Part shown: piece after piece, positions 1-64,000 of the stretch
How positions within the stretch are numbered: the first letter of the stretch is position 1
Layout: every line of letters begins with the position of its first letter
DNA from: an uncultured Gammaproteobacteria bacterium
GTDB lineage: Bacteria > Patescibacteriota > Patescibacteriia > Magasanikbacterales > JBBTQS01
Direction of reading: 5' to 3'
Length of the DNA: 64,000 bases
NCBI GenBank assembly: GCA_965230935.1
Contig: OZ246400.1
Location: 630,359-694,358 of the forward strand
Notes under the pieces: generated by a model
What the model saw: the letters and a program-made list of their open reading frames with translations, nothing else
Told to the model about the DNA's origin: nothing
Database searches by the model: none
Position numbers and translations under genes: made by a program

Positions 1-3000
1 TGAAGGCTCAAATCGTGTAAAAGTAAACTTCTCAACATATTTCTCGAGCGGAACACCATATTGCAATCCATATGACACTGACACTGCAAAACAGTTAAGG
101 ATTGATCGAAAGGCAGCACCCTCACGGAACATGTCGATAAAGACTTCGCCCAACGTTCCATCAGCATACTCACCAGTACGGATGTACACCTGTTGATTGC
201 CAACTTGTGCTTCGATCGTGATTCCACTGCGCTTGACCGGCAACTTACGACGACCTTGCATGATTTGTTCGCCATTTGCACCAGTGGTTACCATTGAGTC
301 AACCAGATCAGTCATGGCTTTCATGTCTTGCACCTGATTTTCAGTAACCGTCTTAGCGACTATGGTGTCAGCTGCAACAGATCCTGACTCTTGTGTTGTA
401 CTCTCGACTGCACTGTCGCCATTCTCAGCTTGTGCATCTTCACGCTGCTCACTATCAGACTTGGTAGCCAGCGGTTGAGACAACTTACACCCATCACGAT
501 ACAAGGCATTTGCCTTAAGACCCAGCTTCCATGACAACATATACGCATCTTTGATCTCTCCAACTGTTGCCTCGTTTGGCATGTTAATGGTCTTACTGAT
601 CGCACCGCTCAAAAACGGCTGTACGGCAGCCATCATACGAATGTGGCCATTATGATGAATAAACCTCTTTCCTTTTTTGCCACATTTATTCGCACAATCA
701 AACACAGCGTAGTGTTCTTGCTTCAAGTGTGGTGCGCCTTCGATAGTCATGGTTCCACACACAAATTCATTTGCCGCAGCGATCTCTTCTTTAGAAAATC
801 CAAGTGCGCGCAACATGTTGAAATTAAAGTCATTGTACTGCTCTTTGGTAATACCCAGTCGCTCCATGGTTTGCTCACCCAATGTCCAAACATTAAAGGC
901 AAATTGAATCTCAAACACTCCTTCAAGCTGTGCCTCAACCTTCGCAATATCCTCTTCAGTCAATCCTTTGGCTTTTAAGGTTTGATGATTAACGCCTGGC
1001 GCATCAGCTAACGTGCCAGTACCTTTCATGTACTTAATGATGTCGTTAATCTCCACCGCTGAATAGTTAAGATTATCAAGCGCCGGTACAACAGACTCGT
1101 TTACGATCTTAAAGTACCCACCACCTGCCAATTTTTTAAACTTCACTAAGGCAAAATCCGGTTCGACTCCTGTAGTCGCACAATCCATAAGCAAACCAAT
1201 GGTACCGGTTGGCGCCAACAACGTGGTCTGTGCATTGCGATAGCCATATTGCTCACCCATCTCCAATGCACGATCCCATGACTCACGCGCTGCATGCACC
1301 AAATAGCTTGGGGCATCGTTTTGTTCAATGCCAACTGGGAACACACTCAAACCTTCGTATTCATTTTGTGGCACATTGTACGCTGCGCGACGGTGATTAC
1401 GCATCACACGCAACATGTCTTCGCGATTCTTGTCATACTCAGGAAATGTTCCAAGATATGCTGCCATCTCAGCGCTTGTTGCATATGACTCACCAGTCAT
1501 AATAGCGCTAATTGATCCGGCAATAGCGCGTGCTTCATCAGAATCGTATGGAATGCCAGATACCATAAGTACGCCGGCACCAAGATTGGCATATCCCAAT
1601 CCAAGAGTGCGGGTCTCGTAACTGCGTTTTGCAATCTCATAACTTGGGTACTGCGCCATGAGGACAGAAACCTCAAGCACCACAGTCCATAAACGGGTGG
1701 TATACCGAAATCCAGTAACATCAAATTGCTTATTCTTTACATCGTAGTAGTGCGCCAAGTTGATACTCGCCAAGTTACATGCGGTATTGTCCAAAAACAT
1801 GTATTCACTGCACGGATTGCTGGCATTAATGCGTCCGGACTGCGGACAGGTATGCCACTCATTAATGGTACTGTCATATTGTGCACCTGGATCGGCACAT
1901 GCCCATGCGGCAAACGCAATTTTCTCCCACAGATCAGTTGCTTTGATGGTTTTGCAAATACTACCGTCGGTTCGCCAACGCAAATGCCAGTCAGTGTCGT
2001 TTTCTACTGCCTCCAAAAATCCATTGGTGAGCCGTACTGAGTTATTTGAATTTTGTCCAGAAACCGTTGCATAGGCCTCACCTTCATAATCACTACTGTA
2101 TCCAGCAGCAATAAGTGCGGCGACCTTTTTTTCTTCTTGCACTTTCCAATCCACAAACTTTTCAATATCTGGATGATCAATATCCAAACATACCATCTTT
2201 GCAGCGCGACGAGTGGTTCCACCAGATTTAATTGCTCCTGCCGCACGATCACCAATACGGAGCCAGCTCATAAGTCCTGAACTGCGCCCACCACCGGAAA
2301 GTGGCTCTCCCTCGCCACGAAGGCCGGAAAAATTGGTTCCGGTTCCTGAGCCATACTTAAACAATCGTGCTTCACGAACCCACAGATCCATGATTCCACC
2401 AGAATTTACCAAATCATCATCAACTGATTGGATAAAGCAAGCATGTGGTTGTGGGTGAGAGTATGCATCCTCGCTCTTTTTTGTCTCTCCAGTAATGGGA
2501 TCTGGGTAATAATGTCCTTGTGCTGGACCATTAATGCCATATGCCCAATGCAATCCTGTATTAAACCACTGCGGCGAGTTTGGTGCTACCATTTGATGAA
2601 GCAACAAATACACGAGCTCATCGTAAAAAATCTGTGCGTCTTTTTGGGAAGCAAAATAGCCATAACGCTCACCCCAATGACGCCAACACCCAGCTAATCG
2701 ATGTACTGGCTGACGCACACTACTCTCGGATCCAAGCATGGGAGATCCGTCAGCAGCGCGCTTTACACTACCATCAGTATTATGTTGTGGCACACCAGCC
2801 TTTCGAAAATACTTTTGCGCCATAATATCAATCGCGACTTGCGACCATGAATCCGGCACCTCGATATCATGCATTTCAAACACCGTGGATCCGTCTGAAT
2901 CACGAATCACACTACTACTGGTCGTCCATTGTACTGAGGTAAAGGGATCAACACCTTCTTGTGTGAAATGGCGAGCAAATCGAAGCCCTTGTGGGGAATA

Positions 3001-3057
3001 CTTTGGCGTAAAATTGGTTTGCGTATTCGTAAGGGTTGTGGCGATTGGTTGATCCAT
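1..3057 (-). CDS. nrdJ: Class II (adenosylcobalamin-dependent) ribonucleotide reductase, monomeric long form. Partial: the C-terminal end runs off the window start.
   Basis: By-hand reverse-complement translation gives one uninterrupted frame from the ATG at 3055-3057 down to position 1, about 1017 aa (MDQPIATTLTN...). It contains the RNR active-site stretch NPCSEYMF and TNPC/E-type motifs. The ORF track omitted it because there is no in-window stop. Confidence 0.85.
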   Translation of the reverse strand, partial: MDQPIATTLTNTQTNFTPKYSPQGLRFARHFTQEGVDPFTSVQWTTSSSVIRDSDGSTVFEMHDIEVPDSWSQVAIDIMAQKYFRKAGVPQHNTDGSVKRAADGSPMLGSESSVRQPVHRLAGCWRHWGERYGYFASQKDAQIFYDELVYLLLHQMVAPNSPQWFNTGLHWAYGINGPAQGHYYPDPITGETKKSEDAYSHPQPHACFIQSVDDDLVNSGGIMDLWVREARLFKYGSGTGTNFSGLRGEGEPLSGGGRSSGLMSWLRIGDRAAGAIKSGGTTRRAAKMVCLDIDHPDIEKFVDWKVQEEKKVAALIAAGYSSDYEGEAYATVSGQNSNNSVRLTNGFLEAVENDTDWHLRWRTDGSICKTIKATDLWEKIAFAAWACADPGAQYDSTINEWHTCPQSGRINASNPCSEYMFLDNTACNLASINLAHYYDVKNKQFDVTGFRYTTRLWTVVLEVSVLMAQYPSYEIAKRSYETRTLGLGYANLGAGVLMVSGIPYDSDEARAIAGSISAIMTGESYATSAEMAAYLGTFPEYDKNREDMLRVMRNHRRAAYNVPQNEYEGLSVFPVGIEQNDAPSYLVHAARESWDRALEMGEQYGYRNAQTTLLAPTGTIGLLMDCATTGVEPDFALVKFKKLAGGGYFKIVNESVVPALDNLNYSAVEINDIIKYMKGTGTLADAPGVNHQTLKAKGLTEEDIAKVEAQLEGVFEIQFAFNVWTLGEQTMERLGITKEQYNDFNFNMLRALGFSKEEIAAANEFVCGTMTIEGAPHLKQEHYAVFDCANKCGKKGKRFIHHNGHIRMMAAVQPFLSGAISKTINMPNEATVGEIKDAYMLSWKLGLKANALYRDGCKLSQPLATKSDSEQREDAQAENGDSAVESTTQESGSVAADTIVAKTVTENQVQDMKAMTDLVDSMVTTGANGEQIMQGRRKLPVKRSGITIEAQVGNQQVYIRTGEYADGTLGEVFIDMFREGAAFRSILNCFAVSVSYGLQYGVPLEKYVEKFTFTRFEPS

Positions 3058-3152
3058 AACACGATGGGTTTTTATATGAGTAAGTGGGCGCGAAGATGAC
3101 AAAGACTTCTCAGTCAAAGAAGTCTTATCCCCTCCTTACGCTGAAGAAGCTA

Positions 3153-3201
3153 CCACTACATATTGTGTTTCGAATACGATTCGAACCACTATATGTTGTG
3201 G
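3153..3201 (-). promoter_or_regulatory. Two tandem NrdR-box-like palindromes in the nrdJ upstream region.
   Basis: CCACTACATATTGTGT (3153-3168) matches the NrdR consensus acaCwAtATaTwGtgt at 14/16 positions. CCACTATATGTTGTGG (3186-3201) matches at 13/16. They are 33 bp apart start to start, which is about three helical turns and typical of NrdR tandem operators. A 9-bp-stem hairpin (aagacttct/agaagtctt) lies at 3099-3123 in the 5' UTR. Confidence 0.5.
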
Positions 3202-3367
3202 TCTTCAGATGTAAGGGTCAAACGCATTCACTAGTATACCTTAGGCAATACTGGTGTGCAACTTTTGACCGATGTGCTCATTTTCATTTGAAATTAGTCA
3301 TTTTTTTGTGTCGCTTTTTGTACGAAGCTAAGTTGTCCACAGAGACCATCTGCGGTACTATACACAC

Positions 3368-4411
3368 ATGGCAAATAATACCAAAACAAAACGATTCATC
3401 ACCCCTGAACAAACCGAACAGGAGCAACCATTTGAATCTTCACTCCGCCCAAAACGACTTGATGATTTTGTTGGACAACAAACCGTCAAAAATAATCTCT
3501 CGATCGCAATCACTGCTGCGCAACAACGACAAGAACCACTTGAACATGTCCTACTCTACGGCAATCCCGGACTAGGAAAAACTACATTGGCGCATATCAT
3601 TGCCCGAGAGCTCGACTCACACATTAAAATCACCAGTGGCCCGGCGCTGGAACGCGTTGGCGATCTTGCAGCGATCCTCTCAAACCTCCAAGACGGCGAC
3701 GTATTGTTTATTGATGAAATTCATCGCATGAATCGCACTATTGAAGAGACCCTCTACCCGGCAATGGAAGACTACGTGCTTGATATTGTGCTGGGTAAAG
3801 GTCCGGCAGCAAGAGTGATGCGCATGAATCTGGCACGGTTTACGATTATCGGTGCCACTACACGGATGAGCTTGCTCTCCTCTCCACTGCGTGATCGGTT
3901 TGGCATGGTATTTGCTTTGGAGTTTTACAATCATGATGAGCTTCAAACTATTGTGAATACGAATGCTCAATATCTCAACACCGCGATTCATTCAGATGCT
4001 TCGCAAATGATTGCAACACGGTGTCGTAAAACCCCTCGTATCGCTAACCGACTCCTCAAACGCATCCGTGACTTTTCGCAAGTAAAAGGAAATGATACTA
4101 TTACAGCAGAAATCGCAAAGCAAGCACTTGCCATGCTGGACGTGGATCACCTTGGGCTGGACCGCACTGATCGCACGATCTTGCATACCCTTATTGAGAA
4201 ATTCCGCGGCGGGCCAGTAGGGCTCAACACCCTTGCTGCATCGACCGCTGAGGAGATTGACACTATGGAGATGGTATACGAACCCTATCTCCTGCAACTC
4301 GGCATGATCGAAAGAACTCCTCGTGGACGCGTTGCAACCCGTGCCGCCTATACCCATTTGGATTTACTCCACTTGATGTCTGATCCTAAAAACCAGGATA
4401 AACTGCTCTAA
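3368..4411 (+). CDS. ruvB: Holliday junction branch migration ATPase RuvB.
   Basis: 347-aa ORF with Walker [16 protein letters not shown] and conserved RuvB C-terminal domains. Confidence 0.95.
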
Positions 4412-4412
4412 T

Positions 4413-4667
4413 ATGGTTACCATACCACTCACGATTCCCGTAATTATCTACTTCATCTTATTAGTGGTGGTCTTTATCTTTTTCTCGGTTACGTTTCATC
4501 ATTTGATTGCCACTGGGACATACTCAATCGCCTCATTCTCTATGAGTTTTTTTGTAATTGCCGGCCTGATTTTTGTGCTCTATAGCACTGGGGTAGCAGC
4601 AACGGAGATTGACTGGAACCAAAACATTGTGCTCTTTGATGGCCTTGACGCATATAAGCCATTTTAG
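4413..4667 (+). CDS. Small membrane protein of unknown function (2 TM helices).
   Basis: 84-aa ORF immediately after the ruvB stop. Two hydrophobic helices. No recognisable motif. Confidence 0.45.
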   Translation: MVTIPLTIPVIIYFILLVVVFIFFSVTFHHLIATGTYSIASFSMSFFVIAGLIFVLYSTGVAATEIDWNQNIVLFDGLDAYKPF

Positions 4668-4669
4668 CT

Positions 4670-5224
4670 ATGCATCTTAACGAGCTGATCCACAAAAAAT
4701 CCTATGAGCATGTAGTGCATGTGCTACGTCGCCATCCTATTACTTTTGTGCCAAAGGTGGCGTTATTAATTGTATTGGCACTGGTGCCATTAGGTTTGCA
4801 ATTTGTGTTCGAGGGTGCGCTTCCTGAGCTGGTGACGGAAAACAACTCGCGCGCGCTACTCATCTTACTGGCGAGCTTTTATTATCTAAGCATCTTGGTC
4901 TTTTTCTACGCGCAATTTATTGATTACTATCTGGATATGTGGATCGTGACCAATGACCGTATTGTTAATGTAGAACAGCGTGGATTGTTTGCCCGAACAG
5001 TTGCTGAACTTGATTTATACAAAATTCAAGATATTACTTCTGATGTCTCTGGAATCATTGCCAGCATTTTTGACTATGGCCATGTGAATATTCAAACTGC
5101 TGGTGCTGAGCTTCGATTTAACTTTATTGATGTGAAAACGCCACATAAACTTCGAAAAGAAATCATTGAACTTGTCCGGGTGGATAGAAAATATCATAGT
5201 AGTCAGCCAAAGACGGTGCAATAA
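4670..5224 (+). CDS. Membrane-flanked bacterial PH-domain (bPH_2 / YdbS-like) protein.
   Basis: 184 aa. Two N-terminal TM helices followed by a soluble domain resembling the bPH_2 family. Tightly coupled to the preceding ORF. Confidence 0.45.
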   Translation: MHLNELIHKKSYEHVVHVLRRHPITFVPKVALLIVLALVPLGLQFVFEGALPELVTENNSRALLILLASFYYLSILVFFYAQFIDYYLDMWIVTNDRIVNVEQRGLFARTVAELDLYKIQDITSDVSGIIASIFDYGHVNIQTAGAELRFNFIDVKTPHKLRKEIIELVRVDRKYHSSQPKTVQ

Positions 5225-5248
5225 AATTACACAACATATAAAGAATTC

Positions 5249-5275
5249 AAAAGGCCGCCCTCAAAGGGCGGCCTT
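5249..5275. terminator. Bidirectional intrinsic terminator between convergent genes.
   Basis: aaggccgccc-tcaaa-gggcggcctt is a 10-bp GC stem flanked by A/T runs. It is preceded by ACACAACAT at 5230-5238. Confidence 0.6.
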
Positions 5276-5300
5276 ATTATTCAATTTAATCTCTCAAAAC

Positions 5301-7415
5301 TTACTCAAACAACCGCTGCACTTGTGTCCCACGATAATAATACGCGAGCAACTCCGGATATTCCATGTCTTCTTCCTCAGCACGCAACAACATATCTCGG
5401 GCACTCATACCAACACCATGTCCCCACATCGTACGCCCGGCATCATATTCTGCTTTAACCGATTGCAGCCATGGTTTGTCACTTCCACCCCACACTTCAG
5501 TCCATGCGCGCGTTCGACCATCAGATCGAGAATAGTATGGTGTGATCACCACATCCCCTTGGTATGTCACCAACTCACCACGTGTTTCATTCACAGCGTC
5601 ACCAACGCGGTCAAATCGTTTCTCGCGATAATACCCTTTATATACTTGGTCATACTTTGCATCGACATCAAAATGACGATCACGATGCTTGGGACTATCA
5701 ATTTGATGAAACGCGTACGTGCGTACGGCAGTCATGAGTGCTTTTTGGGCTTCATGGTTTACTCCATTACTAATCTCAGCAACTCCAGCAACATATTGCT
5801 CAAGAGGTAACTCATTAATTAACCATGTTTTTTCATTTTTCTCTGCATACCGGATCTCGAGCGTATCACGAAAACCATTGTAATTAAGGCTAGTATTCCA
5901 TTTTGGACGATCTTCCACATTGATCACATCAATGTACGCATTTTCAACTGTTGGCTCAAGTCGCAAATATTCATTACTAATAATAGAAATGCCTGGGCCT
6001 TCTACAATGTATTTTCCAGATGATGAACGCAGTAACGATACGGTCGTATTTGCCGGAAGAGGGGCCAACACATCACCACTTGCATCAACAATTTGATATG
6101 CAAACGGACTGCGCAACAACGGCGTGCCCTTTTCTTCGATTTTATAAAGCCCCACACGGATACGTGGCTCTTCACCCAGCTCTTCTTGCCCTTCAAAAGT
6201 AATTACTGAGCTGCTGCTCGGCGCATCTGCAGTAACAGTCACCGGAATGGTGACTAATCCTCCTTCAACCGCAACACCGGCCACATAAAATTGAAACTGC
6301 GCGCTATACTCTCCTGCTTTTGCAGGGGTTCGAAAGGTAAAGGTATGTAAATCAAGTTGTCCGCTTTGCACCGTCCCGCGCGCTACTTTGACGGCAGTGT
6401 CACCGGTTAGCCAAGAGGTGTGTGCATATGGTGAAACTGCGCCGGTTGTTGCCAGGGCGGTATTAGCATTGCGAATCTCGCGCATTACCCATGGCGCGTC
6501 ACCAATATTTTTAAACCCCACGCGAAATACTACATCTTGCCCACCAACTGCCTTGATTGATTTGTGTGATTGAATCAACCGAAGGGCATGGAATGATTGC
6601 TCTGCTTCTTCTGGTGTTGGTTTATCTGATGTTGCAGGTGTGTCAGCAGAAGTGTCTGGCTGTACCGTTGCTGGAGGTGCAGCAACTGGCGCCTTTGCTG
6701 CTGAGCGCTCTGCTACATTTACATTGATCACAACTTCTCCACCTGGAATCCAGGTGGTTTCTTCTGCAGCAAGCTTAAACTTTTCAATATGACTGCCTTC
6801 AGTCTGCGGGGCAGTAAGTTCAACAACCATGTGACCGAATCCTTGAGGCTCGACTCGATCCTCTTGCAAAATCGCCGGTTGAATATCACTAAACCAATTA
6901 CTATTGGCAAAGGCGCTTTTGCGATAGTTTGGCTCGCGCGTGTACAGCGAAATATATGGGCCACTTTGATCGGTAGTCCATGCTTTGGTTCCAATATTTT
7001 TAAATCGAAGATAAATTTTGGTCGTCTCACCCGGCGCTAAACTCACTTGCTTGCGAGACTGACGCGTGACAAATACTTCATATCCCTTGCGTGGTGCGGC
7101 ATGCGCCGTTTGCACACCAAGCAGCTTTTTAGCAATAGTGCTCCAGTGCAATCCTTCTTGCGGCTCGCTCTCTTTTGCATCACCAATTACAGTCCGGCTG
7201 GTTTCTGGTTGGCCATACACCAGGTGATTGAGCGCTGCTTCTCCCAAATGCAAGCCCCATGCTGCTGCCGCAATAACTAAAAAAGATACAAGTAAACTTG
7301 TACCCAGGCTCAAAGAGTGGACATGATTGGCTTTTGCTGCAGCCTCGGCAGTATCATACATTTCACTGTATACCTGCATTGGTCGCTGGATTTCATTTGT
7401 CCGTCGGTGCATCAT
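5301..7415 (-). CDS. SpoIID/LytB-domain cell-wall protein with an N-terminal TM anchor and two repeated beta domains.
   Basis: 704 aa. The C-terminal region (NELPLEQYVAGVAEISNGVNHEAQKALMTAVRTYA ... TPYYSRSDGRTRAW ... GHGVGMS) matches the SpoIID/LytB amidase-enhancer domain. Two internal repeats, YLRFKNIGTKAWT and FRVGFKNIGDAPWV. Confidence 0.75.
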   Translation of the reverse strand: MMHRRTNEIQRPMQVYSEMYDTAEAAAKANHVHSLSLGTSLLVSFLVIAAAAWGLHLGEAALNHLVYGQPETSRTVIGDAKESEPQEGLHWSTIAKKLLGVQTAHAAPRKGYEVFVTRQSRKQVSLAPGETTKIYLRFKNIGTKAWTTDQSGPYISLYTREPNYRKSAFANSNWFSDIQPAILQEDRVEPQGFGHMVVELTAPQTEGSHIEKFKLAAEETTWIPGGEVVINVNVAERSAAKAPVAAPPATVQPDTSADTPATSDKPTPEEAEQSFHALRLIQSHKSIKAVGGQDVVFRVGFKNIGDAPWVMREIRNANTALATTGAVSPYAHTSWLTGDTAVKVARGTVQSGQLDLHTFTFRTPAKAGEYSAQFQFYVAGVAVEGGLVTIPVTVTADAPSSSSVITFEGQEELGEEPRIRVGLYKIEEKGTPLLRSPFAYQIVDASGDVLAPLPANTTVSLLRSSSGKYIVEGPGISIISNEYLRLEPTVENAYIDVINVEDRPKWNTSLNYNGFRDTLEIRYAEKNEKTWLINELPLEQYVAGVAEISNGVNHEAQKALMTAVRTYAFHQIDSPKHRDRHFDVDAKYDQVYKGYYREKRFDRVGDAVNETRGELVTYQGDVVITPYYSRSDGRTRAWTEVWGGSDKPWLQSVKAEYDAGRTMWGHGVGMSARDMLLRAEEEDMEYPELLAYYYRGTQVQRLFE

Positions 7416-7521
7416 AGACAGAAAAAGCGCTTAGTTAAGCACCTAGGACGTTTTGTATACATATATATGATAGCAAAAAAAACCGGTTTTGTCAAATGCA
7501 AACTATGATACAATAGGGCAT

Positions 7522-8931
7522 ATGTCACTTACCCGCCGGGTTGCGAACAATACGCTCATTCAAGTGTTTGGAAAGGGATTTTCAACCTTTTTAGGACTGA
7601 TTGTGGTGGCCATGATCACCCGACATTTGGGCACGGAAGGATTTGGGCAATACACCACAGTCACCACATATCTGCAATTTTTTGGAATTTTGGTTGATTT
7701 TGGGTTTGTGCTGGTGACTGTGCAGATGATTAGTGAGCACAAAGCTGATGAGCAGCGCATTATCAATAATTTGTTTACGTTACGCTTTATCTCGGCGTTT
7801 TTATTTTTGGGATTGGCGCCAATTATTGTGATCTTTTTGCCATATCCAAGCATAGTTAAGTGGGGTGTAGCGCTGACATCATTCTCGTTTTTCTTTATTA
7901 CGTTGAACCAAATTTTGACCGGACTGTTTCAAAAACACTTGTCCATGGGCTGGGTGGCCCTATCTGAGAATATCGGGCGGGTCGTGCTCTTTATCGTCAC
8001 ACTGATTGCTGTGGCCACTGGCAAAGGCCTACTTGCCGTGCTGTTGGCCGTAGTCCTAGCATCTGCAGCCCACTTTTTGACGTTACTGCTCGCTTCACGA
8101 CGGTTTGTCAAAATCAAATTTGCATTTGAAAAACACATTTGGCGCGACATTATTGTACGCAGTTGGCCAATCGGCGTGTCGATTGCCTTTAATTTGATCT
8201 ATCTTCGAGCTGATACCTTGATTTTGACCTTTGTCGCACCACAAACTGATGTTGGAATTTATGGCGCTGCATATCGTGTGTTGGATATCCTACTGATGGT
8301 TCCGGTGATGATGATAGGAGTCGTGCTCCCAATTTTGACTACTGCTTGGACCGGAAAAAATATTGCGCGTTTTAAGCGTGCCATGCAAAAAACCCTTGAT
8401 GTATTTTTGCTCATCATCATTCCAATCTTTGCTGGGGCGCTTCTACTCGCAACACCGCTTATGGTATTTATTGCCGGAGGTGACTTTGCAGCATCTGGTC
8501 CGATCTTAATCGTCTTGTTGATTGCCCTCATTGGTGCCTACGTGAGTACGTTATTTGGCCACACCACCGTAGCAATCAATCACCAACGCAAAGTGATTTG
8601 GATTTATGCAGTTGATGCAGTTCTCAGTTTGATCGGCTACCTTATCTTTATTCCGCAATATGGCATGCTTGGCGCCGCATGGGTGACGGTATTCTCTGAA
8701 GTCTTTGCCGCAGCATTTCTCGCATACCACATTATCAAACATACTCACCTCTCCTTTACCCTTAAACCGCTACTGAAAATTATCGCCTCAACTGTGGTAA
8801 TGAGTGCGGTGCTGATAGCACTCCCAACCATGCATGTACTTATTATGATCGGGATTGGTGCTGTGGTATACTCGGCGTCCCTCTATCTATTGAAGGGGAT
8901 TCCCCATATAACATATGCGAAAACAAAGTAA
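7522..8931 (+). CDS. Polysaccharide biosynthesis / oligosaccharide flippase (MOP superfamily, Wzx-like).
   Basis: Multi-TM protein with an N-terminus typical of Polysacc_synt flippases. The ORF track starts at a TTG at 7489. The first ATG is at 7522 (MSLTRRVANN...). An extended -10 TGATACAAT lies at about 7506-7514 upstream. Confidence 0.7.
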   Translation: MSLTRRVANNTLIQVFGKGFSTFLGLIVVAMITRHLGTEGFGQYTTVTTYLQFFGILVDFGFVLVTVQMISEHKADEQRIINNLFTLRFISAFLFLGLAPIIVIFLPYPSIVKWGVALTSFSFFFITLNQILTGLFQKHLSMGWVALSENIGRVVLFIVTLIAVATGKGLLAVLLAVVLASAAHFLTLLLASRRFVKIKFAFEKHIWRDIIVRSWPIGVSIAFNLIYLRADTLILTFVAPQTDVGIYGAAYRVLDILLMVPVMMIGVVLPILTTAWTGKNIARFKRAMQKTLDVFLLIIIPIFAGALLLATPLMVFIAGGDFAASGPILIVLLIALIGAYVSTLFGHTTVAINHQRKVIWIYAVDAVLSLIGYLIFIPQYGMLGAAWVTVFSEVFAAAFLAYHIIKHTHLSFTLKPLLKIIASTVVMSAVLIALPTMHVLIMIGIGAVVYSASLYLLKGIPHITYAKTK

Positions 8932-10189
8932 GCGCATTTTGCCTTTTGCCATCGCTGTTTTTCTCGCACTATTGCCAACCTATTTAGTGCGATTTTCTAT
9001 TGGAACATTACCAACCACACTCCTTGAAGTGTTATTTGGAGCATTGCTCATCATATGGCTGATCGCTGGGCCAGACTGGAAACCACTGCTCAACTTACGA
9101 AAACATCATCGCGTATTTTTCACCGGAACACTCCTGCTCCTTACTGCAGCAACCATTAGTGTATTTGTTGCGCACGATATGCGCACGGCAGCTGGATTAT
9201 GGAAAGCGTACTTTATCGAACCTGTCCTATTTTTTATCATCCTAATCACCTCACTGAAAAAAACAGATTTACACAAAATAATTACTGCGCTATCAATAAG
9301 TGCATTTGGAGTTGCACTTATTGGGATCCTTCAATTCTATTTTTTTTCAAATGGTCTTGCTGTGTTTGGGACAACGCTTTGGCAAATCCCAAACGAATTT
9401 TGGCGTGATGAACTTACGAGACGAGCTACATCGGTGTTTGGATTCCCAAATGCAATTGGTTTGTATCTTTCCCCGCTGATCCCATTGTTTATTTTTGATA
9501 TCTACAAACACTGGCAACGACGGTTTAAAAACCTCGCCCATGATCTTACGGCAATTGCATGGCTTAGTATTACTATTGTGCTTGCAATCTGGGCCATTAT
9601 TCTTGCCAGCTCTCTTGGTGCTTTGATTGCGCTTGGAGGGACGCTTATTGTGTTTGGATTGCTCTGGAAAAAAACACGCCTGATCACTGCGGCGCTGATT
9701 ATTATCATTGGAGTAATTATTCCATTTACTCAGTTAAAAGAGCCGATCAAACAAGAGGTATTACTCCAAAACTATTCCGGAAAAATCCGTTTGCAAATGT
9801 GGAAGGAAACATTGGAGCAGCTCGAGACACGGCCGGTGCTCGGCAACGGTCTTGGGAGCTACCAAGTGTCAATCACGCCATATCACAAGTTTGATTGGGC
9901 AGAAATCTATCTGTATCCACATAATGCGGTTCTCAATTTCTGGACTGAAACCGGCTTACTTGGGGTACTGGCGATTGCGATGATTGTGGTTCGTGCATTG
10001 GTCGCGGCGATCCAGCGACGCCACGGAATTACTATTGCAGGTGCGGCAAGTATTACGGTTATGATGATTCATGGACTGGTTGATGTGCCATATTTGAAAA
10101 ATGATCTTGCGATGCTCACGTGGTTTATTATTGCCATTTTTGTAATTGTAGCGAGCAAACAAACACCGCCTGTACAATCCCGTCGCTAA
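8915..10189 (+). CDS. O-antigen ligase / polymerase family membrane protein (Wzy_C domain).
   Basis: 424 aa, polytopic. YPHNAVLNFWTETGLLGVLA is the O-antigen-ligase signature region. Overlaps the flippase stop by 17 nt. Confidence 0.65.
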   Translation: MRKQSKRILPFAIAVFLALLPTYLVRFSIGTLPTTLLEVLFGALLIIWLIAGPDWKPLLNLRKHHRVFFTGTLLLLTAATISVFVAHDMRTAAGLWKAYFIEPVLFFIILITSLKKTDLHKIITALSISAFGVALIGILQFYFFSNGLAVFGTTLWQIPNEFWRDELTRRATSVFGFPNAIGLYLSPLIPLFIFDIYKHWQRRFKNLAHDLTAIAWLSITIVLAIWAIILASSLGALIALGGTLIVFGLLWKKTRLITAALIIIIGVIIPFTQLKEPIKQEVLLQNYSGKIRLQMWKETLEQLETRPVLGNGLGSYQVSITPYHKFDWAEIYLYPHNAVLNFWTETGLLGVLAIAMIVVRALVAAIQRRHGITIAGAASITVMMIHGLVDVPYLKNDLAMLTWFIIAIFVIVASKQTPPVQSRR

Positions 10190-10207
10190 ACGCTACAGTG
10201 CAGTCCT

Positions 10208-10296
10208 GGAGAGGTGCCGGAGTGGTTGAACGGGGCACTCTCGAAAAGTGTTGAGTCTTGCAAAAGATTCCGGGGGTTCGAATCCCCCCCTCTCCG
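10208..10296 (+). tRNA. tRNA-Ser (anticodon CGA), long variable arm.
   Basis: Hand fold. Acceptor GGAGAGG/CCTCTCC. Anticodon stem GCACT/AGTGT with loop CTCGAAA. Long variable arm. T arm GGGGG-TTCGAAT-CCCCC. Confidence 0.85.
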
Positions 10297-10360
10297 CATA
10301 AACTACGAACCTGCCCGAAGGGTAGGATCGAACGTCGTCCTCACTTGGACATCACGCACT

Positions 10361-10855
10361 ATGAAACCAACTATCACCTCACCCGCCAAACTCATCTTCT
10401 CCATCGTCATCTGTCAACTTGCCGGTATCTTAGGTTCACTGTTTTCCGCAGGGAGTGTCTCTACATGGTATGCCGCACTTGCCAAACCTGCGCTCACACC
10501 TCCTGGCTGGATCTTTGGACCGGTCTGGATAACACTCTACACCCTTATGGGGGTTGCGCTGTATTTGATATGGCGCCAAAAAATTACCACTAACTCCGCT
10601 CGCAAATCCAAAGTCTTTTCCCTACGTGTGTTTGCCGTACAACTCATTTTGAATGCGATTTGGACGCCAATCTTTTTTGGTGCACATCGAATTGATATCG
10701 CACTGGTAGTAATTATTGCGCTCCTGACCAGTATTGTCTGGACCATGATGCTATTTTTTAAGCAATCCCGTGCCGCCACATATCTGCTTATCCCATATCT
10801 GCTCTGGGTAAGTTTCGCAACGTATCTCAATTATGCATTTTGGATGCTGAATTAA
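10361..10855 (+). CDS. tspO: TspO/MBR family tryptophan-rich sensory protein.
   Basis: 164 aa, 5 TM helices, W/P/Y-rich motifs (LNAIWTPIFFG, YLLWVSFATYLN). The track ORF 10214-10855 overlaps the tRNA, so I trimmed to the ATG at 10361. Confidence 0.7.
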   Translation: MKPTITSPAKLIFSIVICQLAGILGSLFSAGSVSTWYAALAKPALTPPGWIFGPVWITLYTLMGVALYLIWRQKITTNSARKSKVFSLRVFAVQLILNAIWTPIFFGAHRIDIALVVIIALLTSIVWTMMLFFKQSRAATYLLIPYLLWVSFATYLNYAFWMLN

Positions 10856-10858
10856 TCT

Positions 10859-11248
10859 ATGGTCGACGAACAAAAATACAAAGAAAATCTCACCCCAGAA
10901 CAATATGCCGTACTTCGCCAAGGCGCTACTGAACCTGCATACAGTGGGAAGTATTACAAAAACACTGAAGATGGCATGTACCACTGTGGTGCATGTAATG
11001 CACAACTATTTAGCTCAGATGCCAAGTACGACTCTGGAAGTGGCTGGCCAAGTTTTGACTCGCCTACCACTACACAACATGTGAAACTGCTCGAAGACAC
11101 ATCACATGGCATGCACCGCACTGAAGTACGATGTGCTGCCTGTGACTCTCATCTCGGTCATGTGTTTGATGATGGTCCACGCAAAACCACTGGTAAGCGC
11201 TACTGCATCAACTCACTTGCGCTCAATTTTCAAAAACACGAGGGTTAA
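10859..11248 (+). CDS. msrB: Peptide methionine sulfoxide reductase MsrB.
   Basis: 129 aa with GWPSF and [12 protein letters not shown] motifs (SelR fold, zinc-binding CxxC pairs). Confidence 0.9.
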
Positions 11249-13437
11249 TTTATCCGCAACAACCGAATCAAATTTGAAAAACTATCAGTCCAGAGCCGGA
11301 CTGGGCTATATTGCGCAACATCTACTGCCGCATCTTGAATTTCTGGCGCAGCAATTGCCTCTGGATTCTTCGCCAACAATACCCATGCGGACGGGAACAC
11401 AAATTCATCCTGCTTTTCAAATCCAATCTTCGTGATTGCCAGATCAAACTCTTGCGCTGCGGCAAGTAACACCGGGTACAAATCCAAATTTCGATTCGAA
11501 ATATGAAACGCGATCACGCCGTTTTCTTGTTCTACGTGGGGCAAATAAATTTCAAGTGCCTCTTTGGTCAATAAATGCACTGGAATGGCATCATCACTAA
11601 AGGCGTCGATTGCCAACACATCAAATGATTGGGCTGCATTGGAATCTAATTCACGCTCAAGCATAATGCGCGCATCACCAGTCACGATATCAACCACTCC
11701 TGGACAATCGCTCAAATAGGTAAAGTACTCTTGTGCAATACGCACCACATCAGAATCAATCTCATAAAATCGATAGTAACTTTCCGGCTCACAATATGCT
11801 GCAAGTGTCCCGACACCAAGACCAATCACTCCCACGCGCATTGGCTCACCCTGTGCTTGCTTTGGATGATGATCCAAAATCAACTGCACTCCACTCCCTT
11901 CGCCATAATAACTTGTTGGCGTACGACGTAGCTCATCACTCATAAACTGTTTCCCATGCAAAATCACCCCATGATGTAATGTTCGTGCAGCACCATGCGC
12001 GCTCAATCGCTCTCGCACGCGCAGTACCCCATAAAAATTCCGGGTAGTCACGATAGCATCTGACAAAAACAACTGCACATGCAACACCGCGATAATTAAG
12101 GTGAAGCTCAGTAGGATACTCAGCCCAACACGCCGTTTGCGCGTTTTAAAATATAGTGTCTCTTGCAAAAAGTTTTTGCCTGGTTGATACAACAACACAA
12201 ACAATGCCAAGAAAAAACTCACCGCAAGCGCAATATGATATTCCCAGTACCCACTAAACACTTGCGGTGCAACAATACCAACGAGAATACCACCAAGCGC
12301 CCCACCGAGCGAGACCATCAAATACATGCCGGTTAGGTACTTTGGATGCGGACGCCTGCGATAGATTTCTCCATGACAAACCATGGCACAAGAAAAAAGT
12401 AATACCATTTGTGCAGCCACGTACACCCATGGCACCGTCGCGGTAAACAGCACCAGCAACGCGGCAAATACACTCAGCAGCAATGCGATGCCATAAAGAC
12501 TACGCGTGTACATCTTGGCTGAACTAAACGTCAAAATAAACGACAACAAGTACAGTACGAGCGGCAGTAACCACAAGAACGGCACTGCGGCAATACCTTG
12601 GGTGATCTGTGCAGTTGTGACGAGCAACATTACCGACGCCAATGTTGCCAATCCAACCCACATGCCGTATCGCCTCCAAGATGGACGTGATGATTTTGGC
12701 TGCGCGTCGTGCTGGGCAACGATCTCTGTATTGACTACTTTGTGTGAGCCCCGGGCACTACATCGCCGTAACAATACCATTGCTCCAAACATGCCAACGA
12801 TGTATATCACATACAACACACCCCATGCGATGTGCTGCATACTCGTATGTAAAAAAGGTTCAATCAAGAATGGGTAACTTACCAGCGCCAACACCCCACC
12901 AAGATTGGATAATGCATAAAGTTTATACGGAGATTCCCCTTGATGAATATCACTGAACCATCGCTGGAGTAGTGAGCTGGTAGTGGCAAGCACTCCATAG
13001 GGAAGCCCGATTATCAAACCCAAAATCGTTAATACTGCGAGTGTTGGAGATGCGCTATCTATTGCCACAAGAGTCCCAAATGATGTCATAGGTGAAACAC
13101 CCATTGCCATGCCATATCCAATAAACGCAAGTAGCGCAAACGCCCCAATCAGCAACACACTATGTACCCATATCTGTACGCGAGGTGTCCATTTCACTAT
13201 CACATGGGCATACCCATATCCAACAAGGAGCACCACCATAAAAAACATCATGCTCACGGTCCAAACCGAACTACTGCCACCAAACAAAGGAAGCAACAAC
13301 TTTCCCATAATCGGCTGAATCTGAAATAACAAAAACGATCCTAAAAAAATCGTTGCCCCGAAGAGCAAGCGAATCGCTTTTGATGATGGTGCAAGCACAT
13401 GAGACATAGCAGTATTGTACCCAAAACCATGATACAC
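11245..13437 (-). CDS. Spermidine/spermine synthase-like aminopropyltransferase fused to a large N-terminal polytopic membrane domain.
   Basis: 730 aa. The C-terminal region [14 protein letters not shown] ... [18 protein letters not shown] matches the spermidine synthase fold. The N-terminal part has about 12 predicted TM helices. Confidence 0.65.
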
Positions 13438-13464
13438 TACAATTGTAATTTCTAATTTACTTTT

Positions 13465-13881
13465 ATGTTTTCACTTGAGGTATCGTACCTTGGTGTGTTC
13501 CTTGCCGCCATTGCCGCCATGATTGTTGGTGGACTATGGTACTCACCACTCCTTTTCGGGAACCATTGGGTTAAACTGATGGGCTATTCAAAAGCTGATG
13601 TTGAAGCAGCCAAGAAAAAGGGTATGGCACGCGGTTATGCACTTGGGTTTGTCAGTGCACTACTCACCAGCTGGGTACTGGCATTACTTATCCTGTGGTT
13701 TGGTGCTACTAACTATGCTGCTGCTGCACAACTGGCCTTTTGGGTATGGCTTGGATTCAACGTCACTATTTTCTTGCACAACATTGCCTGGGAAAACAAA
13801 CCTTGGGGACTGTTTGTCATTAATGCACTCCACAATCTGGTTTCGCTACTAGTTGCTGCTGCGATCCTCCTTGCGCTGTAA
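13465..13881 (+). CDS. Small membrane protein (DUF1761-like).
   Basis: 138 aa with hydrophobic helices and a GGLWYSPLLFG motif. Confidence 0.45.
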   Translation: MFSLEVSYLGVFLAAIAAMIVGGLWYSPLLFGNHWVKLMGYSKADVEAAKKKGMARGYALGFVSALLTSWVLALLILWFGATNYAAAAQLAFWVWLGFNVTIFLHNIAWENKPWGLFVINALHNLVSLLVAAAILLAL

Positions 13882-13892
13882 AGCTAAAAGAC

Positions 13893-13920
13893 AAAACACC
13901 GCGAACATGCGGTGTTTTGT
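13893..13920. terminator. Bidirectional intrinsic terminator.
   Basis: aaaacaccgcg-aacat-gcggtgtttt hairpin between convergent genes. Confidence 0.55.
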
Positions 13921-13930
13921 ATTGCGTCAA

Positions 13931-15109
13931 CTACTTTTTTGGCTCTTCTATTTCATCAGAAAACCCAAACCGCACAATAAATGGAACAAGTAATGTCGTC
14001 AAAACACAAACCAAAATCATCGCGGTCAACAACGTATTGTCGAGTAAGCCAATAGCATTTGCGGCATATGCAGCGGCCAGCGTTGTAGTCAACTGCGTAA
14101 TCGTGACGACACCAAAAATCCCGGCATCGCGTTTATGCATTTTGGACAACCGCGCAGCCAAATAACCACTCAAAATTTTACTAATAATCAACCCGATAGG
14201 TAACACAATAATAATTAGATTCTGGAAATTAATCTTTCTGAAGATGGTAAGATCCATTTCCATTCCAACAACAAAAAAGAAAATAGGAACAAACAATCCG
14301 TAGCCTAACGTATTAATTTTGCCAAAAATTTCTTTTGACGAAAGCTGATCTGCCAAGAGCATACCCACCAGAAAGGCAGCGAGAATTGGATGAACACCAA
14401 GCAAGGAGAAGAGTGCGAGTACTGCCATGAGCACCACAATGATAAAACGCAATCGCGCTTCATGCTCTGCATCTTTAAAAATCCGTCGACGCTTAATAAA
14501 GTAATGGCCCAATTTTGGCAAGACCATTTTGAGTGCCACAAATGCCAGTAACAGCACAACAATATATACTGGGAGAGAAAGATCAACAATAGGTGCGAAT
14601 CGGTGAAATACGATTGCGAGCAACACCAAACTTATGGCATCTTGCACCACCACAGATGAAACAAACAAATCTTTGGCATGTGTTGAAATTTTTACGTTCT
14701 TGAGCACCGGAATGATGATGGCCACTGACGATGAGATAAAGATGATTCCTACCAAAATTGAAGTGGTCCATGAGTACCCAAACCACAGTGCGGTCGACAT
14801 TCCAAATACAAACGGAATAATCGCATTGATTGTGGACATGAGCGTGATGCTGCGCACGGAATGTTCGATATCATATGGACGCGCTTCAAGACCAGCAAGC
14901 AACATCAAAAATGTAAATCCCAAAAACCCAAAAAAGTCTACAATTTCGTTTGTTTGAATCCAATCAAGCCCAAATGGGCCCAAAATCGCTCCCAAGACAA
15001 TTACTGTGCTGACAAAAGGAACCTGAAACTTTCGAAATAACTCCGGGATCACGAGCCCAACGAAAAGAATGATAAAGAGGATCAATAATGTGTGTTCGGT
15101 TCCGGCCAT
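13931..15109 (-). CDS. Cation:proton antiporter (Na+/H+ exchanger family).
   Basis: 392 aa, about 11 TM helices, Na_H_Exchanger-like N-terminal region. Confidence 0.8.
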   Translation of the reverse strand: MAGTEHTLLILFIILFVGLVIPELFRKFQVPFVSTVIVLGAILGPFGLDWIQTNEIVDFFGFLGFTFLMLLAGLEARPYDIEHSVRSITLMSTINAIIPFVFGMSTALWFGYSWTTSILVGIIFISSSVAIIIPVLKNVKISTHAKDLFVSSVVVQDAISLVLLAIVFHRFAPIVDLSLPVYIVVLLLAFVALKMVLPKLGHYFIKRRRIFKDAEHEARLRFIIVVLMAVLALFSLLGVHPILAAFLVGMLLADQLSSKEIFGKINTLGYGLFVPIFFFVVGMEMDLTIFRKINFQNLIIIVLPIGLIISKILSGYLAARLSKMHKRDAGIFGVVTITQLTTTLAAAYAANAIGLLDNTLLTAMILVCVLTTLLVPFIVRFGFSDEIEEPKK

Positions 15110-15144
15110 AGTAGCTACAGTGTACCATATTTTGTATACTTCTT

Positions 15145-15771
15145 ATGAACCATAATCATATGAAAAAACTTATTAAACTTATTATTCTTATTTTGGTGAT
15201 CTGGTTTGGATACAAACTGATTTCACCAGCATTTATTACTAAGACCGTGGACGAAGCATTGCCAGAAGAACTCACGCCAATTGTTGAGAAACTCATGGAG
15301 CAAGCCACTCCTGAGATGAAAGATAAATTTATGGAGGAGATGAAAGAAATTGCAACCAAAGTTGTTGAGGTCGCTGAAACGATGAACGAACCTAAAGCAG
15401 ACTCGGAAGAAGAACCAAAACAAGCAACCGGTCCGCAGCTGATCGGCTCAGGAAACTTTACCGACGTGGCCCATCACGGCAGAGGTTTAGCAAAACTGTT
15501 TGCATTTGAAGACGGCAACGCACTCATTCGACTACAAGACCTTGATGTGCTTAATGGTCCTGACTTGCGTGTGTTGCTCTCAAAAAGCGAGAACGTGCAA
15601 TCATCAGATGATCTAGGCGAATATGTTGAGTTTGGCAAACTCAAAGGCAACAAAGGGAACCAAAATTACGAACTTACTCTTGAGGGCGATACTGATATCA
15701 GTGAATACCGATCTGTAGTAATCTATTGTAAGCCGTTTAGTGTGGTGTTCAACAGCGCAAGCCTGCAATAA
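15145..15771 (+). CDS. DM13 domain-containing secreted/anchored protein.
   Basis: 208 aa. N-terminal TM/signal and a Glu/Lys-rich linker. The C-terminus GSGNFTDVAHHGRGLAKLF...DGNALIRLQDLDVLNGPDLRV fits the DM13 motif pattern. Confidence 0.5.
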   Translation: MNHNHMKKLIKLIILILVIWFGYKLISPAFITKTVDEALPEELTPIVEKLMEQATPEMKDKFMEEMKEIATKVVEVAETMNEPKADSEEEPKQATGPQLIGSGNFTDVAHHGRGLAKLFAFEDGNALIRLQDLDVLNGPDLRVLLSKSENVQSSDDLGEYVEFGKLKGNKGNQNYELTLEGDTDISEYRSVVIYCKPFSVVFNSASLQ

Positions 15772-15786
15772 ACCTGAGGTCTCACC

Positions 15787-15817
15787 AAAACACACACCTT
15801 AATAGGGTGTGTGTTTT
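15787..15817 (+). terminator. Intrinsic terminator.
   Basis: aaaacacacacc-ttaata-gggtgtgtgtttt. Confidence 0.6.
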
Positions 15818-15821
15818 AGGT

Positions 15822-15851
15822 TTGACAGCAATCGATATGATTTTGTATGAT
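15822..15851 (+). promoter_or_regulatory. Sigma70-type promoter for the liv operon.
   Basis: TTGACA, an 18-nt spacer, then TATGAT. An SD-like GGGGAGGG lies before the ATG at 15910. Confidence 0.45.
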
Positions 15852-15909
15852 TCTTGTGTACACAGCTCATTGAATTGGGGAGGGATTTTAGAAACTAATA
15901 CATAATTGT

Positions 15910-17067
15910 ATGGATAATACTACAAAATCACTGCTCGGCGTGATCGTCTTGATCCTCGTCGTTTGGGGGGGATACACCCTCTTTAGTGCGCAAGAAACTA
16001 CTGCGCCAACTGATACTCCGGCTGAGAACAACACGCCGGAAAGTACCGACCCGATTAAGGTTGGCCTGTCACTTCCACTCACTGGCGAAGCTGCGAGCTA
16101 CGGCGACGCCATGCTTGGTGGTGCCGAACTCGCCATAAAAGAAATCAATGATGGCGGCGGAGTCAATGGCCGCCTTCTCGAATTGGTGCTTGAAGATGAC
16201 CAATGCGGACCAAGTGGTGCGGAAAGTTACAACAAACTTGTGAACATTGATAAAGTTCATGTTATCGTTGGTCCACTCTGTTCTGCAGCAGCAGGTCCAG
16301 CTCTTCCAATTGCACAAGAAGCAAAAATCCCCACACTTGTTCTTGGTTCTGCGCCTGCACTTACCGCAACAGGTGATTATGTATTCCGAAACTATCCATC
16401 AGACTCCTTTCAAGGTAAGTTTGCTGCGGAATATATCTACAATACATTAGGCAAACGTAAAGCATCAGTTATATATGTAAAAAACGATTGGGGACAGGGT
16501 TTGCATGATGTATTTTCTGCACGTTTTGAAGAGCTTGGTGGTGAAGTCGTACATGCAGAAAGTGTTCTACAAGATGCAACAGACTTACGAACACAACTCA
16601 CAAAAGCAAAATCAGCTGAACCCGATGTATTATACGTGCCTCTCTATCCTCAAGGTGGTGTCGCCGGGCTTAAACAGATCAAAGAAATTGGCCTCGATGT
16701 AACCGTAGTTGGTGGGGATGCATTTGACACCAATGAAATCTCAGATCTAGAAGCGGCCAATGGTGTAATCTACACTATTGCAAAAACAGATCTTCCTGAG
16801 GGCTTCAAAAACAATGTTAAAGAAGTGTCTGGAAAAGATGCAAATACTTTCTCCCCATTTGTATATGATGCGATCAACATCTTTGCAAAAGTCATGAGAG
16901 AAGTGGGAACTGACCAAGCAGCTATCCGCGATGCATTGGTTACGGTATCTCATAAGGGTATCGCCGTCCCCATGATTGAATTTGACCAGCAAGGCGATCT
17001 CAAAGCGGTTGACTTTTCTGTAAAAATCATCAACGACGGTGAGGTCAATGATTACGTGGCAGAATAA
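15910..17067 (+). CDS. livJ: Branched-chain amino acid ABC transporter substrate-binding protein (LivJ/LivK family).
   Basis: 385 aa. Signal/TM at the N-terminus. IKVGLSLPLTGEAASYGDAMLGGAELAIKEINDGGGVNGR is the Leu/Ile/Val-binding protein signature. Confidence 0.85.
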   Translation: MDNTTKSLLGVIVLILVVWGGYTLFSAQETTAPTDTPAENNTPESTDPIKVGLSLPLTGEAASYGDAMLGGAELAIKEINDGGGVNGRLLELVLEDDQCGPSGAESYNKLVNIDKVHVIVGPLCSAAAGPALPIAQEAKIPTLVLGSAPALTATGDYVFRNYPSDSFQGKFAAEYIYNTLGKRKASVIYVKNDWGQGLHDVFSARFEELGGEVVHAESVLQDATDLRTQLTKAKSAEPDVLYVPLYPQGGVAGLKQIKEIGLDVTVVGGDAFDTNEISDLEAANGVIYTIAKTDLPEGFKNNVKEVSGKDANTFSPFVYDAINIFAKVMREVGTDQAAIRDALVTVSHKGIAVPMIEFDQQGDLKAVDFSVKIINDGEVNDYVAE

Positions 17068-17088
17068 CTCCACACGCCTTAATTAGAA

Positions 17089-17120
17089 ACGAAATCCTGC
17101 TGGCTGCTTGCCAGCAGGAT
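17089..17120 (+). terminator. Intercistronic hairpin (partial terminator/attenuator) between livJ and livH.
   Basis: aaatcctgctggc-tgcttg-ccagcaggatttt is a perfect 13-bp stem followed by a T run. Confidence 0.5.
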
Positions 17121-17162
17121 TTTGTAATTGATCACACATAACGAAGATGGTATCCTACTCCT

Positions 17163-18029
17163 ATGGAAATTGTGGCTCAAATTACAATAAATGGACTCAT
17201 CGCAGCCGGTCTCTACGCTCTTATCGCACTCGGCTTTAACTTGATATATGGCGCAACCAAATTTTTTAATTTGGCTCATGGTGTGATGGCAACTGTAGGT
17301 GGCTACACAGTGTTCTTTTATAGTGGGGAATTAGGGTGGAATATCTGGTTTGGAATCATTTTTGGTGTTGCTGTTGCTGGGGCAGTCGGGTATCTTCTTG
17401 ACATCTTAGTCTACCGACCTCTTCGAAAACGAAAAGCTACAGCATTAGTATTACTCGTTGCATCACTCGGCGTTTTCACAGCACTGCAATCTTTTATTGG
17501 TATTCTGTTTGGAAATCAATTTAAGACTTTACCTAGTCTCACCAAAAACTTTCGCACCTACGAAATCTTTGGAGCAACAATTACACCCGTACAACTGACA
17601 ATTATTATCGTTGCCATACTCTGTACATTTGGGTTAGCACTCACACTCAAGCACACCCTTTTTGGAAAGTCTATTAAGGCGATCAGTGATGATGAAGAAG
17701 TCTCAAAGATTATAGGGATCAACACCAATAGAATTATAGGTTTAATTTTTTTCATCGGTTCTTCAATCGCCGGAATCGCAGGCATATTGATTGGGTTTGA
17801 TACAGGTCTACAACCAACCATGGGTCTCCCCATCTTACTCAAGGGAATCATTGCTGCAATCATTGGAGGTGTTGGCAACCTTTGGGGTGGGATACTTGGC
17901 GCCCTCTTACTCGGATTGGTAGAAAACTTTGGCATTTGGCATATTCCTGGAGAATGGAAAGACGTCATAGCCTTTGCATTATTGATACTCTTTCTGATTT
18001 TCAGACCAGAAGGAATTCTAAAAAAATAG
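17163..18029 (+). CDS. livH: Branched-chain amino acid ABC transporter permease LivH.
   Basis: 288 aa polytopic permease with BPD_transp_2-type sequence. Confidence 0.85.
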   Translation: MEIVAQITINGLIAAGLYALIALGFNLIYGATKFFNLAHGVMATVGGYTVFFYSGELGWNIWFGIIFGVAVAGAVGYLLDILVYRPLRKRKATALVLLVASLGVFTALQSFIGILFGNQFKTLPSLTKNFRTYEIFGATITPVQLTIIIVAILCTFGLALTLKHTLFGKSIKAISDDEEVSKIIGINTNRIIGLIFFIGSSIAGIAGILIGFDTGLQPTMGLPILLKGIIAAIIGGVGNLWGGILGALLLGLVENFGIWHIPGEWKDVIAFALLILFLIFRPEGILKK

Positions 18030-18030
18030 T

Positions 18031-18897
18031 ATGGACTATATTCTTCATTTGGCAATACTATCATCCATATTTGGCATCCTAACCGTAAGTCTAAACTTGG
18101 TAATGGGCTACACGGGGCTTTTATCAATCACTCATGCCGCGTTTTATGGTATTGGAGCATATACGAGTGCTATCTTGGCTAAAACATACGGGTTTGATTT
18201 CTTCATAGCAATGGGTAGTGGTGTCATCTCTTCTATGATCATAGCATTCCTCATTGGCGTGATCATGTCCAAATTCCGAGACGATTATTACGCTTTGGCT
18301 TCACTGGGATTTAGTATAATCGCATTTGGGATCATGCTTAACTGGCAGGAACTTACCAACGGCCCATTTGGAATTCCCGGCATACCAAAACCCACTCTCT
18401 TTGGCGCTAAAATAGTAGAATCTGACCAATTTTTCATTTTTTCTATTTTGTTCCTTATTGTGATCTTTCTTCTTGCGCACTCTATAAGTAAATCGTCATT
18501 TGGTCGTGTGTTAAAAACAATCAGAGAAGACGAAAAGACAATAAAGATATTTGGATACAACACTCTATACTACAAATTAGCCATCTTCGTTATTACAGCT
18601 GGAATGGCTGCTATTGCCGGATCACTCTATGCATCATATATTTCCTTCATTGACCCAGCAACATTTAACGTTATGGAATCGGTTTTTATCATTGCAATGA
18701 TTATTCTTGGAGGCTTAGCTAATAACAAAGGTGCGGTGATCGGAGCGGTTATTTTCATTCTCCTCCCAGAACTTCTTCGTTTTGTTGGCTTCCCGGATTC
18801 AATTGCCGGTCACATGCGCCAAGTAATCTATGGACTAGCATTAGTTCTCCTCATGCTCTACCGCCCACAAGGCCTCTTTGGAGAATACAAATTGTAA
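18031..18897 (+). CDS. livM: Branched-chain amino acid ABC transporter permease LivM.
   Basis: 288 aa polytopic. Second permease of the Liv system. Confidence 0.85.
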   Translation: MDYILHLAILSSIFGILTVSLNLVMGYTGLLSITHAAFYGIGAYTSAILAKTYGFDFFIAMGSGVISSMIIAFLIGVIMSKFRDDYYALASLGFSIIAFGIMLNWQELTNGPFGIPGIPKPTLFGAKIVESDQFFIFSILFLIVIFLLAHSISKSSFGRVLKTIREDEKTIKIFGYNTLYYKLAIFVITAGMAAIAGSLYASYISFIDPATFNVMESVFIIAMIILGGLANNKGAVIGAVIFILLPELLRFVGFPDSIAGHMRQVIYGLALVLLMLYRPQGLFGEYKL

Positions 18898-18898
18898 T

Positions 18899-19630
18899 AT
18901 GCCTATCCTCTCCACCCACAACCTTCAAAAACACTTTGACGGCGTGCACGCAGTAGACCATGTTTCTTTAGATTTTGAGGCCGGCAAAATCACCAGCATC
19001 ATTGGACCAAACGGATCTGGGAAAACCACATTCATGAACACCATCAGCGGGTGGTATGACATGGATGGTGGAAATGTGACCATCGGCGGGGTAAAACTTT
19101 CCAAAATAAAACCACACCAAATCGCTACCTATGGCATGACGCGCACCTTCCAACGTGTACGCCTTTTCGAACAAATCACTGTCCTCGACAATATCCTTGT
19201 TGTACTTACAGAACGCAATGTATTTGGCGCACTCTTTGAATCACACAAAGATCTGCATATGAAGCAGGCGCAAGAAGTGCTCGAGCGAGTTGATCTGTGG
19301 AGCAAACGCAACGCTCTTGCAAGCGAACTCTCCTATGGCCAACGCAAACTTCTTGAAGTCGCACGCACACTTGCCATGAAAGCTGATATTTACCTTCTTG
19401 ATGAACCATTTGCCGGTTTATTTCCTGAAATGAAAAAACTTCTCGTAGAGATTGTTAAGGAGTTACGTGAGAAGGACTCGACCATCTTACTGATCACCCA
19501 TAGCATGGATCTGATTCGCGAACTCTCGGATTATGTCTATGTTATGGATGCCGGAAAACTACTTGCACAAGGCAAAGCAGAAGAAGTGTTGGAGCAACGC
19601 GATGTTATTGAAGCGTATCTTGGTGAATAA
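18899..19630 (+). CDS. livG: Branched-chain amino acid ABC transporter ATP-binding protein LivG.
   Basis: Walker A GPNGSGKTT, signature LSYGQRK, Walker B LLDEP. The track start at 18878 overlaps livM. The ATG at 18899 (MPILSTHNL) fits better. Confidence 0.9.
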   Translation: MPILSTHNLQKHFDGVHAVDHVSLDFEAGKITSIIGPNGSGKTTFMNTISGWYDMDGGNVTIGGVKLSKIKPHQIATYGMTRTFQRVRLFEQITVLDNILVVLTERNVFGALFESHKDLHMKQAQEVLERVDLWSKRNALASELSYGQRKLLEVARTLAMKADIYLLDEPFAGLFPEMKKLLVEIVKELREKDSTILLITHSMDLIRELSDYVYVMDAGKLLAQGKAEEVLEQRDVIEAYLGE

Positions 19631-19632
19631 TT

Positions 19633-20358
19633 ATGCGTGAAACATTATTACAACTCAAAGACATCTCGGTTCACTATGGTGGTTTGCAAGCGCTCGATAA
19701 GGTCAATCTTCATATTGATGAAGGAGAGGTGGTGGCGGTAATGGGACCAAATGGCGCAGGAAAATCAACGGTGCTTAAATCCATCTTTGGCTTAACTCCA
19801 ATCACCAGCGGCCAAGTGCGCTACCATGAAACACCGATCAAACCGATCCCACACGAAATCGTGCATAAAGGCATTGCATTTGTGCCCCAAGGCCGTCGTG
19901 TGTTTACCCATCTGACGGTCGAGGAAAACCTGGAAATCGGCGGCTGGATTGTACGCGACAAAAAGGAACTCAAACGTCGCATGGACGAGGTGATGGAAAC
20001 ATTCCCAGCGCTCAAGCAAAAACGCAAAGATAAATCAGGTGTGCTCTCCGGCGGACAACAACAAATGCTCGCGGTAGCGCGAGGGCTTATGGTTGATCCA
20101 AAAATTTTACTTCTCGACGAACCAACACTCGGCCTTTCCCCAAAGTTGGTTAAAGACATGTTTGCCACCATCAAATCGATCAACGAACGACATAACACTG
20201 CAATTATGGTAGTGGAGCATAACGTCAAATCTCTTCTTGGTATTGTGCAACGCGCGTATGTGCTCGACAAAGGACAGGTGGTGTATGAAAACAATACCGA
20301 TACACTGATCAAAAGTGGGGTGTTAGAGAAAGTATTTGTGGGGAAGCCGATTAACTAA
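19633..20358 (+). CDS. livF: Branched-chain amino acid ABC transporter ATP-binding protein LivF.
   Basis: Walker A GPNGAGKST, signature LSGGQQQ, Walker B LLDEP. Confidence 0.9.
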   Translation: MRETLLQLKDISVHYGGLQALDKVNLHIDEGEVVAVMGPNGAGKSTVLKSIFGLTPITSGQVRYHETPIKPIPHEIVHKGIAFVPQGRRVFTHLTVEENLEIGGWIVRDKKELKRRMDEVMETFPALKQKRKDKSGVLSGGQQQMLAVARGLMVDPKILLLDEPTLGLSPKLVKDMFATIKSINERHNTAIMVVEHNVKSLLGIVQRAYVLDKGQVVYENNTDTLIKSGVLEKVFVGKPIN

Positions 20359-20380
20359 TTCTATTCATATTCTGTATATC

Positions 20381-20408
20381 AAACCCGTGCCAGTTCTGGC
20401 GCGGGTTT
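20381..20408. terminator. Bidirectional hairpin terminating both livF and the GC-rich gene at 20434-20934.
   Basis: aaacccgtgcc-agttct-ggcgcgggttt is followed on the plus strand by the GT tract gatgttgtgtattgtgtgtga. The same tract read on the minus strand is the CA-rich motif directly after the cassette stop codon. Confidence 0.5.
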
Positions 20409-20433
20409 GATGTTGTGTATTGTGTGTGACTGC

Positions 20434-20934
20434 TCACGGCAGCGGACCCCACCTTGCAGCATGAGAAGCTTGCTCGGCAGGAAACGTACAGCACATCATG
20501 CCAGTTGGTGATACCGGTTCATCGCCGTCAGCATCCCGGAACGAGCGAACCCGCGCATGCTCTCGCTCTAAATCACTAACAGTGAAAGCACAAGCAAGAG
20601 AATCGATCGTTGTGATCCCAAGATGTGCACACATCTGGTTCGTTGGGACGTACATGTGCGGAGAAGTTCGGGCAAGACGGGCAGGGTCAATCTCACCAAC
20701 GGTCACCTGAGAACCAAAGTACCCCATCCAGAAGTCGTCACCCCCCTTTAGGACATATTGTGGTACCATTCCTGGCTTCCAAAGCCACAAAATGAACCAC
20801 GAGACCCATTTGTACTCCATGCTTGGCGGGTACACGACGGCATACCCTGGGACAACCTCAATGGTGTGCTCAGCAGGATTCCACCGCTCTGTGGGATCGC
20901 CAAGCTTTTCCATTGATAAACGCAACACTTCCAT
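20434..20934 (-). CDS. Hypothetical protein, GC-rich cassette A (166 aa), no recognisable family.
   Basis: ORF at about 62% GC against a roughly 43% backbone. Strong SD AAGGAGGGG 6 nt upstream of the ATG at 20932-20934. -10 TATAAAT (plus strand 20959-20965) with a weak -35. No motif I recognise (MEVLRLSMEKLGDPTERWNPAEH...). Confidence 0.55.
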   Translation of the reverse strand: MEVLRLSMEKLGDPTERWNPAEHTIEVVPGYAVVYPPSMEYKWVSWFILWLWKPGMVPQYVLKGGDDFWMGYFGSQVTVGEIDPARLARTSPHMYVPTNQMCAHLGITTIDSLACAFTVSDLEREHARVRSFRDADGDEPVSPTGMMCCTFPAEQASHAARWGPLP

Positions 20935-21073
20935 TGTTTACCCCTCCTTAGGAGACCTATTTATAGGTTACATTGTGTAGAAAATACTACGACACCCCAA
21001 ACAAAATAGTCCAATTTTTTGCAATTATTTGTCTAATTTTATATACTAAATCTGTCGAAACTTTTTCTACAAC

Positions 21074-21856
21074 ATGATTAAAAAATTACTCAAAAATCTT
21101 AACTTCTCTGAAAAAGAAGCCCAAACATACTTAGGTTTGCTTGAGCTAGGGTCTGGAAAAGGGGTAGAAATAGCCAAAAAAGCAAATCTTAACCGCACAA
21201 CCACCTACGATATCCTTAATGTGCTCATCAAACGCGGGCTAGTAAGTAAATTCAAAAAAGGGGCCTCAACATACTTTCATGCGCTTGAGCCAGAACGACT
21301 CCTATCCTATCTTGAACGTGATCAGCAAGAACACCGCAAAAAGATTGAAAAGCAGAAACAAAAGGTTCAAGAATTGCTTCCAGAACTTGTCTCTCTTCAA
21401 AACCCATCGACTACCAGGCCAAAGGTTCAATTCTTTGAAGGAGAAAAGGGTCTACGCGAAGCATATGAAGATACCCTTACCTGCAGAAGCACCATGTTAG
21501 CCTACACCAACCTAACTGAGATGAATAAAGCCATGCCGAACTTCTTTCCGGAGTATTTTAAACGACGAACAAAAGCAAAAATTCCTATTAATGCGATCTT
21601 TGTACAAAACAAAGATTCAAAAGAATGTGCACATTACGACCAAGTAGAACTACGTGAGACACGATTTATCCAAGACAAAGACGTCACATGGTCTCCGGAA
21701 GTGAAAATTTATAATGACAAAATGGTTATCGCTTCATGGAAAGAAAAAATGGCGGTAATTATTGAATCCAAAGAATTTGCAGACCTCCAAAAGACGGTCT
21801 TCAATGAACTCTGGAAAACATTACCAAAACATACACTTGAACAACGCAAACGATAG
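21074..21856 (+). CDS. TrmB-family (sugar-responsive type) transcriptional regulator.
   Basis: 260 aa. N-terminal wHTH LNFSEKEAQTYLGLLELGSGKGVEIAKKANLNRTTTYDILNVLIKRGLV, typical of TrmB. Confidence 0.65.
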   Translation: MIKKLLKNLNFSEKEAQTYLGLLELGSGKGVEIAKKANLNRTTTYDILNVLIKRGLVSKFKKGASTYFHALEPERLLSYLERDQQEHRKKIEKQKQKVQELLPELVSLQNPSTTRPKVQFFEGEKGLREAYEDTLTCRSTMLAYTNLTEMNKAMPNFFPEYFKRRTKAKIPINAIFVQNKDSKECAHYDQVELRETRFIQDKDVTWSPEVKIYNDKMVIASWKEKMAVIIESKEFADLQKTVFNELWKTLPKHTLEQRKR

Positions 21857-21857
21857 T

Positions 21858-22400
21858 ATGCAAAAACCCCTCAAACGCAAAACACTTTTCAAAGGCAAAC
21901 TCTTTACTGTCACTGAAGAGACATTCAAGAATCCATCTGGCAAACCGGTCACGTACGAACGCGTTGCACGCGTTCCATCAGTATACGTCCTCCCCCTTCT
22001 CTCTCCACAAAAAATAGTTCTGCTGCGCGAATGGCGCATCAGCCAAGGAAAATACTTGTGGAGACTACCAGCTGGGCGCGTAGATAAAGAACTGGGAGAT
22101 CCACACGCAACTACGACACTAAAAAAAGCTGCCCAGCGTGAACTCCAAGAAGAAGCAGGATACCGCGCTGCCAAACTCACCAAAGTCTACAAACGATTTG
22201 TTGGTGAATCCATCCAAGCGCCAGCATATGTCTTTCTTGCACAGAACCTCACCCCAGCTTCACTCCCCCAAGATGCTGATGAAAAAATTCGCGTGCACAC
22301 CATGAATCTTAAAGACGCATATGAGCTCGCAATTACCGGCAAAATAGGTGAGGAACTCATGGCGCTCATGATCATACGCCTGTACAAAAAAACGCTTTAG
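21858..22400 (+). CDS. NUDIX hydrolase (ADP-ribose pyrophosphatase-like).
   Basis: Nudix box GRVDKELGDPHATTTLKKAAQRELQEEAGY (GX5EX7REUXEEXGU). The track ORF 21762-22400 overlaps trmB, so I trimmed to the ATG at 21858. Confidence 0.8.
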   Translation: MQKPLKRKTLFKGKLFTVTEETFKNPSGKPVTYERVARVPSVYVLPLLSPQKIVLLREWRISQGKYLWRLPAGRVDKELGDPHATTTLKKAAQRELQEEAGYRAAKLTKVYKRFVGESIQAPAYVFLAQNLTPASLPQDADEKIRVHTMNLKDAYELAITGKIGEELMALMIIRLYKKTL

Positions 22401-22439
22401 AAATAAGCGCTTTTTTGCTATACTACTTGCACGGTTATC

Positions 22440-23324
22440 TTGATATTGTCTATGCAAAAAGTTCGAAAAGCTATTATTCCAGTTGCTGGTCTTGGAACTC
22501 GATTTTTACCAGCCACCAAAGCGCAGCCAAAAGAAATGCTCACGTTGGTTGATAAACCAATCATTCAATATATTGTAGAAGAAGCGGTCAGTGCCGGCAT
22601 TGACCAAATCATTTTCGTCACCAGCCAAACCAAACGTGCGATCGAAGACCACTTTGACCGCAGTTTTGAGCTTGAATATCGCCTGCGCAAAAAAGGTAAA
22701 AAGAAAATCTTGGGCCAGATGCTGGATATCACTGATTTGGCACAATTTGTCTATGTGCGTCAACGTTCCCCGCGTGGAGATGGCGATGCAATCTTACAAG
22801 CACGCGAGCTTGTGGGGGACGAACCATGCGCAGTATTTTTTGGAGACGATCTCGTTGACGCCAAAGTCCCTGCGATCAAGCAAGCGATCAAGGTGTATGA
22901 GCGCTATGGTGATCCAGTAGTTGGTGTGGCGCCCAAGCCCAAAAAATCCATTCATAACTATGGTGTCGTTGATGGTATTGAGGTAGAAAACGACCCAACC
23001 ACCATCCAAATCAAAAAGATTGTTGAAAAACCAACTGCTGCGAAAGCACCAAGCAACCTCGCGGTATTTGGCCGGTACATCATTACTCCAGCACTCTTTG
23101 AAACATTAGCAAATCTCAAACCAGGTGTTGGTGGTGAGATTCGATTGACCGAAGCATTCAAGGCACACATGAAACAACACCCGGTGTATGCACAAATTGT
23201 TGACGGAACATGGTATGATTGTGGTAACAAACTGGAGTTCTTAAAAGCAACAGTTGAATTTGGTTCACGCCACAAAGAAATTGGCAAGGATTTCACCTCA
23301 TTTCTTAAAAAGTGTAATCACTAA
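22440..23324 (+). CDS. galU: UTP--glucose-1-phosphate uridylyltransferase.
   Basis: AIIPVAGLGTRFLPATKAQPKEMLTLVDKPIIQYIVEEAVSAGI is the GalU N-terminal signature. The start may be the ATG at 22452. Confidence 0.85.
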   Translation: MILSMQKVRKAIIPVAGLGTRFLPATKAQPKEMLTLVDKPIIQYIVEEAVSAGIDQIIFVTSQTKRAIEDHFDRSFELEYRLRKKGKKKILGQMLDITDLAQFVYVRQRSPRGDGDAILQARELVGDEPCAVFFGDDLVDAKVPAIKQAIKVYERYGDPVVGVAPKPKKSIHNYGVVDGIEVENDPTTIQIKKIVEKPTAAKAPSNLAVFGRYIITPALFETLANLKPGVGGEIRLTEAFKAHMKQHPVYAQIVDGTWYDCGNKLEFLKATVEFGSRHKEIGKDFTSFLKKCNH

Positions 23325-23326
23325 AT

Positions 23327-24742
23327 ATGCGCGCCCGTCATTTTGCACGCTATAGTATCCTCATTGCCGTACTCACTTTATTTGGGTTCGGGTGTAAAGG
23401 CACTCCAGCTGAAGTTCAAGAGCGCGTCAAAGCAGTCTCTCTTGAGTATTGGCGCGTGTTTGATGGTCAAGATGAATTTGAATCACTGATCAATGCGTAT
23501 CGTAAGACCCATCCATACGTGAGTATTAATTACAAAAAACTCCGTACCGAGGAATACGAACGCGCATTACTCGAGGCGTTCGCAGAAGACCGCGGACCAG
23601 ACATTTTCTCCATCCATAACACATGGGTCGGTGGATATGAGAATAAAGTCTTGCCAATGCCGCGAGAACTTACTATTCCAAAATTCACCAAAAAAGGTGG
23701 GCTTGCAAATGAAATCGAAATCACACTTGAAAAAACAAAAACACCAAAACCAAGCTCCATTCGTAAAGCATTCCTCCCGGTTGTTGCAAGCGATGTGGTT
23801 CGTGATATTCAAGTGGGTGATGAGCCGGGTGATGTTGAGAAAAAAGTGCTTGGCTTGCCATTGTCTGTAGACACCATGGCACTCTTTTATAACGAAGATC
23901 TCCTCGCGCAAGCAAATATTCCGGAACCACCAAAAACATGGGAAGAATTTCAAAATGCAGTGAAGACGCTGACGAAAATCGGAAGCGATGATGTAATCCT
24001 CCAATCTGGCGCGGCAATTGGAACGGCACAAAATGTAAACCGAAGTGCAGATTTAATCTCGCTGCTGATGATGCAAAACGGCGCAGTGATGGCGGATAAT
24101 TTTGATAATGTCACGTTTCATCACACGCCACCGGAACTTGCCAACGAACGTGAAATTCCACCAGGAATTGAAGCCTTGATCTTCTACACCGAGTTTGCCA
24201 ATCCACTCGAGCATGTCTACACCTGGAACGCCCGCATGCCGCAAGCATTCGAAGCATTTGCTGACGGCAAAACTGCGTTCTTCTTTGGCTATAACTATCA
24301 TATCCCGCTCTTGGCAACTCGCTCACCAAAGCTCAATTATAGTGTGATGCAAGTACCGCAACTTAATCCGAACAACTCAGTAAACTTTGCATCATATTGG
24401 GTGGAGACAGTTTCAAAGAAAACCGAAGCACCACAGGAAGCATGGGATTTCTTACTCTACTTAAGTCAAGCTGAGCAGGCAAAACTGTATTTAGAAAAAA
24501 CCGGACGACCAACTGCGCTGCGCGAGCTTGTAACTGACCAACTTGAGGATCCGGTGCTCGAACCATTTGTAAACCAGTTGCTGACTGCCAAAAGTTGGTA
24601 TCGCGGTAAGGACAGCATTGCCATGGTTTCTATTATGGAGGATATGATTGAAGAAGCACTTGCTAACGCACCAATTAATCCAAAAGAGGCATTTTCAAAT
24701 GCAATTTCTCGAGCAGTAAGCCGACTCAGTCAAACATATTAG
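23327..24742 (+). CDS. Extracellular solute-binding lipoprotein (sugar-type ABC transporter SBP family 1).
   Basis: 471 aa with a lipoprotein signal and lipobox (LTLFGFGCKG). SBP_bac_1-like features. Confidence 0.65.
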   Translation: MRARHFARYSILIAVLTLFGFGCKGTPAEVQERVKAVSLEYWRVFDGQDEFESLINAYRKTHPYVSINYKKLRTEEYERALLEAFAEDRGPDIFSIHNTWVGGYENKVLPMPRELTIPKFTKKGGLANEIEITLEKTKTPKPSSIRKAFLPVVASDVVRDIQVGDEPGDVEKKVLGLPLSVDTMALFYNEDLLAQANIPEPPKTWEEFQNAVKTLTKIGSDDVILQSGAAIGTAQNVNRSADLISLLMMQNGAVMADNFDNVTFHHTPPELANEREIPPGIEALIFYTEFANPLEHVYTWNARMPQAFEAFADGKTAFFFGYNYHIPLLATRSPKLNYSVMQVPQLNPNNSVNFASYWVETVSKKTEAPQEAWDFLLYLSQAEQAKLYLEKTGRPTALRELVTDQLEDPVLEPFVNQLLTAKSWYRGKDSIAMVSIMEDMIEEALANAPINPKEAFSNAISRAVSRLSQTY

Positions 24743-24743
24743 T

Positions 24744-25487
24744 ATGTCATCCACTTGGTACAAAAAATTTGCACTGGCGCTCATGATTGTATTTATTTTC
24801 GCGCCAACCATGGCACATGCCCAAGGATTTATTCCAAAACCAACTGGAAAGTGTCCGCAAGATAAATCTGGAAATGCGTACGAATGCGTCGAAGGAATAT
24901 GTAGTGGAACAAATATCCCATGTAACTACAGCTTGCAAGACATTCAAAACACCGTGGTCGGGATTGGAAACTGGATTTTTGGTATAATAGGAATCGTAGT
25001 ATTGATCACGCTAATCTACGGCGGATTCCTCTGGCTCATCAGTGCCGGTAACATGGAAATGGTGACTAAAGGAAGAAACATTATGATCGGCTCGATCATT
25101 GGTTTGTTACTTGTACTGAGTGCCGGCGTAGTCACGAAATGGGCGCTCAAGTCAGTGGGAGTAAAAGACGAAATCATTGATAAAATTCCGGTTGCTGGCA
25201 CCACACCATCTGATGGTAAAGGTGGTCCAGCTGCAGATCCTGCTGCTGCCGAATTTGTGTGTTCATGTTCTGCACCTACCGCACCAGTACAATACCAGTC
25301 AACCTTGCAAAAATGTTTTGATCCACCAGCGTCACAGCAGCCGGTTAATAGTACAAAATGTAAAACACTATTTTCCGCTACAGTTGACCCTGCTTTGCAA
25401 GTACACGTTGATGCTGGCCTCATTGACGAAGCTACAAAAACACAGCTCAAAGGACTCATCAATTGTTCAGCAAAAGATTCTTGCTAA
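24744..25487 (+). CDS. VirB2/TrbC-like (CPR T4SS-pilin type) protein 1, with a Cys-rich C-terminal extension.
   Basis: Signal peptide. Two hydrophobic helices IGNWIFGIIGIVVLITLIYGGFLWLISAGN and IMIGSIIGLLLVLSAGVV. Paralogous to the four following ORFs. The extra C-terminal domain has 8 Cys. Confidence 0.6.
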   Translation: MSSTWYKKFALALMIVFIFAPTMAHAQGFIPKPTGKCPQDKSGNAYECVEGICSGTNIPCNYSLQDIQNTVVGIGNWIFGIIGIVVLITLIYGGFLWLISAGNMEMVTKGRNIMIGSIIGLLLVLSAGVVTKWALKSVGVKDEIIDKIPVAGTTPSDGKGGPAADPAAAEFVCSCSAPTAPVQYQSTLQKCFDPPASQQPVNSTKCKTLFSATVDPALQVHVDAGLIDEATKTQLKGLINCSAKDSC

Positions 25488-25496
25488 CCCATTACT

Positions 25497-25880
25497 ATGC
25501 ATACGCTCACTCGCATTTCAATCGTCACACTCATTAGCGTAATTATTATTGGGCTGCTTGGCGCCATCCTAATCTCCCCAACAAACGCCCTAGCTGTGGA
25601 AGGTGTTGTTGAACTTGAAAACCCACTCAACTTAGACGAGGATCAACCGATTGCTGACCTAGCTGGACGAGTCATCCGAGCGTTCTTAGGTATCATTGGT
25701 ATCATTGGATTGGTCATCTTTATTTACGGTGGTGTCCTCTGGATGACCTCTGCTGGTCATGCTGAGCGCGTCACCCGAGGAAAAGACTTGTTTGTTTGGT
25801 CAATTGTAGGACTTGTGGTAATATTTAGTAGCTATACCATAGTGAGTTTTGTTCTTACCAAAGTTATTAGTAATGAGTAA
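25497..25880 (+). CDS. VirB2/TrbC-like pilin paralog 2.
   Basis: 127 aa. Signal/TM, then IRAFLGIIGIIGLVIFIYGGVLWMTSAGHAERVTRGKDLFVWSIVGLVVIFSSYTIVSF. Confidence 0.65.
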   Translation: MHTLTRISIVTLISVIIIGLLGAILISPTNALAVEGVVELENPLNLDEDQPIADLAGRVIRAFLGIIGIIGLVIFIYGGVLWMTSAGHAERVTRGKDLFVWSIVGLVVIFSSYTIVSFVLTKVISNE

Positions 25881-25958
25881 TCGTGTATTGACATCGTGTG
25901 ATATTCTTTGTCGCACAACGCTAATATACGATCAAATAAGAGGAAGGGGGTGAAACCT

Positions 25959-26363
25959 ATGACCACAACATTACAAAAAGCCGGAGTATGGTTTATGGTA
26001 GCGACCATGGCAGCACTTGTCGGTGTTACTATCGCGCCAACCATGAGTCATGCCGCAATTGATACTGACCTTAAAAAATTCCAAGGTACCACCGGACTTG
26101 GTAATAAGGACCTTAAAGAGACGATTGGTGGTATTGTAAAAGTCATTCTCGGTTTCCTCGGAATTTTAGCGGTATTGATCGTGCTTTGGGCAGGATTCCT
26201 CTGGATGACTGCAACCGGTAACGAAGATCAAATTGCAAAAGCAAAAGGTATCTTGATCGCCGGTGTGATTGGTTTGTTGATTATTATGTCAGCATACGCA
26301 ATTACCACATTCGTACTGAAGAATTTTGGAACAGAGACAGGAACAGCGTTCGGAGATCTCTAG
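25959..26363 (+). CDS. VirB2/TrbC-like pilin paralog 3.
   Basis: SD GAGGAAGGGGG then the ATG at 25959 (MTTTLQKAG...). Core motif ILGFLGILAVLIVLWAGFLWMTATGNEDQIAKAKGILIAGVIGLLIIMSAYAITTFV. Confidence 0.65.
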   Translation: MTTTLQKAGVWFMVATMAALVGVTIAPTMSHAAIDTDLKKFQGTTGLGNKDLKETIGGIVKVILGFLGILAVLIVLWAGFLWMTATGNEDQIAKAKGILIAGVIGLLIIMSAYAITTFVLKNFGTETGTAFGDL

Positions 26364-26400
26364 CGATACACTTGTCCGTACGATACATCTCACGTATACT

Positions 26401-26895
26401 ATGCAGCAGGGAATCCCCCTGCTGTTTAGTTTCATCACTATGTTGTTATCTATCATCACACGTGCGCCATGGCGCGCAATTACGATTGGATTATTTACAC
26501 TCGGAGTACTCTTCACTCCGCTGCTCGCAGTTCAAGCAGCACCGGGCGATGCTGCCAAAGGAAACTTTGGTCTTAATGCCGTAGGTGAAAACCTTAAGGG
26601 TGACCTCCCGTTTGCCGGAGAAGACCCTTCAACCGCTGGATCAAAGCTTCCACAAATCATCGGTCAAATTTTCCGTACACTTCTTTCCATTCTTGGTTTG
26701 ATCTTCCTGATCTTGATTGTCTATGGTGGTATGCGCTGGATGTTAGCGCGAGGTGATAGTGCTGAGGTTAACATGGCAAAAGAAATTTTGATCCATGCCT
26801 TTATTGGACTTATCATCGTAATCGCCGCCTTTAGTATTGTGAGTTTTGTCTTTGATAAAGTGGTTGTGCAAACTACCGAAGTACCAGCACCATAA
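26401..26895 (+). CDS. VirB2/TrbC-like pilin paralog 4.
   Basis: Track ORF 26326-26895. I placed the start at ATG 26401 to avoid overlap with paralog 3. Core motif LLSILGLIFLILIVYGGMRWMLARGDSAEVNMAKEILIHAFIGLIIVIAAFSIVSF. Confidence 0.6.
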   Translation: MQQGIPLLFSFITMLLSIITRAPWRAITIGLFTLGVLFTPLLAVQAAPGDAAKGNFGLNAVGENLKGDLPFAGEDPSTAGSKLPQIIGQIFRTLLSILGLIFLILIVYGGMRWMLARGDSAEVNMAKEILIHAFIGLIIVIAAFSIVSFVFDKVVVQTTEVPAP

Positions 26896-27353
26896 TGTTT
26901 ATGAAAAAACTTTTACTCGCTTTATTTGCTACCCTCCTTCTTCTCCCAAGCACTCCGGCTTTTGCACAAGAAGGCGGAGGTTTATATACCGGCACTCTTG
27001 ATGAGCTTGGCAAGGTTACGTATGGCGAAGATTTTAAAGAAGCCAAGCCGTTATCAGAAACCATCGGTGGGATCATTAAAGTATTACTTCAAGTCCTTGG
27101 TCTTCTGTTTATCATCCTATTGATCTATGGAGGTTTTATCTGGATGCTCTCTCGTGGAAATGAAAATGAAGTGACACGTGCAAAAGATATTCTTCAACAT
27201 GCACTGATTGGACTGATTATTGTTATCATCTCGTACTCTATTACCGTATTTGTCTTTAAGGGACTGGGTGAGGCCACTGGCACAGCATTTGAGAATCTTG
27301 AAGAAGATCCAAGTGGTGGCGCGGCTGCAGGTGGTGGAGGCGTCATACCATAG
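26895..27353 (+). CDS. VirB2/TrbC-like pilin paralog 5.
   Basis: 152 aa. Signal peptide. Core motif LLQVLGLLFIILLIYGGFIWMLSRGNENEVTRAKDILQHALIGLIIVIISYSITVF. Gly/Ala-rich tail. Confidence 0.65.
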   Translation: MFMKKLLLALFATLLLLPSTPAFAQEGGGLYTGTLDELGKVTYGEDFKEAKPLSETIGGIIKVLLQVLGLLFIILLIYGGFIWMLSRGNENEVTRAKDILQHALIGLIIVIISYSITVFVFKGLGEATGTAFENLEEDPSGGAAAGGGGVIP

Positions 27354-27364
27354 ATAGAGATAGT

Positions 27365-27393
27365 AAAAGCGCCCCGATTCGGGGCGCTTTTTT
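27365..27393 (+). terminator. Intrinsic terminator of the pilin array.
   Basis: aaaagcgcccc-gattc-ggggcgctttttt. Confidence 0.7.
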
Positions 27394-27451
27394 GATACTT
27401 GAACATTTTGCCAATCTCACGTATACTCCCACATGCAAAAGTCCATAGCGG

Positions 27452-27523
27452 GGTGGCTATGGTGTAGTGGTAACACAGGGGCTTGTGGTGCCCTTATCAC
27501 GGGTTCGATCCCCGTTAGCCACC
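27452..27523 (+). tRNA. tRNA-His (anticodon GTG) with an encoded G-1.
   Basis: Hand fold. G-1 at 27452 pairs with discriminator C. Acceptor GTGGCTA/TAGCCAC. D stem GTGT/ACAC. Anticodon loop TTGTGGT. T arm ACGGG-TTCGATC-CCCGT. Confidence 0.85.
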
Positions 27524-27554
27524 CCGGTGTGGGCTTTTTGTATTGATGTAAGAT

Positions 27555-27577
27555 GTACCCCTGCTAGGAATCGAACA
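27555..27577 (-). repeat. Duplicated 3' fragment (T-loop plus acceptor 3' strand) of the adjacent tRNA-Arg(TCT).
   Basis: tgtacccctgctaggaatcgaac is identical to 27621-27643 (the 3' end of tRNA-Arg) and lies 66 bp away. Upstream of it the sequence does not fold as a tRNA. Confidence 0.6.
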
Positions 27578-27622
27578 ACGCTCACTGCGTTCGCTAGGGT
27601 TCTCGCCTGTTTAAAATAAGTG

Positions 27623-27694
27623 TACCCCTGCTAGGAATCGAACCTAGATTCCAGGATTAGAAGTCCTGTGTTCTATCCATTGAACTACAGGGGT
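27623..27694 (-). tRNA. tRNA-Arg (anticodon TCT).
   Basis: Reverse-complement fold. Acceptor ACCCCTG/CAGGGGT. D arm GTTC-AATGGATA-GAAC. Anticodon stem CAGGA/TCCTG with loop CTTCTAA. T arm CTAGG-TTCGATT-CCTAG. Confidence 0.85.
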
Positions 27695-27757
27695 AAGCGG
27701 CACAATTACCACAATTGCGACTGCGCAGCATATCGCATATGCTACTGCGTGTCAACA

Positions 27758-28654
27758 TTACACCATGAATACCTTTTCTTGATAAGCCATTTTCCAAATT
27801 GCCCATCGTTCTTGGATCAAGAACAACAGCCATCGCAACTCATATCGTGCGCGCCGACGATGTGACGAATGCCACGCAAGCAACGTAATCACCGGCAAAG
27901 CTAATAGTCGCCAAAGAAGTCCAATATACTTTTTTGGAAATAACACAAAACCGAATAACATTGGAGGAGGATTATTACGATCATGATGCAAGTCATGGCT
28001 TTTTTTCAATCGAACCCACTGCGCGCTTGAATGCACCAAATCAAAATCCGGCCACCTCCTCCCATCCTGCTGATGATACACTTTGGCCTGAGGTGCTTTT
28101 GCGATTCTGCCAAGCTTCCACACGCGTAACGCGAGTTCTTTATCTTCATATCGATCATAATCACCAGCAAACCCACCCAGATGATCCAAAACACTTCTGC
28201 GATACATCATACTCCCACTCATGGGCCAACTTGCATCAGGATTTTGCACCACTCGCTCACCGCGCTTGGCAATATAATCATCAGCAACATGAATCACAGC
28301 TCCACTCACTCCCAACACTCCCTGATCGATACATTGGACCATCAGTTGTGCCAACCACTGCGGATGCGCAATACAATCCGCATCAATAAACGCTACAAAA
28401 TCGTGTTGCGCACATGCAATACCACTATTGCGCGCAGCACTTCTTCCTTGATTGTCCGTATGCACTACATACACAATCGAATCACCAAGGTCGCTACAGT
28501 ATTCATGAGTTGCATCTTCACTGCCATCATTCACCACAATAATCTGAAACTCAGGATACTCCTGCATTTGCAGCGCACCAATGCACCGCTTAAGTGTCTC
28601 AACTGAGTTGTACGAAGGAACCACCACTGATATTGCTGGCGGACGCCTGTTCAT
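27758..28654 (-). CDS. Family 2 glycosyltransferase.
   Basis: ISVVVPSYNSVETLKRCIGALQMQEYPEFQIIVVNDGSEDAT ... AFIDADC is the GT2 (GT-A, DxD) signature. I placed the start at the ATG at 28652-28654 (MNRRPPAIS), one nt from the xerC-like stop. The track ORF extends to 28804. Confidence 0.8.
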   Translation of the reverse strand: MNRRPPAISVVVPSYNSVETLKRCIGALQMQEYPEFQIIVVNDGSEDATHEYCSDLGDSIVYVVHTDNQGRSAARNSGIACAQHDFVAFIDADCIAHPQWLAQLMVQCIDQGVLGVSGAVIHVADDYIAKRGERVVQNPDASWPMSGSMMYRRSVLDHLGGFAGDYDRYEDKELALRVWKLGRIAKAPQAKVYHQQDGRRWPDFDLVHSSAQWVRLKKSHDLHHDRNNPPPMLFGFVLFPKKYIGLLWRLLALPVITLLAWHSSHRRRARYELRWLLFLIQERWAIWKMAYQEKVFMV

Positions 28655-28655
28655 A

Positions 28656-29615
28656 TTATTTTTTGCGATGATATTTTTTGTGCACAGTACGCAATCCCTT
28701 ATCAGTGATGTGCGTATAAATTTGTGTTGTGGTAATTGAACTATGCCCCAACATCTGCTGTACTGCCCGAATATCAGCGCCATTACGCAACAGATCAGTT
28801 GCATAAGAGTGACGCAACGTATGTGGGGTTACGGTCTTGGTAATACCGGCTTTGCGCGCAAGTCTCTCAATAATTCGTTGAACCGAGCGATCACTCAGTG
28901 GCCTATCTTCTGCAACGCGCGTCTTTGCCTTTTGTGCGCGATCATGCGATACAAATAGATAGGGGTTCATGTCTTTGCGCTTCTCAAGATAGCGCTTGAT
29001 CCAAAACCGTGCCTGATCTGACAAAAACACCACACGATTTTTCCCACCCTTCCCTTTAACGGTAAACTCATCGCGTTTGAGATTCACATCATCTTGCGTC
29101 AGTTTTACCAACTCTGAAACACGCAGTCCAGTGCTAAACAACAGCTCTACAATTGATTTATCACGCAACTGAGTCAAACTCAGTGACCGATCATTCACAT
29201 TGCCGGCTGCATCTTGAATTGGAGCTTGCAAAAACCGATCAAGATCCCCGGCTTCTAAAAAGGTCACGTCACGATCAGGCATTTTTGCCAATTCGATCTT
29301 TTCTGCTGAAAGTGTTTGTACATCACGCTTCGCCAAATACTTTAAAAACGAACGCAAGGCGATCAAATGATAATTCTGCGTATTTTTCTTGAGTGGTTCA
29401 CCATGAACATCAACCAATCGATTCAACCACAATCGATATTTTCGAACGTTTTCGAGTGTGATTTGTTTTGCACTAATATTGCCAACAAATTGCAAAAATC
29501 GATGTAAATAAAAATCGTAATTGCGAACCGTCCGCGCGCTTCGTCCGCGCTCCACTTCACAATACTCCAAAAAATCTCGGATGTATGGTTGTAATTTCTT
29601 TGCTGACTTTGCCAT
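28656..29615 (-). CDS. Tyrosine site-specific recombinase (XerC/XerD-like integrase family).
   Basis: N-terminal SAM-like domain YIRDFLEYCEVERGRSARTVRNYDFYLHRF. Catalytic R...HTLRHSYAT...LGHSSITTTQIYTH (R-H-R-Y). I placed the start at MAKSAKK (29615). The track ORF is 28656-29690. Confidence 0.85.
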   Translation of the reverse strand: MAKSAKKLQPYIRDFLEYCEVERGRSARTVRNYDFYLHRFLQFVGNISAKQITLENVRKYRLWLNRLVDVHGEPLKKNTQNYHLIALRSFLKYLAKRDVQTLSAEKIELAKMPDRDVTFLEAGDLDRFLQAPIQDAAGNVNDRSLSLTQLRDKSIVELLFSTGLRVSELVKLTQDDVNLKRDEFTVKGKGGKNRVVFLSDQARFWIKRYLEKRKDMNPYLFVSHDRAQKAKTRVAEDRPLSDRSVQRIIERLARKAGITKTVTPHTLRHSYATDLLRNGADIRAVQQMLGHSSITTTQIYTHITDKGLRTVHKKYHRKK

Positions 29616-29706
29616 ACCCACATTGTACGACACCTGCAACCGCAACACAACATGCAGCGATAGATAAAATACGGTATACTGACCATACATTATTAATCAT
29701 AATTTT

Positions 29707-32334
29707 ATGACAAGCTTGTCGCTATCATCTGCGCTGCGCTATACATTTCTTGTTGTTTGCGTTGCACTCTTAAGTGTTCTGTTGGCAACTCCTGCAGCAG
29801 CACAAGATGCTGATACTACTTCTGTCAGTGAAGCAGAAATTTTACAAGAAGAAAACGAAGCTGCAGAGCAAGACACTCGAGTTACTGCTGAAGACTTAAA
29901 CGCCGAAGAAGCAACGATTTTGCCAGACAGTCCATGGTATGGCTTTAAGCGCTTTGGTCGTGCATTTGGTGAATTTATTACATTTGACCCCGTCAAAAAA
30001 GCAGAGAAAAAACTACAAAACGCAAACAAGGCATTTGCAGAGTCGCTTCAACTCTTACAACGAAAAGGCAATGATGAAGAGGCAATTGCTGATGCCGCTA
30101 AAAACATCGAGCGAGCGACAGGCAAAATCGATAGTGTGCGACAGGCTGCCCCAAGACTTAAAGAAATTCGAACAGAAAAAAAAGAAGCAGTCGAAGCACT
30201 TACTGAAAAAATTCTCAAAACCGGATTTACCCACCAAAAAGTCATTGATCAAGTGGAGGAGTTTGTGGACGAACGTCCGGTGCAAGGCGCACAACAAATT
30301 CTTGAGCATATCCATACCGCACGTGAGCGAAGCGAACAAAGCACTGGTGAGTTGATTGGCACGATTGAGGATAATCCCGAGGCACTGCGCGAACGACTCA
30401 ATCATTTCCTCGATAATGAAGGTGGGAGTGATTATCGTCATATCAAGCATGGAGAGTTTTTGCGGCGATTAGAAGACCATCTTCCACAACAAGCTGCTGA
30501 TCGAGCACGCGAAGCCATTGCTGCGGCACGCGAGCGTCAGTTTGAACACCTCAGCGAAAAAATTGAACGTCGCCGCGGAGAAGACCGCGACAAATTCTTT
30601 GAAGGAATCTTTGACTATGCAGAACATCTTCCCGGAGATCATGCTGCCAACTTCCAAAACTTTGAGGAGTTTAAACATGTGATTAAAGATCCTGAGCTTG
30701 CAGCGAGACTTGAGGATGGAAAAGATATTTTTGCTCGTCGGTTTAAAGAGCGTCTTGAGCACCATGAGGAACGGTTTGACGACGAAGCGACTCGCGAGCG
30801 ATTTCGTGAACGCGAATTCGAACGCTTTGCTGGAAATGAAATCGAGCAAATCCAAGCTCAAAAAGACTTGATTAAACGTATTGAGTTTGAGTCAAAAGAA
30901 TTTGAAGCAAAAATCCGAAAACAAGAGCAAGAATTTGAGAAAAAAGCAGCAGCATCATTTCGAGAACGATTTACCGATGCAGATTCTACTGCGCTTGTTG
31001 ACCGCTTTGAGGCCTTGAGTGCACAAGCGGCAAAAAACCCAACTCCGGCAGTATTTGAAGCACTCGACGCACTGGAGCGTGAACTGACTCCTGAGCAAAA
31101 ACGATTTGTACAAGAAATTGAGGACAAAGCGCGTGGGGAACTTGAACGAAAATTTAAAGAACAAGGCGATGAATTCTTCAAACGCATTTCTACTAATGTG
31201 GCTGAAGATGTGCGAGCAATTGAGCAGCTTGGCCAACGATTTGATCACTTCGATGTTCCACCAGAGTTGATTGACCGTGCCGTACGCGAACACCAACGCC
31301 ACCAAGAAGAAAAGTTTGAGCGTCTAGAGGATCGTGAGTTTGAACGAGCGGCACGTGAGCGTATCCGTATTGAAGAAGAATTTCGTGCACGACTTGATGC
31401 GGTGGATTCTGAAGTGGAACATAGCCAACTTCTTGAAGAGAAACGTCGATTTAACGAAGCAAACCTTGAACGCGAACTTGAAGCGCGTAAACGTATCTTT
31501 GAAGAACGCATGGAAGATAGTGGGCCGTTTTGTGACGAGCGCTGTCAGGAAATCCGCCGCGAGCAATTCTTCCAAGATTTTGAACGCCACCGCAGCGATG
31601 TCAAGACTTCGACTGATCAGGATATTGTTCATGAGCGAGATGAATTCCGTCGCATGATGGAATTTGACCGATTAGAAGCTGAGGCACACGAGCGCGGTGA
31701 AGAAGGTGAATTTTTCCCACCACACCCAGGTGAATTTGGACCAGAGTTTGATCGAGGACAACCACCATTTGATCGTCCTGATTTCGAACGAGCACCGTTT
31801 GATGAACGGCCTGCATTTGAAACTGACCCTGATGAAGAAGTAAGACGATTTGACGAGTTACCACGTGATTTTGATACTCCAACACTTCCAGTATTTGATC
31901 ATCCAGAACGTCCCGAGATCCCGGAACGACCGTTTGATGAGCGACCTGAAGAGTTTCATCGTCCAGAACCAATCATCCGAGACCTCCCACGATTTGATGA
32001 TAGCCCTATCGACAAACCACGCGAATTTGATCGTCCAGACCCAGAGCATGCGCTCCCTGAGTTTGTTCCAGAACGTCCAATGCCGTCTCCTGATGCATTT
32101 CGACAAGGACCGCCGGCAGAAAGTTTTGTCGCCCCATCACAACCACCTTCCCGAGAATTTGATCAACCGTTTGGCCCACGGCCAGGTGAACCATTTATTG
32201 ACGGACCTGGGTTCGATGTGCCACCACCTGATTTCCCACAACCAGAGCTCCACTCATCATCCGGAAGCACGTGGGACTACATTGTTGAACAGTTACGCAG
32301 CTTCGTAAATCGCGCAAACGCAGGGCGATTCTAA
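29707..32334 (+). CDS. Large secreted DUF5667-type protein with a long E/R/F-rich coiled region and a Pro/Phe/Asp/Glu/Arg low-complexity C-terminus.
   Basis: 875 aa. Signal peptide. LPDSPWYGFKRFGRAFGEF motif typical of DUF5667 N-termini. Hundreds of residues of ERFxE-type repeats, then FDRPD/FDERP repeats. Confidence 0.55.
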   Translation: MTSLSLSSALRYTFLVVCVALLSVLLATPAAAQDADTTSVSEAEILQEENEAAEQDTRVTAEDLNAEEATILPDSPWYGFKRFGRAFGEFITFDPVKKAEKKLQNANKAFAESLQLLQRKGNDEEAIADAAKNIERATGKIDSVRQAAPRLKEIRTEKKEAVEALTEKILKTGFTHQKVIDQVEEFVDERPVQGAQQILEHIHTARERSEQSTGELIGTIEDNPEALRERLNHFLDNEGGSDYRHIKHGEFLRRLEDHLPQQAADRAREAIAAARERQFEHLSEKIERRRGEDRDKFFEGIFDYAEHLPGDHAANFQNFEEFKHVIKDPELAARLEDGKDIFARRFKERLEHHEERFDDEATRERFREREFERFAGNEIEQIQAQKDLIKRIEFESKEFEAKIRKQEQEFEKKAAASFRERFTDADSTALVDRFEALSAQAAKNPTPAVFEALDALERELTPEQKRFVQEIEDKARGELERKFKEQGDEFFKRISTNVAEDVRAIEQLGQRFDHFDVPPELIDRAVREHQRHQEEKFERLEDREFERAARERIRIEEEFRARLDAVDSEVEHSQLLEEKRRFNEANLERELEARKRIFEERMEDSGPFCDERCQEIRREQFFQDFERHRSDVKTSTDQDIVHERDEFRRMMEFDRLEAEAHERGEEGEFFPPHPGEFGPEFDRGQPPFDRPDFERAPFDERPAFETDPDEEVRRFDELPRDFDTPTLPVFDHPERPEIPERPFDERPEEFHRPEPIIRDLPRFDDSPIDKPREFDRPDPEHALPEFVPERPMPSPDAFRQGPPAESFVAPSQPPSREFDQPFGPRPGEPFIDGPGFDVPPPDFPQPELHSSSGSTWDYIVEQLRSFVNRANAGRF

Positions 32335-32366
32335 ACTCATCTCGTCATACGACACAAAAAAACAAG

Positions 32367-32389
32367 GCCCGGCAGTTCTGCTCGGGTCG
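32367..32389. terminator. Bidirectional terminator between the DUF5667 gene and GC-rich cassette B.
   Basis: ggcccggcag-ttctg-ctcgggtc hairpin. A7 upstream (a T7 run on the minus strand) and a GT tract gtcgtgtcgttgtgttgaattgtgtgttcg downstream. The hairpin loop is cagttctg, the same loop as the terminator at 20381-20408. Confidence 0.5.
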
Positions 32390-32418
32390 TGTCGTTGTGT
32401 TGAATTGTGTGTTCGTGA

Positions 32419-32958
32419 TCACACCACGGCGATCTCGAAATAGACGCTTCGCCCATCCTCGAACTCGAGCATCATCACTGCGGGCCGATAAATGGCCTCA
32501 CGCTTGTGATTCTGGAGTGCGGCGCGGCGCATTTGCCACCAGGCACGCCAGGTGGCCGGACGAATCCTGATGATGGTTCCGGTTACGATGCGCGGTTTGC
32601 ACTCGATAATCTCGAGTCCCCAGTGCAACCTAGCAACCTCGTCCATCTCCGGCAACATCGCCGCCTGCTGATCGGTGATCGGCCGCGCAAACACCAGGTC
32701 CAATGCCAGGTGCCAAAACACCATCCACCAGCGCTCGATCCAAAACTTGTAGTTGGAGAGCAGAATGGTGATCGTTCGTGGGATCTGCCCAGCCTCGTGC
32801 GAGAGTCCGACCTGCTTGAGGTACATGGCGGCCTTCGCTCGCACATGTGCGGTACGTGCCGCCTGGCGCGCATCCGCTGTTGAAGCGCCTTGCTCCAACG
32901 CCTCGCGGTGCGTACACAGCGAGTACAATGTCCCCCCTTGGTTGCTGCTCATGAACAT
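32419..32958 (-). CDS. Hypothetical protein, GC-rich cassette B (179 aa), no recognisable family.
   Basis: About 63% GC. SD AAGGAGG 6 nt before the ATG at 32956-32958. Trp-rich segment FWIERWWMVFWHLALDL. No motif recognised. Confidence 0.5.
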   Translation of the reverse strand: MFMSSNQGGTLYSLCTHREALEQGASTADARQAARTAHVRAKAAMYLKQVGLSHEAGQIPRTITILLSNYKFWIERWWMVFWHLALDLVFARPITDQQAAMLPEMDEVARLHWGLEIIECKPRIVTGTIIRIRPATWRAWWQMRRAALQNHKREAIYRPAVMMLEFEDGRSVYFEIAVV

Positions 32959-32992
32959 CCTCCTTGGGGGAAACCCCTGTCATGAAACACTA

Positions 32993-33021
32993 ACTATAGT
33001 GTATCATAACCGAATTGTCAA
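32993..33021 (-). promoter_or_regulatory. Consensus sigma70 promoter of cassette B overlapped by a 16-bp palindrome.
   Basis: Minus strand: TTGACA, a 17-nt spacer, then TATAGT. The palindrome ACACTAACTATAGTGT (32987-33002) overlaps the -10 and matches the NrdR consensus at 14/16 positions. Confidence 0.5.
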
Positions 33022-33122
33022 GTTCTACGCTATTTTGTTTGACAAAAGCCCTAAAAATCAATACTATTTTGATATATCGTTGTAAACAATCAATCTTCTA
33101 ATTTACCTAAAATCAAGAACAT

Positions 33123-34346
33123 ATGGCTGCAAAAAAGCCAGAACAATTTTCTGGGGAGAGCCCCGCAGAAAAAAAATTCTTCACACAGGGGGATGCTGAT
33201 ACTAAATTTGCTGAACAATGGGAACGGGCATCTAACCCTCCTGAAAAAGCAAACCTTAAAAAGAAAAGTGCTGAAGCACGGGCTCTTGAGGCACTCGACG
33301 CACCACCTACAGCAGAAGAAGTTGCAGAAGGAAAACGAGAAGCGCAACGTCTTGAAGGAGAAGGAGGACCAATCCCTACTGATTCACAAATGGAGCAAGA
33401 TTTTTTTGATACATCTAAATCCAGAAAAGAAATGCTTGCACGAGAGGCGGCCGTTGAAGCAAGTCGCCCTGCCGATCACGAAGCCAAAAAAGCAGAGCAT
33501 CTTAAAATAGCAGAAGAAGAGGAGCAAGCAATGACACAAGCAGAACGTGATGCTAAAGCAGATGAATGGTTGGAAGCACAAGATGAAGACAATCAACCCG
33601 GCCTTTTACGTCAATGGTTTGGGAAGTTGTTTGGTAAAAAGAAAGAAAAGGCAGAGCCCCGTTTTAGCCAAGAGATGCACGCTGAGGCAGGAAAAATGGG
33701 TGAAAAGTTGAACCCTGAGGAAAAAGCACAGATGGAGACTATGTTAGAATTTGTCAACGAAGGTCAAATGGGAGAAGCAGTGGTTGCTGCTGCAGAATCA
33801 GCACAGGGATCTACTCGTCTCAAAGAGCTTCTTGAAAAAACTGATGTGCTCAAACTCACTACTGGAATTGATGATCTTAATCTTGCACCTCTTGTAAAAG
33901 CTCTTCAAGAGAATCCAGGAACCCGTGAAACATTTAAAACCCAATTCGATCAACTGGTAAACAGTGAGCCGACCCAAGCCATTACACTCTTCATGCAGGC
34001 GCATGAAAAAGGGACAGGAGATCCATTCTACGAAGTGCTCCCTGATGACTTTCCACAACAAATTTTAGAACGATACGTAAAAGTCGAGGCAATTGCCGAT
34101 CTGAGAGGGCAGGCACGCGAAGATGTCCAAAAAGAACTTAAAGCATTTTGGGGTATGATCAGAGGAGGTAAGTTTGAAGATGCGCTGGAATATGTACAAA
34201 AAGCAAACGACGAGGAAGATTCACCGCAAGCACTCAAAGACTACCTCTCCAATGACAAACTCCACACCATCTTAGGAGACCTCTACACACAACAAGCTTT
34301 GGCGAAACAAACTGGTTCGCAGGATAAAGAGGTAAAAGCAGCGTAA
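33123..34346 (+). CDS. Acidic, highly charged soluble protein of unknown function.
   Basis: 407 aa, no TM, E/K/A/Q-rich. Intact ORF with a terminator downstream at 34371-34401. Confidence 0.45.
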   Translation: MAAKKPEQFSGESPAEKKFFTQGDADTKFAEQWERASNPPEKANLKKKSAEARALEALDAPPTAEEVAEGKREAQRLEGEGGPIPTDSQMEQDFFDTSKSRKEMLAREAAVEASRPADHEAKKAEHLKIAEEEEQAMTQAERDAKADEWLEAQDEDNQPGLLRQWFGKLFGKKKEKAEPRFSQEMHAEAGKMGEKLNPEEKAQMETMLEFVNEGQMGEAVVAAAESAQGSTRLKELLEKTDVLKLTTGIDDLNLAPLVKALQENPGTRETFKTQFDQLVNSEPTQAITLFMQAHEKGTGDPFYEVLPDDFPQQILERYVKVEAIADLRGQAREDVQKELKAFWGMIRGGKFEDALEYVQKANDEEDSPQALKDYLSNDKLHTILGDLYTQQALAKQTGSQDKEVKAA

Positions 34347-34408
34347 ATCTCAAAATCATCCCTGTTTTGTACTGAAAACCGCCCACCAGGCGGTTTTCGC
34401 TTTTGCAT

Positions 34409-34437
34409 TGACATCTATCATCATCCATGCTATAGTT
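34409..34437 (+). promoter_or_regulatory. Consensus sigma70 promoter of rpsO.
   Basis: TTGACA (34409-34414), a 17-nt spacer, TATAGT (34432-34437). Confidence 0.5.
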
Positions 34438-34516
34438 TGTGCGTAATTAATCTGGCCAGGCCAGTCCAAGGACAGTGGTATGTGCACTCCTGCACCTTGG
34501 TGAATATCACGCACAT

Positions 34517-34849
34517 ATGCTGAGCGCAAAACAAAAACAGCGAATCATTTCTAAATTCCAAACCCATGAGGGTGATACCGGGTCAAGTGAAGTGCAAATT
34601 GCCATTTTGACCTTTGAGATTAACGAGTTGATTTCTCATTTAAAACAACACAAGAAGGACCATTCGTCACGCCGTGGATTGCTGCGTAAAGTAGGGCAGC
34701 GTCGCCGACTCCTTCGCTACTTAAAGGAAGAAAACAAAAAAGGTTGGGAGCAACTTGTGAAAGCCCTTAAGCTTAAACAAGCAAAAACCCTTCAAGATTT
34801 TCCAAAAAAAGAAGACGTAACTGAAGAGAATGCCAGCAGCGAAAAGTAA
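34517..34849 (+). CDS. rpsO: 30S ribosomal protein S15 with a C-terminal extension of about 22 aa.
   Basis: [69 protein letters not shown] is the S15 signature (GSxEVQ..LT, HSRRGLL). The track ORF begins 14 codons upstream. Confidence 0.9.
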
Positions 34850-35396
34850 AAAAGTAAAGATTGAGCAACATCCGCTCAAACACACTGACCAGCGAGTTGG
34901 TGTGTTTATCGATGTTCAAAACTTGTATTACAGTGCTAAAAACCTATACAACCAAAAGGTTAACTTTGGAAACATTGTGAAGCATGGCGTTGGCGATCGA
35001 AAATTGATCCGATCTATCGCCTATGTCGTGCGTACTGAATCAGGAGATGAGTTGCCCTTTTTTGAAGCACTCTATAATTTAGGTCTTGAAACTCGTGAAC
35101 GTGATCTTCTCGTATACCATGGGGGGAATAAAAAAGCTGATTGGGATGTTGGTATTGCGATTGATGCCATTCGCATGGCTGACATGCTCGATGTCATTAT
35201 CTTAGTCTCTGGTGATGGTGACTTTATCCCCTTAGTCGAGTATCTACAAAACAAAGGAAAACAAGTAGAAGTGATGAGCTTTCGCGAAACCACTTCAACA
35301 CGACTTGTTGATAACGTCGATCTCTTTACTAACTTGAGCGATCATCTGGATGAGTATCTTATTAAAGAAACCAGAACTCGCCGTCGAAAAACATGA
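34830..35396 (+). CDS. NYN-domain (LabA/PIN-like) predicted ribonuclease.
   Basis: 188 aa. [13 protein letters not shown] ... [38 protein letters not shown] are the NYN/LabA conserved acidic motifs. Confidence 0.75.
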
Positions 35397-35460
35397 TTAT
35401 CTAACACACAATTTGTTTGCCCTGGGATGTATGGATTGCAACGCGCTTGCACTTCACCAC

Positions 35461-35495
35461 CTCAGGACAAGCACGCTCATCTTCCTGAGTTTTTT
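35461..35495 (+). terminator. Hairpin plus T6 in the pnp leader (attenuator/processing-site position).
   Basis: ctcagga-caagcacgctcatct-tcctgag followed by TTTTTT. It lies 36 nt upstream of the pnp ATG. Confidence 0.5.
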
Positions 35496-35530
35496 AATAC
35501 CACAAAATAGTAAACATTTAACACAAGCAT

Positions 35531-37801
<2,271 letters not shown>

Positions 37802-37826
37802 TTTCTCTTGAGAGTCGCCTCGCACA

Positions 37827-37854
37827 TAAAACCCCGCAGAAATGCAGGGTTTTA
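37827..37854 (+). terminator. Intrinsic terminator after pnp.
   Basis: aaaacccc-gcagaaatgc-agggtttt. Confidence 0.6.
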
Positions 37855-37898
37855 TTATCCTGTCGGCGCAAAAAACCATCCAATGCTCTATTTCGACT

Positions 37899-37926
37899 TT
37901 GTAATAAGGTGATTTTTTTGTATACT
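37899..37926 (+). promoter_or_regulatory. Sigma70-type promoter of the two-component operon.
   Basis: TTGTAA, a 16-nt spacer, TATACT. Confidence 0.4.
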
Positions 37927-37952
37927 ACTTATGATTTCATTCTCACTAAAAA

Positions 37953-40216
37953 ATGTTTTTTCTAAAAAAAGCCAGTATCAAAACGCGAGCAATGATTGAT
38001 GTTTCTTTTATCATTTTGTTCGTTGGATTGGTATTGTTTGTCACAGCGTATAGATCTGGAAAACAGACGTTTCAAAACCAAGTCATCAATGATTTAGAAA
38101 TTTTAGTCAATGTCCGAAAAGACCAAGTAAATTCTTTTTTAGATTCTATAAAAAATCGAGTAGTTGATTTTTCTTCAGACGGCTTTATTCAAAACAGCGT
38201 CCTAGATATCGAGAGAGGGAATCAAAGCCAATCAGCCCTAAAAACATATTTAAACAACCAAAAAAGTCATTGGATAACACTATTGATGGAATAAGTATTT
38301 TTGATTCCTCAGGTAATTTGGTAGTCTCTACCTTAAATAGAACACGAGATGATTTTGAACAGGAAATATCTTTTTTGCGCACGCTGCCCTATGTTTCTAT
38401 TGGAGAAGCGCACATACACCAGGACTTTGATGCAGCATCTCCCGACAAAGATGAAGGTATTAGTGGGTATATAGATGCTGTTTCACCAATCATTAGATCT
38501 ACTGATAAGTATCATATTGGATTTATTATCAATCATATACGTTTAGATGGATTGGAAGCAGTACTAATAGGAAAAACACAAAAGGGCGCGACGTTAACTG
38601 AATGCGATTTTGACTTTTCTTCCTCCAATACTCATGTAATAACCTCAAAAGGAAGGCATCTAGCCATGACATGTCGACATGGTCTTGAAAACTACGTATT
38701 CGATGTCTTACCTGTAAAAAAATGTGCACAAGGAGAAAAAACTTCGACACACTACACTGATTCTCGCGGGCATGATATTTATGGTGCATCAGCTTGTATG
38801 GATAATGGGTGGGTGGTTTTGACAGAAATAGATAAGTCTGAAATTGATGATTCATTGAATAAAATTTTACGTGGAATGACGCTAACCGGATTATGGTCAA
38901 GCGTGATGGTACTTATACTAGTATACTGGTATACACGTCGTCAGTTACAACCTATCGTATCTCTTACCCAAAAAATTGCAAAAAGAAAGGTTGGAAAACA
39001 AATTAAAAAAATAGATGGTAAATTTCCCGGAGAAATTTCATTACTTGTCCAGACTTTCAATACACTGTCTAGAAAAATTCTAAATAGGGAAAAACTCCTC
39101 ATCAAGCAAAAAGTGAAGGCTAGTAATTTAGCAAAGGAGCTTGAAAAATTCAAGCTTGCGGTTGACATGGCCTCGGACCAAATCGTGATTACTGATGCCG
39201 ATGCCAAAATTTTGTATGCAAATCTATCTACGAAAAAAATTACCGGCTTTTCAGTAGATGAAATGATCGGGAAAAAATCAGGAACTTCGGATCTGTGGGG
39301 TGGTCAAATGGACGAAAAATTCTACAAAAAACTATGGAATACTATTAAGATAAAGAAGTCGACCTTTTCTGGGGAGATTACAAATAAACGCAAAAACGGC
39401 GAAATTTACCAAGCATACAGCACGATCTATCCAATTGTAGATACCGAACAGAATGTTAAATTCTTTGTCGCAATTGAGCGCGATATCACAAAAGAAAAGG
39501 ACGTAGAAAAAATGAAAAGTGATTTTATCGCCGTAGCTTCTCATCAATTACGGGCACCGATCTCCGGAATTAAATGGACAATAGAGCTACTCCAACAAGA
39601 AAAGGGTATTCCCAAGAGAAGCAAAAAGCTGATAGTGGGGGCAAACGAAAGAATGGATAATTTGATTGAGCTTGTTGACCACTTATTGAATGTATCACGC
39701 ATAGAAAAAAATACGAGTGTTAAACCTAAAAAATTTGATCTTGTTGCTTCTTTGCGCGAAAATATAGAAGGATTTTCTCCCCGTACCAAACGAGGGAATC
39801 TTTCAGTATCCTTTGATCCAAAACCCAAAAAAATAATCTTAATGAGTGACGAAAAAATAATCAAAACTATTTTTGATTCTATATTCTCAAACGCCATCAT
39901 CCATACATTGGCTGGAGGATCAATTGCCGTGACAATGCGAAAACAAAAAGACACCTGCATATTGAAAATAAGAGACACTGGTATCGGGATACCGCGTAAA
40001 GATCAAAAAAATATTTTCTTAAAGTTCTTCAGAGCAAAGAATGCTAAAAAAATTAACACTGCTGGAACGGGGTTAGGCTTGTATACTGCAAAAATGGCGA
40101 CCGTATTACTCGGTGGAAAAATTAGCTTCACATCACAGGAAGGCAAGGGGACGACAATGACTGTGGTATTACCATTAAAATCAAAGTCTAAAAAAGTCGG
40201 AAAACACCTCGTATAA
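37953..40216 (+). CDS. Sensor histidine kinase (TM, extracytoplasmic sensor, PAS, HisKA, HATPase_c), interrupted by a +1 frameshift in an A6 run at 38260-38265.
   Basis: ORF 37953-38294 (TM plus sensor N-terminus) and ORF 38270-40216 (PAS, then the H-box SDFIAVASHQLRAPISGI, then the G-boxes DTGIGI and GTGLGLY). They fuse into one frame of about 760 aa if one A is added to the ccAAAAAAg run. Confidence 0.75.
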
Positions 40217-40226
40217 CAAATTATCT

Positions 40227-40634
40227 ATGAAATCATACAACAAGATAAAAAATGGGAAAACCTCTTTACGAAAGAAGATTCTATTTATAGAAGATGACGA
40301 ATTTTTACAGAATGTGTATCAATATGAGTTTGGAAACAAAAACATCACAGTTATTATGGCATCAGATGGTGAAGATGGTCTAAAAAAAGCTGAAAAAGAA
40401 AGGCCGGATCTCATCCTGTTAGATTTAATATTGCCAAAAATGGATGGATTTTCAGTGCTTGAAGAAATTAAAAAAGATCCTGAACTCAAAAATATCCCGG
40501 TCATTGTCCTTTCCAACCTAGGCCAAAAAAAAGACGTTCAAACTTGCAAAAAAATGGGTGCGGTCGACTACATTGTTAAGATGAACTCTCGATTTAGCGA
40601 GGTGGTCGAAAAAATCAACCAAAACCTTTCGTGA
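40227..40634 (+). CDS. Single-domain response regulator (REC only, CheY-like).
   Basis: 135 aa. KKILFIEDDEF ... LILLDLILPKMDGFSVLEEIK ... IPVIVLSNLGQ holds the phospho-acceptor Asp pocket. No output domain. Confidence 0.8.
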   Translation: MKSYNKIKNGKTSLRKKILFIEDDEFLQNVYQYEFGNKNITVIMASDGEDGLKKAEKERPDLILLDLILPKMDGFSVLEEIKKDPELKNIPVIVLSNLGQKKDVQTCKKMGAVDYIVKMNSRFSEVVEKINQNLS

Positions 40635-40732
40635 ACATGAATGCCTTTTCTTAGGTTGTTTACAACTTTGCAGGAGCGATGGGACACCATTCGAATATTT
40701 TTTGGTATATATAGTTGATTAGAAATAGCTCA

Positions 40733-41038
40733 TTATTCCATCCAACTTTCGTGCCCAATTAATACGTCTAAACGACTTCTTAAGTCTGCCAATTCTACTT
40801 CTTTTTCTGCAACACTTGTGTCAAATTCTTCTTTGGTCATACCTAAATCAACAGGATTATTTCTCTTATAAAAAGCCAAAAAATCTCTTAGTCGCAAATA
40901 CTCTTTTCTTTTTTCACTCATTTCTTCCTTAAGTCCTTTTTGTATTTCTCCAGACTCATTTCTATTTCTTGCCTTTTCAGACCATGCATCTACCCTTCCG
41001 CCTAAATCAGAATTAAAACCCTCTCTTTGTTCTAACAT
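40733..41038 (-). CDS. Hypothetical small protein.
   Basis: The track ORF extends to 41104 through AT-rich low-complexity codons. MLEQREGFNSD... is the more plausible start. No motif. Weak call. Confidence 0.3.
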   Translation of the reverse strand: MLEQREGFNSDLGGRVDAWSEKARNRNESGEIQKGLKEEMSEKRKEYLRLRDFLAFYKRNNPVDLGMTKEEFDTSVAEKEVELADLRSRLDVLIGHESWME

Positions 41039-41422
41039 ACTTTTGCTTACTCTATTTATCAATAGATTAGTTAGGTGTAGTTTATATAAAAATAACATAA
41101 GCATTTGTGAATGTAAACATCACCTCTCGACAGTTCTAAACATATTATCGTACCGTTGCAGGAGCAACAAGACTACATCCATCAAAGCTTTGTTAATCTG
41201 ATCGATAAATTCAAATCACTTACAAAATACTAAGTTTAGTAAAATTTCAATTTTCAAAATCAACTTTCACAACTTTTCCACATTTTGTGGACAGAAATTG
41301 CAAAACTGTGGATACATTTAGTATACACCAACAATTTTGTATAGACTTGTGTATACAAAAAATCGTAAGAATAGCGACTTTTTAAGCTTAATTTAAACAA
41401 AAAATAGCAAAATTTGCCGAAC

Positions 41423-41451
41423 TTGACAAAACCCTTTTTTTCGTGTATACT
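41423..41451 (+). promoter_or_regulatory. Consensus sigma70 promoter driving the non-coding unit upstream of dksA.
   Basis: TTGACA (41423-41428), a 17-nt spacer, TATACT (41446-41451). Confidence 0.5.
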
Positions 41452-41457
41452 AGTAAC

Positions 41458-41883
41458 AGTTCCTTAGAAAACCATTTCAAGTACGCATTAAAACGGGTGA
41501 CACCAAAAAAACATACGTGTCACAAGTCTTAAGAGCCGTGCTTCGATCGAATCATCCTCTTCCATTGCTACTGTTCTTAATTGCAAGGAAATCAAAATAA
41601 AACAAAGCGGGCGTAGTAGCTCCGCGAATAGCTCCGAGGTGCCCTATAGTCTTCCCTGTCTTGTGCAGGTCGAGGACGCGTGGATCACACCTTTCGAATG
41701 GTAGGAATGGCAAACAAACAGCCGATTGTGGGCTTGTTTGGACCGATGATGGTGGTCAGTGTACATCTTTGCGGTGTATAGCGATCACCATCATATGGAC
41801 CACGCTCACTCAACAGGCATCGGGGACTTACCTCCGGCCATCTATACACCTAGGGCGTCAGGACGTAAGTCCCTTGTTTTTTT
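41458..41883 (+). ncRNA. Candidate structured ncRNA or long regulatory leader (about 420 nt), family not identified.
   Basis: Bounded by the consensus promoter and a strong terminator (ggggacttacc ... ggacgtaagtccc then TTGTTTTTTT, 41822-41883). No ORF of 60 aa or more with an SD. Internal helices include gtgacac/gtgtcac (41507-41526) and a 9-bp stem gatgatggtg/caccatcat (41745-41796). It lacks RNase P, tmRNA and SRP RNA signature motifs. Confidence 0.35.
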
Positions 41884-41933
41884 ACTTCATTTTGCTATAC
41901 TTGCTACTGTATTTAGTATTTAGCTCCAATCAT

Positions 41934-42311
41934 ATGGCTGGACTCTCTAAAAAATTTGTTGAGGAGATGAAAGAGCAGCTTTTGGCTCAAAAAGAGAAAA
42001 TTGAAGGGGAATTGTCCCAATTTGCAACCCGCACTGGCGATAGTGATGATTTTAAATCTACATTTCCAGATTACGGAAACAAAGACGATGAAAATGCCGA
42101 AGAAGTCGCGACATACGAGACTAATCTTCGCCTTGAAGAAACACTGGAAAAAGAACTCCGTGATATTTCAAATTCGCTCAAAAAAATGGAGGATGGTACC
42201 TATGGCGTCTGCAAATATTGCAAAAAGCCCATCCCAGAAAATCGTCTACGCGCACGTCCAACATCGGGCTCTTGTGTTGAATGTAAAAAAACCTTGACCC
42301 AAGAACTCTAA
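41934..42311 (+). CDS. DksA/TraR-family C4 zinc-finger protein.
   Basis: 125 aa (MAGLSKKF...). Coiled-coil N-terminus. C-terminal CKYC...17 aa...CVEC zinc finger. The track ORF 41661-42311 includes the non-coding leader. Confidence 0.75.
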   Translation: MAGLSKKFVEEMKEQLLAQKEKIEGELSQFATRTGDSDDFKSTFPDYGNKDDENAEEVATYETNLRLEETLEKELRDISNSLKKMEDGTYGVCKYCKKPIPENRLRARPTSGSCVECKKTLTQEL

Positions 42312-42314
42312 AAT

Positions 42315-42761
42315 ATGCACCGACTATTGGGTAGCGGCATTGCTGCTCTTTTAGCGCTCATCATTGACCAAAGTATTAAATGGTTTGTTGCACAGCTCCC
42401 CAGCGGAACTGTGCTTTTGAGTTGGGGCCCAATTGGAATTGAATCACTCCACAACACAAACCTGTTTATCTGGATACCAGCCTCCCCAATAATTCTTGCT
42501 GCACTCTCTGGTTTTGTGTTAATTGTGGTCATTGTGTTGATGATGCGAGAAATAATCCACCGCCGATGTCTCTTTATTCCAGGACTCCTCCTTATTCTAT
42601 CCGGAGGAACCAGCAATAGCATTGATCGATTGCTCTATGGCACAACAATTGATTTTATTCGAATAGGCACCTTGATTGGAAACATTGCTGATATTGCGGT
42701 AGTCGCTGGTATTATCCTCATTGTTGTAGCACAACACCATCACCAAAAATCATCTGTATGA
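42315..42761 (+). CDS. lspA: Lipoprotein signal peptidase II.
   Basis: 148 aa, 4 TM. Conserved GGTSNSIDRLLYG and IGNIADIAVVAG regions (catalytic Asp pair). Confidence 0.8.
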   Translation: MHRLLGSGIAALLALIIDQSIKWFVAQLPSGTVLLSWGPIGIESLHNTNLFIWIPASPIILAALSGFVLIVVIVLMMREIIHRRCLFIPGLLLILSGGTSNSIDRLLYGTTIDFIRIGTLIGNIADIAVVAGIILIVVAQHHHQKSSV

Positions 42762-43975
42762 AAACCTACGCCTGTATACTTGGATCACACCCAGCAATCT
42801 CTGTTGCAGAAATCACCAAGGTAATCGCCCCCAATACCATAATCATTGCATCTGATTCGATCTGTCTTTTTGAGTCATCAAAACCTATTGATGCGCAAAC
42901 ATTACAAACCACGCTTGGTGGTACGATTAAGGTGGTTGAAATACTCCAAACACTCAATACAAAAAATGTTGCGGCATCTCATTTGACCAAAACCTATCTC
43001 CCATTTGCACATGATGGCAAAAATGTCATTGGGGTAAGTAGTTATGGACTTGATGCACCAGCGCTCACCCTTTCACAACGCACCACACTCACATTCAAAA
43101 AAGAATTAAAAGCTAAAGGATTTTCTGTGCGCATTGTTCAAGCAAAAGAACACGCACTTTCATCTGTTCAGGTGATCAAAAACGATCTTCTTCGCAAAGG
43201 AGCCGAACTCGTAGTGATTAGTTCTAAACGAGGAGTGTTGATTGGTAAAACACTTGCGGTACAGCATTTTGAAGCATATGCTGCGCGGGATTACGGAAGA
43301 CCGATTGCTGATGCACGATCTGGCATGCTTCCTCCAAAGTTAGCACGCATGATGATTAACCTTTCAGGAGCTAATGCAAAAAGTACACTCTTTGATCCGT
43401 TTTGTGGAACAGGAACCGTGCTTAGCGAAGCAATTGACTTAGGAGTACAAACAATTATTGGATCTGATATCAGCGCCAAAGCAATTACTGATGCACAAAC
43501 CAATATTGATTGGCTACTCGGCCAACCATGGAACACAAACAAAAAACCAAAGGTGAATATTTTTCAGCATGATGCAACACAGCCGCTTGCTGCAACACCA
43601 AAAATGGATGTTATTGTTGGGGAAACTTTTCTTGGCCCACCAAAACTTCCTACAGGAAAACAATATACCACGCTTAAAAAACAACTTACCTCACTATACG
43701 GCGATGCACTTGCACAATTAAAAACAATCAGTAAGCCTTCTACTAGAATTGTGCTCGCTATTCCTATGTTTCGTACTCGAGATGAAGGTTGGGATTTAGT
43801 TGACCTTGATTGGATACAAAAAAGTGGTTTTTCCTTAGAAAAACCACTTAACGAAACCCTTGTCCAGGATCTACGCGGGCACCTTAATGCCCGAGGAAAT
43901 TTGGTCTACGCCAGAGCTACTGCACGAGTGGGAAGAGAGCTTCTACTACTTGTGCAATCACAAACCCCACAATAG
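42758..43975 (+). CDS. THUMP-domain RNA (guanine-N2)-methyltransferase-like enzyme.
   Basis: 405 aa. N-terminal THUMP-like region. Class I SAM MTase motif I DPFCGTGTVLSEAI and motif IV-like VIVGETFLGPP. Confidence 0.65.
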   Translation: MKTYACILGSHPAISVAEITKVIAPNTIIIASDSICLFESSKPIDAQTLQTTLGGTIKVVEILQTLNTKNVAASHLTKTYLPFAHDGKNVIGVSSYGLDAPALTLSQRTTLTFKKELKAKGFSVRIVQAKEHALSSVQVIKNDLLRKGAELVVISSKRGVLIGKTLAVQHFEAYAARDYGRPIADARSGMLPPKLARMMINLSGANAKSTLFDPFCGTGTVLSEAIDLGVQTIIGSDISAKAITDAQTNIDWLLGQPWNTNKKPKVNIFQHDATQPLAATPKMDVIVGETFLGPPKLPTGKQYTTLKKQLTSLYGDALAQLKTISKPSTRIVLAIPMFRTRDEGWDLVDLDWIQKSGFSLEKPLNETLVQDLRGHLNARGNLVYARATARVGRELLLLVQSQTPQ

Positions 43976-44627
43976 CGGCACTCATTGCAATTACGACCAT
44001 TTCCAATCCACTCTTAATCCAGTTGCGATAGGTGATTTTGGTTACAGCTGCACCAAGGGTAAACAATGCCACAGCGCTTAAACCAATTGCTATCCAAATC
44101 GCCACATGAATCGGGAAAAGGAAAAAACTCGATAAAGGAATAATTCCACCTATAATATAGGAAGCTCCCATGATCCAAGCATTTTTACTTGGATTTTCTA
44201 ATTCAGTAGGAAAAATCTTCAGCTCATGATAGGCCATTTCTTCAAGCCACAACTCATCATTACTGGTAACACGCGCAACTAAAATATTAATCTCTTTTTT
44301 TGAAAATCCTCTGGAAGTATAAAACTCGATGAGCTCTTGTTTTTCTTTTTCAGGTTCGTTTGCAATTTGCCAACGCTCTTCAGCCAAATACCGTTGCGCG
44401 ATTTCGCGCTCAGATTTAGATGACAAGTAACTTCCTGCAGCCATAGACAACGCTTCTACTGCAATCACCACAGTACCCGAAAGAATCACAATAAACTGAC
44501 TTTGTGTTCCGATTGCAATACCAACTACTGCCCCAAGTGTTGATACCACACCATCTTCTAAACCAAAAATAGCCTCTCGGACACTTGAGAGATTAGGTGA
44601 CTTAGGATGGTGATGAGAGATGAACAT
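43917..44627 (-). CDS. VIT1/CCC1-family iron/manganese transporter.
   Basis: 236 aa. GLEDGVVSTLGAVVGIA is the VIT-family signature. TM-rich. Its 3' end overlaps the convergent MTase gene by 59 nt. Confidence 0.75.
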   Translation of the reverse strand: MFISHHHPKSPNLSSVREAIFGLEDGVVSTLGAVVGIAIGTQSQFIVILSGTVVIAVEALSMAAGSYLSSKSEREIAQRYLAEERWQIANEPEKEKQELIEFYTSRGFSKKEINILVARVTSNDELWLEEMAYHELKIFPTELENPSKNAWIMGASYIIGGIIPLSSFFLFPIHVAIWIAIGLSAVALFTLGAAVTKITYRNWIKSGLEMVVIAMSAAIVGFVIAQVVEALFPLVQ

Positions 44628-44640
44628 ACACTGTCTACTG

Positions 44641-45717
44641 TCATGCTACACGAAAATAACAAACGTCGCCATCAGTTATAACATATTCTTTTCCTTCAAG
44701 GCGCATCTTCCCTTGATCTTTAACACCAGACCAGCCATCATACTTCACAAAATCATCAACACCAGCAACTTCGGCACGAATAAACCCTTTTTCAAAATCA
44801 GTGTGGATCACCCCTGCAGCTTGCGGAGCTGCCGTACCACGTTGTACGGTCCATGCGCGAGTTTCAATTTCTCCTGAAGTAAAGTACGTAACCAATGACA
44901 GTAATGTATATCCAGCACGAATAATTTTATCAAGTCCGGACTCTTGCACACCAAGTTCTGACAAAAATTCCTGTGCATCTTCTTGATTCATCTGCGCAAG
45001 TTCTGATTCAATCTTAGCACTCACCACAATTACAGGAAGATCATCATACTCCAGCACATCTTGCTGAGTGATTGCTGCCTCATCCACATTGGCAATCACC
45101 ATCATAGGTTTTCGAGTAAGTAGATGGAGTTCGGATAAATACAATAACTCTTCTTCATCAGTAATCGACAATTTTCGCGCCGGCTTTCCTTGAGTAAGCT
45201 GCGCATGTAATTTCTCAATTAGCGCTTTTTTCTTCTCTAGTAGTGGATTCGTACCAGCCTTAGCCTCATTCGCTAGTTTTGCCTGCTGCTTAGCAATGGT
45301 CTCAAGATCGGCTAAGGCAAGTTCGGTGTTGATGACATCAAGATCAGCTTGCGGATCAACGGTGTTATGCACATGCGTAACGTTTGAATCAATAAACACA
45401 CGCACCACTTGTGCGATAGCGTCGACTTCACGAATATGAGATAAAAACTTGTTTCCCAAACCTTCACCTGCTGATGCTCCTTTAACTAATCCGGCAATAT
45501 CTACAAACTCAACCGTAGTGGGTACAATTTTTGCAGATTTACTCACAGTTGATAATTTTTCTAAACGCTCATCAGGAACTTCAACAACACCAATGTTAGG
45601 ATCAATAGTGCAAAATGGATAATTCTGCGCATCAGCTGATTTACTTTTAGTAAGTGCATTAAACAATGTGGATTTTCCAACATTTGGCAATCCAACAATG
45701 CCGATTTTGAGTGCCAT
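44641..45717 (-). CDS. ychF: Ribosome-binding ATPase YchF (Obg-family GTPase).
   Basis: MALKIGIVGLPNVGKSTLFNALT (G1), DIAGLVKGAS (G3), TGS domain C-terminus. The track ORF starts 4 codons upstream. Confidence 0.9.
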   Translation of the reverse strand: MALKIGIVGLPNVGKSTLFNALTKSKSADAQNYPFCTIDPNIGVVEVPDERLEKLSTVSKSAKIVPTTVEFVDIAGLVKGASAGEGLGNKFLSHIREVDAIAQVVRVFIDSNVTHVHNTVDPQADLDVINTELALADLETIAKQQAKLANEAKAGTNPLLEKKKALIEKLHAQLTQGKPARKLSITDEEELLYLSELHLLTRKPMMVIANVDEAAITQQDVLEYDDLPVIVVSAKIESELAQMNQEDAQEFLSELGVQESGLDKIIRAGYTLLSLVTYFTSGEIETRAWTVQRGTAAPQAAGVIHTDFEKGFIRAEVAGVDDFVKYDGWSGVKDQGKMRLEGKEYVITDGDVCYFRVA

Positions 45718-46030
45718 AATACGCAACAATTACGAGTAGTCTGAAAAGTATACGCTATTTGTGCGCATCTGTAAAAGGGTGCTTTTTTGTAAAAATATTG
45801 TACGAAACTATTTTTTGTTTAAAGTAAAACATATTTCTTAATTTTCTATACAAATACGGCGCCTTCCTTCCATATGGAACAAAAAAGACAATCTAAAGAC
45901 TGCCCCACTCCAAGTGATTCTCCATTAAGCTGTTAAATTGTCCCACACTCCAAAATGAGACAGGTTCAAGAAGATATTAGATTATTATAATACAAAAAAC
46001 TAGTATTGTCAATTCAAAGCTGTGGAAAAC

Positions 46031-46075
46031 AAAATGTCTACACTATTGTAGACATTGCACAACACGTAGTGTTCT
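46031..46075 (-). terminator. Terminator of the 46082-46966 gene, with adjacent palindromes.
   Basis: 8-bp stem tgtctaca/tgtagaca (46035-46054). On the minus strand it is followed by TTTTGTTTT. A palindrome aacac-gta-gtgtt lies at 46061-46073. Confidence 0.45.
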
Positions 46076-46081
46076 CAATAC

Positions 46082-46966
46082 TTATGCAGCTGCCCGCATA
46101 TCACCCTTACCACTCTGAGATACCACCTGGCGAGCACGAGTTGATAATTTACGTGCGAGTTTCATTTCATCATCTGTACGCTCCTTCATATTAGTAACAC
46201 TTACCACGATCGAATGCTCAAATTGCCCTTTACGAATAATGCTAAAATCAAGGGTTTTATTTCCACCTTTGCCTGCCAATTCAATACTAAAATCGCCCAT
46301 CGGCCTAATTGAGCGTGTTTTTGAGACGCTTCTTAATTTGTCCGATGGTTGAAAATAACCAAATGAATCAAGATATTTCGCTAACAAATCGACAACTTCC
46401 TCCTCTGAAGAAGCATGTACTGGCATATCTTGCTCTAGTATTTCAAGAATAGCCTCTTTTCGCTGTTCCACACTTAAATCTGGAGTCTCTGAGGTGAGGA
46501 GTTGCGCTTCAATCTGCGCACGACCTATCTGTTTACCAAGATCGACTTCGTGCTGAGAAGCAGCCAACGCAACTCGAGGCGTTGTATCCCGTAATCTACG
46601 AACTGTACCATCTCCTTTATCATCTTGAAAATAGAGCTGCACCGCCTCAGCAGCTGTCATTTTACCTGTTTTTACTGATCCGGACAATGTATCCCCCTTG
46701 ACATCGACTGGGGCATGTAATGTTTCTGATGTCGCAAAAAAATCAACGTCTTCGTCAGGTGTTGGATTAACAGAATCTACTGCCGGTTCGGTCGGTTCAT
46801 CCGTAAAAGCTTCCTTTTTGATTTTGGTCTCTGATCGCAACCTTACCGTAGTTTTTTCATGAACATCATCCAATCGTAGAGTGGTATCATCTGCTGACTG
46901 TTCTTCTAGTTGACTTGGTTCGTACGTTGGATGCGCCTCGGGTGCAAATCCTTCTCGATCTAACAT
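46082..46966 (-). CDS. Hypothetical protein (acidic N-terminal half, conserved-looking C-terminal region).
   Basis: The track ORF (to 47023) overlaps tRNA-Arg, so I trimmed to MLDREGF... at 46966. No motif recognised. Confidence 0.4.
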   Translation of the reverse strand: MLDREGFAPEAHPTYEPSQLEEQSADDTTLRLDDVHEKTTVRLRSETKIKKEAFTDEPTEPAVDSVNPTPDEDVDFFATSETLHAPVDVKGDTLSGSVKTGKMTAAEAVQLYFQDDKGDGTVRRLRDTTPRVALAASQHEVDLGKQIGRAQIEAQLLTSETPDLSVEQRKEAILEILEQDMPVHASSEEEVVDLLAKYLDSFGYFQPSDKLRSVSKTRSIRPMGDFSIELAGKGGNKTLDFSIIRKGQFEHSIVVSVTNMKERTDDEMKLARKLSTRARQVVSQSGKGDMRAAA

Positions 46967-46998
46967 AATATAGTAAGCTAATGTGACCAGTATAGCAG

Positions 46999-47070
46999 TG
47001 CCTCCGGTAGGAGTCGAACCCACATCTTATCCTTAGGACGGATCTGTTCTATCCATTGAACTACAGAGGC
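46999..47070 (-). tRNA. tRNA-Arg (anticodon CCT).
   Basis: Reverse-complement fold. Acceptor GCCTCTG/CGGAGGC. D arm GTTC-AATGGATA-GAAC. Anticodon loop GTCCTAA. T arm GTGGG-TTCGACT-CCTAC. Confidence 0.8.
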
Positions 47071-47116
47071 TTATATTGTTAATGCAATTTGTGTCGTAAA
47101 ATATAGATTCTCCTTC

Positions 47117-48238
47117 ATGCCAAACTATGCTATATTTGGAGAACTAACCACAGCTATGCAAATAGGATTTCTTCTCACGGTAACCGCAATCATTGTTATT
47201 GGTATTCTTTTCATACTATACGCGGTTAACAAAAAATTACAATCACTGGAACATAAAAAAGATGATGAGCGGGTGATTCGCCTTCAGGAACATATTGAGT
47301 TTTTGAGTAAATCAATCAATGAACAACGCCAATTGTTTTACAATCAACTTAATGCTACTACTGAATCAATCAACAAACGCCTGCAGGACAACTCCCGATT
47401 GATTCAACAATCTCAAAAAAACGTTGGGGAACGACTAGACAACGCTTCAAAAGCCTATTCTGCAGTTACGTCCAAACTTTCTGCTCTTGAAGAAGCAAAC
47501 AAACGCATTTTTGACGTTGGAAAGGATATTTCATCCCTTCAAGAAATATTGCGCTCTCCAAAACTTCGTGGATCATTAGGCGAGTTATTTTTAGGAGATT
47601 TACTTGCTCAAATTTTACCTAAAAACAACTTTAAGCTTCAATATAGTTTCAAAAATAAGGAGATTGTCGATGCAGTCATCAAACTTCGTGATGGGGTACT
47701 TATTCCGGTTGATGCCAAATTCCCGCTAGAAAACTTCAAAAAAATGATTGATGCTGATGAGACACAGGACCAAAAAACACATAAAAAAACCTTTATTAAA
47801 GACGTCAAAAACCGCATCAATGAAATCGCAACCAAATACATTCTGCCGGACGAAGGAACGCTCGATTTTGCACTCATGTATATTCCAGCAGAAAATGTTT
47901 ATTACGAAATCATTATTAAAGATGAACACAATGAAGGGCTGATGAATTTTGCCTTAGAAAAACGTGTTATTCCGGTTTCACCAAATTCATTTTACTCATA
48001 CCTGCAAACTATTCTCTTGGGACTCAAGGGCATGCAAATTGAAGCAAGCACTAAAGAAATCCTTACGCAACTCTCACGACTTAAGGGTGATTTTGATAAA
48101 TTTTCAGAGAATTATCGCGTGCTAGGTGGTCATTTGTCCCATGCAAACAAATCCTATGCTGAATCTGAAAAACGCCTTGGGAAATTTGGTGATAAGCTTG
48201 AAATTGCGAGTGGGCAACAAAACAAGCTTATTGAATAG
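47117..48238 (+). CDS. rmuC: DNA recombination protein RmuC.
   Basis: 373 aa. N-terminal TM and coiled-coil. LRSPKLRGSLGELFLGDLL and VDAKFPLE ... TLDFALMYIPAENVYYE are the RmuC conserved blocks. Confidence 0.8.
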   Translation: MPNYAIFGELTTAMQIGFLLTVTAIIVIGILFILYAVNKKLQSLEHKKDDERVIRLQEHIEFLSKSINEQRQLFYNQLNATTESINKRLQDNSRLIQQSQKNVGERLDNASKAYSAVTSKLSALEEANKRIFDVGKDISSLQEILRSPKLRGSLGELFLGDLLAQILPKNNFKLQYSFKNKEIVDAVIKLRDGVLIPVDAKFPLENFKKMIDADETQDQKTHKKTFIKDVKNRINEIATKYILPDEGTLDFALMYIPAENVYYEIIIKDEHNEGLMNFALEKRVIPVSPNSFYSYLQTILLGLKGMQIEASTKEILTQLSRLKGDFDKFSENYRVLGGHLSHANKSYAESEKRLGKFGDKLEIASGQQNKLIE

Positions 48239-48295
48239 AGAATTCTTGACATAATTACCCTGTTTTGATATATTCGTCCCACATAAACCTATACT

Positions 48296-48559
48296 ATGCC
48301 AAACAAAAAATCAGCAATGAAAGAGTTGCGCAAAACCAAAAAGCGCACTGCTCGCAACAGCGCACGACAAAAAAACCTTGCCTATCTCGTTAAGCAAACA
48401 ATCAAGGCGGTTGAAAAGGGAGACAAGGTAGAAGCAACACGCCTTGCCAAGCTCGTGCAAAAAGCAGCTGACAAAGCTGCAAAAGGAAACGTGATCAAAG
48501 CCAATACTGCAAATCGTCAAAAAGCACGCGTAATGGCCAAAGTCAATGGTATTGCATAA
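48296..48559 (+). CDS. rpsT: 30S ribosomal protein S20.
   Basis: 87 aa, MPNKKSAMKELRKTKKRTARN ... basic helical protein typical of S20. Confidence 0.9.
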   Translation: MPNKKSAMKELRKTKKRTARNSARQKNLAYLVKQTIKAVEKGDKVEATRLAKLVQKAADKAAKGNVIKANTANRQKARVMAKVNGIA

Positions 48560-48656
48560 TCACCTTTTGCTTCTCTGCATCAACCATGCAGAGTGTACAG
48601 GAGATGATTCACCCGAGGGCCCATGAAGGGCTCTCTTCGTAAGAGGAGAGAATTGG

Positions 48657-49226
48657 ATGACACTGAGCAAGAGACAGAAAGAGATTCTGGGTTGCTTCCG
48701 GGATTACGTGGGCAACGCGCTCATGGCCCCCTTGGGCAATACCGACGTGTGGCTGGAATCAGGTGACGAGACCATCATGGAGGAGCTGGCCGCCATGGAC
48801 GAGTACCTGGCCAACGATGCGGGGGCTCTCGAGACCTTCCAGCAGTACCGTGAGCGGCTCCGTGAGCAATTCATCAAGGACCGGCCGGACTCGCCCACGT
48901 ACGAGGAGTGCATCGCCGCATTCCCGCACATGGCGGCCTGGGTTGACTGGGTCTGGGAGTTCGTGAACAGCCGTATGGAGGCCATGCACGCTGAGCGCGA
49001 CAGCCGGGCGGTGTACCGGGTGATGCGCTACACGATCCTGGGACAGGAGATCTTGAAGTTCGTCCGCAAGATCAGCAGGCTGGTGGTGATCATCTTCAAG
49101 TTCCAGGCGCCGACCCTGGATCCGGTGTACGCGTCGTATCTTCAGGAGAAACACCTGTTCGACCAGACGATGGCCGACACCTTCGGCACCACCAGCGACT
49201 CCGGAGGACCTGGAGTCATTCCCTGA
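48657..49226 (+). CDS. Hypothetical protein, GC-rich cassette C (189 aa), no recognisable family.
   Basis: About 61% GC. SD AGGAGAG 6 nt before the ATG. No own -35/-10 found, so possibly read through from rpsT past a T-less hairpin at 48576-48596. Followed by the CA tract ACACACTACACAACAACAACCC (49227-49250) and a terminator. Confidence 0.5.
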   Translation: MTLSKRQKEILGCFRDYVGNALMAPLGNTDVWLESGDETIMEELAAMDEYLANDAGALETFQQYRERLREQFIKDRPDSPTYEECIAAFPHMAAWVDWVWEFVNSRMEAMHAERDSRAVYRVMRYTILGQEILKFVRKISRLVVIIFKFQAPTLDPVYASYLQEKHLFDQTMADTFGTTSDSGGPGVIP

Positions 49227-49235
49227 CTCGACACA

Positions 49236-50189
49236 CTACACAACAACAACCCAATGCAGGAGCTCGCGCATCGACGCCGCTCCTGTTTTGATTTTGCGAT
49301 CCATTACTAATAAAATGCGCTCGCCATTGATCAACTCCACCTTACGATATCGCCCCAACAAGGGGAGTGTCTTTTTTACAACAAATGGATGCAACCCGAG
49401 TTTTTTTGCCAAATCTGCCGGATTCTCATTTGGATGTTCTTGCTGCGCACTATGCAAATCAAGCAAAATACGATATTGCCGAACGAGCATGCCAAATACC
49501 TGCATTGGCTCAGCGCCGTATCGCCATTGAGATTCAAGAAGTTGCAACGCCCGGCTCCGATCCTTTTGGGTAATCGCATCCATCAACGCAAAAATAGCAT
49601 CCTCAGTTTTAGCTTCAACAAAAATATCAACGTCTTTAATAGTAATTGCTCTGTCGGCACAATACATCACTAACTGATGCAGTCGATTTGCAAGCTTCCA
49701 TGAATCATCAGCAAGCGCATCAGCGATTCGTGTTACGGCACCCGGCTCAATCGTACCACCATATTCACCAACCAACTTCTTAATCCACGTCTTGAGTTGT
49801 GCGCCACTGGGGAGTTCAAATTGTTGCGCAAACTTTTGTGTGCGCAAAACATCAAAGAGTGCACTTTGTGCTTTTTTTACTTTTTCAAGCTCAGTCCACA
49901 ACACAAATACCGTGTCCTCACGTAACGCGAGCATGGTATGTTGCTGCTCAAACCATTCAAATAGTATTTTACTTGCCTGCTCAAAAAGACGTGGCACAAT
50001 CACCATGCGCTTTTGCGCTAAAAACGGTGCTGCGAGCAACAACTCTTTGTTTTGTGCATCAGACTGGGATAAATCTAACGTCACTACGTTCATTCCAGAC
50101 GGATCACGATCTTGAATAAACTTATCCTGCATCTTATGCAGTTGCGCATGAAGACGATAGGTATCTGCCCCGTACAAAAAAATAATCAT
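49236..50189 (-). CDS. holA: DNA polymerase III delta subunit.
   Basis: MIIFLYGADTYRLHAQL... matches the HolA N-terminal domain. I placed the start at 50189, 1 nt from the polA stop. The track ORF extends to 50264. The last about 20 codons read through the cassette C terminator hairpin and end inside its CA tract. Confidence 0.7.
   Translation of the reverse strand: MIIFLYGADTYRLHAQLHKMQDKFIQDRDPSGMNVVTLDLSQSDAQNKELLLAAPFLAQKRMVIVPRLFEQASKILFEWFEQQHTMLALREDTVFVLWTELEKVKKAQSALFDVLRTQKFAQQFELPSGAQLKTWIKKLVGEYGGTIEPGAVTRIADALADDSWKLANRLHQLVMYCADRAITIKDVDIFVEAKTEDAIFALMDAITQKDRSRALQLLESQWRYGAEPMQVFGMLVRQYRILLDLHSAQQEHPNENPADLAKKLGLHPFVVKKTLPLLGRYRKVELINGERILLVMDRKIKTGAASMRELLHWVVVV
49256..49297 (+). 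terminator. Intrinsic terminator of cassette C. It lies inside the 3' end of the holA reading frame.
   Basis: caggagc-tcgcgcatcgacgcc-gctcctg followed by TTTTGATTTT. Confidence 0.6.
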
Positions 50190-50190
50190 A

Positions 50191-52830
50191 CTATTTTGCC
50201 TGACCCCAACTCTTTCCAATTCCAGTGTGCACCTCAATCGGTACCGCAAGTTGTAACACGTCACGCATCTGCTGCTCTACCACTTTTGCAAATGCTTTGG
50301 CTTTTGCTGTTTTCACTTCAAAAACTAATTCATCATGTACTTGCAAAATCATAGTAATGTCATCATCATCTTTACTCTTTCGATCCAGTGCAATCATGGC
50401 CAACTTCATTAAATCAGCTGCTGTGCCTTGAATAGGGTGATTAATCGCCATGCGCTCTGCTGCGGCACGCAACTGAAAGTTGCCAGTTGCAATTTCTGGA
50501 ATATACCGACGACGACCAAACAAGGTCTCCACATACCCATGTTTCTTTGCGTGTGTAATGGTCTTATCTAAATACTGCTTTACTCCTGAAAACGCTTCAA
50601 AATATTTATCAATAAACTCCTGGGCTTGTGCACGCGAGATGCCGGTTCTGCTTGCCAACCCAAATGACCCCATACCGTACAACACGCCAAAATTTACCTC
50701 TTTGGCACTCCGACGCATGTCATGCGTAACTTGATCAAGTGGTACGTCGTGAATTTTAGCTGCAGTAGATTGATGAATGTCCTCGCCCTTGTTGAAAATC
50801 TTCATCATGGCCTTGTCTTTAGCCAAAGAGGCCACGATACGCAGCTCAATCTGAGAATAATCAGCCACCACCAATGTCTTTCCCTTTCCTGCAACAAACG
50901 CATCTCGAATCTTACGCCCCTCTTGCGTTCGGATTGGAATATTTTGCATATTCGGATCAGAAGACGAGAGACGGCCGGTGGCAGCAACGGTTTGGTTAAA
51001 CGTGCTATGAATCCGATGACTCTTTGGATGCACAAGGGTAGGCAACACATCAATATACGTGGTTTTGAGCTTCATCAACTCCCGATATTCCTCGATCTTG
51101 GCAATAATTGGATGGAACTCACGAAGCTTTTCAAGCTCACTTGCTGCAGTTGAATATCCGGTCTTTCCTTTTTTAATACCATCCGTTGGTAATCCCAATC
51201 CATCAAACAACACCTCACGCAATTGACTGCTTGAGTTAATGTTGAACTCTTGGTTTGCGTCTTTGTAAATCGCTTTAGTCAATTTATCAAGTCGACTGTC
51301 CGTACTTTTAGCAAGTGTTTTGAGTACTGAATCATCAAGAGCCACACCAGCCATTTCCATACGCGCCAACACCTCAATAAGTGGCCCCTCAATATCATTG
51401 TACAGTTGCTGCAGATCTTCTTGAACTTCTTTTTTGATATGTGTGGCGATATTTAAAATGGCATGCGCTTCTTGTACGAGCTGTTCTTTTGGTTTGCCAA
51501 ACAAGCTTGCTTGCTTATCATCTTTTGCAATTTTTGTACCAAGATATTTAAGGGCAAGCGCTGGAAGATCATGGGCACGGCTTTCTGAGTGAATCAAATA
51601 CGAACCCACCATAATATCAAAAAGATGCTTTGGCTCTTGCAAACCACATTGCCAAAATACTTTCAAAGACTCTTTGATATTATGGCCGATATAGTGCGCT
51701 GATGTGGTAAGCACCTTTTCCCAACCTTTTACTTGTGTGCTTACATACCAGCTATTCTTTTGACTTACAATCAGCACACCGCACAATGTGACATCAAGAA
51801 AATTCCCAAGACTTACATCAAGTACAAAGCCAACGTGTTTGACTGACACAATCGCAGCAATAGCATCTGCCAATGTTTTCTGCGTTATCTCAACACATTC
51901 TGGTGCGGTTGCTACTTGAGCGGTAACCTTATGTTTCATACCAGGAATCCGAGAAAGTAATGAAGTAAATTCAAACTCTTGAAATAACCTCAACAGCGCA
52001 TCTTCATCTACTGGCTGACGCGCAACAGTTTTAAGTGAAAACATAATTGGGACATCTTGATGAATCGTCGCCAATTCTTGAGAAAGATACGCATCTTCTT
52101 TTCCTGCAAGAAGTTTTTTACGTAGTGCCGGCTTAATCCGCTCGTCCTCTTGTTCTGCTGCATAATAAATATCATCCAAAGTGGGAAATACAAGTAACAA
52201 TTCGGTAGCACCCTTGTCTCCAATACCTCTTACCCCTGGAATGTTGTCACTACTATCGCCCTTGAGCGCCTTGTAATCAATCACTTGCTCAGGAGTGAGT
52301 CCATGATATCGCTCTTGCACGGCAGCACGGTCATACATAACCAAATCACTCATGCCTTTACGCATGGTGTTAACCACCACATGATCATCAACTAATTGTA
52401 GAGCATCCATATCACCGGTAACAATAATGGTATTTGTGGCATCTTTTTCTTTCCTCACCTTTTTGACAAGTGTTCCAATACAATCGTCTGCTTCAAACCC
52501 TTCCTTCTCGTATATGGTGATATTAAACGCATTCACCAAATCATAAATCAATGGGATTTGCTCATACAACTCATCATCAGCCTTTTCTCGAGTTGCTTTA
52601 TAATCTTCGTATTGCTCGTGACGAAACGTGGGGCCGGCTAAATCAAATGTCACGGCAATATGGGTGGGGGAGAGCTCTTTGAGTACTCGCAATAAAATAG
52701 ATGCAAATCCATAAACGGCATTTACCACACGACCATCCTTAGTTTTCAGCGGCGGGATAGCATGATAGGCACGATGAATAATTGCGTGACCGTCCAAGAT
52801 AACAAAAGTGTTTGGTGTATTTTGAGCCAT
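50191..52830 (-). CDS. polA: DNA polymerase I.
   Basis: 879 aa. N-terminal 5'-3' exonuclease (TFDLAGPTFRHEQYEDYKATR) and C-terminal family A polymerase motifs (RRSAKEVNFGVLYGMG, QVHDELVFE). Confidence 0.95.
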   Translation of the reverse strand: MAQNTPNTFVILDGHAIIHRAYHAIPPLKTKDGRVVNAVYGFASILLRVLKELSPTHIAVTFDLAGPTFRHEQYEDYKATREKADDELYEQIPLIYDLVNAFNITIYEKEGFEADDCIGTLVKKVRKEKDATNTIIVTGDMDALQLVDDHVVVNTMRKGMSDLVMYDRAAVQERYHGLTPEQVIDYKALKGDSSDNIPGVRGIGDKGATELLLVFPTLDDIYYAAEQEDERIKPALRKKLLAGKEDAYLSQELATIHQDVPIMFSLKTVARQPVDEDALLRLFQEFEFTSLLSRIPGMKHKVTAQVATAPECVEITQKTLADAIAAIVSVKHVGFVLDVSLGNFLDVTLCGVLIVSQKNSWYVSTQVKGWEKVLTTSAHYIGHNIKESLKVFWQCGLQEPKHLFDIMVGSYLIHSESRAHDLPALALKYLGTKIAKDDKQASLFGKPKEQLVQEAHAILNIATHIKKEVQEDLQQLYNDIEGPLIEVLARMEMAGVALDDSVLKTLAKSTDSRLDKLTKAIYKDANQEFNINSSSQLREVLFDGLGLPTDGIKKGKTGYSTAASELEKLREFHPIIAKIEEYRELMKLKTTYIDVLPTLVHPKSHRIHSTFNQTVAATGRLSSSDPNMQNIPIRTQEGRKIRDAFVAGKGKTLVVADYSQIELRIVASLAKDKAMMKIFNKGEDIHQSTAAKIHDVPLDQVTHDMRRSAKEVNFGVLYGMGSFGLASRTGISRAQAQEFIDKYFEAFSGVKQYLDKTITHAKKHGYVETLFGRRRYIPEIATGNFQLRAAAERMAINHPIQGTAADLMKLAMIALDRKSKDDDDITMILQVHDELVFEVKTAKAKAFAKVVEQQMRDVLQLAVPIEVHTGIGKSWGQAK

Positions 52831-52864
52831 AGAACATCATCACCATACCACTAAAAACAAACAA

Positions 52865-52899
52865 GGGCTACCACGGTGACGCGAGTCGATGTGGTACCC
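52865..52899 (-). terminator. Terminator of GC-rich cassette D1, 34 nt upstream of the polA start codon.
   Basis: Minus strand: gggtaccac-atcgactcgcgtcacc-gtggtagccc followed by TTGTTTGTTTTT. It is preceded by the CA tract ACAACACAACATTTACAACC. Confidence 0.5.
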
Positions 52900-52933
52900 A
52901 AGTTGGTTGTAAATGTTGTGTTGTCCTCGGTGC

Positions 52934-53703
52934 TCAGCGGCGCTCCAGCGGACCGAAGAGGTGATCGCTGATCTGCTCGAGCATGCCGCCCGGCAGGTCC
53001 GTGCTGCGGCCCAGCTCCTGGGCCGTGCCGGAAGCACTCCAGACCTTGCCATCACGCCGGTAGTACACGTCCATGACCCGGTCGTGCGGATCCAGGTATG
53101 CGATCTGCAACGCGTCGCAGCCCTCGATGGCGATGGGCTCACCGTGCTCGGCGACCATCTCCCAGTCGGTCCCGGCTTCATGCGCAGCGGGAAGCCTCGA
53201 CGGGTGAGCACCGCGACCCCCGGCGTGGGACCACCCAGGTGGGCGTTCCGGAGTCGGTTGTCACCCAGGTACATGGCCAACACCGAGGCCCCATCACGCA
53301 CCAGATCGTACTGCTGCAGGTACCCGGGAAGGATTGCGCCGCTGGTGAGCAGCTGCTTGCAGAGCTTGGTGACGGCGTCGGCCACCCAGCCCTGGCACAC
53401 CCCCATGCCCAACACCTGATCGAGCGTGATCAGCGCCCGTTTGCTGTGGCCGTTTGTGCCACACACCTGGATGCTGTACACGCGCCCGTAGCGCGGATCC
53501 GGATCCTCGATCATGGCCGGTGCGGAGTTGGTCTCGTCGCTGTTCTCGGCGAACAACACCTCCACCACCAACCCATCGGGGTTCCCCTCATGCACGATCT
53601 GATCGTGCCTGATACGAACGCCGAGCAACTCGTCTCCGACGTGCGCGTCGAGAATGCCCAGCAGGCCGCCCGAGAGCTTGCCTGCCTTCCACGTCTGCCG
53701 CAT
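52934..53703 (-). pseudogene. GC-rich cassette D1: hypothetical protein (about 256 aa if repaired) interrupted by a -1 frameshift at a G5/C5 run (53216-53220).
   Basis: Frame X (from the ATG at 53701-53703, MRQTWKAGKL...) reads as real protein for about 165 aa, then degenerates into S/R/T-rich text. Frame Y (... MVAEHGEPIAIEGCDALQIAYLDPHDRVMDVYY ... FGPLERR, stop at 52934) reads as protein. Adding one G in the G5 run joins the frames. About 68% GC. A consensus promoter (TTGACA, 16-nt spacer, TACACT; plus strand 53751-53778) and SD TAAGGAGGT lie upstream. Confidence 0.45.
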
Positions 53704-53834
53704 GGCAAACCTCCTTATCTACATTGCTACGCCAGACGCGCAGTAGTATGAGTGTAACTAAAATAAGGAAAATGTCAAGGAGTTTGGCGCAAATTCAAAA
53801 TATTTCCTTATGAAAACCCCTAAAATCACAAAAG

Positions 53835-53872
53835 CCACATGCGTTGTTGATGCCGGTAGGCAAACGCAGTGG
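53835..53872 (-). terminator. Terminator of GC-rich cassette D2.
   Basis: Minus strand: ccactgcgtttgcc-taccggcatc-aacaacgcatgtgg followed by CTTTTGTGATTTT. It is preceded by the CA tract TTACACACAAAACACATACAACC (plus strand GT tract 53904-53926). Confidence 0.45.
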
Positions 53873-53995
53873 CTCTTGGCTCTCGCTAAGTCGCGAGTGC
53901 AAAGGTTGTATGTGTTTTGTGTGTAATCCGATCCGCACGACCCTCAGCGCGAAGGCCGAGGACTACCGCGCCTTACGGCGCCGGCAGTGGCCTGA

Positions 53996-54991
53996 TCAGG
54001 CCGCGGCCCGGATGGGCGCGGCCAACTTGCGGCCGATGTCCTCGATCGACGCGCCCGGGATGCCGGCCGCCTCGAACTGCTCGACGCCGCCGATCGTCGG
54101 GAGCGGGAAGCCGTCGTCGTCCTTGGCGAACGTCGAGAGGCCGACCTTGTCCTTCTTCCACGGGGCGGTCCCCTCGAGGCCGACGACGCGCTGGATGCCG
54201 TTGTCGATCTCGTTGGTGCCGAGGCTCGAGAAGGTCAGCTTGCCCGTCTCGTCCTTCTCGCCCTTGAGGGTCAGGATCTCGCGCTTGCCCGTCTCGTCCT
54301 CGATGTGCACGCCCAGGTTGAACGTGGTCGAGTCGTCGGCGCGGTAGTAGCGCGTGCAGGTGTGGTGCTTGCCGCGGACCTTGAAGCCGCCGTCGATGGT
54401 CTTGAAGCCCTCGCCGGCGAGCAACTTGCCCGCGTTGTTCTCGTCCAGCATCTGGATCTCGCCGATCTTGTTGGTGTACATGATCGACGCGCCCGGGATG
54501 AACGAGGCCGTGCGCACGCGGCCGGTGGACGGCAGCGTCGTGACCTGCTTGGTCGCCACGTCGACGAAGAGCACCGTGCCCTTGTCGTAGCGGCTCGCGA
54601 GCGCGGTCATGCCGCCGTACTTGCCGCCGAACATGTCGTCGACCGCCGCCCCGATCTCGCCGAGCACCCGCTTGCCGTTGAGGTTGGCGGCCGGGTAGTC
54701 GTCGTCCACGGTCACCAGCTGGCGCCGGATCGGGCCGCTGTACGTCGCGACCGTCTGGATCGCGATGTAGCCCTCGGTCGTGCTGAACTTCTCGACCGGC
54801 TCGCCCGTGGCCCCCTCGGCGCCGACCTGGTTGATCGCGACCTGCACGCGCACGTCCTTGTACGCGCAGGTCAGGATGTCCATGCCGTGCACCCACAGGG
54901 CGACGAGCTGCGTCGGCAGCACGCCCGCGAGCAGGCCACCCAGGTCTTTGAGCTGGATCTCGGTCTTGAAGGTCTGGCGTTTGATGTCCAA
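53996..54991 (-). CDS. Hypothetical protein, GC-rich cassette D2 (331 aa), Gly/Thr/Asp/Lys-rich and probably beta-rich; family not recognised.
   Basis: About 68% GC with extreme GC3. TTG start with SD TAGGAGAC 7 nt upstream. The overlapping ORFs on both strands are high-GC artefacts. Confidence 0.5.
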   Translation of the reverse strand: MDIKRQTFKTEIQLKDLGGLLAGVLPTQLVALWVHGMDILTCAYKDVRVQVAINQVGAEGATGEPVEKFSTTEGYIAIQTVATYSGPIRRQLVTVDDDYPAANLNGKRVLGEIGAAVDDMFGGKYGGMTALASRYDKGTVLFVDVATKQVTTLPSTGRVRTASFIPGASIMYTNKIGEIQMLDENNAGKLLAGEGFKTIDGGFKVRGKHHTCTRYYRADDSTTFNLGVHIEDETGKREILTLKGEKDETGKLTFSSLGTNEIDNGIQRVVGLEGTAPWKKDKVGLSTFAKDDDGFPLPTIGGVEQFEAAGIPGASIEDIGRKLAAPIRAAA

Positions 54992-55104
54992 GATGAAGTC
55001 TCCTAACAGTTTCTACCCGACAGCGCGTCGGGGCTGGAAATGACGTCTCGTCCCCTCACTCCCCCTCACACACTTCTGGCGGGTTTGGAAACAAAGCTGA
55101 CGAG

Positions 55105-55133
55105 ATTCTACAGCAAACTCAAATCCATGTCAA
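55105..55133 (-). promoter_or_regulatory. Consensus sigma70 promoter of cassette D2.
   Basis: Minus strand: TTGACA (plus 55128-55133), a 17-nt spacer, TAGAAT (plus 55105-55110). About 110-nt GC-rich 5' UTR with a hairpin cccgac-gcgct-gtcggg just before the SD. Confidence 0.5.
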
Positions 55134-55244
55134 GAGCAAAATTACGCCTAAAATTAAAGAAGTTTTTTCACACAAACAAAAAATGCGGACAATATTTGTC
55201 TCACATTGAGAAAAAAGCTCGAATCTGCTATCCTGGGGATGCTG

Positions 55245-55316
55245 GCACCGTCGCCAAGTGGTAAGGCAGGGGTTTGCAAAACCTCTATTCGCGAGTTCGA
55301 TTCTCGCCGGTGCCTC
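55245..55316 (+). tRNA. tRNA-Cys (anticodon GCA).
   Basis: Hand fold. Acceptor GGCACCG/CGGTGCC. 3-bp D stem. Anticodon stem GGGGT/ACCTC with loop TTGCAAA. T arm GCGAG-TTCGATT-CTCGC. Confidence 0.85.
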
Positions 55317-55323
55317 ACAACAG

Positions 55324-55383
55324 AAAAAAGGTATAAATTTTATTGCTAAGGCCGGGTAAAGCAACAAAATTTATACCTTTTTT
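55324..55383. terminator. Long perfect inverted repeat (17-bp arms) immediately 3' of tRNA-Cys.
   Basis: aaaaaaggtataaatttt ... aaaatttatacctttttt with a 24-nt loop. Bidirectional terminator-like. Confidence 0.55.
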
Positions 55384-55412
55384 CGTAAATATATATCTAA
55401 TTTTACTTTATT

Positions 55413-55937
55413 TTAGTGGACTGAGGTGTATTGGCGACCAAGGACTTCCAACTCAAGGCGCTGCACACCAAAATCAATAGAATCTTGCTTATTTTCCATC
55501 CAAATATCAATTCGACCACGCCCATATCGCTTATTCATGCGGTCATCTACACGATAAATCTTATCTCCGGAATACTCAGGAATACGTACCAATGTCCCAA
55601 ATGGCAAAAAGTTAGCTGCGATCATCCCATCATACACATACGTACCATTGGCACTAATAAACGGGGAGTCATCTGTTTGGCCCACTTCACTATTATACGA
55701 AGTAGCATATACGATCACATTTTTCTTCTGCGCGTCACGTTGACCACCAGACAATGGCAATCGACGTGCAAAATCACGGCTTTGGGTGTATGATAGGAGA
55801 GAAAATGGCCCAGAATAGGCACCAGCTACATTTGGACTAAACACAAAGAAAACACCGACAACAATGGCCATTGCGAGGCTAAAACTACGCAATAAAACGT
55901 GTTCAAATGTATCTGGTTTTGTTTTCATATTTTTCAT
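55413..55937 (-). CDS. 3D-domain (MltA/RlpA-like double-psi beta-barrel) cell-wall protein.
   Basis: I placed the start at MKNMKTKP (55937). TM/signal. C-terminal KIYRVDDRMNKRYGRGRIDIWMENKQDSIDFG fits the 3D domain. Confidence 0.55.
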   Translation of the reverse strand: MKNMKTKPDTFEHVLLRSFSLAMAIVVGVFFVFSPNVAGAYSGPFSLLSYTQSRDFARRLPLSGGQRDAQKKNVIVYATSYNSEVGQTDDSPFISANGTYVYDGMIAANFLPFGTLVRIPEYSGDKIYRVDDRMNKRYGRGRIDIWMENKQDSIDFGVQRLELEVLGRQYTSVH

Positions 55938-55981
55938 AAAACAAGCGCAATAATAGCACATTTTAGCGATTTTGTCAATAT

Positions 55982-58927
55982 ATGCCAGTGAGTAGACACA
56001 ACTCAACCAATCCACGCCGCAAGAGTCGTCATTATGGCTCGGGAGGCTCTTCCTCATCACCAAAACACAGAAACAAAAAACCACAGTTTGGCCGTGGAGG
56101 CAAATCAGTTATCCAGATGGTGTTTGCATTTGTAAAAAAACTCATGCGAGGACTCTGGCGACCATTTCGCAAAAAATTCTCCTGGAAGCGAGCCGTTCTT
56201 GGTGCGATTACCCTTGGGGTACTCGCATTTGCACTCGTAACAATCTACGCTGCGTGGATCTCGCGTGATCTTCCTGATCCAAATAAGCTTGGTTCACGCC
56301 AAGTTGCGCAAAGCACAAAAATTTACGATCGCACCGGTGATCATCTCCTGTACGAAATCTTTGCTGACAAAAAACGAACTATTGTTGAACTCGAGGATAT
56401 CCCGTCCTATGCCATCAATGCTGCAATTGCCGTAGAGGATTCAAAATTTTATGAGCACCGAGGAATTCGCCTCACCTCTATTTTCCGCGCGGCAGTCTCA
56501 AACCTACTTGGACTTGGTTCAGGAAAAGGCGGAGCATCAACACTCACCCAACAACTAGTCAAAAACACTATTGTTGGTAATGAACGATCGATCAATCGAA
56601 AAATTAAAGAGGCAATCCTCTCTCTTCAACTAGAACGCAAAAACACCAAGCAAGAAATTCTTAAGTTGTACTTTAACGAAATCCCGTACGGTTCCACCAA
56701 CTATGGAATCGAGGCTGCTGCACAAAGCTACTTTGGCAAAAGCAGTCGTGACCTCACACTCGACGAAGCGGCAACCTTGGCCGGGATTGTGAAAGCGCCA
56801 ACCTTTTACCTCAACAACCCGGAAAAGCTTACCGAGCGTCGTAACTTCGTGTTAACCAGAATGGTTGCTGAGGGATTTATTACCCAAGAGCAGGCAGACA
56901 CGGCAAGTGACAAACCACTTGAGCTTAAAGAACGGCTCACTGGAATTGAAGCACCGCATTTTGTGCTCCATGTCCGAGAACTCCTTACTGAACAATTTGG
57001 AGAAAAGATCGTGGAAACCGGTGGACTCAATGTGATTACCACACTTGATTATGACAAGCACAAAATCGCTGAAGAGGAAATCACACGATTCCTGGTAGAT
57101 GATGGGGCAAGTGAAACCTACAATATTGGTAACGCTGCGCTTACTGCAATTGACCCCAAAACTGGACAAGTACTGGTTATGGTTGGTTCGCGAGACTTTT
57201 TTGATGAAGAACACGACGGACAAGTAAATGTGGCATTGCGCCCACGCCAACCCGGTTCATCATTCAAACCATTTGTATACACTGCCGGTTTTGAAAAAGG
57301 CTACACTCCAGAAACTTTACTCTACGACGCCAAGACTAACTTTGACGCGCGCAATGGCGCAAGCTACTCACCAACAAACTATGATGGGGAGGAGCGCGGT
57401 CCAATTACCGCTCGTGCCGCACTCCAAGGATCGCTCAACATTCCAGCGGTCAAAATGCTGTATCTAGTTGGCGTACAAAACATGGTTAACTTTGCGCAGC
57501 GCTTTGGCTACAGCACGTTTAATGACCCTGACCGATTTGGATTGTCTATGGTGCTTGGGGGAGCAGAGGTTAAGCTCTTGGAACACGCCGCTGCCTACGC
57601 AGCACTCGCCAACGAGGGAGTGTATCATAAACCAAGTTTTCTACTGTCAGTTAAAGACCCGGACGGAAGCGAGCTTTTCAAATGGAAAGAACGCAAAGAA
57701 AAAGCAATCGAACCAGAACTCGCGCGAACTATCAACAATGTTATGGCAGATGATGCCGCTCGTGCGTATATCTTCGGTCTAGGATCTACCCTTACTCTCC
57801 CCGGACGAGCAGCTGCAGCTAAAACAGGAACTACCAATGATTTTCGTGATGGCTGGACTCTTGGATTTACTCCGCAACTTGCCGCTGGGGTATGGTCTGG
57901 AAACAATGACAACAGTCCCATGACTCGTGCTGGCGGAACCCGAGCGGCATCACCAATTTGGAATCGATTTATGCAACGTGCACTTGAAGATGTACCAGCA
58001 GTGGGCTTTGGTGATTCTATAGAAAACGATGCACAAAAAGCAGTTCTGCGCGGTACTGACTCTGGAAAAATCACCCTACTGGTCGACACCATTTCTGGCA
58101 AGCTTGCCACCTCTTCAACTCCAGATGAATTTATTGAAGAGCGCACCTATTTACAACCCCACTCAATCCTCCACTATCTCAAAAAGGACGACCCGCGAGG
58201 AGATCCACCATCTGATCCGTCCAGTGCTGACCCACAATATACGAACTGGGAATCTGCAGTACAAGAATGGATTACTGCGCAACAAGCAAAACAAGAAGAA
58301 GGGGAGAGTATTGTGCTTGAACTTCCTCCAACAGAGTATGACGATGTCCATGACCCAGCGCTTGCACCAAGTGTGACGATTACAACCCCACCAGCAAATT
58401 CACTTTTTAGCTCACGTACGATTATCGCTGATGTTGATGCCAGTGCTCCGCGAGGTATTGCACAAGTGCGTTGGTTTATTGATGATCTTCAAGTCAAGGT
58501 GCGCGATCGGTTCCCATTCTCACTCACCTATAATGCCAAAACAATTGAAAATGGCGAACACACCCTAATCGCCAAAGCCTATGATGATGTCGGAAATGTT
58601 GCGCAAAGCGAAATCCCATTCTCTCTAGACGCACCACCAGCACCAGCAGAGATTACTTGGCGCTCACCCAAACAAGATGCAACCTACTTTGCGTCCAGTT
58701 TTCCACTTACCTTCACTTTTGGAGTATTTAAACCAGAAACGATTGATGAAATTTCTGTAGCTGCGTCCAAAGATGGACAAACAACGACCATCTTCACCAC
58801 AAACGAACAAAAAGAAGAGCACTCGTTTGAATGGGCGAGTGCCTCTCCTGGAGAATATACATTGTCCTTCTCAGCGCAATCCTCAAACGAGGTCACCAAC
58901 AACACTGTTCTGGTCACCATCAAATAA
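55982..58927 (+). CDS. Penicillin-binding protein 1A-type bifunctional transglycosylase/transpeptidase with C-terminal Ig-like repeats.
   Basis: 981 aa. Basic N-terminus then a TM helix. The GT51 motifs EDSKFYEHRGI and ...QQLVKN are present. The transpeptidase SSFKPF (SxxK) and KTGTTND motifs are present. The last roughly 250 aa resemble Big/FN3-like domains. Confidence 0.9.
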   Translation: MPVSRHNSTNPRRKSRHYGSGGSSSSPKHRNKKPQFGRGGKSVIQMVFAFVKKLMRGLWRPFRKKFSWKRAVLGAITLGVLAFALVTIYAAWISRDLPDPNKLGSRQVAQSTKIYDRTGDHLLYEIFADKKRTIVELEDIPSYAINAAIAVEDSKFYEHRGIRLTSIFRAAVSNLLGLGSGKGGASTLTQQLVKNTIVGNERSINRKIKEAILSLQLERKNTKQEILKLYFNEIPYGSTNYGIEAAAQSYFGKSSRDLTLDEAATLAGIVKAPTFYLNNPEKLTERRNFVLTRMVAEGFITQEQADTASDKPLELKERLTGIEAPHFVLHVRELLTEQFGEKIVETGGLNVITTLDYDKHKIAEEEITRFLVDDGASETYNIGNAALTAIDPKTGQVLVMVGSRDFFDEEHDGQVNVALRPRQPGSSFKPFVYTAGFEKGYTPETLLYDAKTNFDARNGASYSPTNYDGEERGPITARAALQGSLNIPAVKMLYLVGVQNMVNFAQRFGYSTFNDPDRFGLSMVLGGAEVKLLEHAAAYAALANEGVYHKPSFLLSVKDPDGSELFKWKERKEKAIEPELARTINNVMADDAARAYIFGLGSTLTLPGRAAAAKTGTTNDFRDGWTLGFTPQLAAGVWSGNNDNSPMTRAGGTRAASPIWNRFMQRALEDVPAVGFGDSIENDAQKAVLRGTDSGKITLLVDTISGKLATSSTPDEFIEERTYLQPHSILHYLKKDDPRGDPPSDPSSADPQYTNWESAVQEWITAQQAKQEEGESIVLELPPTEYDDVHDPALAPSVTITTPPANSLFSSRTIIADVDASAPRGIAQVRWFIDDLQVKVRDRFPFSLTYNAKTIENGEHTLIAKAYDDVGNVAQSEIPFSLDAPPAPAEITWRSPKQDATYFASSFPLTFTFGVFKPETIDEISVAASKDGQTTTIFTTNEQKEEHSFEWASASPGEYTLSFSAQSSNEVTNNTVLVTIK

Positions 58928-60046
58928 TTATTGCCGGATCGGCATCACAATGTAGAGATACTCTTGTGAATCTTTTGGAGCAAATACCACTGGTGCTGTT
59001 GCATTAGTAATTTTAATTTGTGATTCTTTCGTATCAATTGCATTAAGTCCATCGAGTACATACCGATAATTCAACAACGTACTCCCTTCTTCACCAGAAA
59101 GCTCAGCAGTAAGAGTGGAAGCGTGTTCACCAAGTTGTGTGCTTGTAGACGAAATACCAATTGTTCCTTCGTCCACATTACAATCAAGCACCACTGCATT
59201 AATTCCTTGGCTTGCAAACAAACTTGCTGCTTTAATCTCCTGCACAAGCGCATCAGTTAAAAATATCGCTGATGTTTTATCTTCTTTTGGAATAATTTGC
59301 GTGTAGTCAGGATATTTCCCCTCAATTTTTCGACTCGTTATTGTCACATCACCCAAGACAAACACCACCTGTGCATCATCAAACAACATGGTGAGTTGCT
59401 CAGCCCCACCATGCACATGTAACACACGGGAAAGTTCAAATAAGGTTCGGTAGGGGATAATACTCTCAAACACTTCTGTGTTTGGTGACTCAGCTAATGG
59501 TACCACCACTTCAGCAAGCCGATAACTATCTGTTGCCGCCATAGTCAACATCCCTGGGGTTTTATTGAACTGGAAATACACACCGGAAAGCTCTGGTCGA
59601 ACCTCACTTCGTGAGCAGGCAAACAATACTCGTGTCAACGCTAATTTAAATTCTCCTGAAGTCAAATTAAACTGATACTTTGTCTCAATCTTTGGCACAA
59701 TAGGAAAATCTTCTGCTGAATTCCCTTTGATTCTTGTTTTACTTTTTCCAGCCTTAACCACAAGCTCATTATCCTCAAGTGACACTGTAACCGTATCACT
59801 TGAAACCAATTGAATATATTCAACAAGTGTTTTTGCCGGAACAGTAAACGAACCGTTTTCTTCGATCTTGGCCCGCACAGTTGTTTTGATTGCCATCTCA
59901 AGATTTGTGGTGGCGAGATTTACTGTTCCATCATCTGTGCTAATAAGCACATTGTTTAATATCGGCAAATGAATATTCTTTCCTGCTGCACCACTTACTT
60001 GTTGTAAGGCATGCATGAGATTTTCTTTGGTACATGTGAACAACAT
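58928..60046 (-). CDS. dnaN: DNA polymerase III beta sliding clamp.
   Basis: 372 aa, three-domain clamp (MLFTCTKENLMHALQQVSGAAG...). Its stop abuts the PBP stop with zero spacer. Confidence 0.9.
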   Translation of the reverse strand: MLFTCTKENLMHALQQVSGAAGKNIHLPILNNVLISTDDGTVNLATTNLEMAIKTTVRAKIEENGSFTVPAKTLVEYIQLVSSDTVTVSLEDNELVVKAGKSKTRIKGNSAEDFPIVPKIETKYQFNLTSGEFKLALTRVLFACSRSEVRPELSGVYFQFNKTPGMLTMAATDSYRLAEVVVPLAESPNTEVFESIIPYRTLFELSRVLHVHGGAEQLTMLFDDAQVVFVLGDVTITSRKIEGKYPDYTQIIPKEDKTSAIFLTDALVQEIKAASLFASQGINAVVLDCNVDEGTIGISSTSTQLGEHASTLTAELSGEEGSTLLNYRYVLDGLNAIDTKESQIKITNATAPVVFAPKDSQEYLYIVMPIRQ

Positions 60047-60322
60047 AGGCGCTATCTAATATTATATTTTTATTTTTTAATTATAGTTGTAGTAGTAGTG
60101 TCTGTGGATAGTGTGGAGAACGTACATTTTTGTTTTGTTTTTCTAGTAAAGTTTTGTGTTTTGTGTTTTTGAGTGGTGTGGGTGGATTGTGCGAAGATGT
60201 GTGCGAAGTGTGTGTGAAATTTTGTTTTTGATTTTTGGGTGTGGGTAGTCCTTTTCTTTTGTGTGTGTTTTGTGAATGTATTTTTGTATTTGTGCAAAGG
60301 CTACACACAGCATGTACGCAGG
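60047..60322. other. dnaA-dnaN intergenic origin-type region: AT-rich 35-bp block, a DnaA box, and a long GT-rich (plus) / CA-rich (minus) tract.
   Basis: AT-only block at 60055-60090. TGTGGATAG at 60103-60111 is an 8/9 match to the DnaA box TGTGGATAA. About 200 nt follow with almost no C on the plus strand (ttttgtgttttgtgtttttgagtggtgtgggtgg...). Confidence 0.5.
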
Positions 60323-61720
60323 TCATTCGTTCATTTTCGCTTTAAGTGTTTCAATTTCCTGTTTTAATTGAATATTGTCTTGGATTTTTGTACTGATTTT
60401 TGTGTGCGCATGCATTGCTGTTGTGTGATCCCGTCCCCCAATTGAGGTTCCAATCGCCGGGTAGGACAATTTAAGCTCCTCGCGCATTAAAAACATGGCA
60501 ATTTGTCGTGGAAAGGCAAGTCGCTTTTCTCGTGATGTACCTAATACCTCATCTTCAGTTATGCCGTAGAAATCCGCCACCATTATTACAACCTGCTTCG
60601 GTGTTTTTGGTTGACGTGCACCAGTAGTTTCAAGAGTGGAGACCAGGTTTTTGACGGTATCCATGCTTGGTGGGATATTTTTGAGCTCGTGATAGGCAAC
60701 AACTTTATTAAGCACTCCCTCAAGTTCACGGATGTTGTTGTGCGCAACACTTGCAATAAGAGTGAGGTGCTCTTTCGTAAGATTAAATCCTCGTGCTTGG
60801 CACTTGTATTCCAGAATTGCAATACGAGTTTCTAGGTCTGGAGCAGCAACATCAGCAATCATTCCCCACTCAAACCGTGACTTAAGACGATCTTCCAAAG
60901 AGGAGATAGCTTTTGGTGGTCTATCAGAGGATAAGATAATCTGTCGGTTTGATTGGTGAAGTTCATTAAAGGTGTGGAAAAATTCTTCTTGGGTACGTTC
61001 TTTACCAGCTAAAAATTGCACATCATCAATGATGAGCAAATCAACGTTTCGATATCGGTTTTTAAAGCTCTTGGCATCTCCGGTACGCACTGAGTTCAAA
61101 AAATCATTGGTGAATTTTTCACAAGATACATAGAGGAGGTTGTTGATACGTTTGGTGCGCAAAAGCTCAGCTCCGATAGCTTGCAAAAGGTGGGTTTTAC
61201 CCAGTCCTACGCCACCATAAATGAACAGTGGGTTATAGGCCACTCCGGGACGGGTTGCGACCGCCTGTGCCGCAGCGTAGGCAAGTTCATTGGTCTTACC
61301 AACAATAAAGGAGTCAAAGGTATATCGTGGATTAAGGCCAAATTCAGTGATACGCTGTGTTGGCGCGGTTACTGCAGCGACTTGTTCAGTGGCAGCTGGC
61401 GTCTCGGTTGTTTCTTCAGAAATTTTTTCTGGCTGTTCCGATTGCTCTGGCTGTTTTGGAATATGTTTAATTTGCTCTACCTTATAGATAATTTTTTGAA
61501 TAGGAGTACCAGAGACTTTTTCAAGTGTTTTCAAAATTTTGGCGTGGTATTTTTTTTCAAGCCAAGCTTTAGTAAAAGTATTGGGGACACACACAATGAC
61601 ATTTCCATTTTCAAAAATACCAATACCAGTATTGTGAAACCAGGTTGTAAAGTTAGCCTTGCTAAGATTGAGTTCAATCTCCGCGAGTACAGCTTCCCAA
61701 AGCTGTTGGTTGTTAAGCAT
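60323..61720 (-). CDS. dnaA: Chromosomal replication initiator DnaA.
   Basis: 465 aa. AAA+ Walker A GGVGLGKTHLLQAIG, Walker B LLIIDDVQF. C-terminal DNA-binding domain. Confidence 0.95.
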   Translation of the reverse strand: MLNNQQLWEAVLAEIELNLSKANFTTWFHNTGIGIFENGNVIVCVPNTFTKAWLEKKYHAKILKTLEKVSGTPIQKIIYKVEQIKHIPKQPEQSEQPEKISEETTETPAATEQVAAVTAPTQRITEFGLNPRYTFDSFIVGKTNELAYAAAQAVATRPGVAYNPLFIYGGVGLGKTHLLQAIGAELLRTKRINNLLYVSCEKFTNDFLNSVRTGDAKSFKNRYRNVDLLIIDDVQFLAGKERTQEEFFHTFNELHQSNRQIILSSDRPPKAISSLEDRLKSRFEWGMIADVAAPDLETRIAILEYKCQARGFNLTKEHLTLIASVAHNNIRELEGVLNKVVAYHELKNIPPSMDTVKNLVSTLETTGARQPKTPKQVVIMVADFYGITEDEVLGTSREKRLAFPRQIAMFLMREELKLSYPAIGTSIGGRDHTTAMHAHTKISTKIQDNIQLKQEIETLKAKMNE

Positions 61721-61899
61721 ACAGTGGCGATGCGTTACGAGCTATAGTACTTCTCAGTCTAACACTACTTTGGTAAATGAAAAAGGGTTTTGCAAAATGA
61801 ATTTTGGGCATGAAGTGGGGATGGGATGTGGATGGAACAAGCGGGTATTTGGCTTGCAAAAAATAGCGTTGCATGATATAGTCTCGGTGCTAAAAATCT

Positions 61900-62052
61900 A
61901 TGCCAAAGCGCACATATCAACCAAAACGTCGTAAGCGAGCCCGCACCCATGGTTTTCGTAAGCTTATGAGTACCAAAAATGGGCGAAATCGCTTGAAACG
62001 CCGTCGAGATAAGGGTCGAAAGCAATTGGCAGTAGGAACCCGAAGAGTGTAA
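61900..62052 (+). CDS. rpmH: 50S ribosomal protein L34.
   Basis: 50 aa, [50 protein letters not shown]. Below the ORF-track size cut-off. Promoter TTGCAA, a 17-nt spacer, then TATAGT directly upstream. A DnaA-box-like TGTGGATGG lies at 61828-61836. Confidence 0.9.
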
Positions 62053-62131
62053 TACAATATTGCTGTTTTCTGTGTTATCCCGGCATGGTGGCCGGTTTTT
62101 TGTTATACTAGGCACAATCTATTGAACATGT

Positions 62132-62476
62132 ATGTACCCAGCAAAGTATCGGCTTAAACACGACAAAGACATTGCCCGTGTGCTTAAAAGTGGGAAAAGC
62201 ACATCTGGTGTATTTTTGCGCTTAAAATACATAAAAAATAAGCTTGACCACCCAAGATTTGCTGTAGTGGTTGGTAAAAAAGTACATAAAAGTGCAGTTG
62301 AGAGGAATAAAAAAAAGCGTCAAATTAGGGAAATTATTAGAAAATCAATGATGAATCAAGGATTTTCTTTTGCTCGAGATGTTGTGGTAATTACGCAAAA
62401 GTCGATTATGGATAAGGATTTTCAGCAGATTAGTGATGAATTGTGTGGGTTATTAGGGGTTAATTCAAGGAAATAG
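62132..62476 (+). CDS. rnpA: Ribonuclease P protein component.
   Basis: 114 aa, basic. RLKHDKDIARVLKSG...FAVVVGKKVHKSAVERNKKKRQIRE is the RnpA pattern. Confidence 0.85.
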   Translation: MYPAKYRLKHDKDIARVLKSGKSTSGVFLRLKYIKNKLDHPRFAVVVGKKVHKSAVERNKKKRQIREIIRKSMMNQGFSFARDVVVITQKSIMDKDFQQISDELCGLLGVNSRK

Positions 62477-62530
62477 TAATTTTTTGTCTAATTTTAGTAC
62501 CTAACTAGTTATACACACGTGTGAATAAAT

Positions 62531-62794
62531 ATGTGGATGGTTAAATCATTGATACAGGTTCCAGCGCGCATTGGGATGGGAATCATACGGTTATATCAAA
62601 AGACTGTTTCTCCAGATCATGGTGTGTTTAAGGCACGCTTTCCGCATGGATATTGTAAATTTTACCCAAGCTGTTCTGAGTATGGGTATCAAAGCTTACA
62701 AAAACACGGATTGATTAAAGGTGGCGCCAAAACCACTTGGAGAATCCTGCGGTGTAATCCATGGACAAAAGGTGGTGTTGATGTAGTGAAATAA
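62531..62794 (+). CDS. yidD: Membrane protein insertion efficiency factor YidD.
   Basis: [44 protein letters not shown] is the YidD/DUF37 signature. Confidence 0.8.
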
Positions 62795-62798
62795 TCGT

Positions 62799-63545
62799 AT
62801 GCCTAAAGATAATGTCATTGCACTCTGGGAGGTTTCGCTGGAGTTTTTGTATGGTGAAGAATATACAGAAGGTTTATTGGCGTTTTTGCGACAACATAAG
62901 GCGCAAAGCGTGCTTGACTGTTCTCGTGGTGGTGGGTTTCCATCGATTTTTTTACAACGAGCCGGGTTTGATGTAACAGTAGTCGATGGAGATAAAAATG
63001 TCATTGCTCAATTACGCCACAATTTAGAACAAGAAAGGATGCAAATGGACAATCATGTCCTTGATTGGCGCGCCTTGCATACGTTGAATCATGAGTTTGA
63101 TGCGGTGTTATGCAGTGGGAACTCTCTGGTGTATGTTGGCTCCTGGCACAAAGAAGAGACGTTGCGTGATAGTGCCAATAGTATTGTTTCAGCATTACAA
63201 AATATGTATGAGGTGTTGCGCCCGGGCGGGGTACTCTATGTTGATATGCCGAGTGAGTATGAATATGCACGCGGCCCAAAACTTGATCGGAATTTTCCGC
63301 CGCGGGTAATTCACGGGCAAGAGATGACATTGCGATGGAAAGTTGAGCATGATTGGCCACGTCGGGTACGTCAGGTTACCTCAGAACGAGAGGTGGGTGG
63401 TGAGGTATATACATATCTCTATCATAGTTTCATGCTTAAGCATGATGAGCTGCGTAAGATATTGCACGGTGTGGGATTTAATTCGGTAAAACCGTGGACA
63501 TTACCAGGAGAGCGGATATATCAAGGCTATGTTGCTATTAAATAA
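62799..63545 (+). CDS. Class I SAM-dependent methyltransferase.
   Basis: 248 aa. Motif I VLDCSRGGGFPSIFLQRAGFDVTVVD. Motif post-I/II around LRPGGVLYVDMP. It occupies the position where yidC is usually found. Confidence 0.65.
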   Translation: MPKDNVIALWEVSLEFLYGEEYTEGLLAFLRQHKAQSVLDCSRGGGFPSIFLQRAGFDVTVVDGDKNVIAQLRHNLEQERMQMDNHVLDWRALHTLNHEFDAVLCSGNSLVYVGSWHKEETLRDSANSIVSALQNMYEVLRPGGVLYVDMPSEYEYARGPKLDRNFPPRVIHGQEMTLRWKVEHDWPRRVRQVTSEREVGGEVYTYLYHSFMLKHDELRKILHGVGFNSVKPWTLPGERIYQGYVAIK

Positions 63546-63570
63546 ACCGCGGTCATATGACCGCGGTTTT
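63544..63570 (+). terminator. Intrinsic terminator.
   Basis: aaaccgcggtcat-a-tgaccgcggtttt is a perfect palindrome. Confidence 0.65.
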
Positions 63571-63594
63571 GCTATGCTTTATTTTTACGGAAGA

Positions 63595-63993
63595 CTATGC
63601 TGCTATTTCCTCGACACCACGTTGTGTTTGATCAAATTCCGGTGCTAGTAGTTGGTATGCGTACTCTACCGCTTCAGTGAATCCCGCGCTTTTAGGATCT
63701 TTTTTTAGTTGATCAACAATGAGTTGATCCATTGCATCATGGTCTCCTTTATTTTTGGTGTTTTTGCTTGCGATTTTGCACGCAGTTTCGTAAGCTTCCA
63801 TAAATGCGATAAGCTGTTCGGCTTGTTTTGGATCGGTTGGGTCTGTGGGGATTTTGAAGCGTTTGATAAGATCTCGCTGAATACGATTATGCGCCGTAAG
63901 GATTTCTGCTTGATATTGTTCTCGTGCTTGATCAAGTGGGTTTATTTCGTGTTGTGGGTCACCGGATGTGCCTGCTGGATTAAATACACTCAT
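63595..63993 (-). CDS. Hypothetical soluble protein (132 aa).
   Basis: ORF with an ATG at 63991-63993. Acidic and helical. No motif recognised. Confidence 0.4.
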   Translation of the reverse strand: MSVFNPAGTSGDPQHEINPLDQAREQYQAEILTAHNRIQRDLIKRFKIPTDPTDPKQAEQLIAFMEAYETACKIASKNTKNKGDHDAMDQLIVDQLKKDPKSAGFTEAVEYAYQLLAPEFDQTQRGVEEIAA

Positions 63994-64000
63994 AGAGCAC

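Follow-up and report, generated by a model that had tools for sequence, protein, structure and literature searches.

How do single genes rich in G and C come to lie, and to stay, among the ordinary genes of a small bacterial chromosome? The question is raised by five ORFs, called here units A, B, C, D1 and D2, which are dispersed over 35 kb of the window (the whole 64-kb stretch of DNA that was analysed). The chromosome is that of a member of the Patescibacteria (CPR), of the small symbiont type (~0.93 Mb), and the region is close to oriC: the relatives of the backbone polA are CPR MAGs, gene order is kept over 22 kb in comparison with CPR relatives, and the dnaA/dnaN origin lies at ~60 kb of the window. 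The units are found 5-40 kb from oriC, in gaps between housekeeping operons, next to livF, trmB, rpsO, pnp, rpsT, holA, polA, dnaN and dnaA; the neighbours named in the first-pass annotation were correct. T4SS-pilin-family genes are also present in the window.

The first-pass annotation described five ORFs of 60-70% GC in a backbone of ~43%, with third codon positions near saturation. Against a backbone GC of 0.40-0.47, five GC-rich ORFs are indeed present, but their range is 53-68%, unit A reaching only 0.53. Near saturation holds for D2 (GC3 0.99; GC1/2/3 of 0.61/0.43/0.99) but not for the other four, in which GC3 is 0.85 (D1, in each half), 0.84 (C), 0.76 (B) and 0.53 (A). Three-base codon periodicity was strong in the unit ORFs, indicating genuine coding; each unit had been taken for one ORF, which does not hold for the frameshifted D1. 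Structured non-coding RNA was ruled out as an identity for the units by this periodicity together with the absence of any Rfam match. The composition jumps at the ORF boundaries were sharp, except that the GC-rich stretch of D2 extends 68 nt beyond its stop codon before the C/A tract is reached. Since the ribosomal-protein genes of this genome have an ordinary GC3 of 0.41, the usual translational selection is not the cause of the high GC3. The units are real genes, autonomous and deviant in composition, and they represent neither a single family nor a single event.

The features of D2 and of its surroundings are the following:

55244..55316, plus strand: tRNA-Cys, conserved left border of the D slot
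55105..55133, minus strand: D2 promoter TTGACA-17-TAGAAT, conserved in five genomes
54992..55104, minus strand: D2 5'UTR with CAGCTTTGTTT, conserved across the slot in relatives
55052-55073, minus strand: G-rich motif GTGTGTGAGGGGGAGTGAGGGG of the D2 5'UTR, conserved across the slot in relatives
53996..54991, minus strand: unit D2 ORF, 331 aa, TTG start, GC 0.68, GC3 0.99
53928-53995, minus strand: GC-rich hairpins 3' of D2
53904-53926, minus strand: D2 C/A tract, followed by a small hairpin
53822-53873, minus strand: D2 terminator and T run

In five related genomes, the slot between tRNA-Cys and polA holds a gene with a GC3 of 0.88-0.99, preceded by the same promoter and the same 5'UTR motif. 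Orthologs of D2 occupy this slot on two contigs of 1.3-1.4 kb, L085 and L086, which encode P0001 (42% identity) and P0002 (32% identity); on both, the flanks are low in GC and the promoter and UTR motif are shared with the D2 slot, and L086 also has tRNA-Cys. In the genomes L001 and L034, a gene of 64-66% GC (GC3 0.88-0.89) lies between tRNA-Cys and polA. Its two products, L001D and L034D, are 23-24% identical to each other, and no similarity of either to D2 could be detected. Between conserved flanks, the protein encoded in the slot thus changes much more rapidly than those of the backbone. These comparisons show that D2 is a long-term resident of the tRNA-Cys/polA slot and not a recent import. 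One gene may have been exchanged for another inside the slot, the D2-type and L001D-type proteins having no detectable similarity.

When 1.84e9 representative proteins were scanned in full with HMMER for D2, only P0001 and P0002, both in low-GC contexts, and one spurious WD40 match were returned; no homolog from a GC-rich organism was found in this set. B and C matched only themselves among 5.8e9 proteins. These large protein sets were searched with B, C and D2; A and D1 were compared with family libraries, PDB (A) and the phage, plasmid and viral sets, and gave no match there. None of the unit proteins matched a family in Pfam, PHROGs, NCBIfam, PADLOC or PDB sequences, as the first reading by motif had suggested. 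The phage, plasmid and viral sets contained no match for the units, whose neighbours are housekeeping genes and not prophage. Two proposals of the first-pass annotation found no support in the case of D2: a common capture or shuffling process, and a gene set derived from a GC-rich actinobacterial host. Its homologs (42% and 32%) sit at the same locus in low-GC relatives, an outcome which the first-pass annotation had itself named as speaking against its view, and no relative in a GC-rich genome was found for it.

We then compared synonymous sites. The backbone proteins of three genomes are 65-76% identical, and at their conserved fourfold codons the third base matched in 0.33-0.48 of cases, against a random expectation of 0.27-0.36; 55-85% of these third bases were A or T. 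Backbone synonymous sites are thus saturated between these relatives and A/T-rich. The third-base match of the slot genes was 0.39 for L001D/L034D (0.37 expected) and 0.53 for D2/L085 (0.45 expected), with at most 2% A and at most 20% T: their third positions have been randomised between C and G with no gain of A or T. As the slot is conserved, backbone synonymous sites are saturated and third positions are still G or C, the GC-richness of the D2 slot appears to have been maintained in place, an argument drawn from a small sample of five genes, three of the D2 type and two of the L001D type. The proteins themselves are of native type. The ratio K/(K+R) was 0.46-0.61 in the five slot proteins, a backbone-like balance, whereas 51 genes taken from truly GC-rich loci, each with GC3 >=0.8, had a median of 0.30, and only 2-14% of these genes reach the values of the slot proteins. 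By contrast, A, B, C and D1 have a GC-type amino-acid composition.

We propose, with a probability of about 0.4, that G and C are held in place in D2 by a force acting on synonymous sites, and that orphan genes occupy the other four, similar units. Selection on message composition is the favoured form of this force, because Lys and Arg are balanced in the slot proteins as in the backbone. The predicted folding energy of D2 was ~-0.47 kcal/nt, compared to -0.19 to -0.32 for backbone genes. Synonymous-codon shuffling revealed no extra structure relative to backbone genes (mean z -1.4 versus -0.8), and thus gives no positive support for selection on mRNA folding beyond composition. Furthermore, some GC enrichment extends to GC1, GC2 and the 3'UTR of D2, as would suit a regional force (for instance biased gene conversion) or a foreign origin.

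Units A and B are organised as follows:

20434..20934, minus strand: unit A ORF, 166 aa, GC 0.53, GC3 0.53, orphan
20941-20950, minus strand: A Shine-Dalgarno sequence TAAGGAGGGG
20409..20428, minus strand: A C/A-only tract CACACACAATACACAACATC
20380..20408, no strand assigned: A hairpin with A and T runs beside it, a bidirectional intrinsic terminator
32993..33021, minus strand: B promoter TTGACA-17-TATAGT
32419..32958, minus strand: unit B ORF, 179 aa, GC 0.60, GC3 0.76
32389..32413, minus strand: B C/A tract AACACACAATTCAACACAACGACAC
32355..32388, no strand assigned: B terminator hairpin and T run, serving both strands

The terminator of A is common to the convergent livF (19633-20358), and that of B to the convergent DUF5667 gene (29707-32334). 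Translation of B more likely starts at the ATG at 32952, behind AAGGAGG, giving 177 aa. B lies within a lineage-specific insertion (DUF5667 gene, B and acidic-protein gene) which many relatives lack, rpsO and xer being directly adjacent in them.

Units C and D1 comprise the following features:

48573..48635, plus strand: pair of hairpins following rpsT, conserved in three genomes through compensatory changes
48657..49226, plus strand: unit C ORF, 189 aa, GC 0.61, GC3 0.84
49231-49252, plus strand: C C/A tract
49256-49296, plus strand: C hairpin and T run
53751..53778, minus strand: D1 promoter TTGACA-16-TACACT
52934..53703, minus strand: unit D1 ORF, GC 0.64, split by a frameshift near 53159-53178
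52902-52924, minus strand: D1 C/A tract
52853-52899, minus strand: D1 terminator hairpin and T run

No promoter of its own was found for C, whose expression appears to rely on read-through from rpsT; the second post-rpsT hairpin is predicted to be able to pair with the Shine-Dalgarno sequence of C (48640-48650). The tract and hairpin of C fall within holA (49236-50189) on the minus strand, in the conserved 3' part of its coding sequence. The positional counterpart of C in L001, of marginal similarity, has a GC3 of 0.54, compared to 0.84 for C, indicating that G/C maintenance is not universal. The terminator region of D1 (52853..52924) is directly upstream of polA. The cassette proposal led one to expect the same loci without units in relatives. 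This was the case for D1, absent from L001 and L034, and for the region of B in more distant relatives, but not for the D2 slot, filled in five genomes.

The expression signals ascribed to the units were largely confirmed. AAGGAGG-type Shine-Dalgarno sequences are visible ahead of them, and TTGACA-16/17-TAnnnT promoters were located for B (33021-32993), D1 (53778-53751) and D2 (55133-55105). A single ORF with its own promoter and its own factor-independent terminator was thus found for B, D1 and D2, while A has a terminator and no clear promoter. The 3' arrangement said to be common to all five units, an unpaired CA tract followed by a GC-rich hairpin and a T tract, was predicted by folding in 5/5, each having an intrinsic terminator, and the hairpins of A and B both have CAGAACTG at their apex, as reported. 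However, the arrangement is less uniform than had been thought: that of C is inside holA, those of A and B are bidirectional, and that of D2 is displaced by 68 nt. A C/A tract free of G stands before the terminator in 5/5 units versus 9/57 other genes (Fisher 3e-4); in the present genome it is specifically associated with the five units. It was not found in the orthologous tRNA-Cys/polA slots of relatives, and had no link to GC3-rich genes in other CPR loci. The window contains 13 copies of the word ACACAAC, a number expected by chance, but 4 of the 13 lie at most 30 nt after unit stop codons. No recombinase, boundary repeat or att/attC-like site accompanied the units, the sole tyrosine recombinase gene (28656-29690) being a Xer-type gene which adjoins rpsO across CPR.

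Under the maintenance reading, each unit would consist of a sigma-70-type promoter (rpsT read-through in C), a strong Shine-Dalgarno sequence, an ORF, an unpaired spacer made only of C and A, and an intrinsic terminator. A coding region whose codons end in G or C would yield an mRNA much more stably folded and poor in A and U, and the terminator hairpin would cap this message. The unstructured CA linker may keep the hairpin and the terminating ribosome away from the GC-rich body. A, B, C and D1 would be either younger arrivals from some GC-rich source or products of a longer action of the same pressure, A being perhaps largely equilibrated and D1 decaying; a foreign, GC-rich origin is possible for these four.

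GC-biased gene conversion at recombination hot spots could also hold D2 in its present state, although we consider this unlikely. The slots would contain hypervariable genes, with frequent exchange or repair of their alleles by recombination, and G/C-biased heteroduplex repair would saturate synonymous sites and leak into UTRs and replacement sites. Slot proteins do diverge very fast between conserved flanks, and the D2 3'UTR and, slightly, GC1 and GC2 are enriched. Antigenic-variation loci, for example vls of Borrelia, far exceed the GC content of their genomes. DGR target genes undergo repeated cDNA-mediated conversion; in three other CPR loci, their GC3 is 0.91, 0.80 and 0.63, where the medians are 0.40, 0.48 and 0.39. 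The units resemble such loci in encoding fast-evolving proteins from genes GC-richer than the genome, but differ in that the enrichment spans the whole ORF and that no donor copy, silent cassette, RT, Avd or TR/VR pair was found in the window, so that they do not qualify as DGR targets. Moreover, the backbone-like Lys/Arg balance persists despite rapid replacement, bacterial effects described so far are small and far from a GC3 of 0.99, and the sampled population is clonal. It is rather improbable that the genes are recoded for a GC-rich partner, being transcribed in the symbiont while their DNA, mRNA or codon usage alone suits the GC-rich host cell where they act, much as T-DNA genes are built for their recipient. 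CPR bacteria are episymbionts, T4SS-pilin-family genes lie in the window, and native-type proteins with host-type synonymous sites, a conserved 5'UTR motif and a predicted stable, capped message would fit. However, there was no sign of any transfer, promoter and Shine-Dalgarno sequence are of the symbiont's own types, and the unit proteins carry no recognisable secretion or effector feature.

Somewhat less probable than gene conversion is the recent import of all five units from GC-rich donors (host Actinobacteria or phages) by one cassette-type mechanism, with the CA tract as junction or recombination site; for D2 this is already contradicted. The sharp composition jumps, the donor-like GC-rich 3'UTR and hairpins of D2, the GC-type amino-acid composition of the other four, the restricted distribution of the B insertion and of the frameshifted D1, the tie of the CA tract to all five units and, in L138, a look-alike unit carried by a small element that has inserted into a tmRNA gene all speak for it. 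Against it, the orthologs of D2 lie in the same slot and not in any GC-rich genome, its third positions were randomised between C and G and acquired no A or T, the proteins searched include no relative of B or C, the tract of C is holA coding sequence, the hairpins are ordinary shared terminators, and the CA tract is unlinked to GC3-rich genes elsewhere in CPR. Like integron cassettes, the units are one-gene modules with a structured 3' element; but they are dispersed, without intI, attI or array, B, D1 and D2 have their own promoters, and by inspection the 3' hairpins, two of them shared with convergent genes, have T runs and no RYYYAAC/GTTRRRY core sites. Identity with integron gene cassettes was rejected, there being no intI and no attC core sites, and the ORFs of B, D1 and D2 not being promoterless. 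Phage 'morons' are reportedly autonomous promoter-gene-terminator units between conserved genes. The likeness extends to the lone ORF, served by a sigma-70-type promoter and an intrinsic terminator of its own, the odd composition and a function that is accessory or not known, but the present units lie in a bacterial chromosome near housekeeping genes and oriC, not in a prophage, and at least one is conserved in place across related genomes with its deviant composition kept and no amelioration. In the Lawrence and Ochman model, horizontally acquired islets are said to undergo amelioration. Atypical GC, orphan proteins and a graded GC3 from 0.53 to 0.99 recall such islets, whereas the GC3 of the D slot persists past backbone synonymous saturation, its amino-acid composition is native-like and no donor lineage is present in databases. 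Finally, chimeric assembly or contamination by GC-rich DNA is very improbable: short Logan unitigs stop at the 3' boundaries of A and B (20445 and 32388), but the junctions are identical in assemblies made independently (ENA, Logan, NCBI) from several samples, four other genomes show the same architecture, and backbone-type promoters, Shine-Dalgarno sequences and terminators directly abut the ORFs.

The picture of deviant, autonomous units associated with a CA tract thus stands, while cassette capture does not hold for D2. Maintenance in place by a force on synonymous sites is the reading that we prefer for this gene. Ordinary gene transfer does not explain D2, which is found at the same site in relatives with G or C kept at nearly every third position.

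The GC content of the window averages about 0.43-0.47 in windowed analysis, with sharp peaks at the five places where the first-pass annotation had reported GC-rich ORFs. These ORFs, called cassettes, have the following positions, codon-position GC contents (GC1/2/3) and promoters.

20434-20934, minus strand: cassette A, GC1/2/3 0.59/0.49/0.53
32419-32958, minus strand: cassette B, GC1/2/3 0.58/0.46/0.76; consensus-quality promoter TTGACA-17-TATAGT
48657-49226, plus strand: cassette C, GC1/2/3 0.58/0.39/0.84
52934-53703, minus strand: cassette D1, GC3 0.85 in both halves; consensus-quality promoter TTGACA-16-TACACT
53996-54991, minus strand: cassette D2, GC1/2/3 0.61/0.43/0.99; consensus-quality promoter TTGACA-17-TAGAAT

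Judged by GC content at the three codon positions, all five ORFs are truly protein-coding; the GC3 of backbone genes is 0.30-0.48. The cassettes are not RNA genes, and Rfam gave no match. D1 is frameshifted, since its GC3 signal moves out of frame 0 into frame 2 around 53159-53178. The three public assemblies of this population all show the identical shift, which could mean that the gene is a pseudogene, that the shift is programmed or that the assemblies share a consensus error.

An AAGGAGG-type SD lies upstream of each of the five ORFs. C has no promoter of its own and sits 3' of two conserved hairpins behind rpsT. One of these hairpins is kept with compensatory changes in three genomes (window 48573-48650; 14047-14156 in L001 and 12285-12393 in L034, two related genomes). 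The 3' side of the second is able to pair with the SD of the gene occupying the gap between rpsT and holA (the C slot).

The 3' end of all five units consists, in this order, of a G-free C/A tract (CA tract), a hairpin and a T run, and in minimum-energy folds the CA tract is unpaired and the hairpin formed. A CA tract was found within 110 nt of the stop codon of 5/5 cassettes compared with 9/57 other genes (Fisher 3e-4), indicating that its association with the cassettes is real. The five coding ORFs and this association therefore stand, but the uniform 3' module described with them is less uniform than claimed. The A and B hairpins are bidirectional terminators, common to the convergent livF and DUF5667 genes, respectively. 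The tract and hairpin of C fall within conserved coding sequence, namely the 3' end of holA on the other strand, and in D2 a 68-nt GC-rich hairpin-forming 3'UTR stands between the stop codon and the CA tract. The shared loop CAGAACTG was indeed found at the apices of the A and B hairpins, but its frequency over the whole window is that expected by chance. The word ACACAAC also occurs at chance frequency (13 copies observed, 12.8 expected), four of the 13 copies being located directly after cassette stop codons. The only non-cassette gene with ACACAAC right behind its stop codon encodes a bacterial PH domain protein (4670-5224), and there words of this type (5229-5235) precede the terminator. 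In the same population, two Logan unitigs stop precisely where the CA tract meets the hairpin, one in A (20445) and one in B (32388). Pairing between 5'UTR and CA tract was rejected, the duplex energies being no better than those of shuffles, with D2 as a marginal exception (z -2). The CA tract is not a general companion of GC3-rich genes in CPR either: at other loci it follows 1/28 GC3 outliers versus 15/1756 other genes, and the sole look-alike of a cassette with its CA tract was found in one CPR locus, L138.

The closest relatives of the window polA are from Patescibacteria/CPR MAGs, two at 66-79% identity followed by Magasanikbacteria at 49%. The window, L001 and L034 share one and the same gene order over 22 kb, which reads dnaA, dnaN, PBP, a 223-aa gene, tRNA-Cys, the D slot, polA, holA, the C slot, rpsT and rmuC. 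The D slot, occupied by D2 in the window, holds in L001 and L034 one gene each (L001D and L034D) of 64-66% GC, encoding 336 and 359 aa, with a GC3 of 0.88-0.89 and a TTGACA-17-TAGAAT or TAGTAT promoter. The CA tract is missing from the orthologous slots of relatives. When 1.84 billion representative proteins were scanned in full with HMMER, D2 had two true relatives only, P0001 (42% identity, GC3 0.97) and P0002 (32%, GC3 0.96). Their contigs, L085 and L086, have low-GC flanks and carry the same promoter, CAG(C/T)TTTG start region and G-rich UTR motif as D2, and in L086 tRNA-Cys adjoins the D-slot gene. On the evidence of L001, L034, L085 and L086, the D slot is conserved in at least five genomes, always with a GC3-rich gene of about 330-360 aa. 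Homology of a second promoter, that of D1, between the window and L085 was rejected because the alignment was too poor for such a claim.

We compared the synonymous sites of slot and backbone genes. Among the window, L001 and L034, core proteins share 65-76% identity whichever two genomes are compared. At conserved fourfold codons of dnaA, dnaN, PBP and rmuC, third-base agreement was 0.33-0.48 versus 0.27-0.36 expected by chance, and 55-85% of these sites were A or T. This indicates that backbone synonymous sites are near saturation at an A/T-rich equilibrium. Third-base agreement between slot genes was 0.39 for L001D and L034D (0.37 expected) and 0.53 for D2 and its L085 relative (0.45 expected), with 80-100% G or C and at most 2% A at third bases. 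The choice between C and G is thus randomised while A and T are kept out. Since the relic of an old import would have ameliorated, either a force maintaining G/C in place or repeated precise re-import has to be considered.

The slot proteins themselves diverge rapidly. L001D and L034D share 23-24% identity (E 1e-9), compared with about 68% for the backbone of the same genomes. No similarity between the D2-type and the L001D-type protein was detected by BLAST, profile comparison or permutation test; the two may represent one gene diverged past recognition, or a replacement within the slot. In Lys/Arg balance the five slot proteins resemble the backbone: their K/(K+R) is 0.46-0.61, compared with a median of 0.30 in 51 genes of GC3 ≥0.8 from genuinely GC-rich loci, 2-14% of which reach the slot-protein values. 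Slot genes therefore look native-type, their synonymous sites alone being pushed to G/C. The maintenance of a GC3 of about 1.0 at a conserved slot in a fast-evolving native-type gene, as seen in these few sequences, is unusual.

The other cassettes behave differently in their amino-acid composition, which is of GC type in A, B, C and D1 (Lys 2.4-3.7%, K/(K+R) 0.23-0.35, Trp at most 4.5%). B and C matched only themselves among 5.8 billion proteins, and for A and D1 there was no match in family libraries or in the sets of phage, plasmid and viral sequences. Searches with the cassettes of Pfam, PHROGs, NCBIfam, PADLOC, PDB, Rfam and phage, plasmid and viral-contig collections were all empty, and no cross-family similarity was found among the cassettes or with outlier ORFs of other loci. 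B belongs to a segment between xer and rpsO (29707-34346: DUF5667 gene, B and a gene for a 407-aa acidic protein). In many CPR relatives rpsO abuts xer and the segment is missing, so all of it is a lineage-specific insertion. D1 is missing from L001 and L034. The C-slot gene of L001 has a GC3 of 0.54 and marginal similarity to C (E 0.011; permutation p ~0.04), and is followed by CA-rich words of its own which overlap the holA stop. In L034, the closest relative, runs of N mask the C slot (12190-12282) and part of polA. These four cassettes may have been imported from a GC-rich source of some kind, or may have been exposed for longer to the pressure seen in the D slot. The acquisition of foreign single-gene modules, as first proposed, is viable for these four cassettes and contradicted for D2.

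The region adjoins oriC, as judged from the dnaA-dnaN spacer and a minimum of cumulative GC skew at about 60 kb. The probable oriC (60047-60322) lies between dnaN (58928-60046) and dnaA (60323-61720), both on the minus strand, where the cumulative skew turns; it contains a CA-rich tract of about 130 nt that is poor in G (60154-60279), as well as words resembling DnaA boxes. GC3 declines steadily moving off oriC, from 0.99 in D2 (5 kb) to 0.85 in D1, 0.84 in C (11 kb), 0.76 in B (27 kb) and 0.53 in A (39 kb), a trend that with n=5 may be due to chance. A low-GC island (37953-41600, 31-37% GC), which deviates in the direction opposite to the cassettes, contains two unknown ORFs besides the genes for a PAS/HAMP histidine kinase (38270-40216) and a response regulator (40227-40634). 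Next to a solute-binding protein gene, several small genes in a row match the T4SS_pilin family (24744-27353). The source population (ENA project PRJEB17505, for which no paper was found) is clonal, with a longest contig of 931 kb; the search for strain-level empty sites yielded no cluster at ≥90% identity from other samples.

Among known concepts the phage moron comes closest: it combines promoter, gene and terminator in one unit, which deviates in composition and is inserted between genes that are conserved. The cassettes work alike, but reside in a chromosome, where at least one was fixed long ago. Integron cassettes are ruled out: there is no intI, array or attC, and the units come with promoters of their own. 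DGR involvement was considered because GC3-rich DGR targets exist at three other CPR loci, and was rejected since no RT, Avd or TR/VR pair is present within the window. The DGRs in question, near xer/rpsO (L149 6707-9302, L138 11972-14477, L152 2203-4681), consist of RT, an Avd-like gene and TR/VR pairs with adenine-specific differences, and the GC3 of their targets over the whole length is 0.91, 0.80 and 0.63, respectively. In L138, a 211-nt direct repeat bounds a 2.9-kb element (14871-18165); by eye, the repeat resembles the 3' part of a tmRNA gene, but in L138 no tmRNA was called by ARAGORN. Located on the element are a Fic/HTH gene, a fragment of an AEP-TOTE primase and an orphan ORF (16872-17723, GC3 0.84), behind which come GC-rich hairpins, then a CA-rich tract (17787-17810) and finally a terminator.

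The cassettes are autonomous units, and the D slot is a conserved site where proteins of native type diverge rapidly while synonymous G/C is maintained. Because replacement sites are little affected, we favour selection on the composition of the message over regional mutation and import as the probable maintaining force. Indirect support comes from the predicted folding energy per nucleotide, which in D2 exceeds that of backbone genes about 1.5-2.5 times. A selected mRNA fold as such was rejected: comparing native sequences with synonymous-codon shuffles gave z values of -0.5 to -2.6 for the GC-rich genes, indistinguishable from those of 14 backbone genes (mean -0.8, sd 1.4). The CA tract, which is unable to self-pair and stays single-stranded in predicted folds, might act as a structure-free linker separating the GC-rich body from the terminator, and might give clearance to the terminating ribosome.

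The main rival to selection on the message is biased gene conversion at a recombination-prone hypervariable locus, which would fit both the GC-rich UTR of D2 and the enrichment of DGR targets in GC3 over their whole length in the three other CPR loci. Repeated precise re-import into the same slot is the remaining possibility. Against it, no member of the D2 family was found in any GC-rich genome of the databases (1.84 billion representative proteins), phage, plasmid and viral collections gave no match, and the slot proteins have the Lys/Arg balance of the backbone. Database coverage has to be considered here, as the public annotation of the source contig replaces D2 by two antisense ORFs of 233 and 165 aa (53844-55006, plus strand), callers trained on the AT-rich backbone placing GC3-rich genes on the wrong strand. 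CPR homologs are therefore likely under-recorded in protein sets; the protein records of GC-rich donors would be free of this problem. More generally, protein databases derived from CPR genomes probably contain too few GC3-rich genes of the slot type.

The boldest reading, to which we give roughly one chance in eight, is that a clade of Patescibacteria deliberately keeps a few fast-evolving genes in dedicated oriC-adjacent expression slots recoded to G/C at virtually all synonymous sites, against its A/T-rich equilibrium, for a purpose outside ordinary symbiont translation. If true, such recoding could allow the genes to be expressed in a GC-rich host cell or delivered to one, or could make the message exceptionally persistent, and in either case would represent a new kind of gene-specific compositional control. 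Searches of the accessible literature turned up no account of this phenomenon. Atypical GC content is routinely taken as a sign of recent gene transfer, and D2 runs counter to this practice: composition alone would mislead, because D2 holds a GC3 near 1.0 at a fixed site in several related genomes of 43% GC, with a native-type protein and no donor in the databases. It points to a gene-specific force acting on synonymous sites in ultra-small symbionts, be it message selection, biased conversion or adaptation to a partner.

Follow-up and report, generated by a model that had tools for sequence, protein, structure and literature searches.

Are the members of a divergent pilin array exchangeable variants, or does each copy have its own role? 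The question is raised by a locus of the Uhrbacteria/Magasanikbacteria/Falkowbacteria group, which we take to be class ABY1 of GTDB. Here, five consecutive plus-strand ORFs (P1 to P5) occupy positions 24744-27353 of the 64-kb stretch of DNA that was analysed (the window), where a sequence-only reading had located them and interpreted them as VirB2/TrbC-like pilins and candidate surface-appendage subunits with variable tips, for host recognition or antigenic variation. The window has a chromosomal housekeeping context with CPR-typical content (e.g., DUF5667), a profile search of its ORFs retrieved no phage genes, and the relatives of a flanking gene are all from Patescibacteria MAGs. The array probably consists of five old, non-interchangeable VirB2-like (PF18895) pilin paralogs of a Patescibacteria T4SS, with P3 as the major subunit and the others as specialised or minor ones. 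For the one patescibacterium that can be manipulated genetically, life as an epibiont depends on the T4SS and the pilin array, and the comparative layout gives the "many divergent pilins" specific roles that can be tested. These roles rest on collinear orthologs, on a best-conserved P3 flanked by a strong ribosome-binding site and a hairpin, and on the conserved pairing of a binding-protein gene with a Cys-rich pilin gene.

Arrays of this kind are already published, and the present locus adds one further example. A survey of Patescibacteria reported 441 VirB2-like pilin arrays of 2-11 genes in 383 assemblies, an array being at least two pilin genes (PF18895/PF04956, i-Evalue < 0.001, >50% profile coverage) in tandem or one gene apart (Quinonero-Coronel et al. 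2025, PMC12102498); the five contiguous matches in this Patescibacteria genome form an array by that definition. In Ca. Southlakia epibionticum, a six-gene PF18895 array (SEML1_0014-0019) lies in a T4SS cluster, and its copies are individually essential (Wang et al. 2023, PMC10633639). The sequence-only reading regarded such arrays as typical of CPR bacteria, and the literature supports this (PMC12102498, PMC10633639, PMC12857230).

Table 1. Features of the pilin array and its upstream gene, in window positions.
Feature	Position	Strand	Basis or remark
Solute-binding protein gene	23327..24742	+	PF13416, PF01547; stop codon 1 nt before P1 start
P1, long Cys-rich VirB2-like pilin, 247 aa	24744..25487	+	PF18895
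P2, short pilin, 127 aa, without C-terminal tail	25497..25880	+	PF18895
Strong Shine-Dalgarno AAGGGGGTGA ahead of P3	25944..25953	+	Read from sequence
P3, 134 aa, candidate major pilin	25959..26363	+	PF18895
Promoter-like TTGTCC-N17-TATACT in the P3-P4 gap	26372..26400	+	Sequence scan
Stable hairpin with U-rich tail, directly 3' of P3	26403..26425	+	Folding, covariation
P4, pilin, 151 aa, 34-residue exposed N-terminal segment	26440..26895	+	PF18895
P5, pilin, 150 aa, Gly/Ala-rich C-terminal tail SGGAAAGGGGVIP	26901..27353	+	PF18895
Intrinsic terminator closing the array	27365..27391	+	12-bp GC-rich stem, then U run

Three start codons involved a choice. For P3, the start at 25959 was preferred to the TTG at 25908 that opens the longest ORF. 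The gene-caller start of P4 (ATG at 26401) would yield 164 aa; because this codon lies within the hairpin and is missing in two related loci (L002 and L004), we preferred the downstream ATG at 26440. P5 has an alternative ATG at 26895.

Family membership and protein architecture

All five proteins exceeded the curated gathering score of the T4SS_pilin family PF18895 (26.6 bits), with scores of 36.8 (P1), 44.0 (P2), 44.9 (P3), 48.6 (P4), and 32.4 bits (P5), so the resemblance is not due to chance. Each match spans the 71-position profile from positions 3-5 to 68-71. Alignments to the TrbC/VirB2 family (PF04956) cover that profile almost end to end for P2 (24.5 bits, E 3.1e-5) and P5 (20.5 bits), both under the 27.9-bit cut-off, and the HMM search reported no PF04956 match for P1, P3, or P4. 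The array proteins thus appear related to PF04956 but fall outside the family at its cut-off; it is through PF18895, supplemented by the near-threshold similarity of P2 and P5, that the earlier assignment to T4SS pilins is upheld. All five also match nearly the whole 80-position profile of Mbov_0395 (NF045849, NCBIfam), a VirB2-like hairpin protein of Mycoplasma ICEs and a wall-less/monoderm lineage. The scores (34.1 bits for P3, the best, and 17-29 bits for the others) are under the 40-bit cut-off, and the Mycoplasma protein differs in being single-copy and carried by mobile elements.

Alignment of the five paralogs yielded a core of ~78 residues (consensus LGILGI..LI..IYGGFLWM.S.GN...VT.AK.ILI...IGL.IV.SAY.IT.FVL), and the two-helix motif quoted in the sequence-only reading is common to all of them. 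In every paralog, the N-terminal hydrophobic segment ends in an AxA-type site (MAHA/Q, NALA/V, MSHA/A, AVQA/A, and PAFA/Q, the slash marking the predicted cut), and hydropathy reveals two more strongly hydrophobic 19-mers. AF2 models P5 as a hairpin of two helices (residues 53-85 and 90-128, pLDDT 87-94), which together with these features matches the proposed architecture of a signal peptide and two hydrophobic helices. For P1, the AF2 model reached pLDDT 60 from five sequences only, a confidence too low for a fold search or for interpreting its Cys-rich tail. One paralog had been credited with an extra 8-Cys domain; this is P1, which actually contains 10 Cys. Four are in the exposed N-terminal segment (residues 37, 48, 53, and 60), where they are conserved in homologs, and the C-terminal tail of 105 residues has the other six. 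P2-P5 have zero Cys, and the Gly/Ala-rich tail ascribed to one paralog is that of P5.

Structure-based comparisons were less specific. When the pilin profile was searched against PDB sequences, no solved VirB2/TraA pilin was matched significantly; the only matches, to designed "Pizza" beta-propeller repeats, are spurious and arise from the repeated short motif GxxWxxxxGN. When the P5 model was searched against the PDB with Foldseek, nothing was retrieved at E <= 0.001, a two-helix hairpin being too simple to discriminate; the top matches were generic helical hairpins, among them ATP synthase subunit c and ion channels. To our knowledge, a PF18895 filament has not been seen in any organism, and "pilin" is a name by homology.

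The VirB2, TrbC, and TraA pilins of diderm T4SSs (e.g., the Agrobacterium T-pilus and the F-pilus) share with the array proteins a cleaved N-terminal signal, two hydrophobic helices, a short polar basic loop, and a mature length of ~70-100 residues, with the likeness of P2 and P5 extending along the whole PF04956 profile. The array differs from these systems in its sub-threshold PF04956 scores, its monoderm-type CPR host cell, and its five paralogs in place of one major pilin. It also has long exposed extensions, such as the P1 tail, lacks a VirB5, VirB1, or relaxase context, and displays no sign of cyclisation or acetylation.

Signals around P3 and transcript structure

P3 is the best-conserved paralog, with 76-85% core identity to its orthologs and the lowest dN (0.11-0.16). 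It is also the only gene of the array preceded by a strong ribosome-binding site, and this Shine-Dalgarno is kept as (A/G)GGGGGTGA-N4-ATG in most of six relatives. Distant genomes have a P3-like pilin at the head of the downstream array.

The hairpin between P3 and P4 has a predicted folding energy of -20.7 kcal/mol (z -6.1), and 10 of its 13 pairs exhibit compensatory changes across seven genomes. In a sliding-window folding-energy scan with a cut-off of -14 kcal/mol or stronger, a hairpin followed 36 of 42 P3-like genes (86%) compared with 13 of 169 other internal pilin genes (8%, p = 9.6e-18). At this locus, the hairpin may terminate or attenuate transcription within the array, form the 5' stem-loop of a P4-P5 transcript, or do both; many distant loci have a hairpin without a clear U tract, which could have a different role. 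The promoter-like element in the same gap is kept in four related loci (L001-L004) as TTGTAG-N17-TATACT and has the context CACGTATACT in common with an element ahead of tRNA-His. Both of these elements in the P3-P4 gap are conserved in relatives, which makes the earlier proposal that all five genes lie on one transcript probably wrong. The strong terminator proposed downstream of P5 was missing from the output of an automated terminator scan but is supported by a folding energy of -21.8 kcal/mol (z -4.9) and a U run.

In chaperone-usher operons (pap, fim), a hairpin after the major-subunit gene sets subunit stoichiometry. The array has the same succession of a conserved subunit gene with a strong ribosome-binding site, a hairpin, and then diverged specialised subunit genes. 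The fold and the assembly machinery are unrelated, however, and the analogy, drawn here from sequence alone, is regulatory only. Conservation and these RNA and translation signals make P3 a candidate for the major pilin.

The solute-binding protein gene and the first pilin

The product of the gene upstream of P1 belongs to the MalE-like families PF13416 (SBP_bac_8; 88.3 bits, cut-off 27) and PF01547 (SBP_bac_1; 81.4 bits, cut-off 26), and its closest solved structures are sugar and oligosaccharide ABC binding proteins. It is probably a lipoprotein, with a single Cys (Cys23) in a lipobox-like LFGFG/C, in line with the solute-binding lipoprotein recognised in the sequence-only reading. No ABC sugar permease was found in the window or among the two nearest upstream neighbours in ~55 related loci. 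The sole ABC system nearby is Liv-type and has its own binding protein; rather than a cognate permease or ATPase gene, the downstream neighbour is a pilin gene. We classify the protein as an orphan MalE-type binding protein.

The adjacency of this gene to a pilin gene is deeply conserved. Among the 74 of 80 related loci that were informative for adjacency, 72 have a pilin gene directly after the binding-protein gene, with a median gap of 9 nt, and the genes upstream of the pair differ among loci. Throughout the clade, the pilins encoded next to this gene are rich in Cys (median 4 Cys vs 0 in other pilins, p = 2.6e-24). The binding protein and the pilins might also be physically linked. A full-text literature search retrieved no paper joining VirB2, a solute-binding protein, and the Candidate Phyla Radiation. 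One speculative reading, which we regard as unlikely, is that the binding lipoprotein and the Cys-rich tailed pilin form a module that couples a pilus, built from one major P3-like pilin and fixed minor pilins, to the recognition or capture of host-surface glycans in Uhr-, Magasanik-, Falkow-, and Buchananbacteria. The binding protein could then act in host recognition while displayed on the pilus or docked to it, or the pair could be a pilus-linked nutrient-capture device. The comparative layout also singles out a candidate for host recognition in a clade that is large and uncultivated.

Orthology, alternative readings, and published arrays

Positional orthologs of every one of P1-P5 occur in five or more of the six closest related loci, and each paralog is nearer to its own ortholog than to any sister paralog. 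Core identity is 50-85% between these orthologs and 30-58% between paralogs. Over their full length, the paralogs are 26-33% identical to P1, in keeping with the low within-array identity of published arrays (mean 25%, maximum 54%; PMC12102498). The divergence claimed for the exposed N- and C-terminal segments extends to orthologs, where these segments change faster than the core (identities of 12-65% for N-terminal segments and 0-57% for tails, compared with 44-85% for the core). In the dN/dS comparison suggested in the sequence-only reading, dS is saturated or undefined for paralogs and closest orthologs; where the ratio can be measured, values of 0.09-0.24 are a rough sign of purifying selection on the core. 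We found no gene conversion, long shared DNA tracts, or recent duplication in the array and no invertible or shufflon-like repeats; tandem-repeat and DNA-repeat scans recovered only the codons of the shared motif. On this comparison, the paralogs are old and collinear.

These results bear directly on whether the five genes are an interchangeable repertoire of variants, used singly or recombined, that evades host defences or matches host strains. Such a role has been proposed for the VirB2 paralogs of Bartonella and Anaplasma and suggested for Patescibacteria (PMC12102498), and it would account for paralogs that differ most in their exposed segments, for the faster divergence of those segments between orthologs, and for a copy number that ranges from 1 to 15 among related loci. 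We nevertheless consider it improbable, given that every paralog is closest to its positional ortholog in related species, that the array bears no trace of exchange or inversion, and that the core is apparently constrained. The essentiality of each of the six S. epibionticum copies likewise argues against redundancy. Antigenic variation, as advanced in the sequence-only reading, is therefore disfavoured. Like the present array, the Anaplasma and Bartonella paralogs are tandem, amplified, diverged copies that differ mainly in exposed parts; theirs are tied to antigenic variation in animal pathogens, whereas the copies here are ancient, collinear, and individually conserved, which a division of labour fits better. 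We thus favour one major pilin with specialised minor pilins over antigenic variation.

Whether the proteins build a pilus at all is a separate matter, because the T4SS link rests on other species: neither VirB4, VirB6, nor VirD4 is encoded in the 64-kb window (ORFs >=110 aa) or within 10 kb beyond each end, and the VirB4/VirB6/VirB11 partners suggested earlier are not in this interval. Among the recurrent neighbours of related arrays, no VirB4, VirB6, or VirD4 gene was found in the 25 top-listed Pfam families of the large ORFs or when recurrent clusters were scanned one by one. The array proteins might instead be small bitopic or hairpin membrane proteins acting with the binding lipoprotein in a T4SS-independent envelope or uptake system, for instance as a membrane anchor or channel for whatever substrate the binding protein captures. 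The absence of a linked T4SS ATPase in the clade, the tight and deeply conserved coupling of the binding-protein and pilin genes, the lack of an ABC permease partner nearby, and the unobserved PF18895 filament would all suit this idea. It seems quite improbable, however, when set against the Saccharibacteria PF18895 genes that lie inside a T4SS cluster and are essential together with it, the pilin gene found near virB4 in 1135 of 1948 Patescibacteria assemblies (PMC12102498), the near-threshold TrbC/VirB2 similarity over the whole protein length, and the linkage of the binding-protein gene to only the first pilin of the array. An unrelated origin, as holins, bacteriocin or immunity proteins, or T4P pilins, is exceedingly unlikely. 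Small size and two hydrophobic helices are features of many holins, and weak sub-threshold matches to assorted membrane-protein families were seen, but all five proteins pass the curated PF18895 threshold in a chromosomal context devoid of phage genes. None of the five matched a PHROGs family at E <= 0.01, holins included, and the class III type IV prepilin motif (G/F(M)TLIE) occurs in 0 of 305 pilin ORFs from the window and related loci. With their AxA sites, these results effectively refute a holin, bacteriocin, or T4P identity.

Under the favoured reading of a T4SS pilus with one major and several specialised pilins, the precursors would pass through Sec and lose their signal peptide to signal peptidase I at the AxA site. 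Each product would reside in the membrane as a helix-loop-helix hairpin whose variable N-terminal segment, and C-terminal tail if there is one, are extracellular. By analogy with VirB2/TraA, a VirB4/VirB6-type machine whose genes lie elsewhere in the genome would pull the hairpins out of the membrane and polymerise them, forming a pilus or a conduit that spans the cell wall. P3 would be the major and most highly expressed subunit. P1 would be a specialised subunit, co-produced with the orphan sugar-type binding lipoprotein encoded upstream, and its Cys-rich extracellular tail would probably be stabilised by disulfides. P2, P4, and P5 would be minor or accessory subunits, with P4-P5 under their own promoter.

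Compared with the Patescibacteria arrays described previously (PMC12102498, PMC10633639), the present one has the same PF18895 family, with or without PF04956, and the same tandem arrangement of small, sequence-divergent proteins of identical architecture and low paralog identity. It is likewise chromosomal, in the genome half near the replication origin. It differs in not lying beside virB4, virB6, or prgI and in its lineage, since the published survey stresses Microgenomatia and Saccharimonadia (PMC12102498). At its head are an orphan MalE-type gene and a long Cys-rich pilin gene, neither mentioned in PMC12102498 or PMC10633639, and a conserved internal hairpin and promoter-like element follow its best-conserved paralog.

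Architecture and family of the pilin array

Interval 24744–27393 holds five successive genes on the + strand, as the sequence-only reading had proposed, and their products (P1–P5, in order along the array) can be aligned across a ~78-residue core bearing the motif on which that reading relied. In each protein, an N-terminal hydrophobic segment runs up to a signal peptidase I site of the AxA type and is followed by two strongly hydrophobic segments, supporting the proposed signal peptide and two-helix architecture. An AlphaFold2 model of P5 contains a confident helix-loop-helix hairpin (residues 53–85 and 90–128, pLDDT 87–94). All five proteins score 32–49 bits against T4SS_pilin (PF18895), above the curated Pfam cut-off of 26.6 bits, which argues against an unrelated family such as holins. 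The proposed family assignment is supported. Over almost their full length, P2 and P5 also match TrbC/VirB2 (PF04956), with scores just under its cut-off. Each of the five also matches NF045849 (a Mycoplasma ICE "pilin-like conjugal transfer protein") below cut-off. Phage protein identity was rejected, as none of P1–P5 matched a PHROGs family. Type IV pilus pilin identity is argued against by the type IV prepilin motif being found in 0 of 305 related pilin ORFs; P1–P5 carry AxA sites instead.

Coordinates of features in and around the pilin array
Feature	Position	Strand	Details
Binding-protein gene	23327–24742	+	SBP_bac_8/SBP_bac_1
P1	24744–25487	+	247 aa
P2	25497–25880	+	127 aa
P3	25959–26363	+	134 aa; preferred start ATG 25959
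Promoter-like element	26372–26400		directly after P3, between P3 and P4
Hairpin	26403–26425		directly after P3; -20.7 kcal/mol, z -6.1
P4	26440–26895	+	151 aa
P5	26901–27353	+	150 aa
Array-closing terminator	27365–27391		12-bp GC-rich hairpin then U run; -21.8 kcal/mol, z -4.9
Promoter-like element	27399–27427		before tRNA-His; TTGAAC-N17-TATACT
Tyrosine recombinase	28656–29690	-	Phage_integrase and N-terminal SAM-like domain
DUF5667 protein	29707–32334	+	875 aa
PAS histidine kinase	38270–40216		in low-GC stretch 38000–42000
Response regulator	40227–40634		in low-GC stretch 38000–42000
High-GC stretch	52800–55100		adjoins tRNA-Cys
tRNA-Cys	55244–55316
dnaA and dnaN	58928–61720	-	origin region

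The favored reading of P1–P5 is as VirB2-like subunits of the patescibacterial T4SS appendage, exported by Sec and processed by signal peptidase I, in which they would form a filament. The main weakness of this reading is that the T4SS machinery is not linked to the array: the partners VirB4 and VirB6, as well as VirD4, were absent from the 64-kb window and from 10 kb past either end.

Published arrays place this one within an already described kind and bear out the suggestion that such arrays are characteristic of CPR bacteria. Running the same Pfam models on 3,035 Patescibacteria genomes, Quinonero-Coronel et al. 2025 (PMC12102498) found 441 arrays spread over 383 assemblies, each comprising 2–11 genes for VirB2-like pilins with a mean identity of 25% (maximum 54%), and proposed that they adapt cells to different hosts. 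By Tn-seq, Wang et al. 2023 (PMC10633639) found SEML1_0014–0019, a six-gene array within the T4SS cluster of Southlakia epibionticum, to be essential for epibiotic growth, a result restated in a 2025 review. The supplement of PMC10633639 lists a separate, non-essential pilin gene adjoining rpsO, SEML1_0024; its position outside the main array indicates that solitary pilins occur in Saccharibacteria too. The pilin family is very large and common, with 92,193 representatives at 50% identity matching its profile in the metagenomic protein universe. The top matches in the representative library (P0030–P0044 and others) are single "proteins" with 2–17 pilin domains (e.g., 552 aa with 6 domains, 1775 aa with 17), which are either genuine fused poly-pilins or arrays whose genes were joined because the wrong genetic code was used to call them.

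A binding protein paired with a cysteine-rich pilin

Directly upstream, separated from the P1 start by 1 nt after the stop codon, lies a solute-binding protein gene; the lipoprotein assignment is supported by a single cysteine in a lipobox-like context. We scanned 80 loci encoding relatives of this protein (39–76% identity) with a pilin-core HMM. All derive from Patescibacteria MAGs, labeled Uhrbacteria, Magasanikbacteria, Falkowbacteria, Buchananbacteria, or Parcubacteria group. A same-strand pilin gene directly follows in 72 of the 80 loci, or 72 of 74 informative ones once six of the eight exceptions, in which the locus ends ≤700 bp from the binding-protein gene, are excluded; the median gap from stop to pilin ATG is 9 nt. 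Upstream genes vary (ComM-like in 26, GalU in 12, SMC in 5), and no sugar ABC permease was found among them. Given this near-constant pilin adjacency amid variable upstream neighbors lacking a sugar permease, the conserved unit pairs an orphan binding protein with a pilin.

Binding-protein-adjacent pilins (n = 72) are typically long and cysteine-rich, with a median of 4 cysteines and at least 8 in 29 of 72, versus a median of 0 for other pilins (n = 228; p = 2.6e-24). P1 conforms, with N-terminal cysteines that are kept in homologs. Rather than the 8-Cys domain originally described, P1 has 10 cysteines, four in the exposed N-terminal segment and six in a 105-residue C-terminal tail, which may form disulfides; P2–P5 have none. 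The Gly/Ala-rich tail was correctly recognized and belongs to P5. P1 would be a specialized subunit made together with the binding lipoprotein, which may be physically linked to the pilus.

Collinear orthologs and signals around P3

Among the six closest genomes, each of P1–P5 has a positional ortholog in at least five. Core identity between orthologs is 50–85%, and that between sister paralogs, at 30–58%, is well below it. Assignment is clearest for P1–P4, the score margin of the P5 ortholog over other paralogs being small in several loci. These comparisons indicate that the paralogs are older than the compared species and have retained their order. P3 is the best-conserved copy (core identity 76–85%, lowest dN). 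In the dN/dS comparison suggested by the sequence-only reading, dS is saturated, and the core gives 0.09–0.24 where computable. In more distant genomes, a P3-like gene comes first in the pilin array, 2–7 kb from the binding-protein/pilin pair; in L014, the single locus examined, this interval holds housekeeping genes. Larger arrays directly follow the binding-protein gene in L017 (15 pilin genes, 11311–18878) and L063 (11 pilin genes, 3547–9458), where the extra copies are mostly P3-like.

Within the array, only P3 has a strong Shine-Dalgarno sequence, kept in most relatives aligned. Together with the public gene call, it favors the tabulated ATG over the TTG (25908) of the longest ORF. For P4, the public call starts at ATG 26401, which lies within the hairpin and lacks conservation in relatives. 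The hairpin after P3 shows compensatory changes at 10 of 13 pairs across seven genomes, in which the -10-like TATACT of the promoter-like element is also conserved. Clade-wide, 36 of 42 P3-like genes are followed by a hairpin of -14 kcal/mol or stronger, compared with 13 of the 169 pilin genes at other internal positions (p = 9.6e-18). While the predicted strong terminator at the array end was borne out, these elements make a single transcript for all five genes doubtful, and P4–P5 would be transcribed from their own promoter. In the literature searched, no description was found of the P3 hairpin or of the binding-protein/Cys-rich-pilin module; both details make array function more testable.

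The proposed antigenic variation is not favored, given the collinear orthologs and a search among paralogs that found no long shared DNA tracts. Fixed collinear orthology instead argues for a division of labor over a pool of interchangeable antigenic variants, as do the regulatory signals surrounding P3 and the finding that every copy is essential in S. epibionticum. P3 would be the candidate major subunit, with P2, P4, and P5 as putative minor subunits. The exposed segments do differ widely, with N-terminal segments (12–65% identity) and tails (0–57%) diverging faster than the core between orthologs, so species-level adaptation to hosts through these surface-exposed segments is still plausible.

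In four related loci, a perfect 12-bp palindrome, AGGAAATTTCCT, occupies the promoter-like spacer between the P3 and P4 orthologs (L001 12300–12390, L002 13052–13135, L003 12999–13080, L004 13069–13155). The corresponding spacer in the window differs; the palindrome could be an operator. The elements before tRNA-His and P4 share the context CACGTATACT, a hint of what the organism's local promoter consensus may be.

Genomic context

The window is ordinary chromosome close to the replication origin. It also encodes polA, pnp, ruvB, PBP1A, rpsO, lspA, and a Liv-type ABC system, with rnpA and yidD just past dnaN/dnaA. The dnaN/dnaA position and the GC skew sign switch there, near 60 kb, put the likely origin ~33 kb away from the array, which agrees with the origin-proximal T4SS genes of PMC12102498. 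Downstream of the array terminator are tRNA-His and tRNA-Arg, and ~1 kb past this pair lies a tyrosine recombinase. It is probably XerC/D-type and not an island marker, a role disfavored by the synteny of the array in relatives. The high-GC stretch (0.53–0.55 versus ~0.44 elsewhere) has many open frames, its ORFs lack any Pfam match, and it may be a foreign island. The two-component genes lie where GC drops to 0.36. The DUF5667 protein, whose position is conserved in the same assembly, has an N-terminal signal-like segment and a long, low-complexity, highly charged C-terminal half rich in Glu, Asp, Arg, Pro, and Phe.

Follow-up and report, generated by a model that had tools for sequence, protein, structure and literature searches.

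A probable new family of large structured RNAs encoded 5′ of dksA in Magasanikbacteria and related Patescibacteria

The non-coding stretch that precedes dksA in the Magasanikbacterales genome studied here is a genuine gene for a complexly folded RNA. In the window, by which we mean the whole 64-kb stretch of DNA that was analysed, this gene occupies positions 41458 to 41883 of the + strand (about 426 nt, from a start site placed by sequence to the end of a U-run). It must be seen as more than a product of chance because GC enrichment, the z-scores of its minimum free energy (MFE), short open reading frames, conservation of position and covariation all point the same way. We consider it likely that this stable, structured non-coding RNA is the product of an independent gene and belongs to a family that had not been described previously and that, within the genomes sampled, is restricted to the Magasanikbacteria, the Uhrbacteria and their relatives among the CPR/Patescibacteria. 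A large part of bacterial diversity falls into this last group, whose genomes are tiny; to our knowledge, very few non-coding RNAs have been described in it beyond the universal ones.

The RNA gene and its neighbourhood

As the original prediction had it, a sigma-70 promoter, TTGACA-17-TATACT, is present at 41423-41451 of the + strand, where it matches the consensus at 11 of 12 positions; its location sets the inferred start of the RNA at 41457-41459. Comparison of the loci shows this promoter to be invariant among close relatives, and most of 80 related loci have a near-consensus promoter 430-600 nt 5′ of dksA, about 65 of the 80 species-level genomes combining such a promoter between −430 and −600 with a T-run at about −90 to −130 relative to dksA. 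The RNA unit is richer in GC (47-53%) than the spacer that flanks it (about 28-30%), while the MFE z-score amounts to −3.6 for 433 nt and to −4.6 for the 3′ 296 nt. That the transcript would hold no credible ORF was also correctly foreseen, the longest ORFs of the unit showing no excess of length over shuffled sequence (median of 49 aa vs 44 aa).

The strong intrinsic terminator that had been proposed to lie some 50 nt before the dksA start was likewise found, as a hairpin followed by a U-run at 41822-41883 (+), the ATG being at 41934. Its outer stem pairs GGGGACUUAC with GUAAGUCCCU (41822-31 / 41865-74) and is followed by UGUUUUUUU up to 41883, the U-run covering 41875-41883; within it sits an inner GCC...GGC stem-loop with the loop motif ACCUAGGG. 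A simple terminator scan missed this hairpin because its loop is 33 nt long. Inspection reveals the same two-tier organization, in which a CC/GGG stem with an A/U-rich loop sits inside an outer stem rich in GC, in many members of the family. A covariance model of the terminator element (R3) turned out to be a generic terminator detector, which matched other terminators and reverse strands, and its alignment, A10, was left unused. The first gene 3′ of the RNA is dksA (TraR/DksA zinc finger, 41934-42311, +), then come lspA (42315-42761) and a methyltransferase gene (42758-43975), three identities already proposed and with which Pfam agrees.

Architecture, covariation and distribution

From 5′ to 3′, the RNA displays a boxA-like motif, hairpins, a long-range helix (A/A′) around a three-tier core hairpin, two further hairpins and the terminator. 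As we picture it, the near-consensus sigma-70 promoter would start a transcript in which the conserved boxA-like motif comes first; a 5′ domain would then be made of P1, P2 and A/A′, the latter closing around variable inserts and a core of invariant architecture (P4-P4b-P5/P6), and a 3′ domain of P7, the long hairpin P8 and the two-tier terminator hairpin, the RNA presumably ending at this intrinsic terminator of its own. All the helices named in the original prediction (GUGACAC/GUGUCAC, AAGAG/CUCUU and gatgatggtg/caccatcat) are present where it had located them. The first of them is P1 (41497-41503 with 41517-41523, +), variable in sequence and length, relatives having a hairpin at the equivalent position. 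The second forms the outer part of P2/P2a (41531-41561, +), AAGAG/CUCUU (41531-35 / 41557-61) flanking GUGCUUC-GAUC-GAAUCAU. This region includes the block TTCGATCGAATCATCCTCTTC (41543-41563, 21 nt), which is invariant among the closest relatives, and the UUC/GAA pairs become GUC/GAC in loci L068 and L127, a compensatory change. Strand A of the long-range helix, CCAUUGCUACUGUUC (41562-41576, +), pairs at 14 of its 15 positions with strand A′, GAAUGGUAGGAAUGG (41696-41710, +), which bears the family-wide motif (R)YGGU(R)G; an equivalent duplex, with the conserved core ACUG / YGGU, exists in all 58 loci tested. An early proposal for subfamily c3, pairing UUCCGACUU with GGUUGGGA, was superseded by this family-wide helix.

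Between the two strands of A/A′, an A-rich linker, GGAAAUCAAAAUAAAACAAAG (41586-41606, +), is predicted to be single-stranded, other subfamilies having a related motif, AAAACAAAAACAAAAG; the linker is followed by P3 (GCGGG...CUCCGC, 41607-41625, +), a variable insert present only in the lineage of the window, L015 and L016. The conserved core (41638-41691, +) stacks P4 (GGUG/CACC), P4b (CC/GG, whose 3′ strand bears an AUCA bulge), P5 (GUCUUC/GAGGAC) and P6 (CCUG/CAGG). Beyond A′ comes hairpin P7, CAAACAGCC-GAUUGUG-GGCUUGUUUG (41715-41740, +), then a conserved motif of the YUUGYC type, and then P8 (41746-41794, +), a long hairpin with a 12-bp base (41746-57 / 41783-94), to which the gatgatggtg/caccatcat helix corresponds, an internal loop and a 6-bp tip. 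In subfamily c1, the candidate pairs in the sequences (CCCA/UGGG, replaced by CUCUA/UGGAG in L033 and by UUU/AAA in L055, in an alignment of uneven register) make it look likely that the P7 loop forms a pseudoknot with the strand immediately 5′ of the terminator; an equivalent of this pseudoknot was looked for in the subfamily of the window and not found.

Comparative alignment brought out the covariation expected of a conserved structure. In the MAFFT alignment A4, 90.5% of the cells are paired and 23 of 40 pairs display double changes, with a covariation of 0.454 compared with 0.229 in shuffles (none of 500 as high) and at most 0.185 in slid controls. Helix A/A′ (columns 126-142 with 283-295) shows compensatory changes at 8 of its 12 pairs, with 93-94% of cells paired, and P8 (columns 336-356 with 373-393) at 13 of its 17 pairs. 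The core alignments A7 and A8 reach a covariation of 0.54-0.61 compared with 0.17-0.19 in shuffles (again none of 500 as high) and at most 0.115 in slid controls; their 94% of paired cells is an inflated figure, both having been fitted to the structure of the model. The MAFFT alignments into which distant members were mixed, A3 and A5, in which the P4 domain is mis-registered, were left out of the pair counts.

Covariance models extend this picture. R1, built only from a distant subfamily, gave significant matches in other subfamilies, and its sole match in the window, 41624-41738, falls exactly at the predicted core, with an E value of only about 1-2. The second-round model, R2, returns the same interval as its only match in the window; among 80 species-level genomes it identified 50 genome loci at E ≤ 0.1 and 6 weaker ones, which, apart from one stray match, are all on the + strand and 5′ of dksA. 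R2 does not recognise subfamily c4 (L013, L047, L082 and L083) or some other promoter-terminator units.

Taken together, the RNA is found at the same position 5′ of dksA in at least 50 species of Magasanikbacteria and Uhrbacteria, the complete unit of promoter, RNA and terminator being present there in most related species, with an RNA length of about 310-470 nt; about a quarter of the sampled genomes have no such RNA 5′ of dksA. All related loci were collected through DksA, and it is within that sample that the tight linkage between RNA and dksA, which could mean a functional link, was seen. The closest relatives share the promoter, the invariant 21-nt block, the helices and the terminator. 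Searches with nhmmer, using the RNA of the window or subfamily profiles, retrieved the closest relatives only; covariance models are needed to unite the subfamilies because sequence-only profiles cannot connect them, and the unity of the family thus rests on covariance models, synteny and shared architecture. A metagenome scan for the invariant 20-mer TCGATCGAMTCAYYCTCTTC yielded 45 loci, of which L110 and L127 only are genuine, the other 43 being chance matches in unrelated GC-rich genes.

No known family accounts for these RNAs. Neither ARAGORN nor Rfam 15, whether at the gathering threshold or at E ≤ 10, had a relevant match at the RNA locus, and no family was assigned. When the RNA was taken alone (446 nt in the window; L076 was treated likewise), no known family appeared at E ≤ 10 among the matches listed, which reached down to about 10-18 bits, and six related loci scanned at E ≤ 1 matched neither RNase P nor a known class of large RNA. 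The suggestion that this might be a new family has therefore gained ground, with no Rfam family, strong covariation and a conserved promoter and terminator belonging to the RNA itself.

Other readings of the locus

One alternative is that the RNA is an extremely divergent universal one, most plausibly RNase P RNA, or else tmRNA, 6S or SRP RNA, which seems to us very improbable. A size of about 330-430 nt, a strong promoter, wide conservation and long-range pairing in the core are shared with RNase P RNA; rnpA is encoded at 62132-62476, and the scan of the window revealed no RNase P RNA, an absence that carries little weight since the genome measures about 930 kb and the window only 64 kb. The RNase P RNAs of CPR are known for their aberrant character. 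They are reported to fall often below Rfam thresholds (Lui et al., 2021, PMC8172020). Against this, the models for RNase P, tmRNA, 6S and SRP RNA produced nothing at E ≤ 10 on the 446-nt RNA alone, and the hallmark motifs of known families, among which those of RNase P RNA, tmRNA, SRP RNA and T-box leaders had already been reported missing from this locus, were not found. The P4 pseudoknot motifs of RNase P RNA, CR-I (GAGGAAAGUCC) and CR-V (ACAGAANNCGGCUUA), are not conserved, the best versions in the family carrying at least 2/11 and at least 3/13 mismatches, respectively, and there is neither a P1-type closure by pairing of the 5′ and 3′ ends nor a P4-type long-range pseudoknot or covarying pairing of that kind. 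The ends themselves are unlike those of RNase P RNA, with a single-stranded conserved motif at the 5′ end and an integral conserved terminator hairpin at the 3′ end. This 3′ end also argues against tmRNA, as do the silence of ARAGORN and Rfam and a T-arm motif that is not conserved. As for 6S RNA, it forms a rod of about 180 nt whose two ends pair with each other and whose centre opens into a large bubble. The present RNA resembles 6S or Ms1 RNA in that it would be an abundant stable RNA made from a housekeeping promoter, and it adjoins dksA, the gene of a factor of the RNA polymerase secondary channel; it differs in being twice the size of 6S RNA, with a multi-branched fold instead of a central-bubble rod, ends that do not pair with each other, a single-stranded 5′ end and no Rfam 6S match. 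Its absence 5′ of dksA in about a quarter of the sampled genomes further argues against a universal RNA. That the locus encodes a small protein is hardly credible at all. A GTG-initiated ORF, V(L/I)RSNHPL..., overlaps the invariant block, and an ORF that begins in this block and keeps its frame is shared by the window, L015, L008, L140, L141 and L143-145; however, similarity stops where the block, invariant at the nucleotide level, ends, the ORFs being of unequal length (27-46 aa) and unlike each other further downstream, the putative Shine-Dalgarno sequence (AAGAG) lies only 2 nt from the GTG, and the block forms the covarying helices P2/P2a. This ORF is not found in other subfamilies, in keeping with the unremarkable ORF lengths reported above.

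Two further explanations look to the surroundings of the RNA. A cis-acting riboswitch or attenuator, in which a ligand, a protein or a tRNA would decide between a stop at 41822-41883 and read-through into dksA, lspA and the methyltransferase gene, is in our opinion unlikely. The order of promoter, long structured RNA, intrinsic terminator and gene is indeed that of riboswitch and T-box leaders, the RNA stands, in the R2 loci, always on the dksA strand and directly upstream, and in this genome the gap between terminator and dksA is about 47-50 nt, with no promoter of at least 9/12 within it; short gaps also occur in L016, L031 and L092. Yet this gap varies from 33 to 368 nt in 53 relatives, and most of them have a good promoter after the terminator (at least 10/12 matches to the sigma-70 consensus in 35 of the 53, at least 9/12 in 47); dksA having its own promoter there, we read the RNA as independent rather than as a riboswitch. 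Moreover, at about 310-470 nt, with many independent domains, it is much larger than a known aptamer with its expression platform, and it matches no riboswitch or T-box model of Rfam 15 at the gathering threshold or at E ≤ 10. The T-box sequence AGGGUGGNACCGCG has a best match with 5 mismatches in the window and at least 4 across the family, and an unsystematic look at the MFE and comparative structures brought up no conserved pairing that could compete with the terminator hairpin and break it up. Riboswitches would not usually carry an element of the boxA type, and the close DksA orthologues of L011/L024 and L146/L147 manage without any RNA upstream. Hence, of the two readings offered in the original prediction, that of an independent structured RNA is supported and that of a riboswitch or T-box attenuator is disfavoured at the level of the family. 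For want of a promoter of at least 9/12 in its short gap, dksA may here depend partly on read-through of the terminator; judging from this sequence, some of the expression of dksA-lspA is probably a by-product of such read-through.

The remaining explanation gives the leading part to a DNA element, a locus like datA/DARS or a DnaA-box cluster that would titrate DnaA or control replication; the act of transcription would matter there, and the RNA would not. A DnaA-box cluster is located at 41274-41315, with TTTTCCACA at 41274-82 (+), GTATCCACA at 41307-15 (−) and a weaker box of the TGTCCACAA type at about 41284-92; these two or three boxes of the window each have at least one mismatch to TTATCCACA. 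Among 73 related loci, 72 have at least one box 5′ of the RNA promoter and 63 at least two, many of them perfect, and the density, 9.9 per kb, is 33-fold that of the background (0.30 per kb). Downstream of the cluster, a 20-bp palindromic operator-like site, TGTATAGAC-TT-GTGTATACA (41338-41357), differs by 1 mismatch from TGTATACACNNGTGTATACA, with 0.01 chance matches expected, and recurs with at most 3 mismatches in 46 of the 73 related upstream regions but in no control window. The general form of this site is TGTATACAC-NN-GTGTATACA; the parS sequence TGTTNCACGTGAAACA, to which it was compared, has no significant match in the window. This enrichment and this conservation count in favour of a DNA element, as do a second module of palindrome, DnaA box and perfect promoter at 45984-46056, the proximity of the dnaA-dnaN origin region, some 19 kb away and towards which the RNA is transcribed, and locus L011, where the boxes are kept and the RNA is missing. 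Nevertheless we hold this explanation to be clearly improbable, as a by-product transcript would not keep at least 40 covarying pairs, the core and the terminator architecture across very divergent sequences, and the GC-skew switch, at about 60.0 kb, is away from the cluster. A replication origin at the cluster itself was rejected, the change of sign of the GC skew and dnaA-dnaN both being found at about 60 kb. The DNA element and the functional RNA are compatible ideas, for DnaA may regulate a functional RNA. We are thus left with an independent, abundant and trans-acting RNA of a new family as the probable reading, the trans-acting role being drawn from the exclusion of the other readings and from analogy with known systems.

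The boxA-like leader and a possible role

The motif GUUCCUUAGAAAAC occupies 41459-41472 (+), that is, +2 to +15 of the RNA, is predicted to be single-stranded, and constitutes the only zero-mismatch match to the pattern GTTCYTTNRAAAAC in the window. Of 70 family members, 40 have G[CT]TC[CT]TT within their first 60 nt, where 0.033 occurrences would be expected in a stretch of that length, and 63 have a looser boxA-like form. The consensus of boxA is GYTCTTTAANA (PMC5725501), and the motif of the window fits its GYTCTTT core, the 3′ half only loosely. The resemblance spans only 7-11 nt, the 3′ half varying among such forms as GAAAAC, CAACAA and ACACAA, and in several members the motif occupies the loop of a short hairpin. 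A GYUCYUU core at the 5′ end of a long, untranslated and strongly promoted transcript is what the RNA shares with the boxA of rrn leaders and of suhB; unlike in rrn leaders, no rRNA follows the motif, and no rRNA gene is present in the window. By analogy with rRNA operons, the boxA-like element would recruit NusB/NusE, and the RNA polymerase thus modified might ensure processive, Rho-resistant transcription and perhaps help the RNA to fold. The DnaA-box cluster and the 20-bp palindrome would, from their sequences, tie the promoter to DnaA and to a dimeric regulator.

The RNA itself would act in trans, as a protein-binding housekeeping RNA of the RNP type, or possibly as a catalyst, and not as a sensor for dksA. 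We may tentatively go one step further, into a proposal that is possible but on balance rather doubtful, namely that this is a CPR housekeeping RNA of about 400 nt, made in the manner of rRNA (consensus promoter, boxA/Nus-modified polymerase, terminator of its own), wired to the replication initiator DnaA through the conserved box cluster, and acting in trans on the machinery of transcription or of translation. If this were true, it could for example be a regulator that binds RNA polymerase or the ribosome alongside DksA, or a new ribozyme or RNP, and the second, small unit at 45.9-46.06 kb, with its similar upstream module, would point to a regulon of non-coding RNAs controlled by DnaA and the palindrome. 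A boxA-like leader on a transcript other than rRNA would extend Nus-factor control to stable non-coding RNA. Both unusual features, this leader and the conserved DnaA-box cluster with its palindromic operator-like site 5′ of the promoter, are testable.

A folded RNA of about 400 nt has been kept in at least 50 species despite a near-complete turnover of its sequence, and since this happened in cells that discard nearly all that is dispensable, its role must be important. In practical terms, the covariance model offers annotators a label for some 400 nt in which gene callers sometimes place spurious ORFs. L009 and L013 are examples, calls of 93 aa and 56 aa that match nothing in Pfam having been made in their equivalent regions. 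Large orphan structured RNAs with a promoter and a terminator of their own are already known, among them OLE, ROOL, GOLLD and the raiA motif RNA, which adjoins raiA without regulating it. The present RNA has in common with these four that it is a stand-alone gene of several hundred nucleotides, with several covarying helices, restricted to a lineage, such genes often lying beside one gene that they do not regulate; it is set apart by its CPR phylum, its boxA-like 5′ motif, the DnaA-box cluster and palindrome upstream and the inner stem of its terminator, and neither these models nor that of HEARO gave a covariance-model match in Rfam 15. Work on large orphan RNAs of bacteria has brought new biology to light more than once, and the RNA encoded 5′ of dksA would join their short list.

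A predicted RNA gene and its relatives

A predicted RNA unit of about 426 nt (41458-41883, plus strand) lies in the spacer of 830 nt that separates a hypothetical gene on the minus strand (40733-41104) from the dksA ATG (41934). As originally predicted, it is preceded by a sigma-70 promoter, TTGACA-17-TATACT (41423-41451, plus strand, 11/12), and closed ahead of dksA by a terminator, whose long hairpin GGGGACUUAC...GUAAGUCCCU (41822-41874) gives way to UGUUUUUUU, which ends at 41883. The GC content of the window rises from about 28-30% to 47-53% starting at about 41458. Fold z-scores against shuffled sequence reach -3.6 (433 nt) and -4.6 (3′ 296 nt); the unconstrained minimum free energy fold already contains most helices of the full structural model, and each helix of the original prediction is present in that model. 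ORFs on the RNA strand are not longer than in shuffled sequence, in agreement with the earlier view that none is credible, and one recurrent GTG-ORF merely reflects a nucleotide-invariant block. Pfam identifies the expected dksA, lspA and methyltransferase genes downstream, with a histidine kinase and a response regulator upstream. The proposed Rfam search, run with release 15, returned only five tRNAs in the 64-kb window and no relevant match in the RNA region at E ≤ 10, even with 446 nt searched alone, while ARAGORN found no tmRNA; the family lies outside Rfam 15, and no description of it was found in the literature searched.

By its DksA homologues the window belongs to Candidatus Magasanikbacteria, with Uhrbacteria next, both CPR/Patescibacteria. 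Where contigs encode DksA at 70-78% identity, the region upstream is homologous and shares the promoter, the terminator, an invariant block TTCGATCGAATCATCCTCTTC, the loop motif CCUAGGG and a GAUGGUGG/CCACCAUC hairpin; there the gene upstream of the RNA is pnp, not the kinase pair of the window. Among 80 species-representative genomes, all retrieved through DksA, about 65 combine a near-consensus TTGACA-17-TATAAT promoter 430-600 nt 5′ of dksA with a T-run some 90-130 nt ahead of that gene. Between promoter and T-run, divergence is so great that blastn breaks the sequences up into many small clusters, which nhmmer did not link. At 23/80 loci (L015-L094) the 2.5 kb fetched 5′ of dksA include pnp (polynucleotide phosphorylase) in the dksA orientation, a place taken in the window by the histidine kinase and the response regulator; pnp, DnaA boxes, RNA, dksA and lspA probably stood in this order ancestrally. 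Public calls of hypothetical ORFs inside the equivalent RNA region of two related loci (L009, 2709-2990, 93 aa; L013, 2790-2960, 56 aa), neither with a Pfam match, are probably annotation artefacts from the GC-rich RNA gene.

Covariation across subfamilies

The comparative analysis foreseen with the original prediction yielded strong covariation. In A4, a MAFFT alignment of 11 members of the window's own subfamily, RNAalifold predicts 40 pairs, 23 of them with compensatory double changes. By our pair counter, 90.5% of cells are paired (78.7% in shuffles), and covariation is 0.454 vs 0.229 in shuffles, with 0/500 as high and slid-partner controls at or below 0.185. This supports the P2/P2a hairpin with its GAUC loop, the long-range helix A/A′ (41562-41576 with 41696-41710) and the long hairpin P8 (41746-41794). 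Subfamily c1, distant and represented by nine species, has the same layout in different sequence: a boxA-like 5′ end, a hairpin, pyrimidine strand A and inserts with an A-rich linker; then the core, GGUG-CUCCC-hairpin-GGGAG-CACC, followed by purine strand A′ (GUGGUAGAAGGG); and lastly hairpin P7, another hairpin that is long and variable, and a terminator whose inner stem is seen by inspection.

A covariance model built from the c1 core as sole source (R1) matches ten loci outside c1 at E < 0.01 and, at the expected place, marginally matches the window's subfamily (L140, for example, at E 0.015-0.03); its one match in the window is at 41624-41738, with E about 1-2 in 64 kb. With the rebuilt model R2, 50 of the 80 genome loci match at E ≤ 0.1 and another six do so weakly, with subfamilies c2 and c3 among the new matches. 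Apart from one stray, every match lies upstream of dksA and shares its strand. Alignment A7 (32 sequences) is 94% paired, with double changes in 17/20 pairs and covariation of 0.544 vs 0.169 in shuffles (0/500 as high; slid controls ≤ 0.115), and A8 (65 sequences) is 94.1% paired, with 0.607 vs 0.185, figures that lean high because both alignments were fitted to the model structure, A4 being the independent check. The A/A′ duplex could be located in 58/58 loci tested, its centre, ACUG / YGGU, being conserved and its flanks covarying; a pseudoknot is proposed for subfamily c1. In four loci (c4: L013, L047, L082, L083), the stretch upstream of dksA contains a promoter-to-terminator unit of equal size that opens with a boxA-like motif and has an A/A′-like helix (ACCGCUGUGCUGUAC / GUAUGGUAGAGCGGU); R2 does not recognize these units, which represent either a replacement RNA or a variant that has been strongly remodelled. 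Judged from the sequence of the 64-kb window and of the loci retrieved through DksA, this is a genuine RNA gene, conserved and with a complex fold.

Separate gene, leader or known RNA

The original prediction hesitated between a riboswitch-like attenuator of dksA and an independent structured RNA. There is some probability that the RNA is a leader for dksA, as the window, one of few exceptions, leaves a terminator-to-dksA gap of just 47 nt with weak promoter-like hexamers only, so that read-through into dksA is plausible in this genome. Against this, a promoter lies between the RNA terminator and dksA in 35 (≥ 10/12) or 47 (≥ 9/12) of the 53 RNA-carrying loci, where the gap varies from 33 to 368 nt, and the RNA is absent upstream of the DksA orthologues of L011/L024 and L146/L147. 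The size and modular build of the RNA, together with a consensus promoter and a terminator of its own, likewise favour a separate gene that is simply linked to dksA; of the two readings, the independent RNA is the better supported, and attenuation is disfavoured for the family as a whole. Matches to the terminator model are found directly 3′ of dksA (about 2880-2940) in L019, L023, L025, L043, L064 and L081, and a terminator or attenuator may often stand between dksA and lspA.

The most serious alternative is a divergent RNase P RNA: rnpA is present in the window, and aberrant RNase P RNAs are known from CPR bacteria (PMC8172020). However, no RNase P model matches at E ≤ 10, the CR-I and CR-V motifs and the P1 or P4 topology are absent, and the 3′ terminator hairpin is conserved. 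The defining features of tmRNA, SRP RNA, 6S RNA and T-box leaders are likewise lacking, as had been noticed at the outset for all but 6S RNA. The large orphan RNAs raiA, OLE, ROOL and GOLLD are the closest parallels in kind, but show no homology.

Probable upstream control and a boxA-like start

Consensus DnaA boxes are enriched 33-fold in the 260 nt 5′ of the RNA promoter, with at least one in 72/73 loci and at least two in 63 (window copies at 41274-41315). A 20-bp palindrome, TGTATACAC-NN-GTGTATACA (41338-41357 in the window), occurs upstream in 46/73 loci and in 0 control windows. Its sequence is kept across many species (upstream regions of L016, L021, L022, L029, L034, L038, L041, L043, L044, L046, L071, L080, L086 and L140), with a perfect match in 14 loci. 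It is not parS-like by pattern test and looks like the operator of a putative dimeric regulator. Because of these boxes and this palindrome, the promoter is probably controlled by DnaA and such a regulator. The box cluster is not the replication origin: the classical origin region comprises dnaN (58928-60046, minus strand), dnaA (60323-61720, minus strand) and rnpA (62132-62476, plus strand), with paired DnaA-like boxes at 60103-60120 and a GC skew that is negative up to about 60.0 kb and positive beyond. The RNA gene thus lies about 19 kb from oriC, directed towards it and head-on to replication. The upstream module recurs at 45885-46056 (minus strand), with a palindrome TGTCTACA-CTAT-TGTAGACA (46035-46054), a DnaA-like box (46021-46029) and then a promoter matching the consensus at 12/12 positions (46012-45984); next come about 95 nt free of ORFs and a terminator hairpin with T-run (45906-45885). 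All this precedes ychF, which has its own promoter. The unit has no Rfam match and a fold z-score of only -0.24; it may specify another small transcript, likewise non-coding and controlled in the same way.

In rRNA leaders NusB/NusE bind boxA, which reads GCUCUUUAACAA in E. coli rrn and GUUCUUUGAAAAC in Bacillus. The predicted transcript starts with GUUCCUUAGAAAAC, and the boxA core G[CT]TC[CT]TT is found in the first 60 nt of 40/70 members, against 0.033 expected (63/70 for a looser form). In gamma-proteobacteria the boxA consensus is GYTCTTTAANA (PMC5725501). By analogy with rRNA, Nus factors would load where this long, untranslated transcript begins, and the best-supported reading is that of a trans-acting housekeeping RNA, which would be made in the manner of rRNA.
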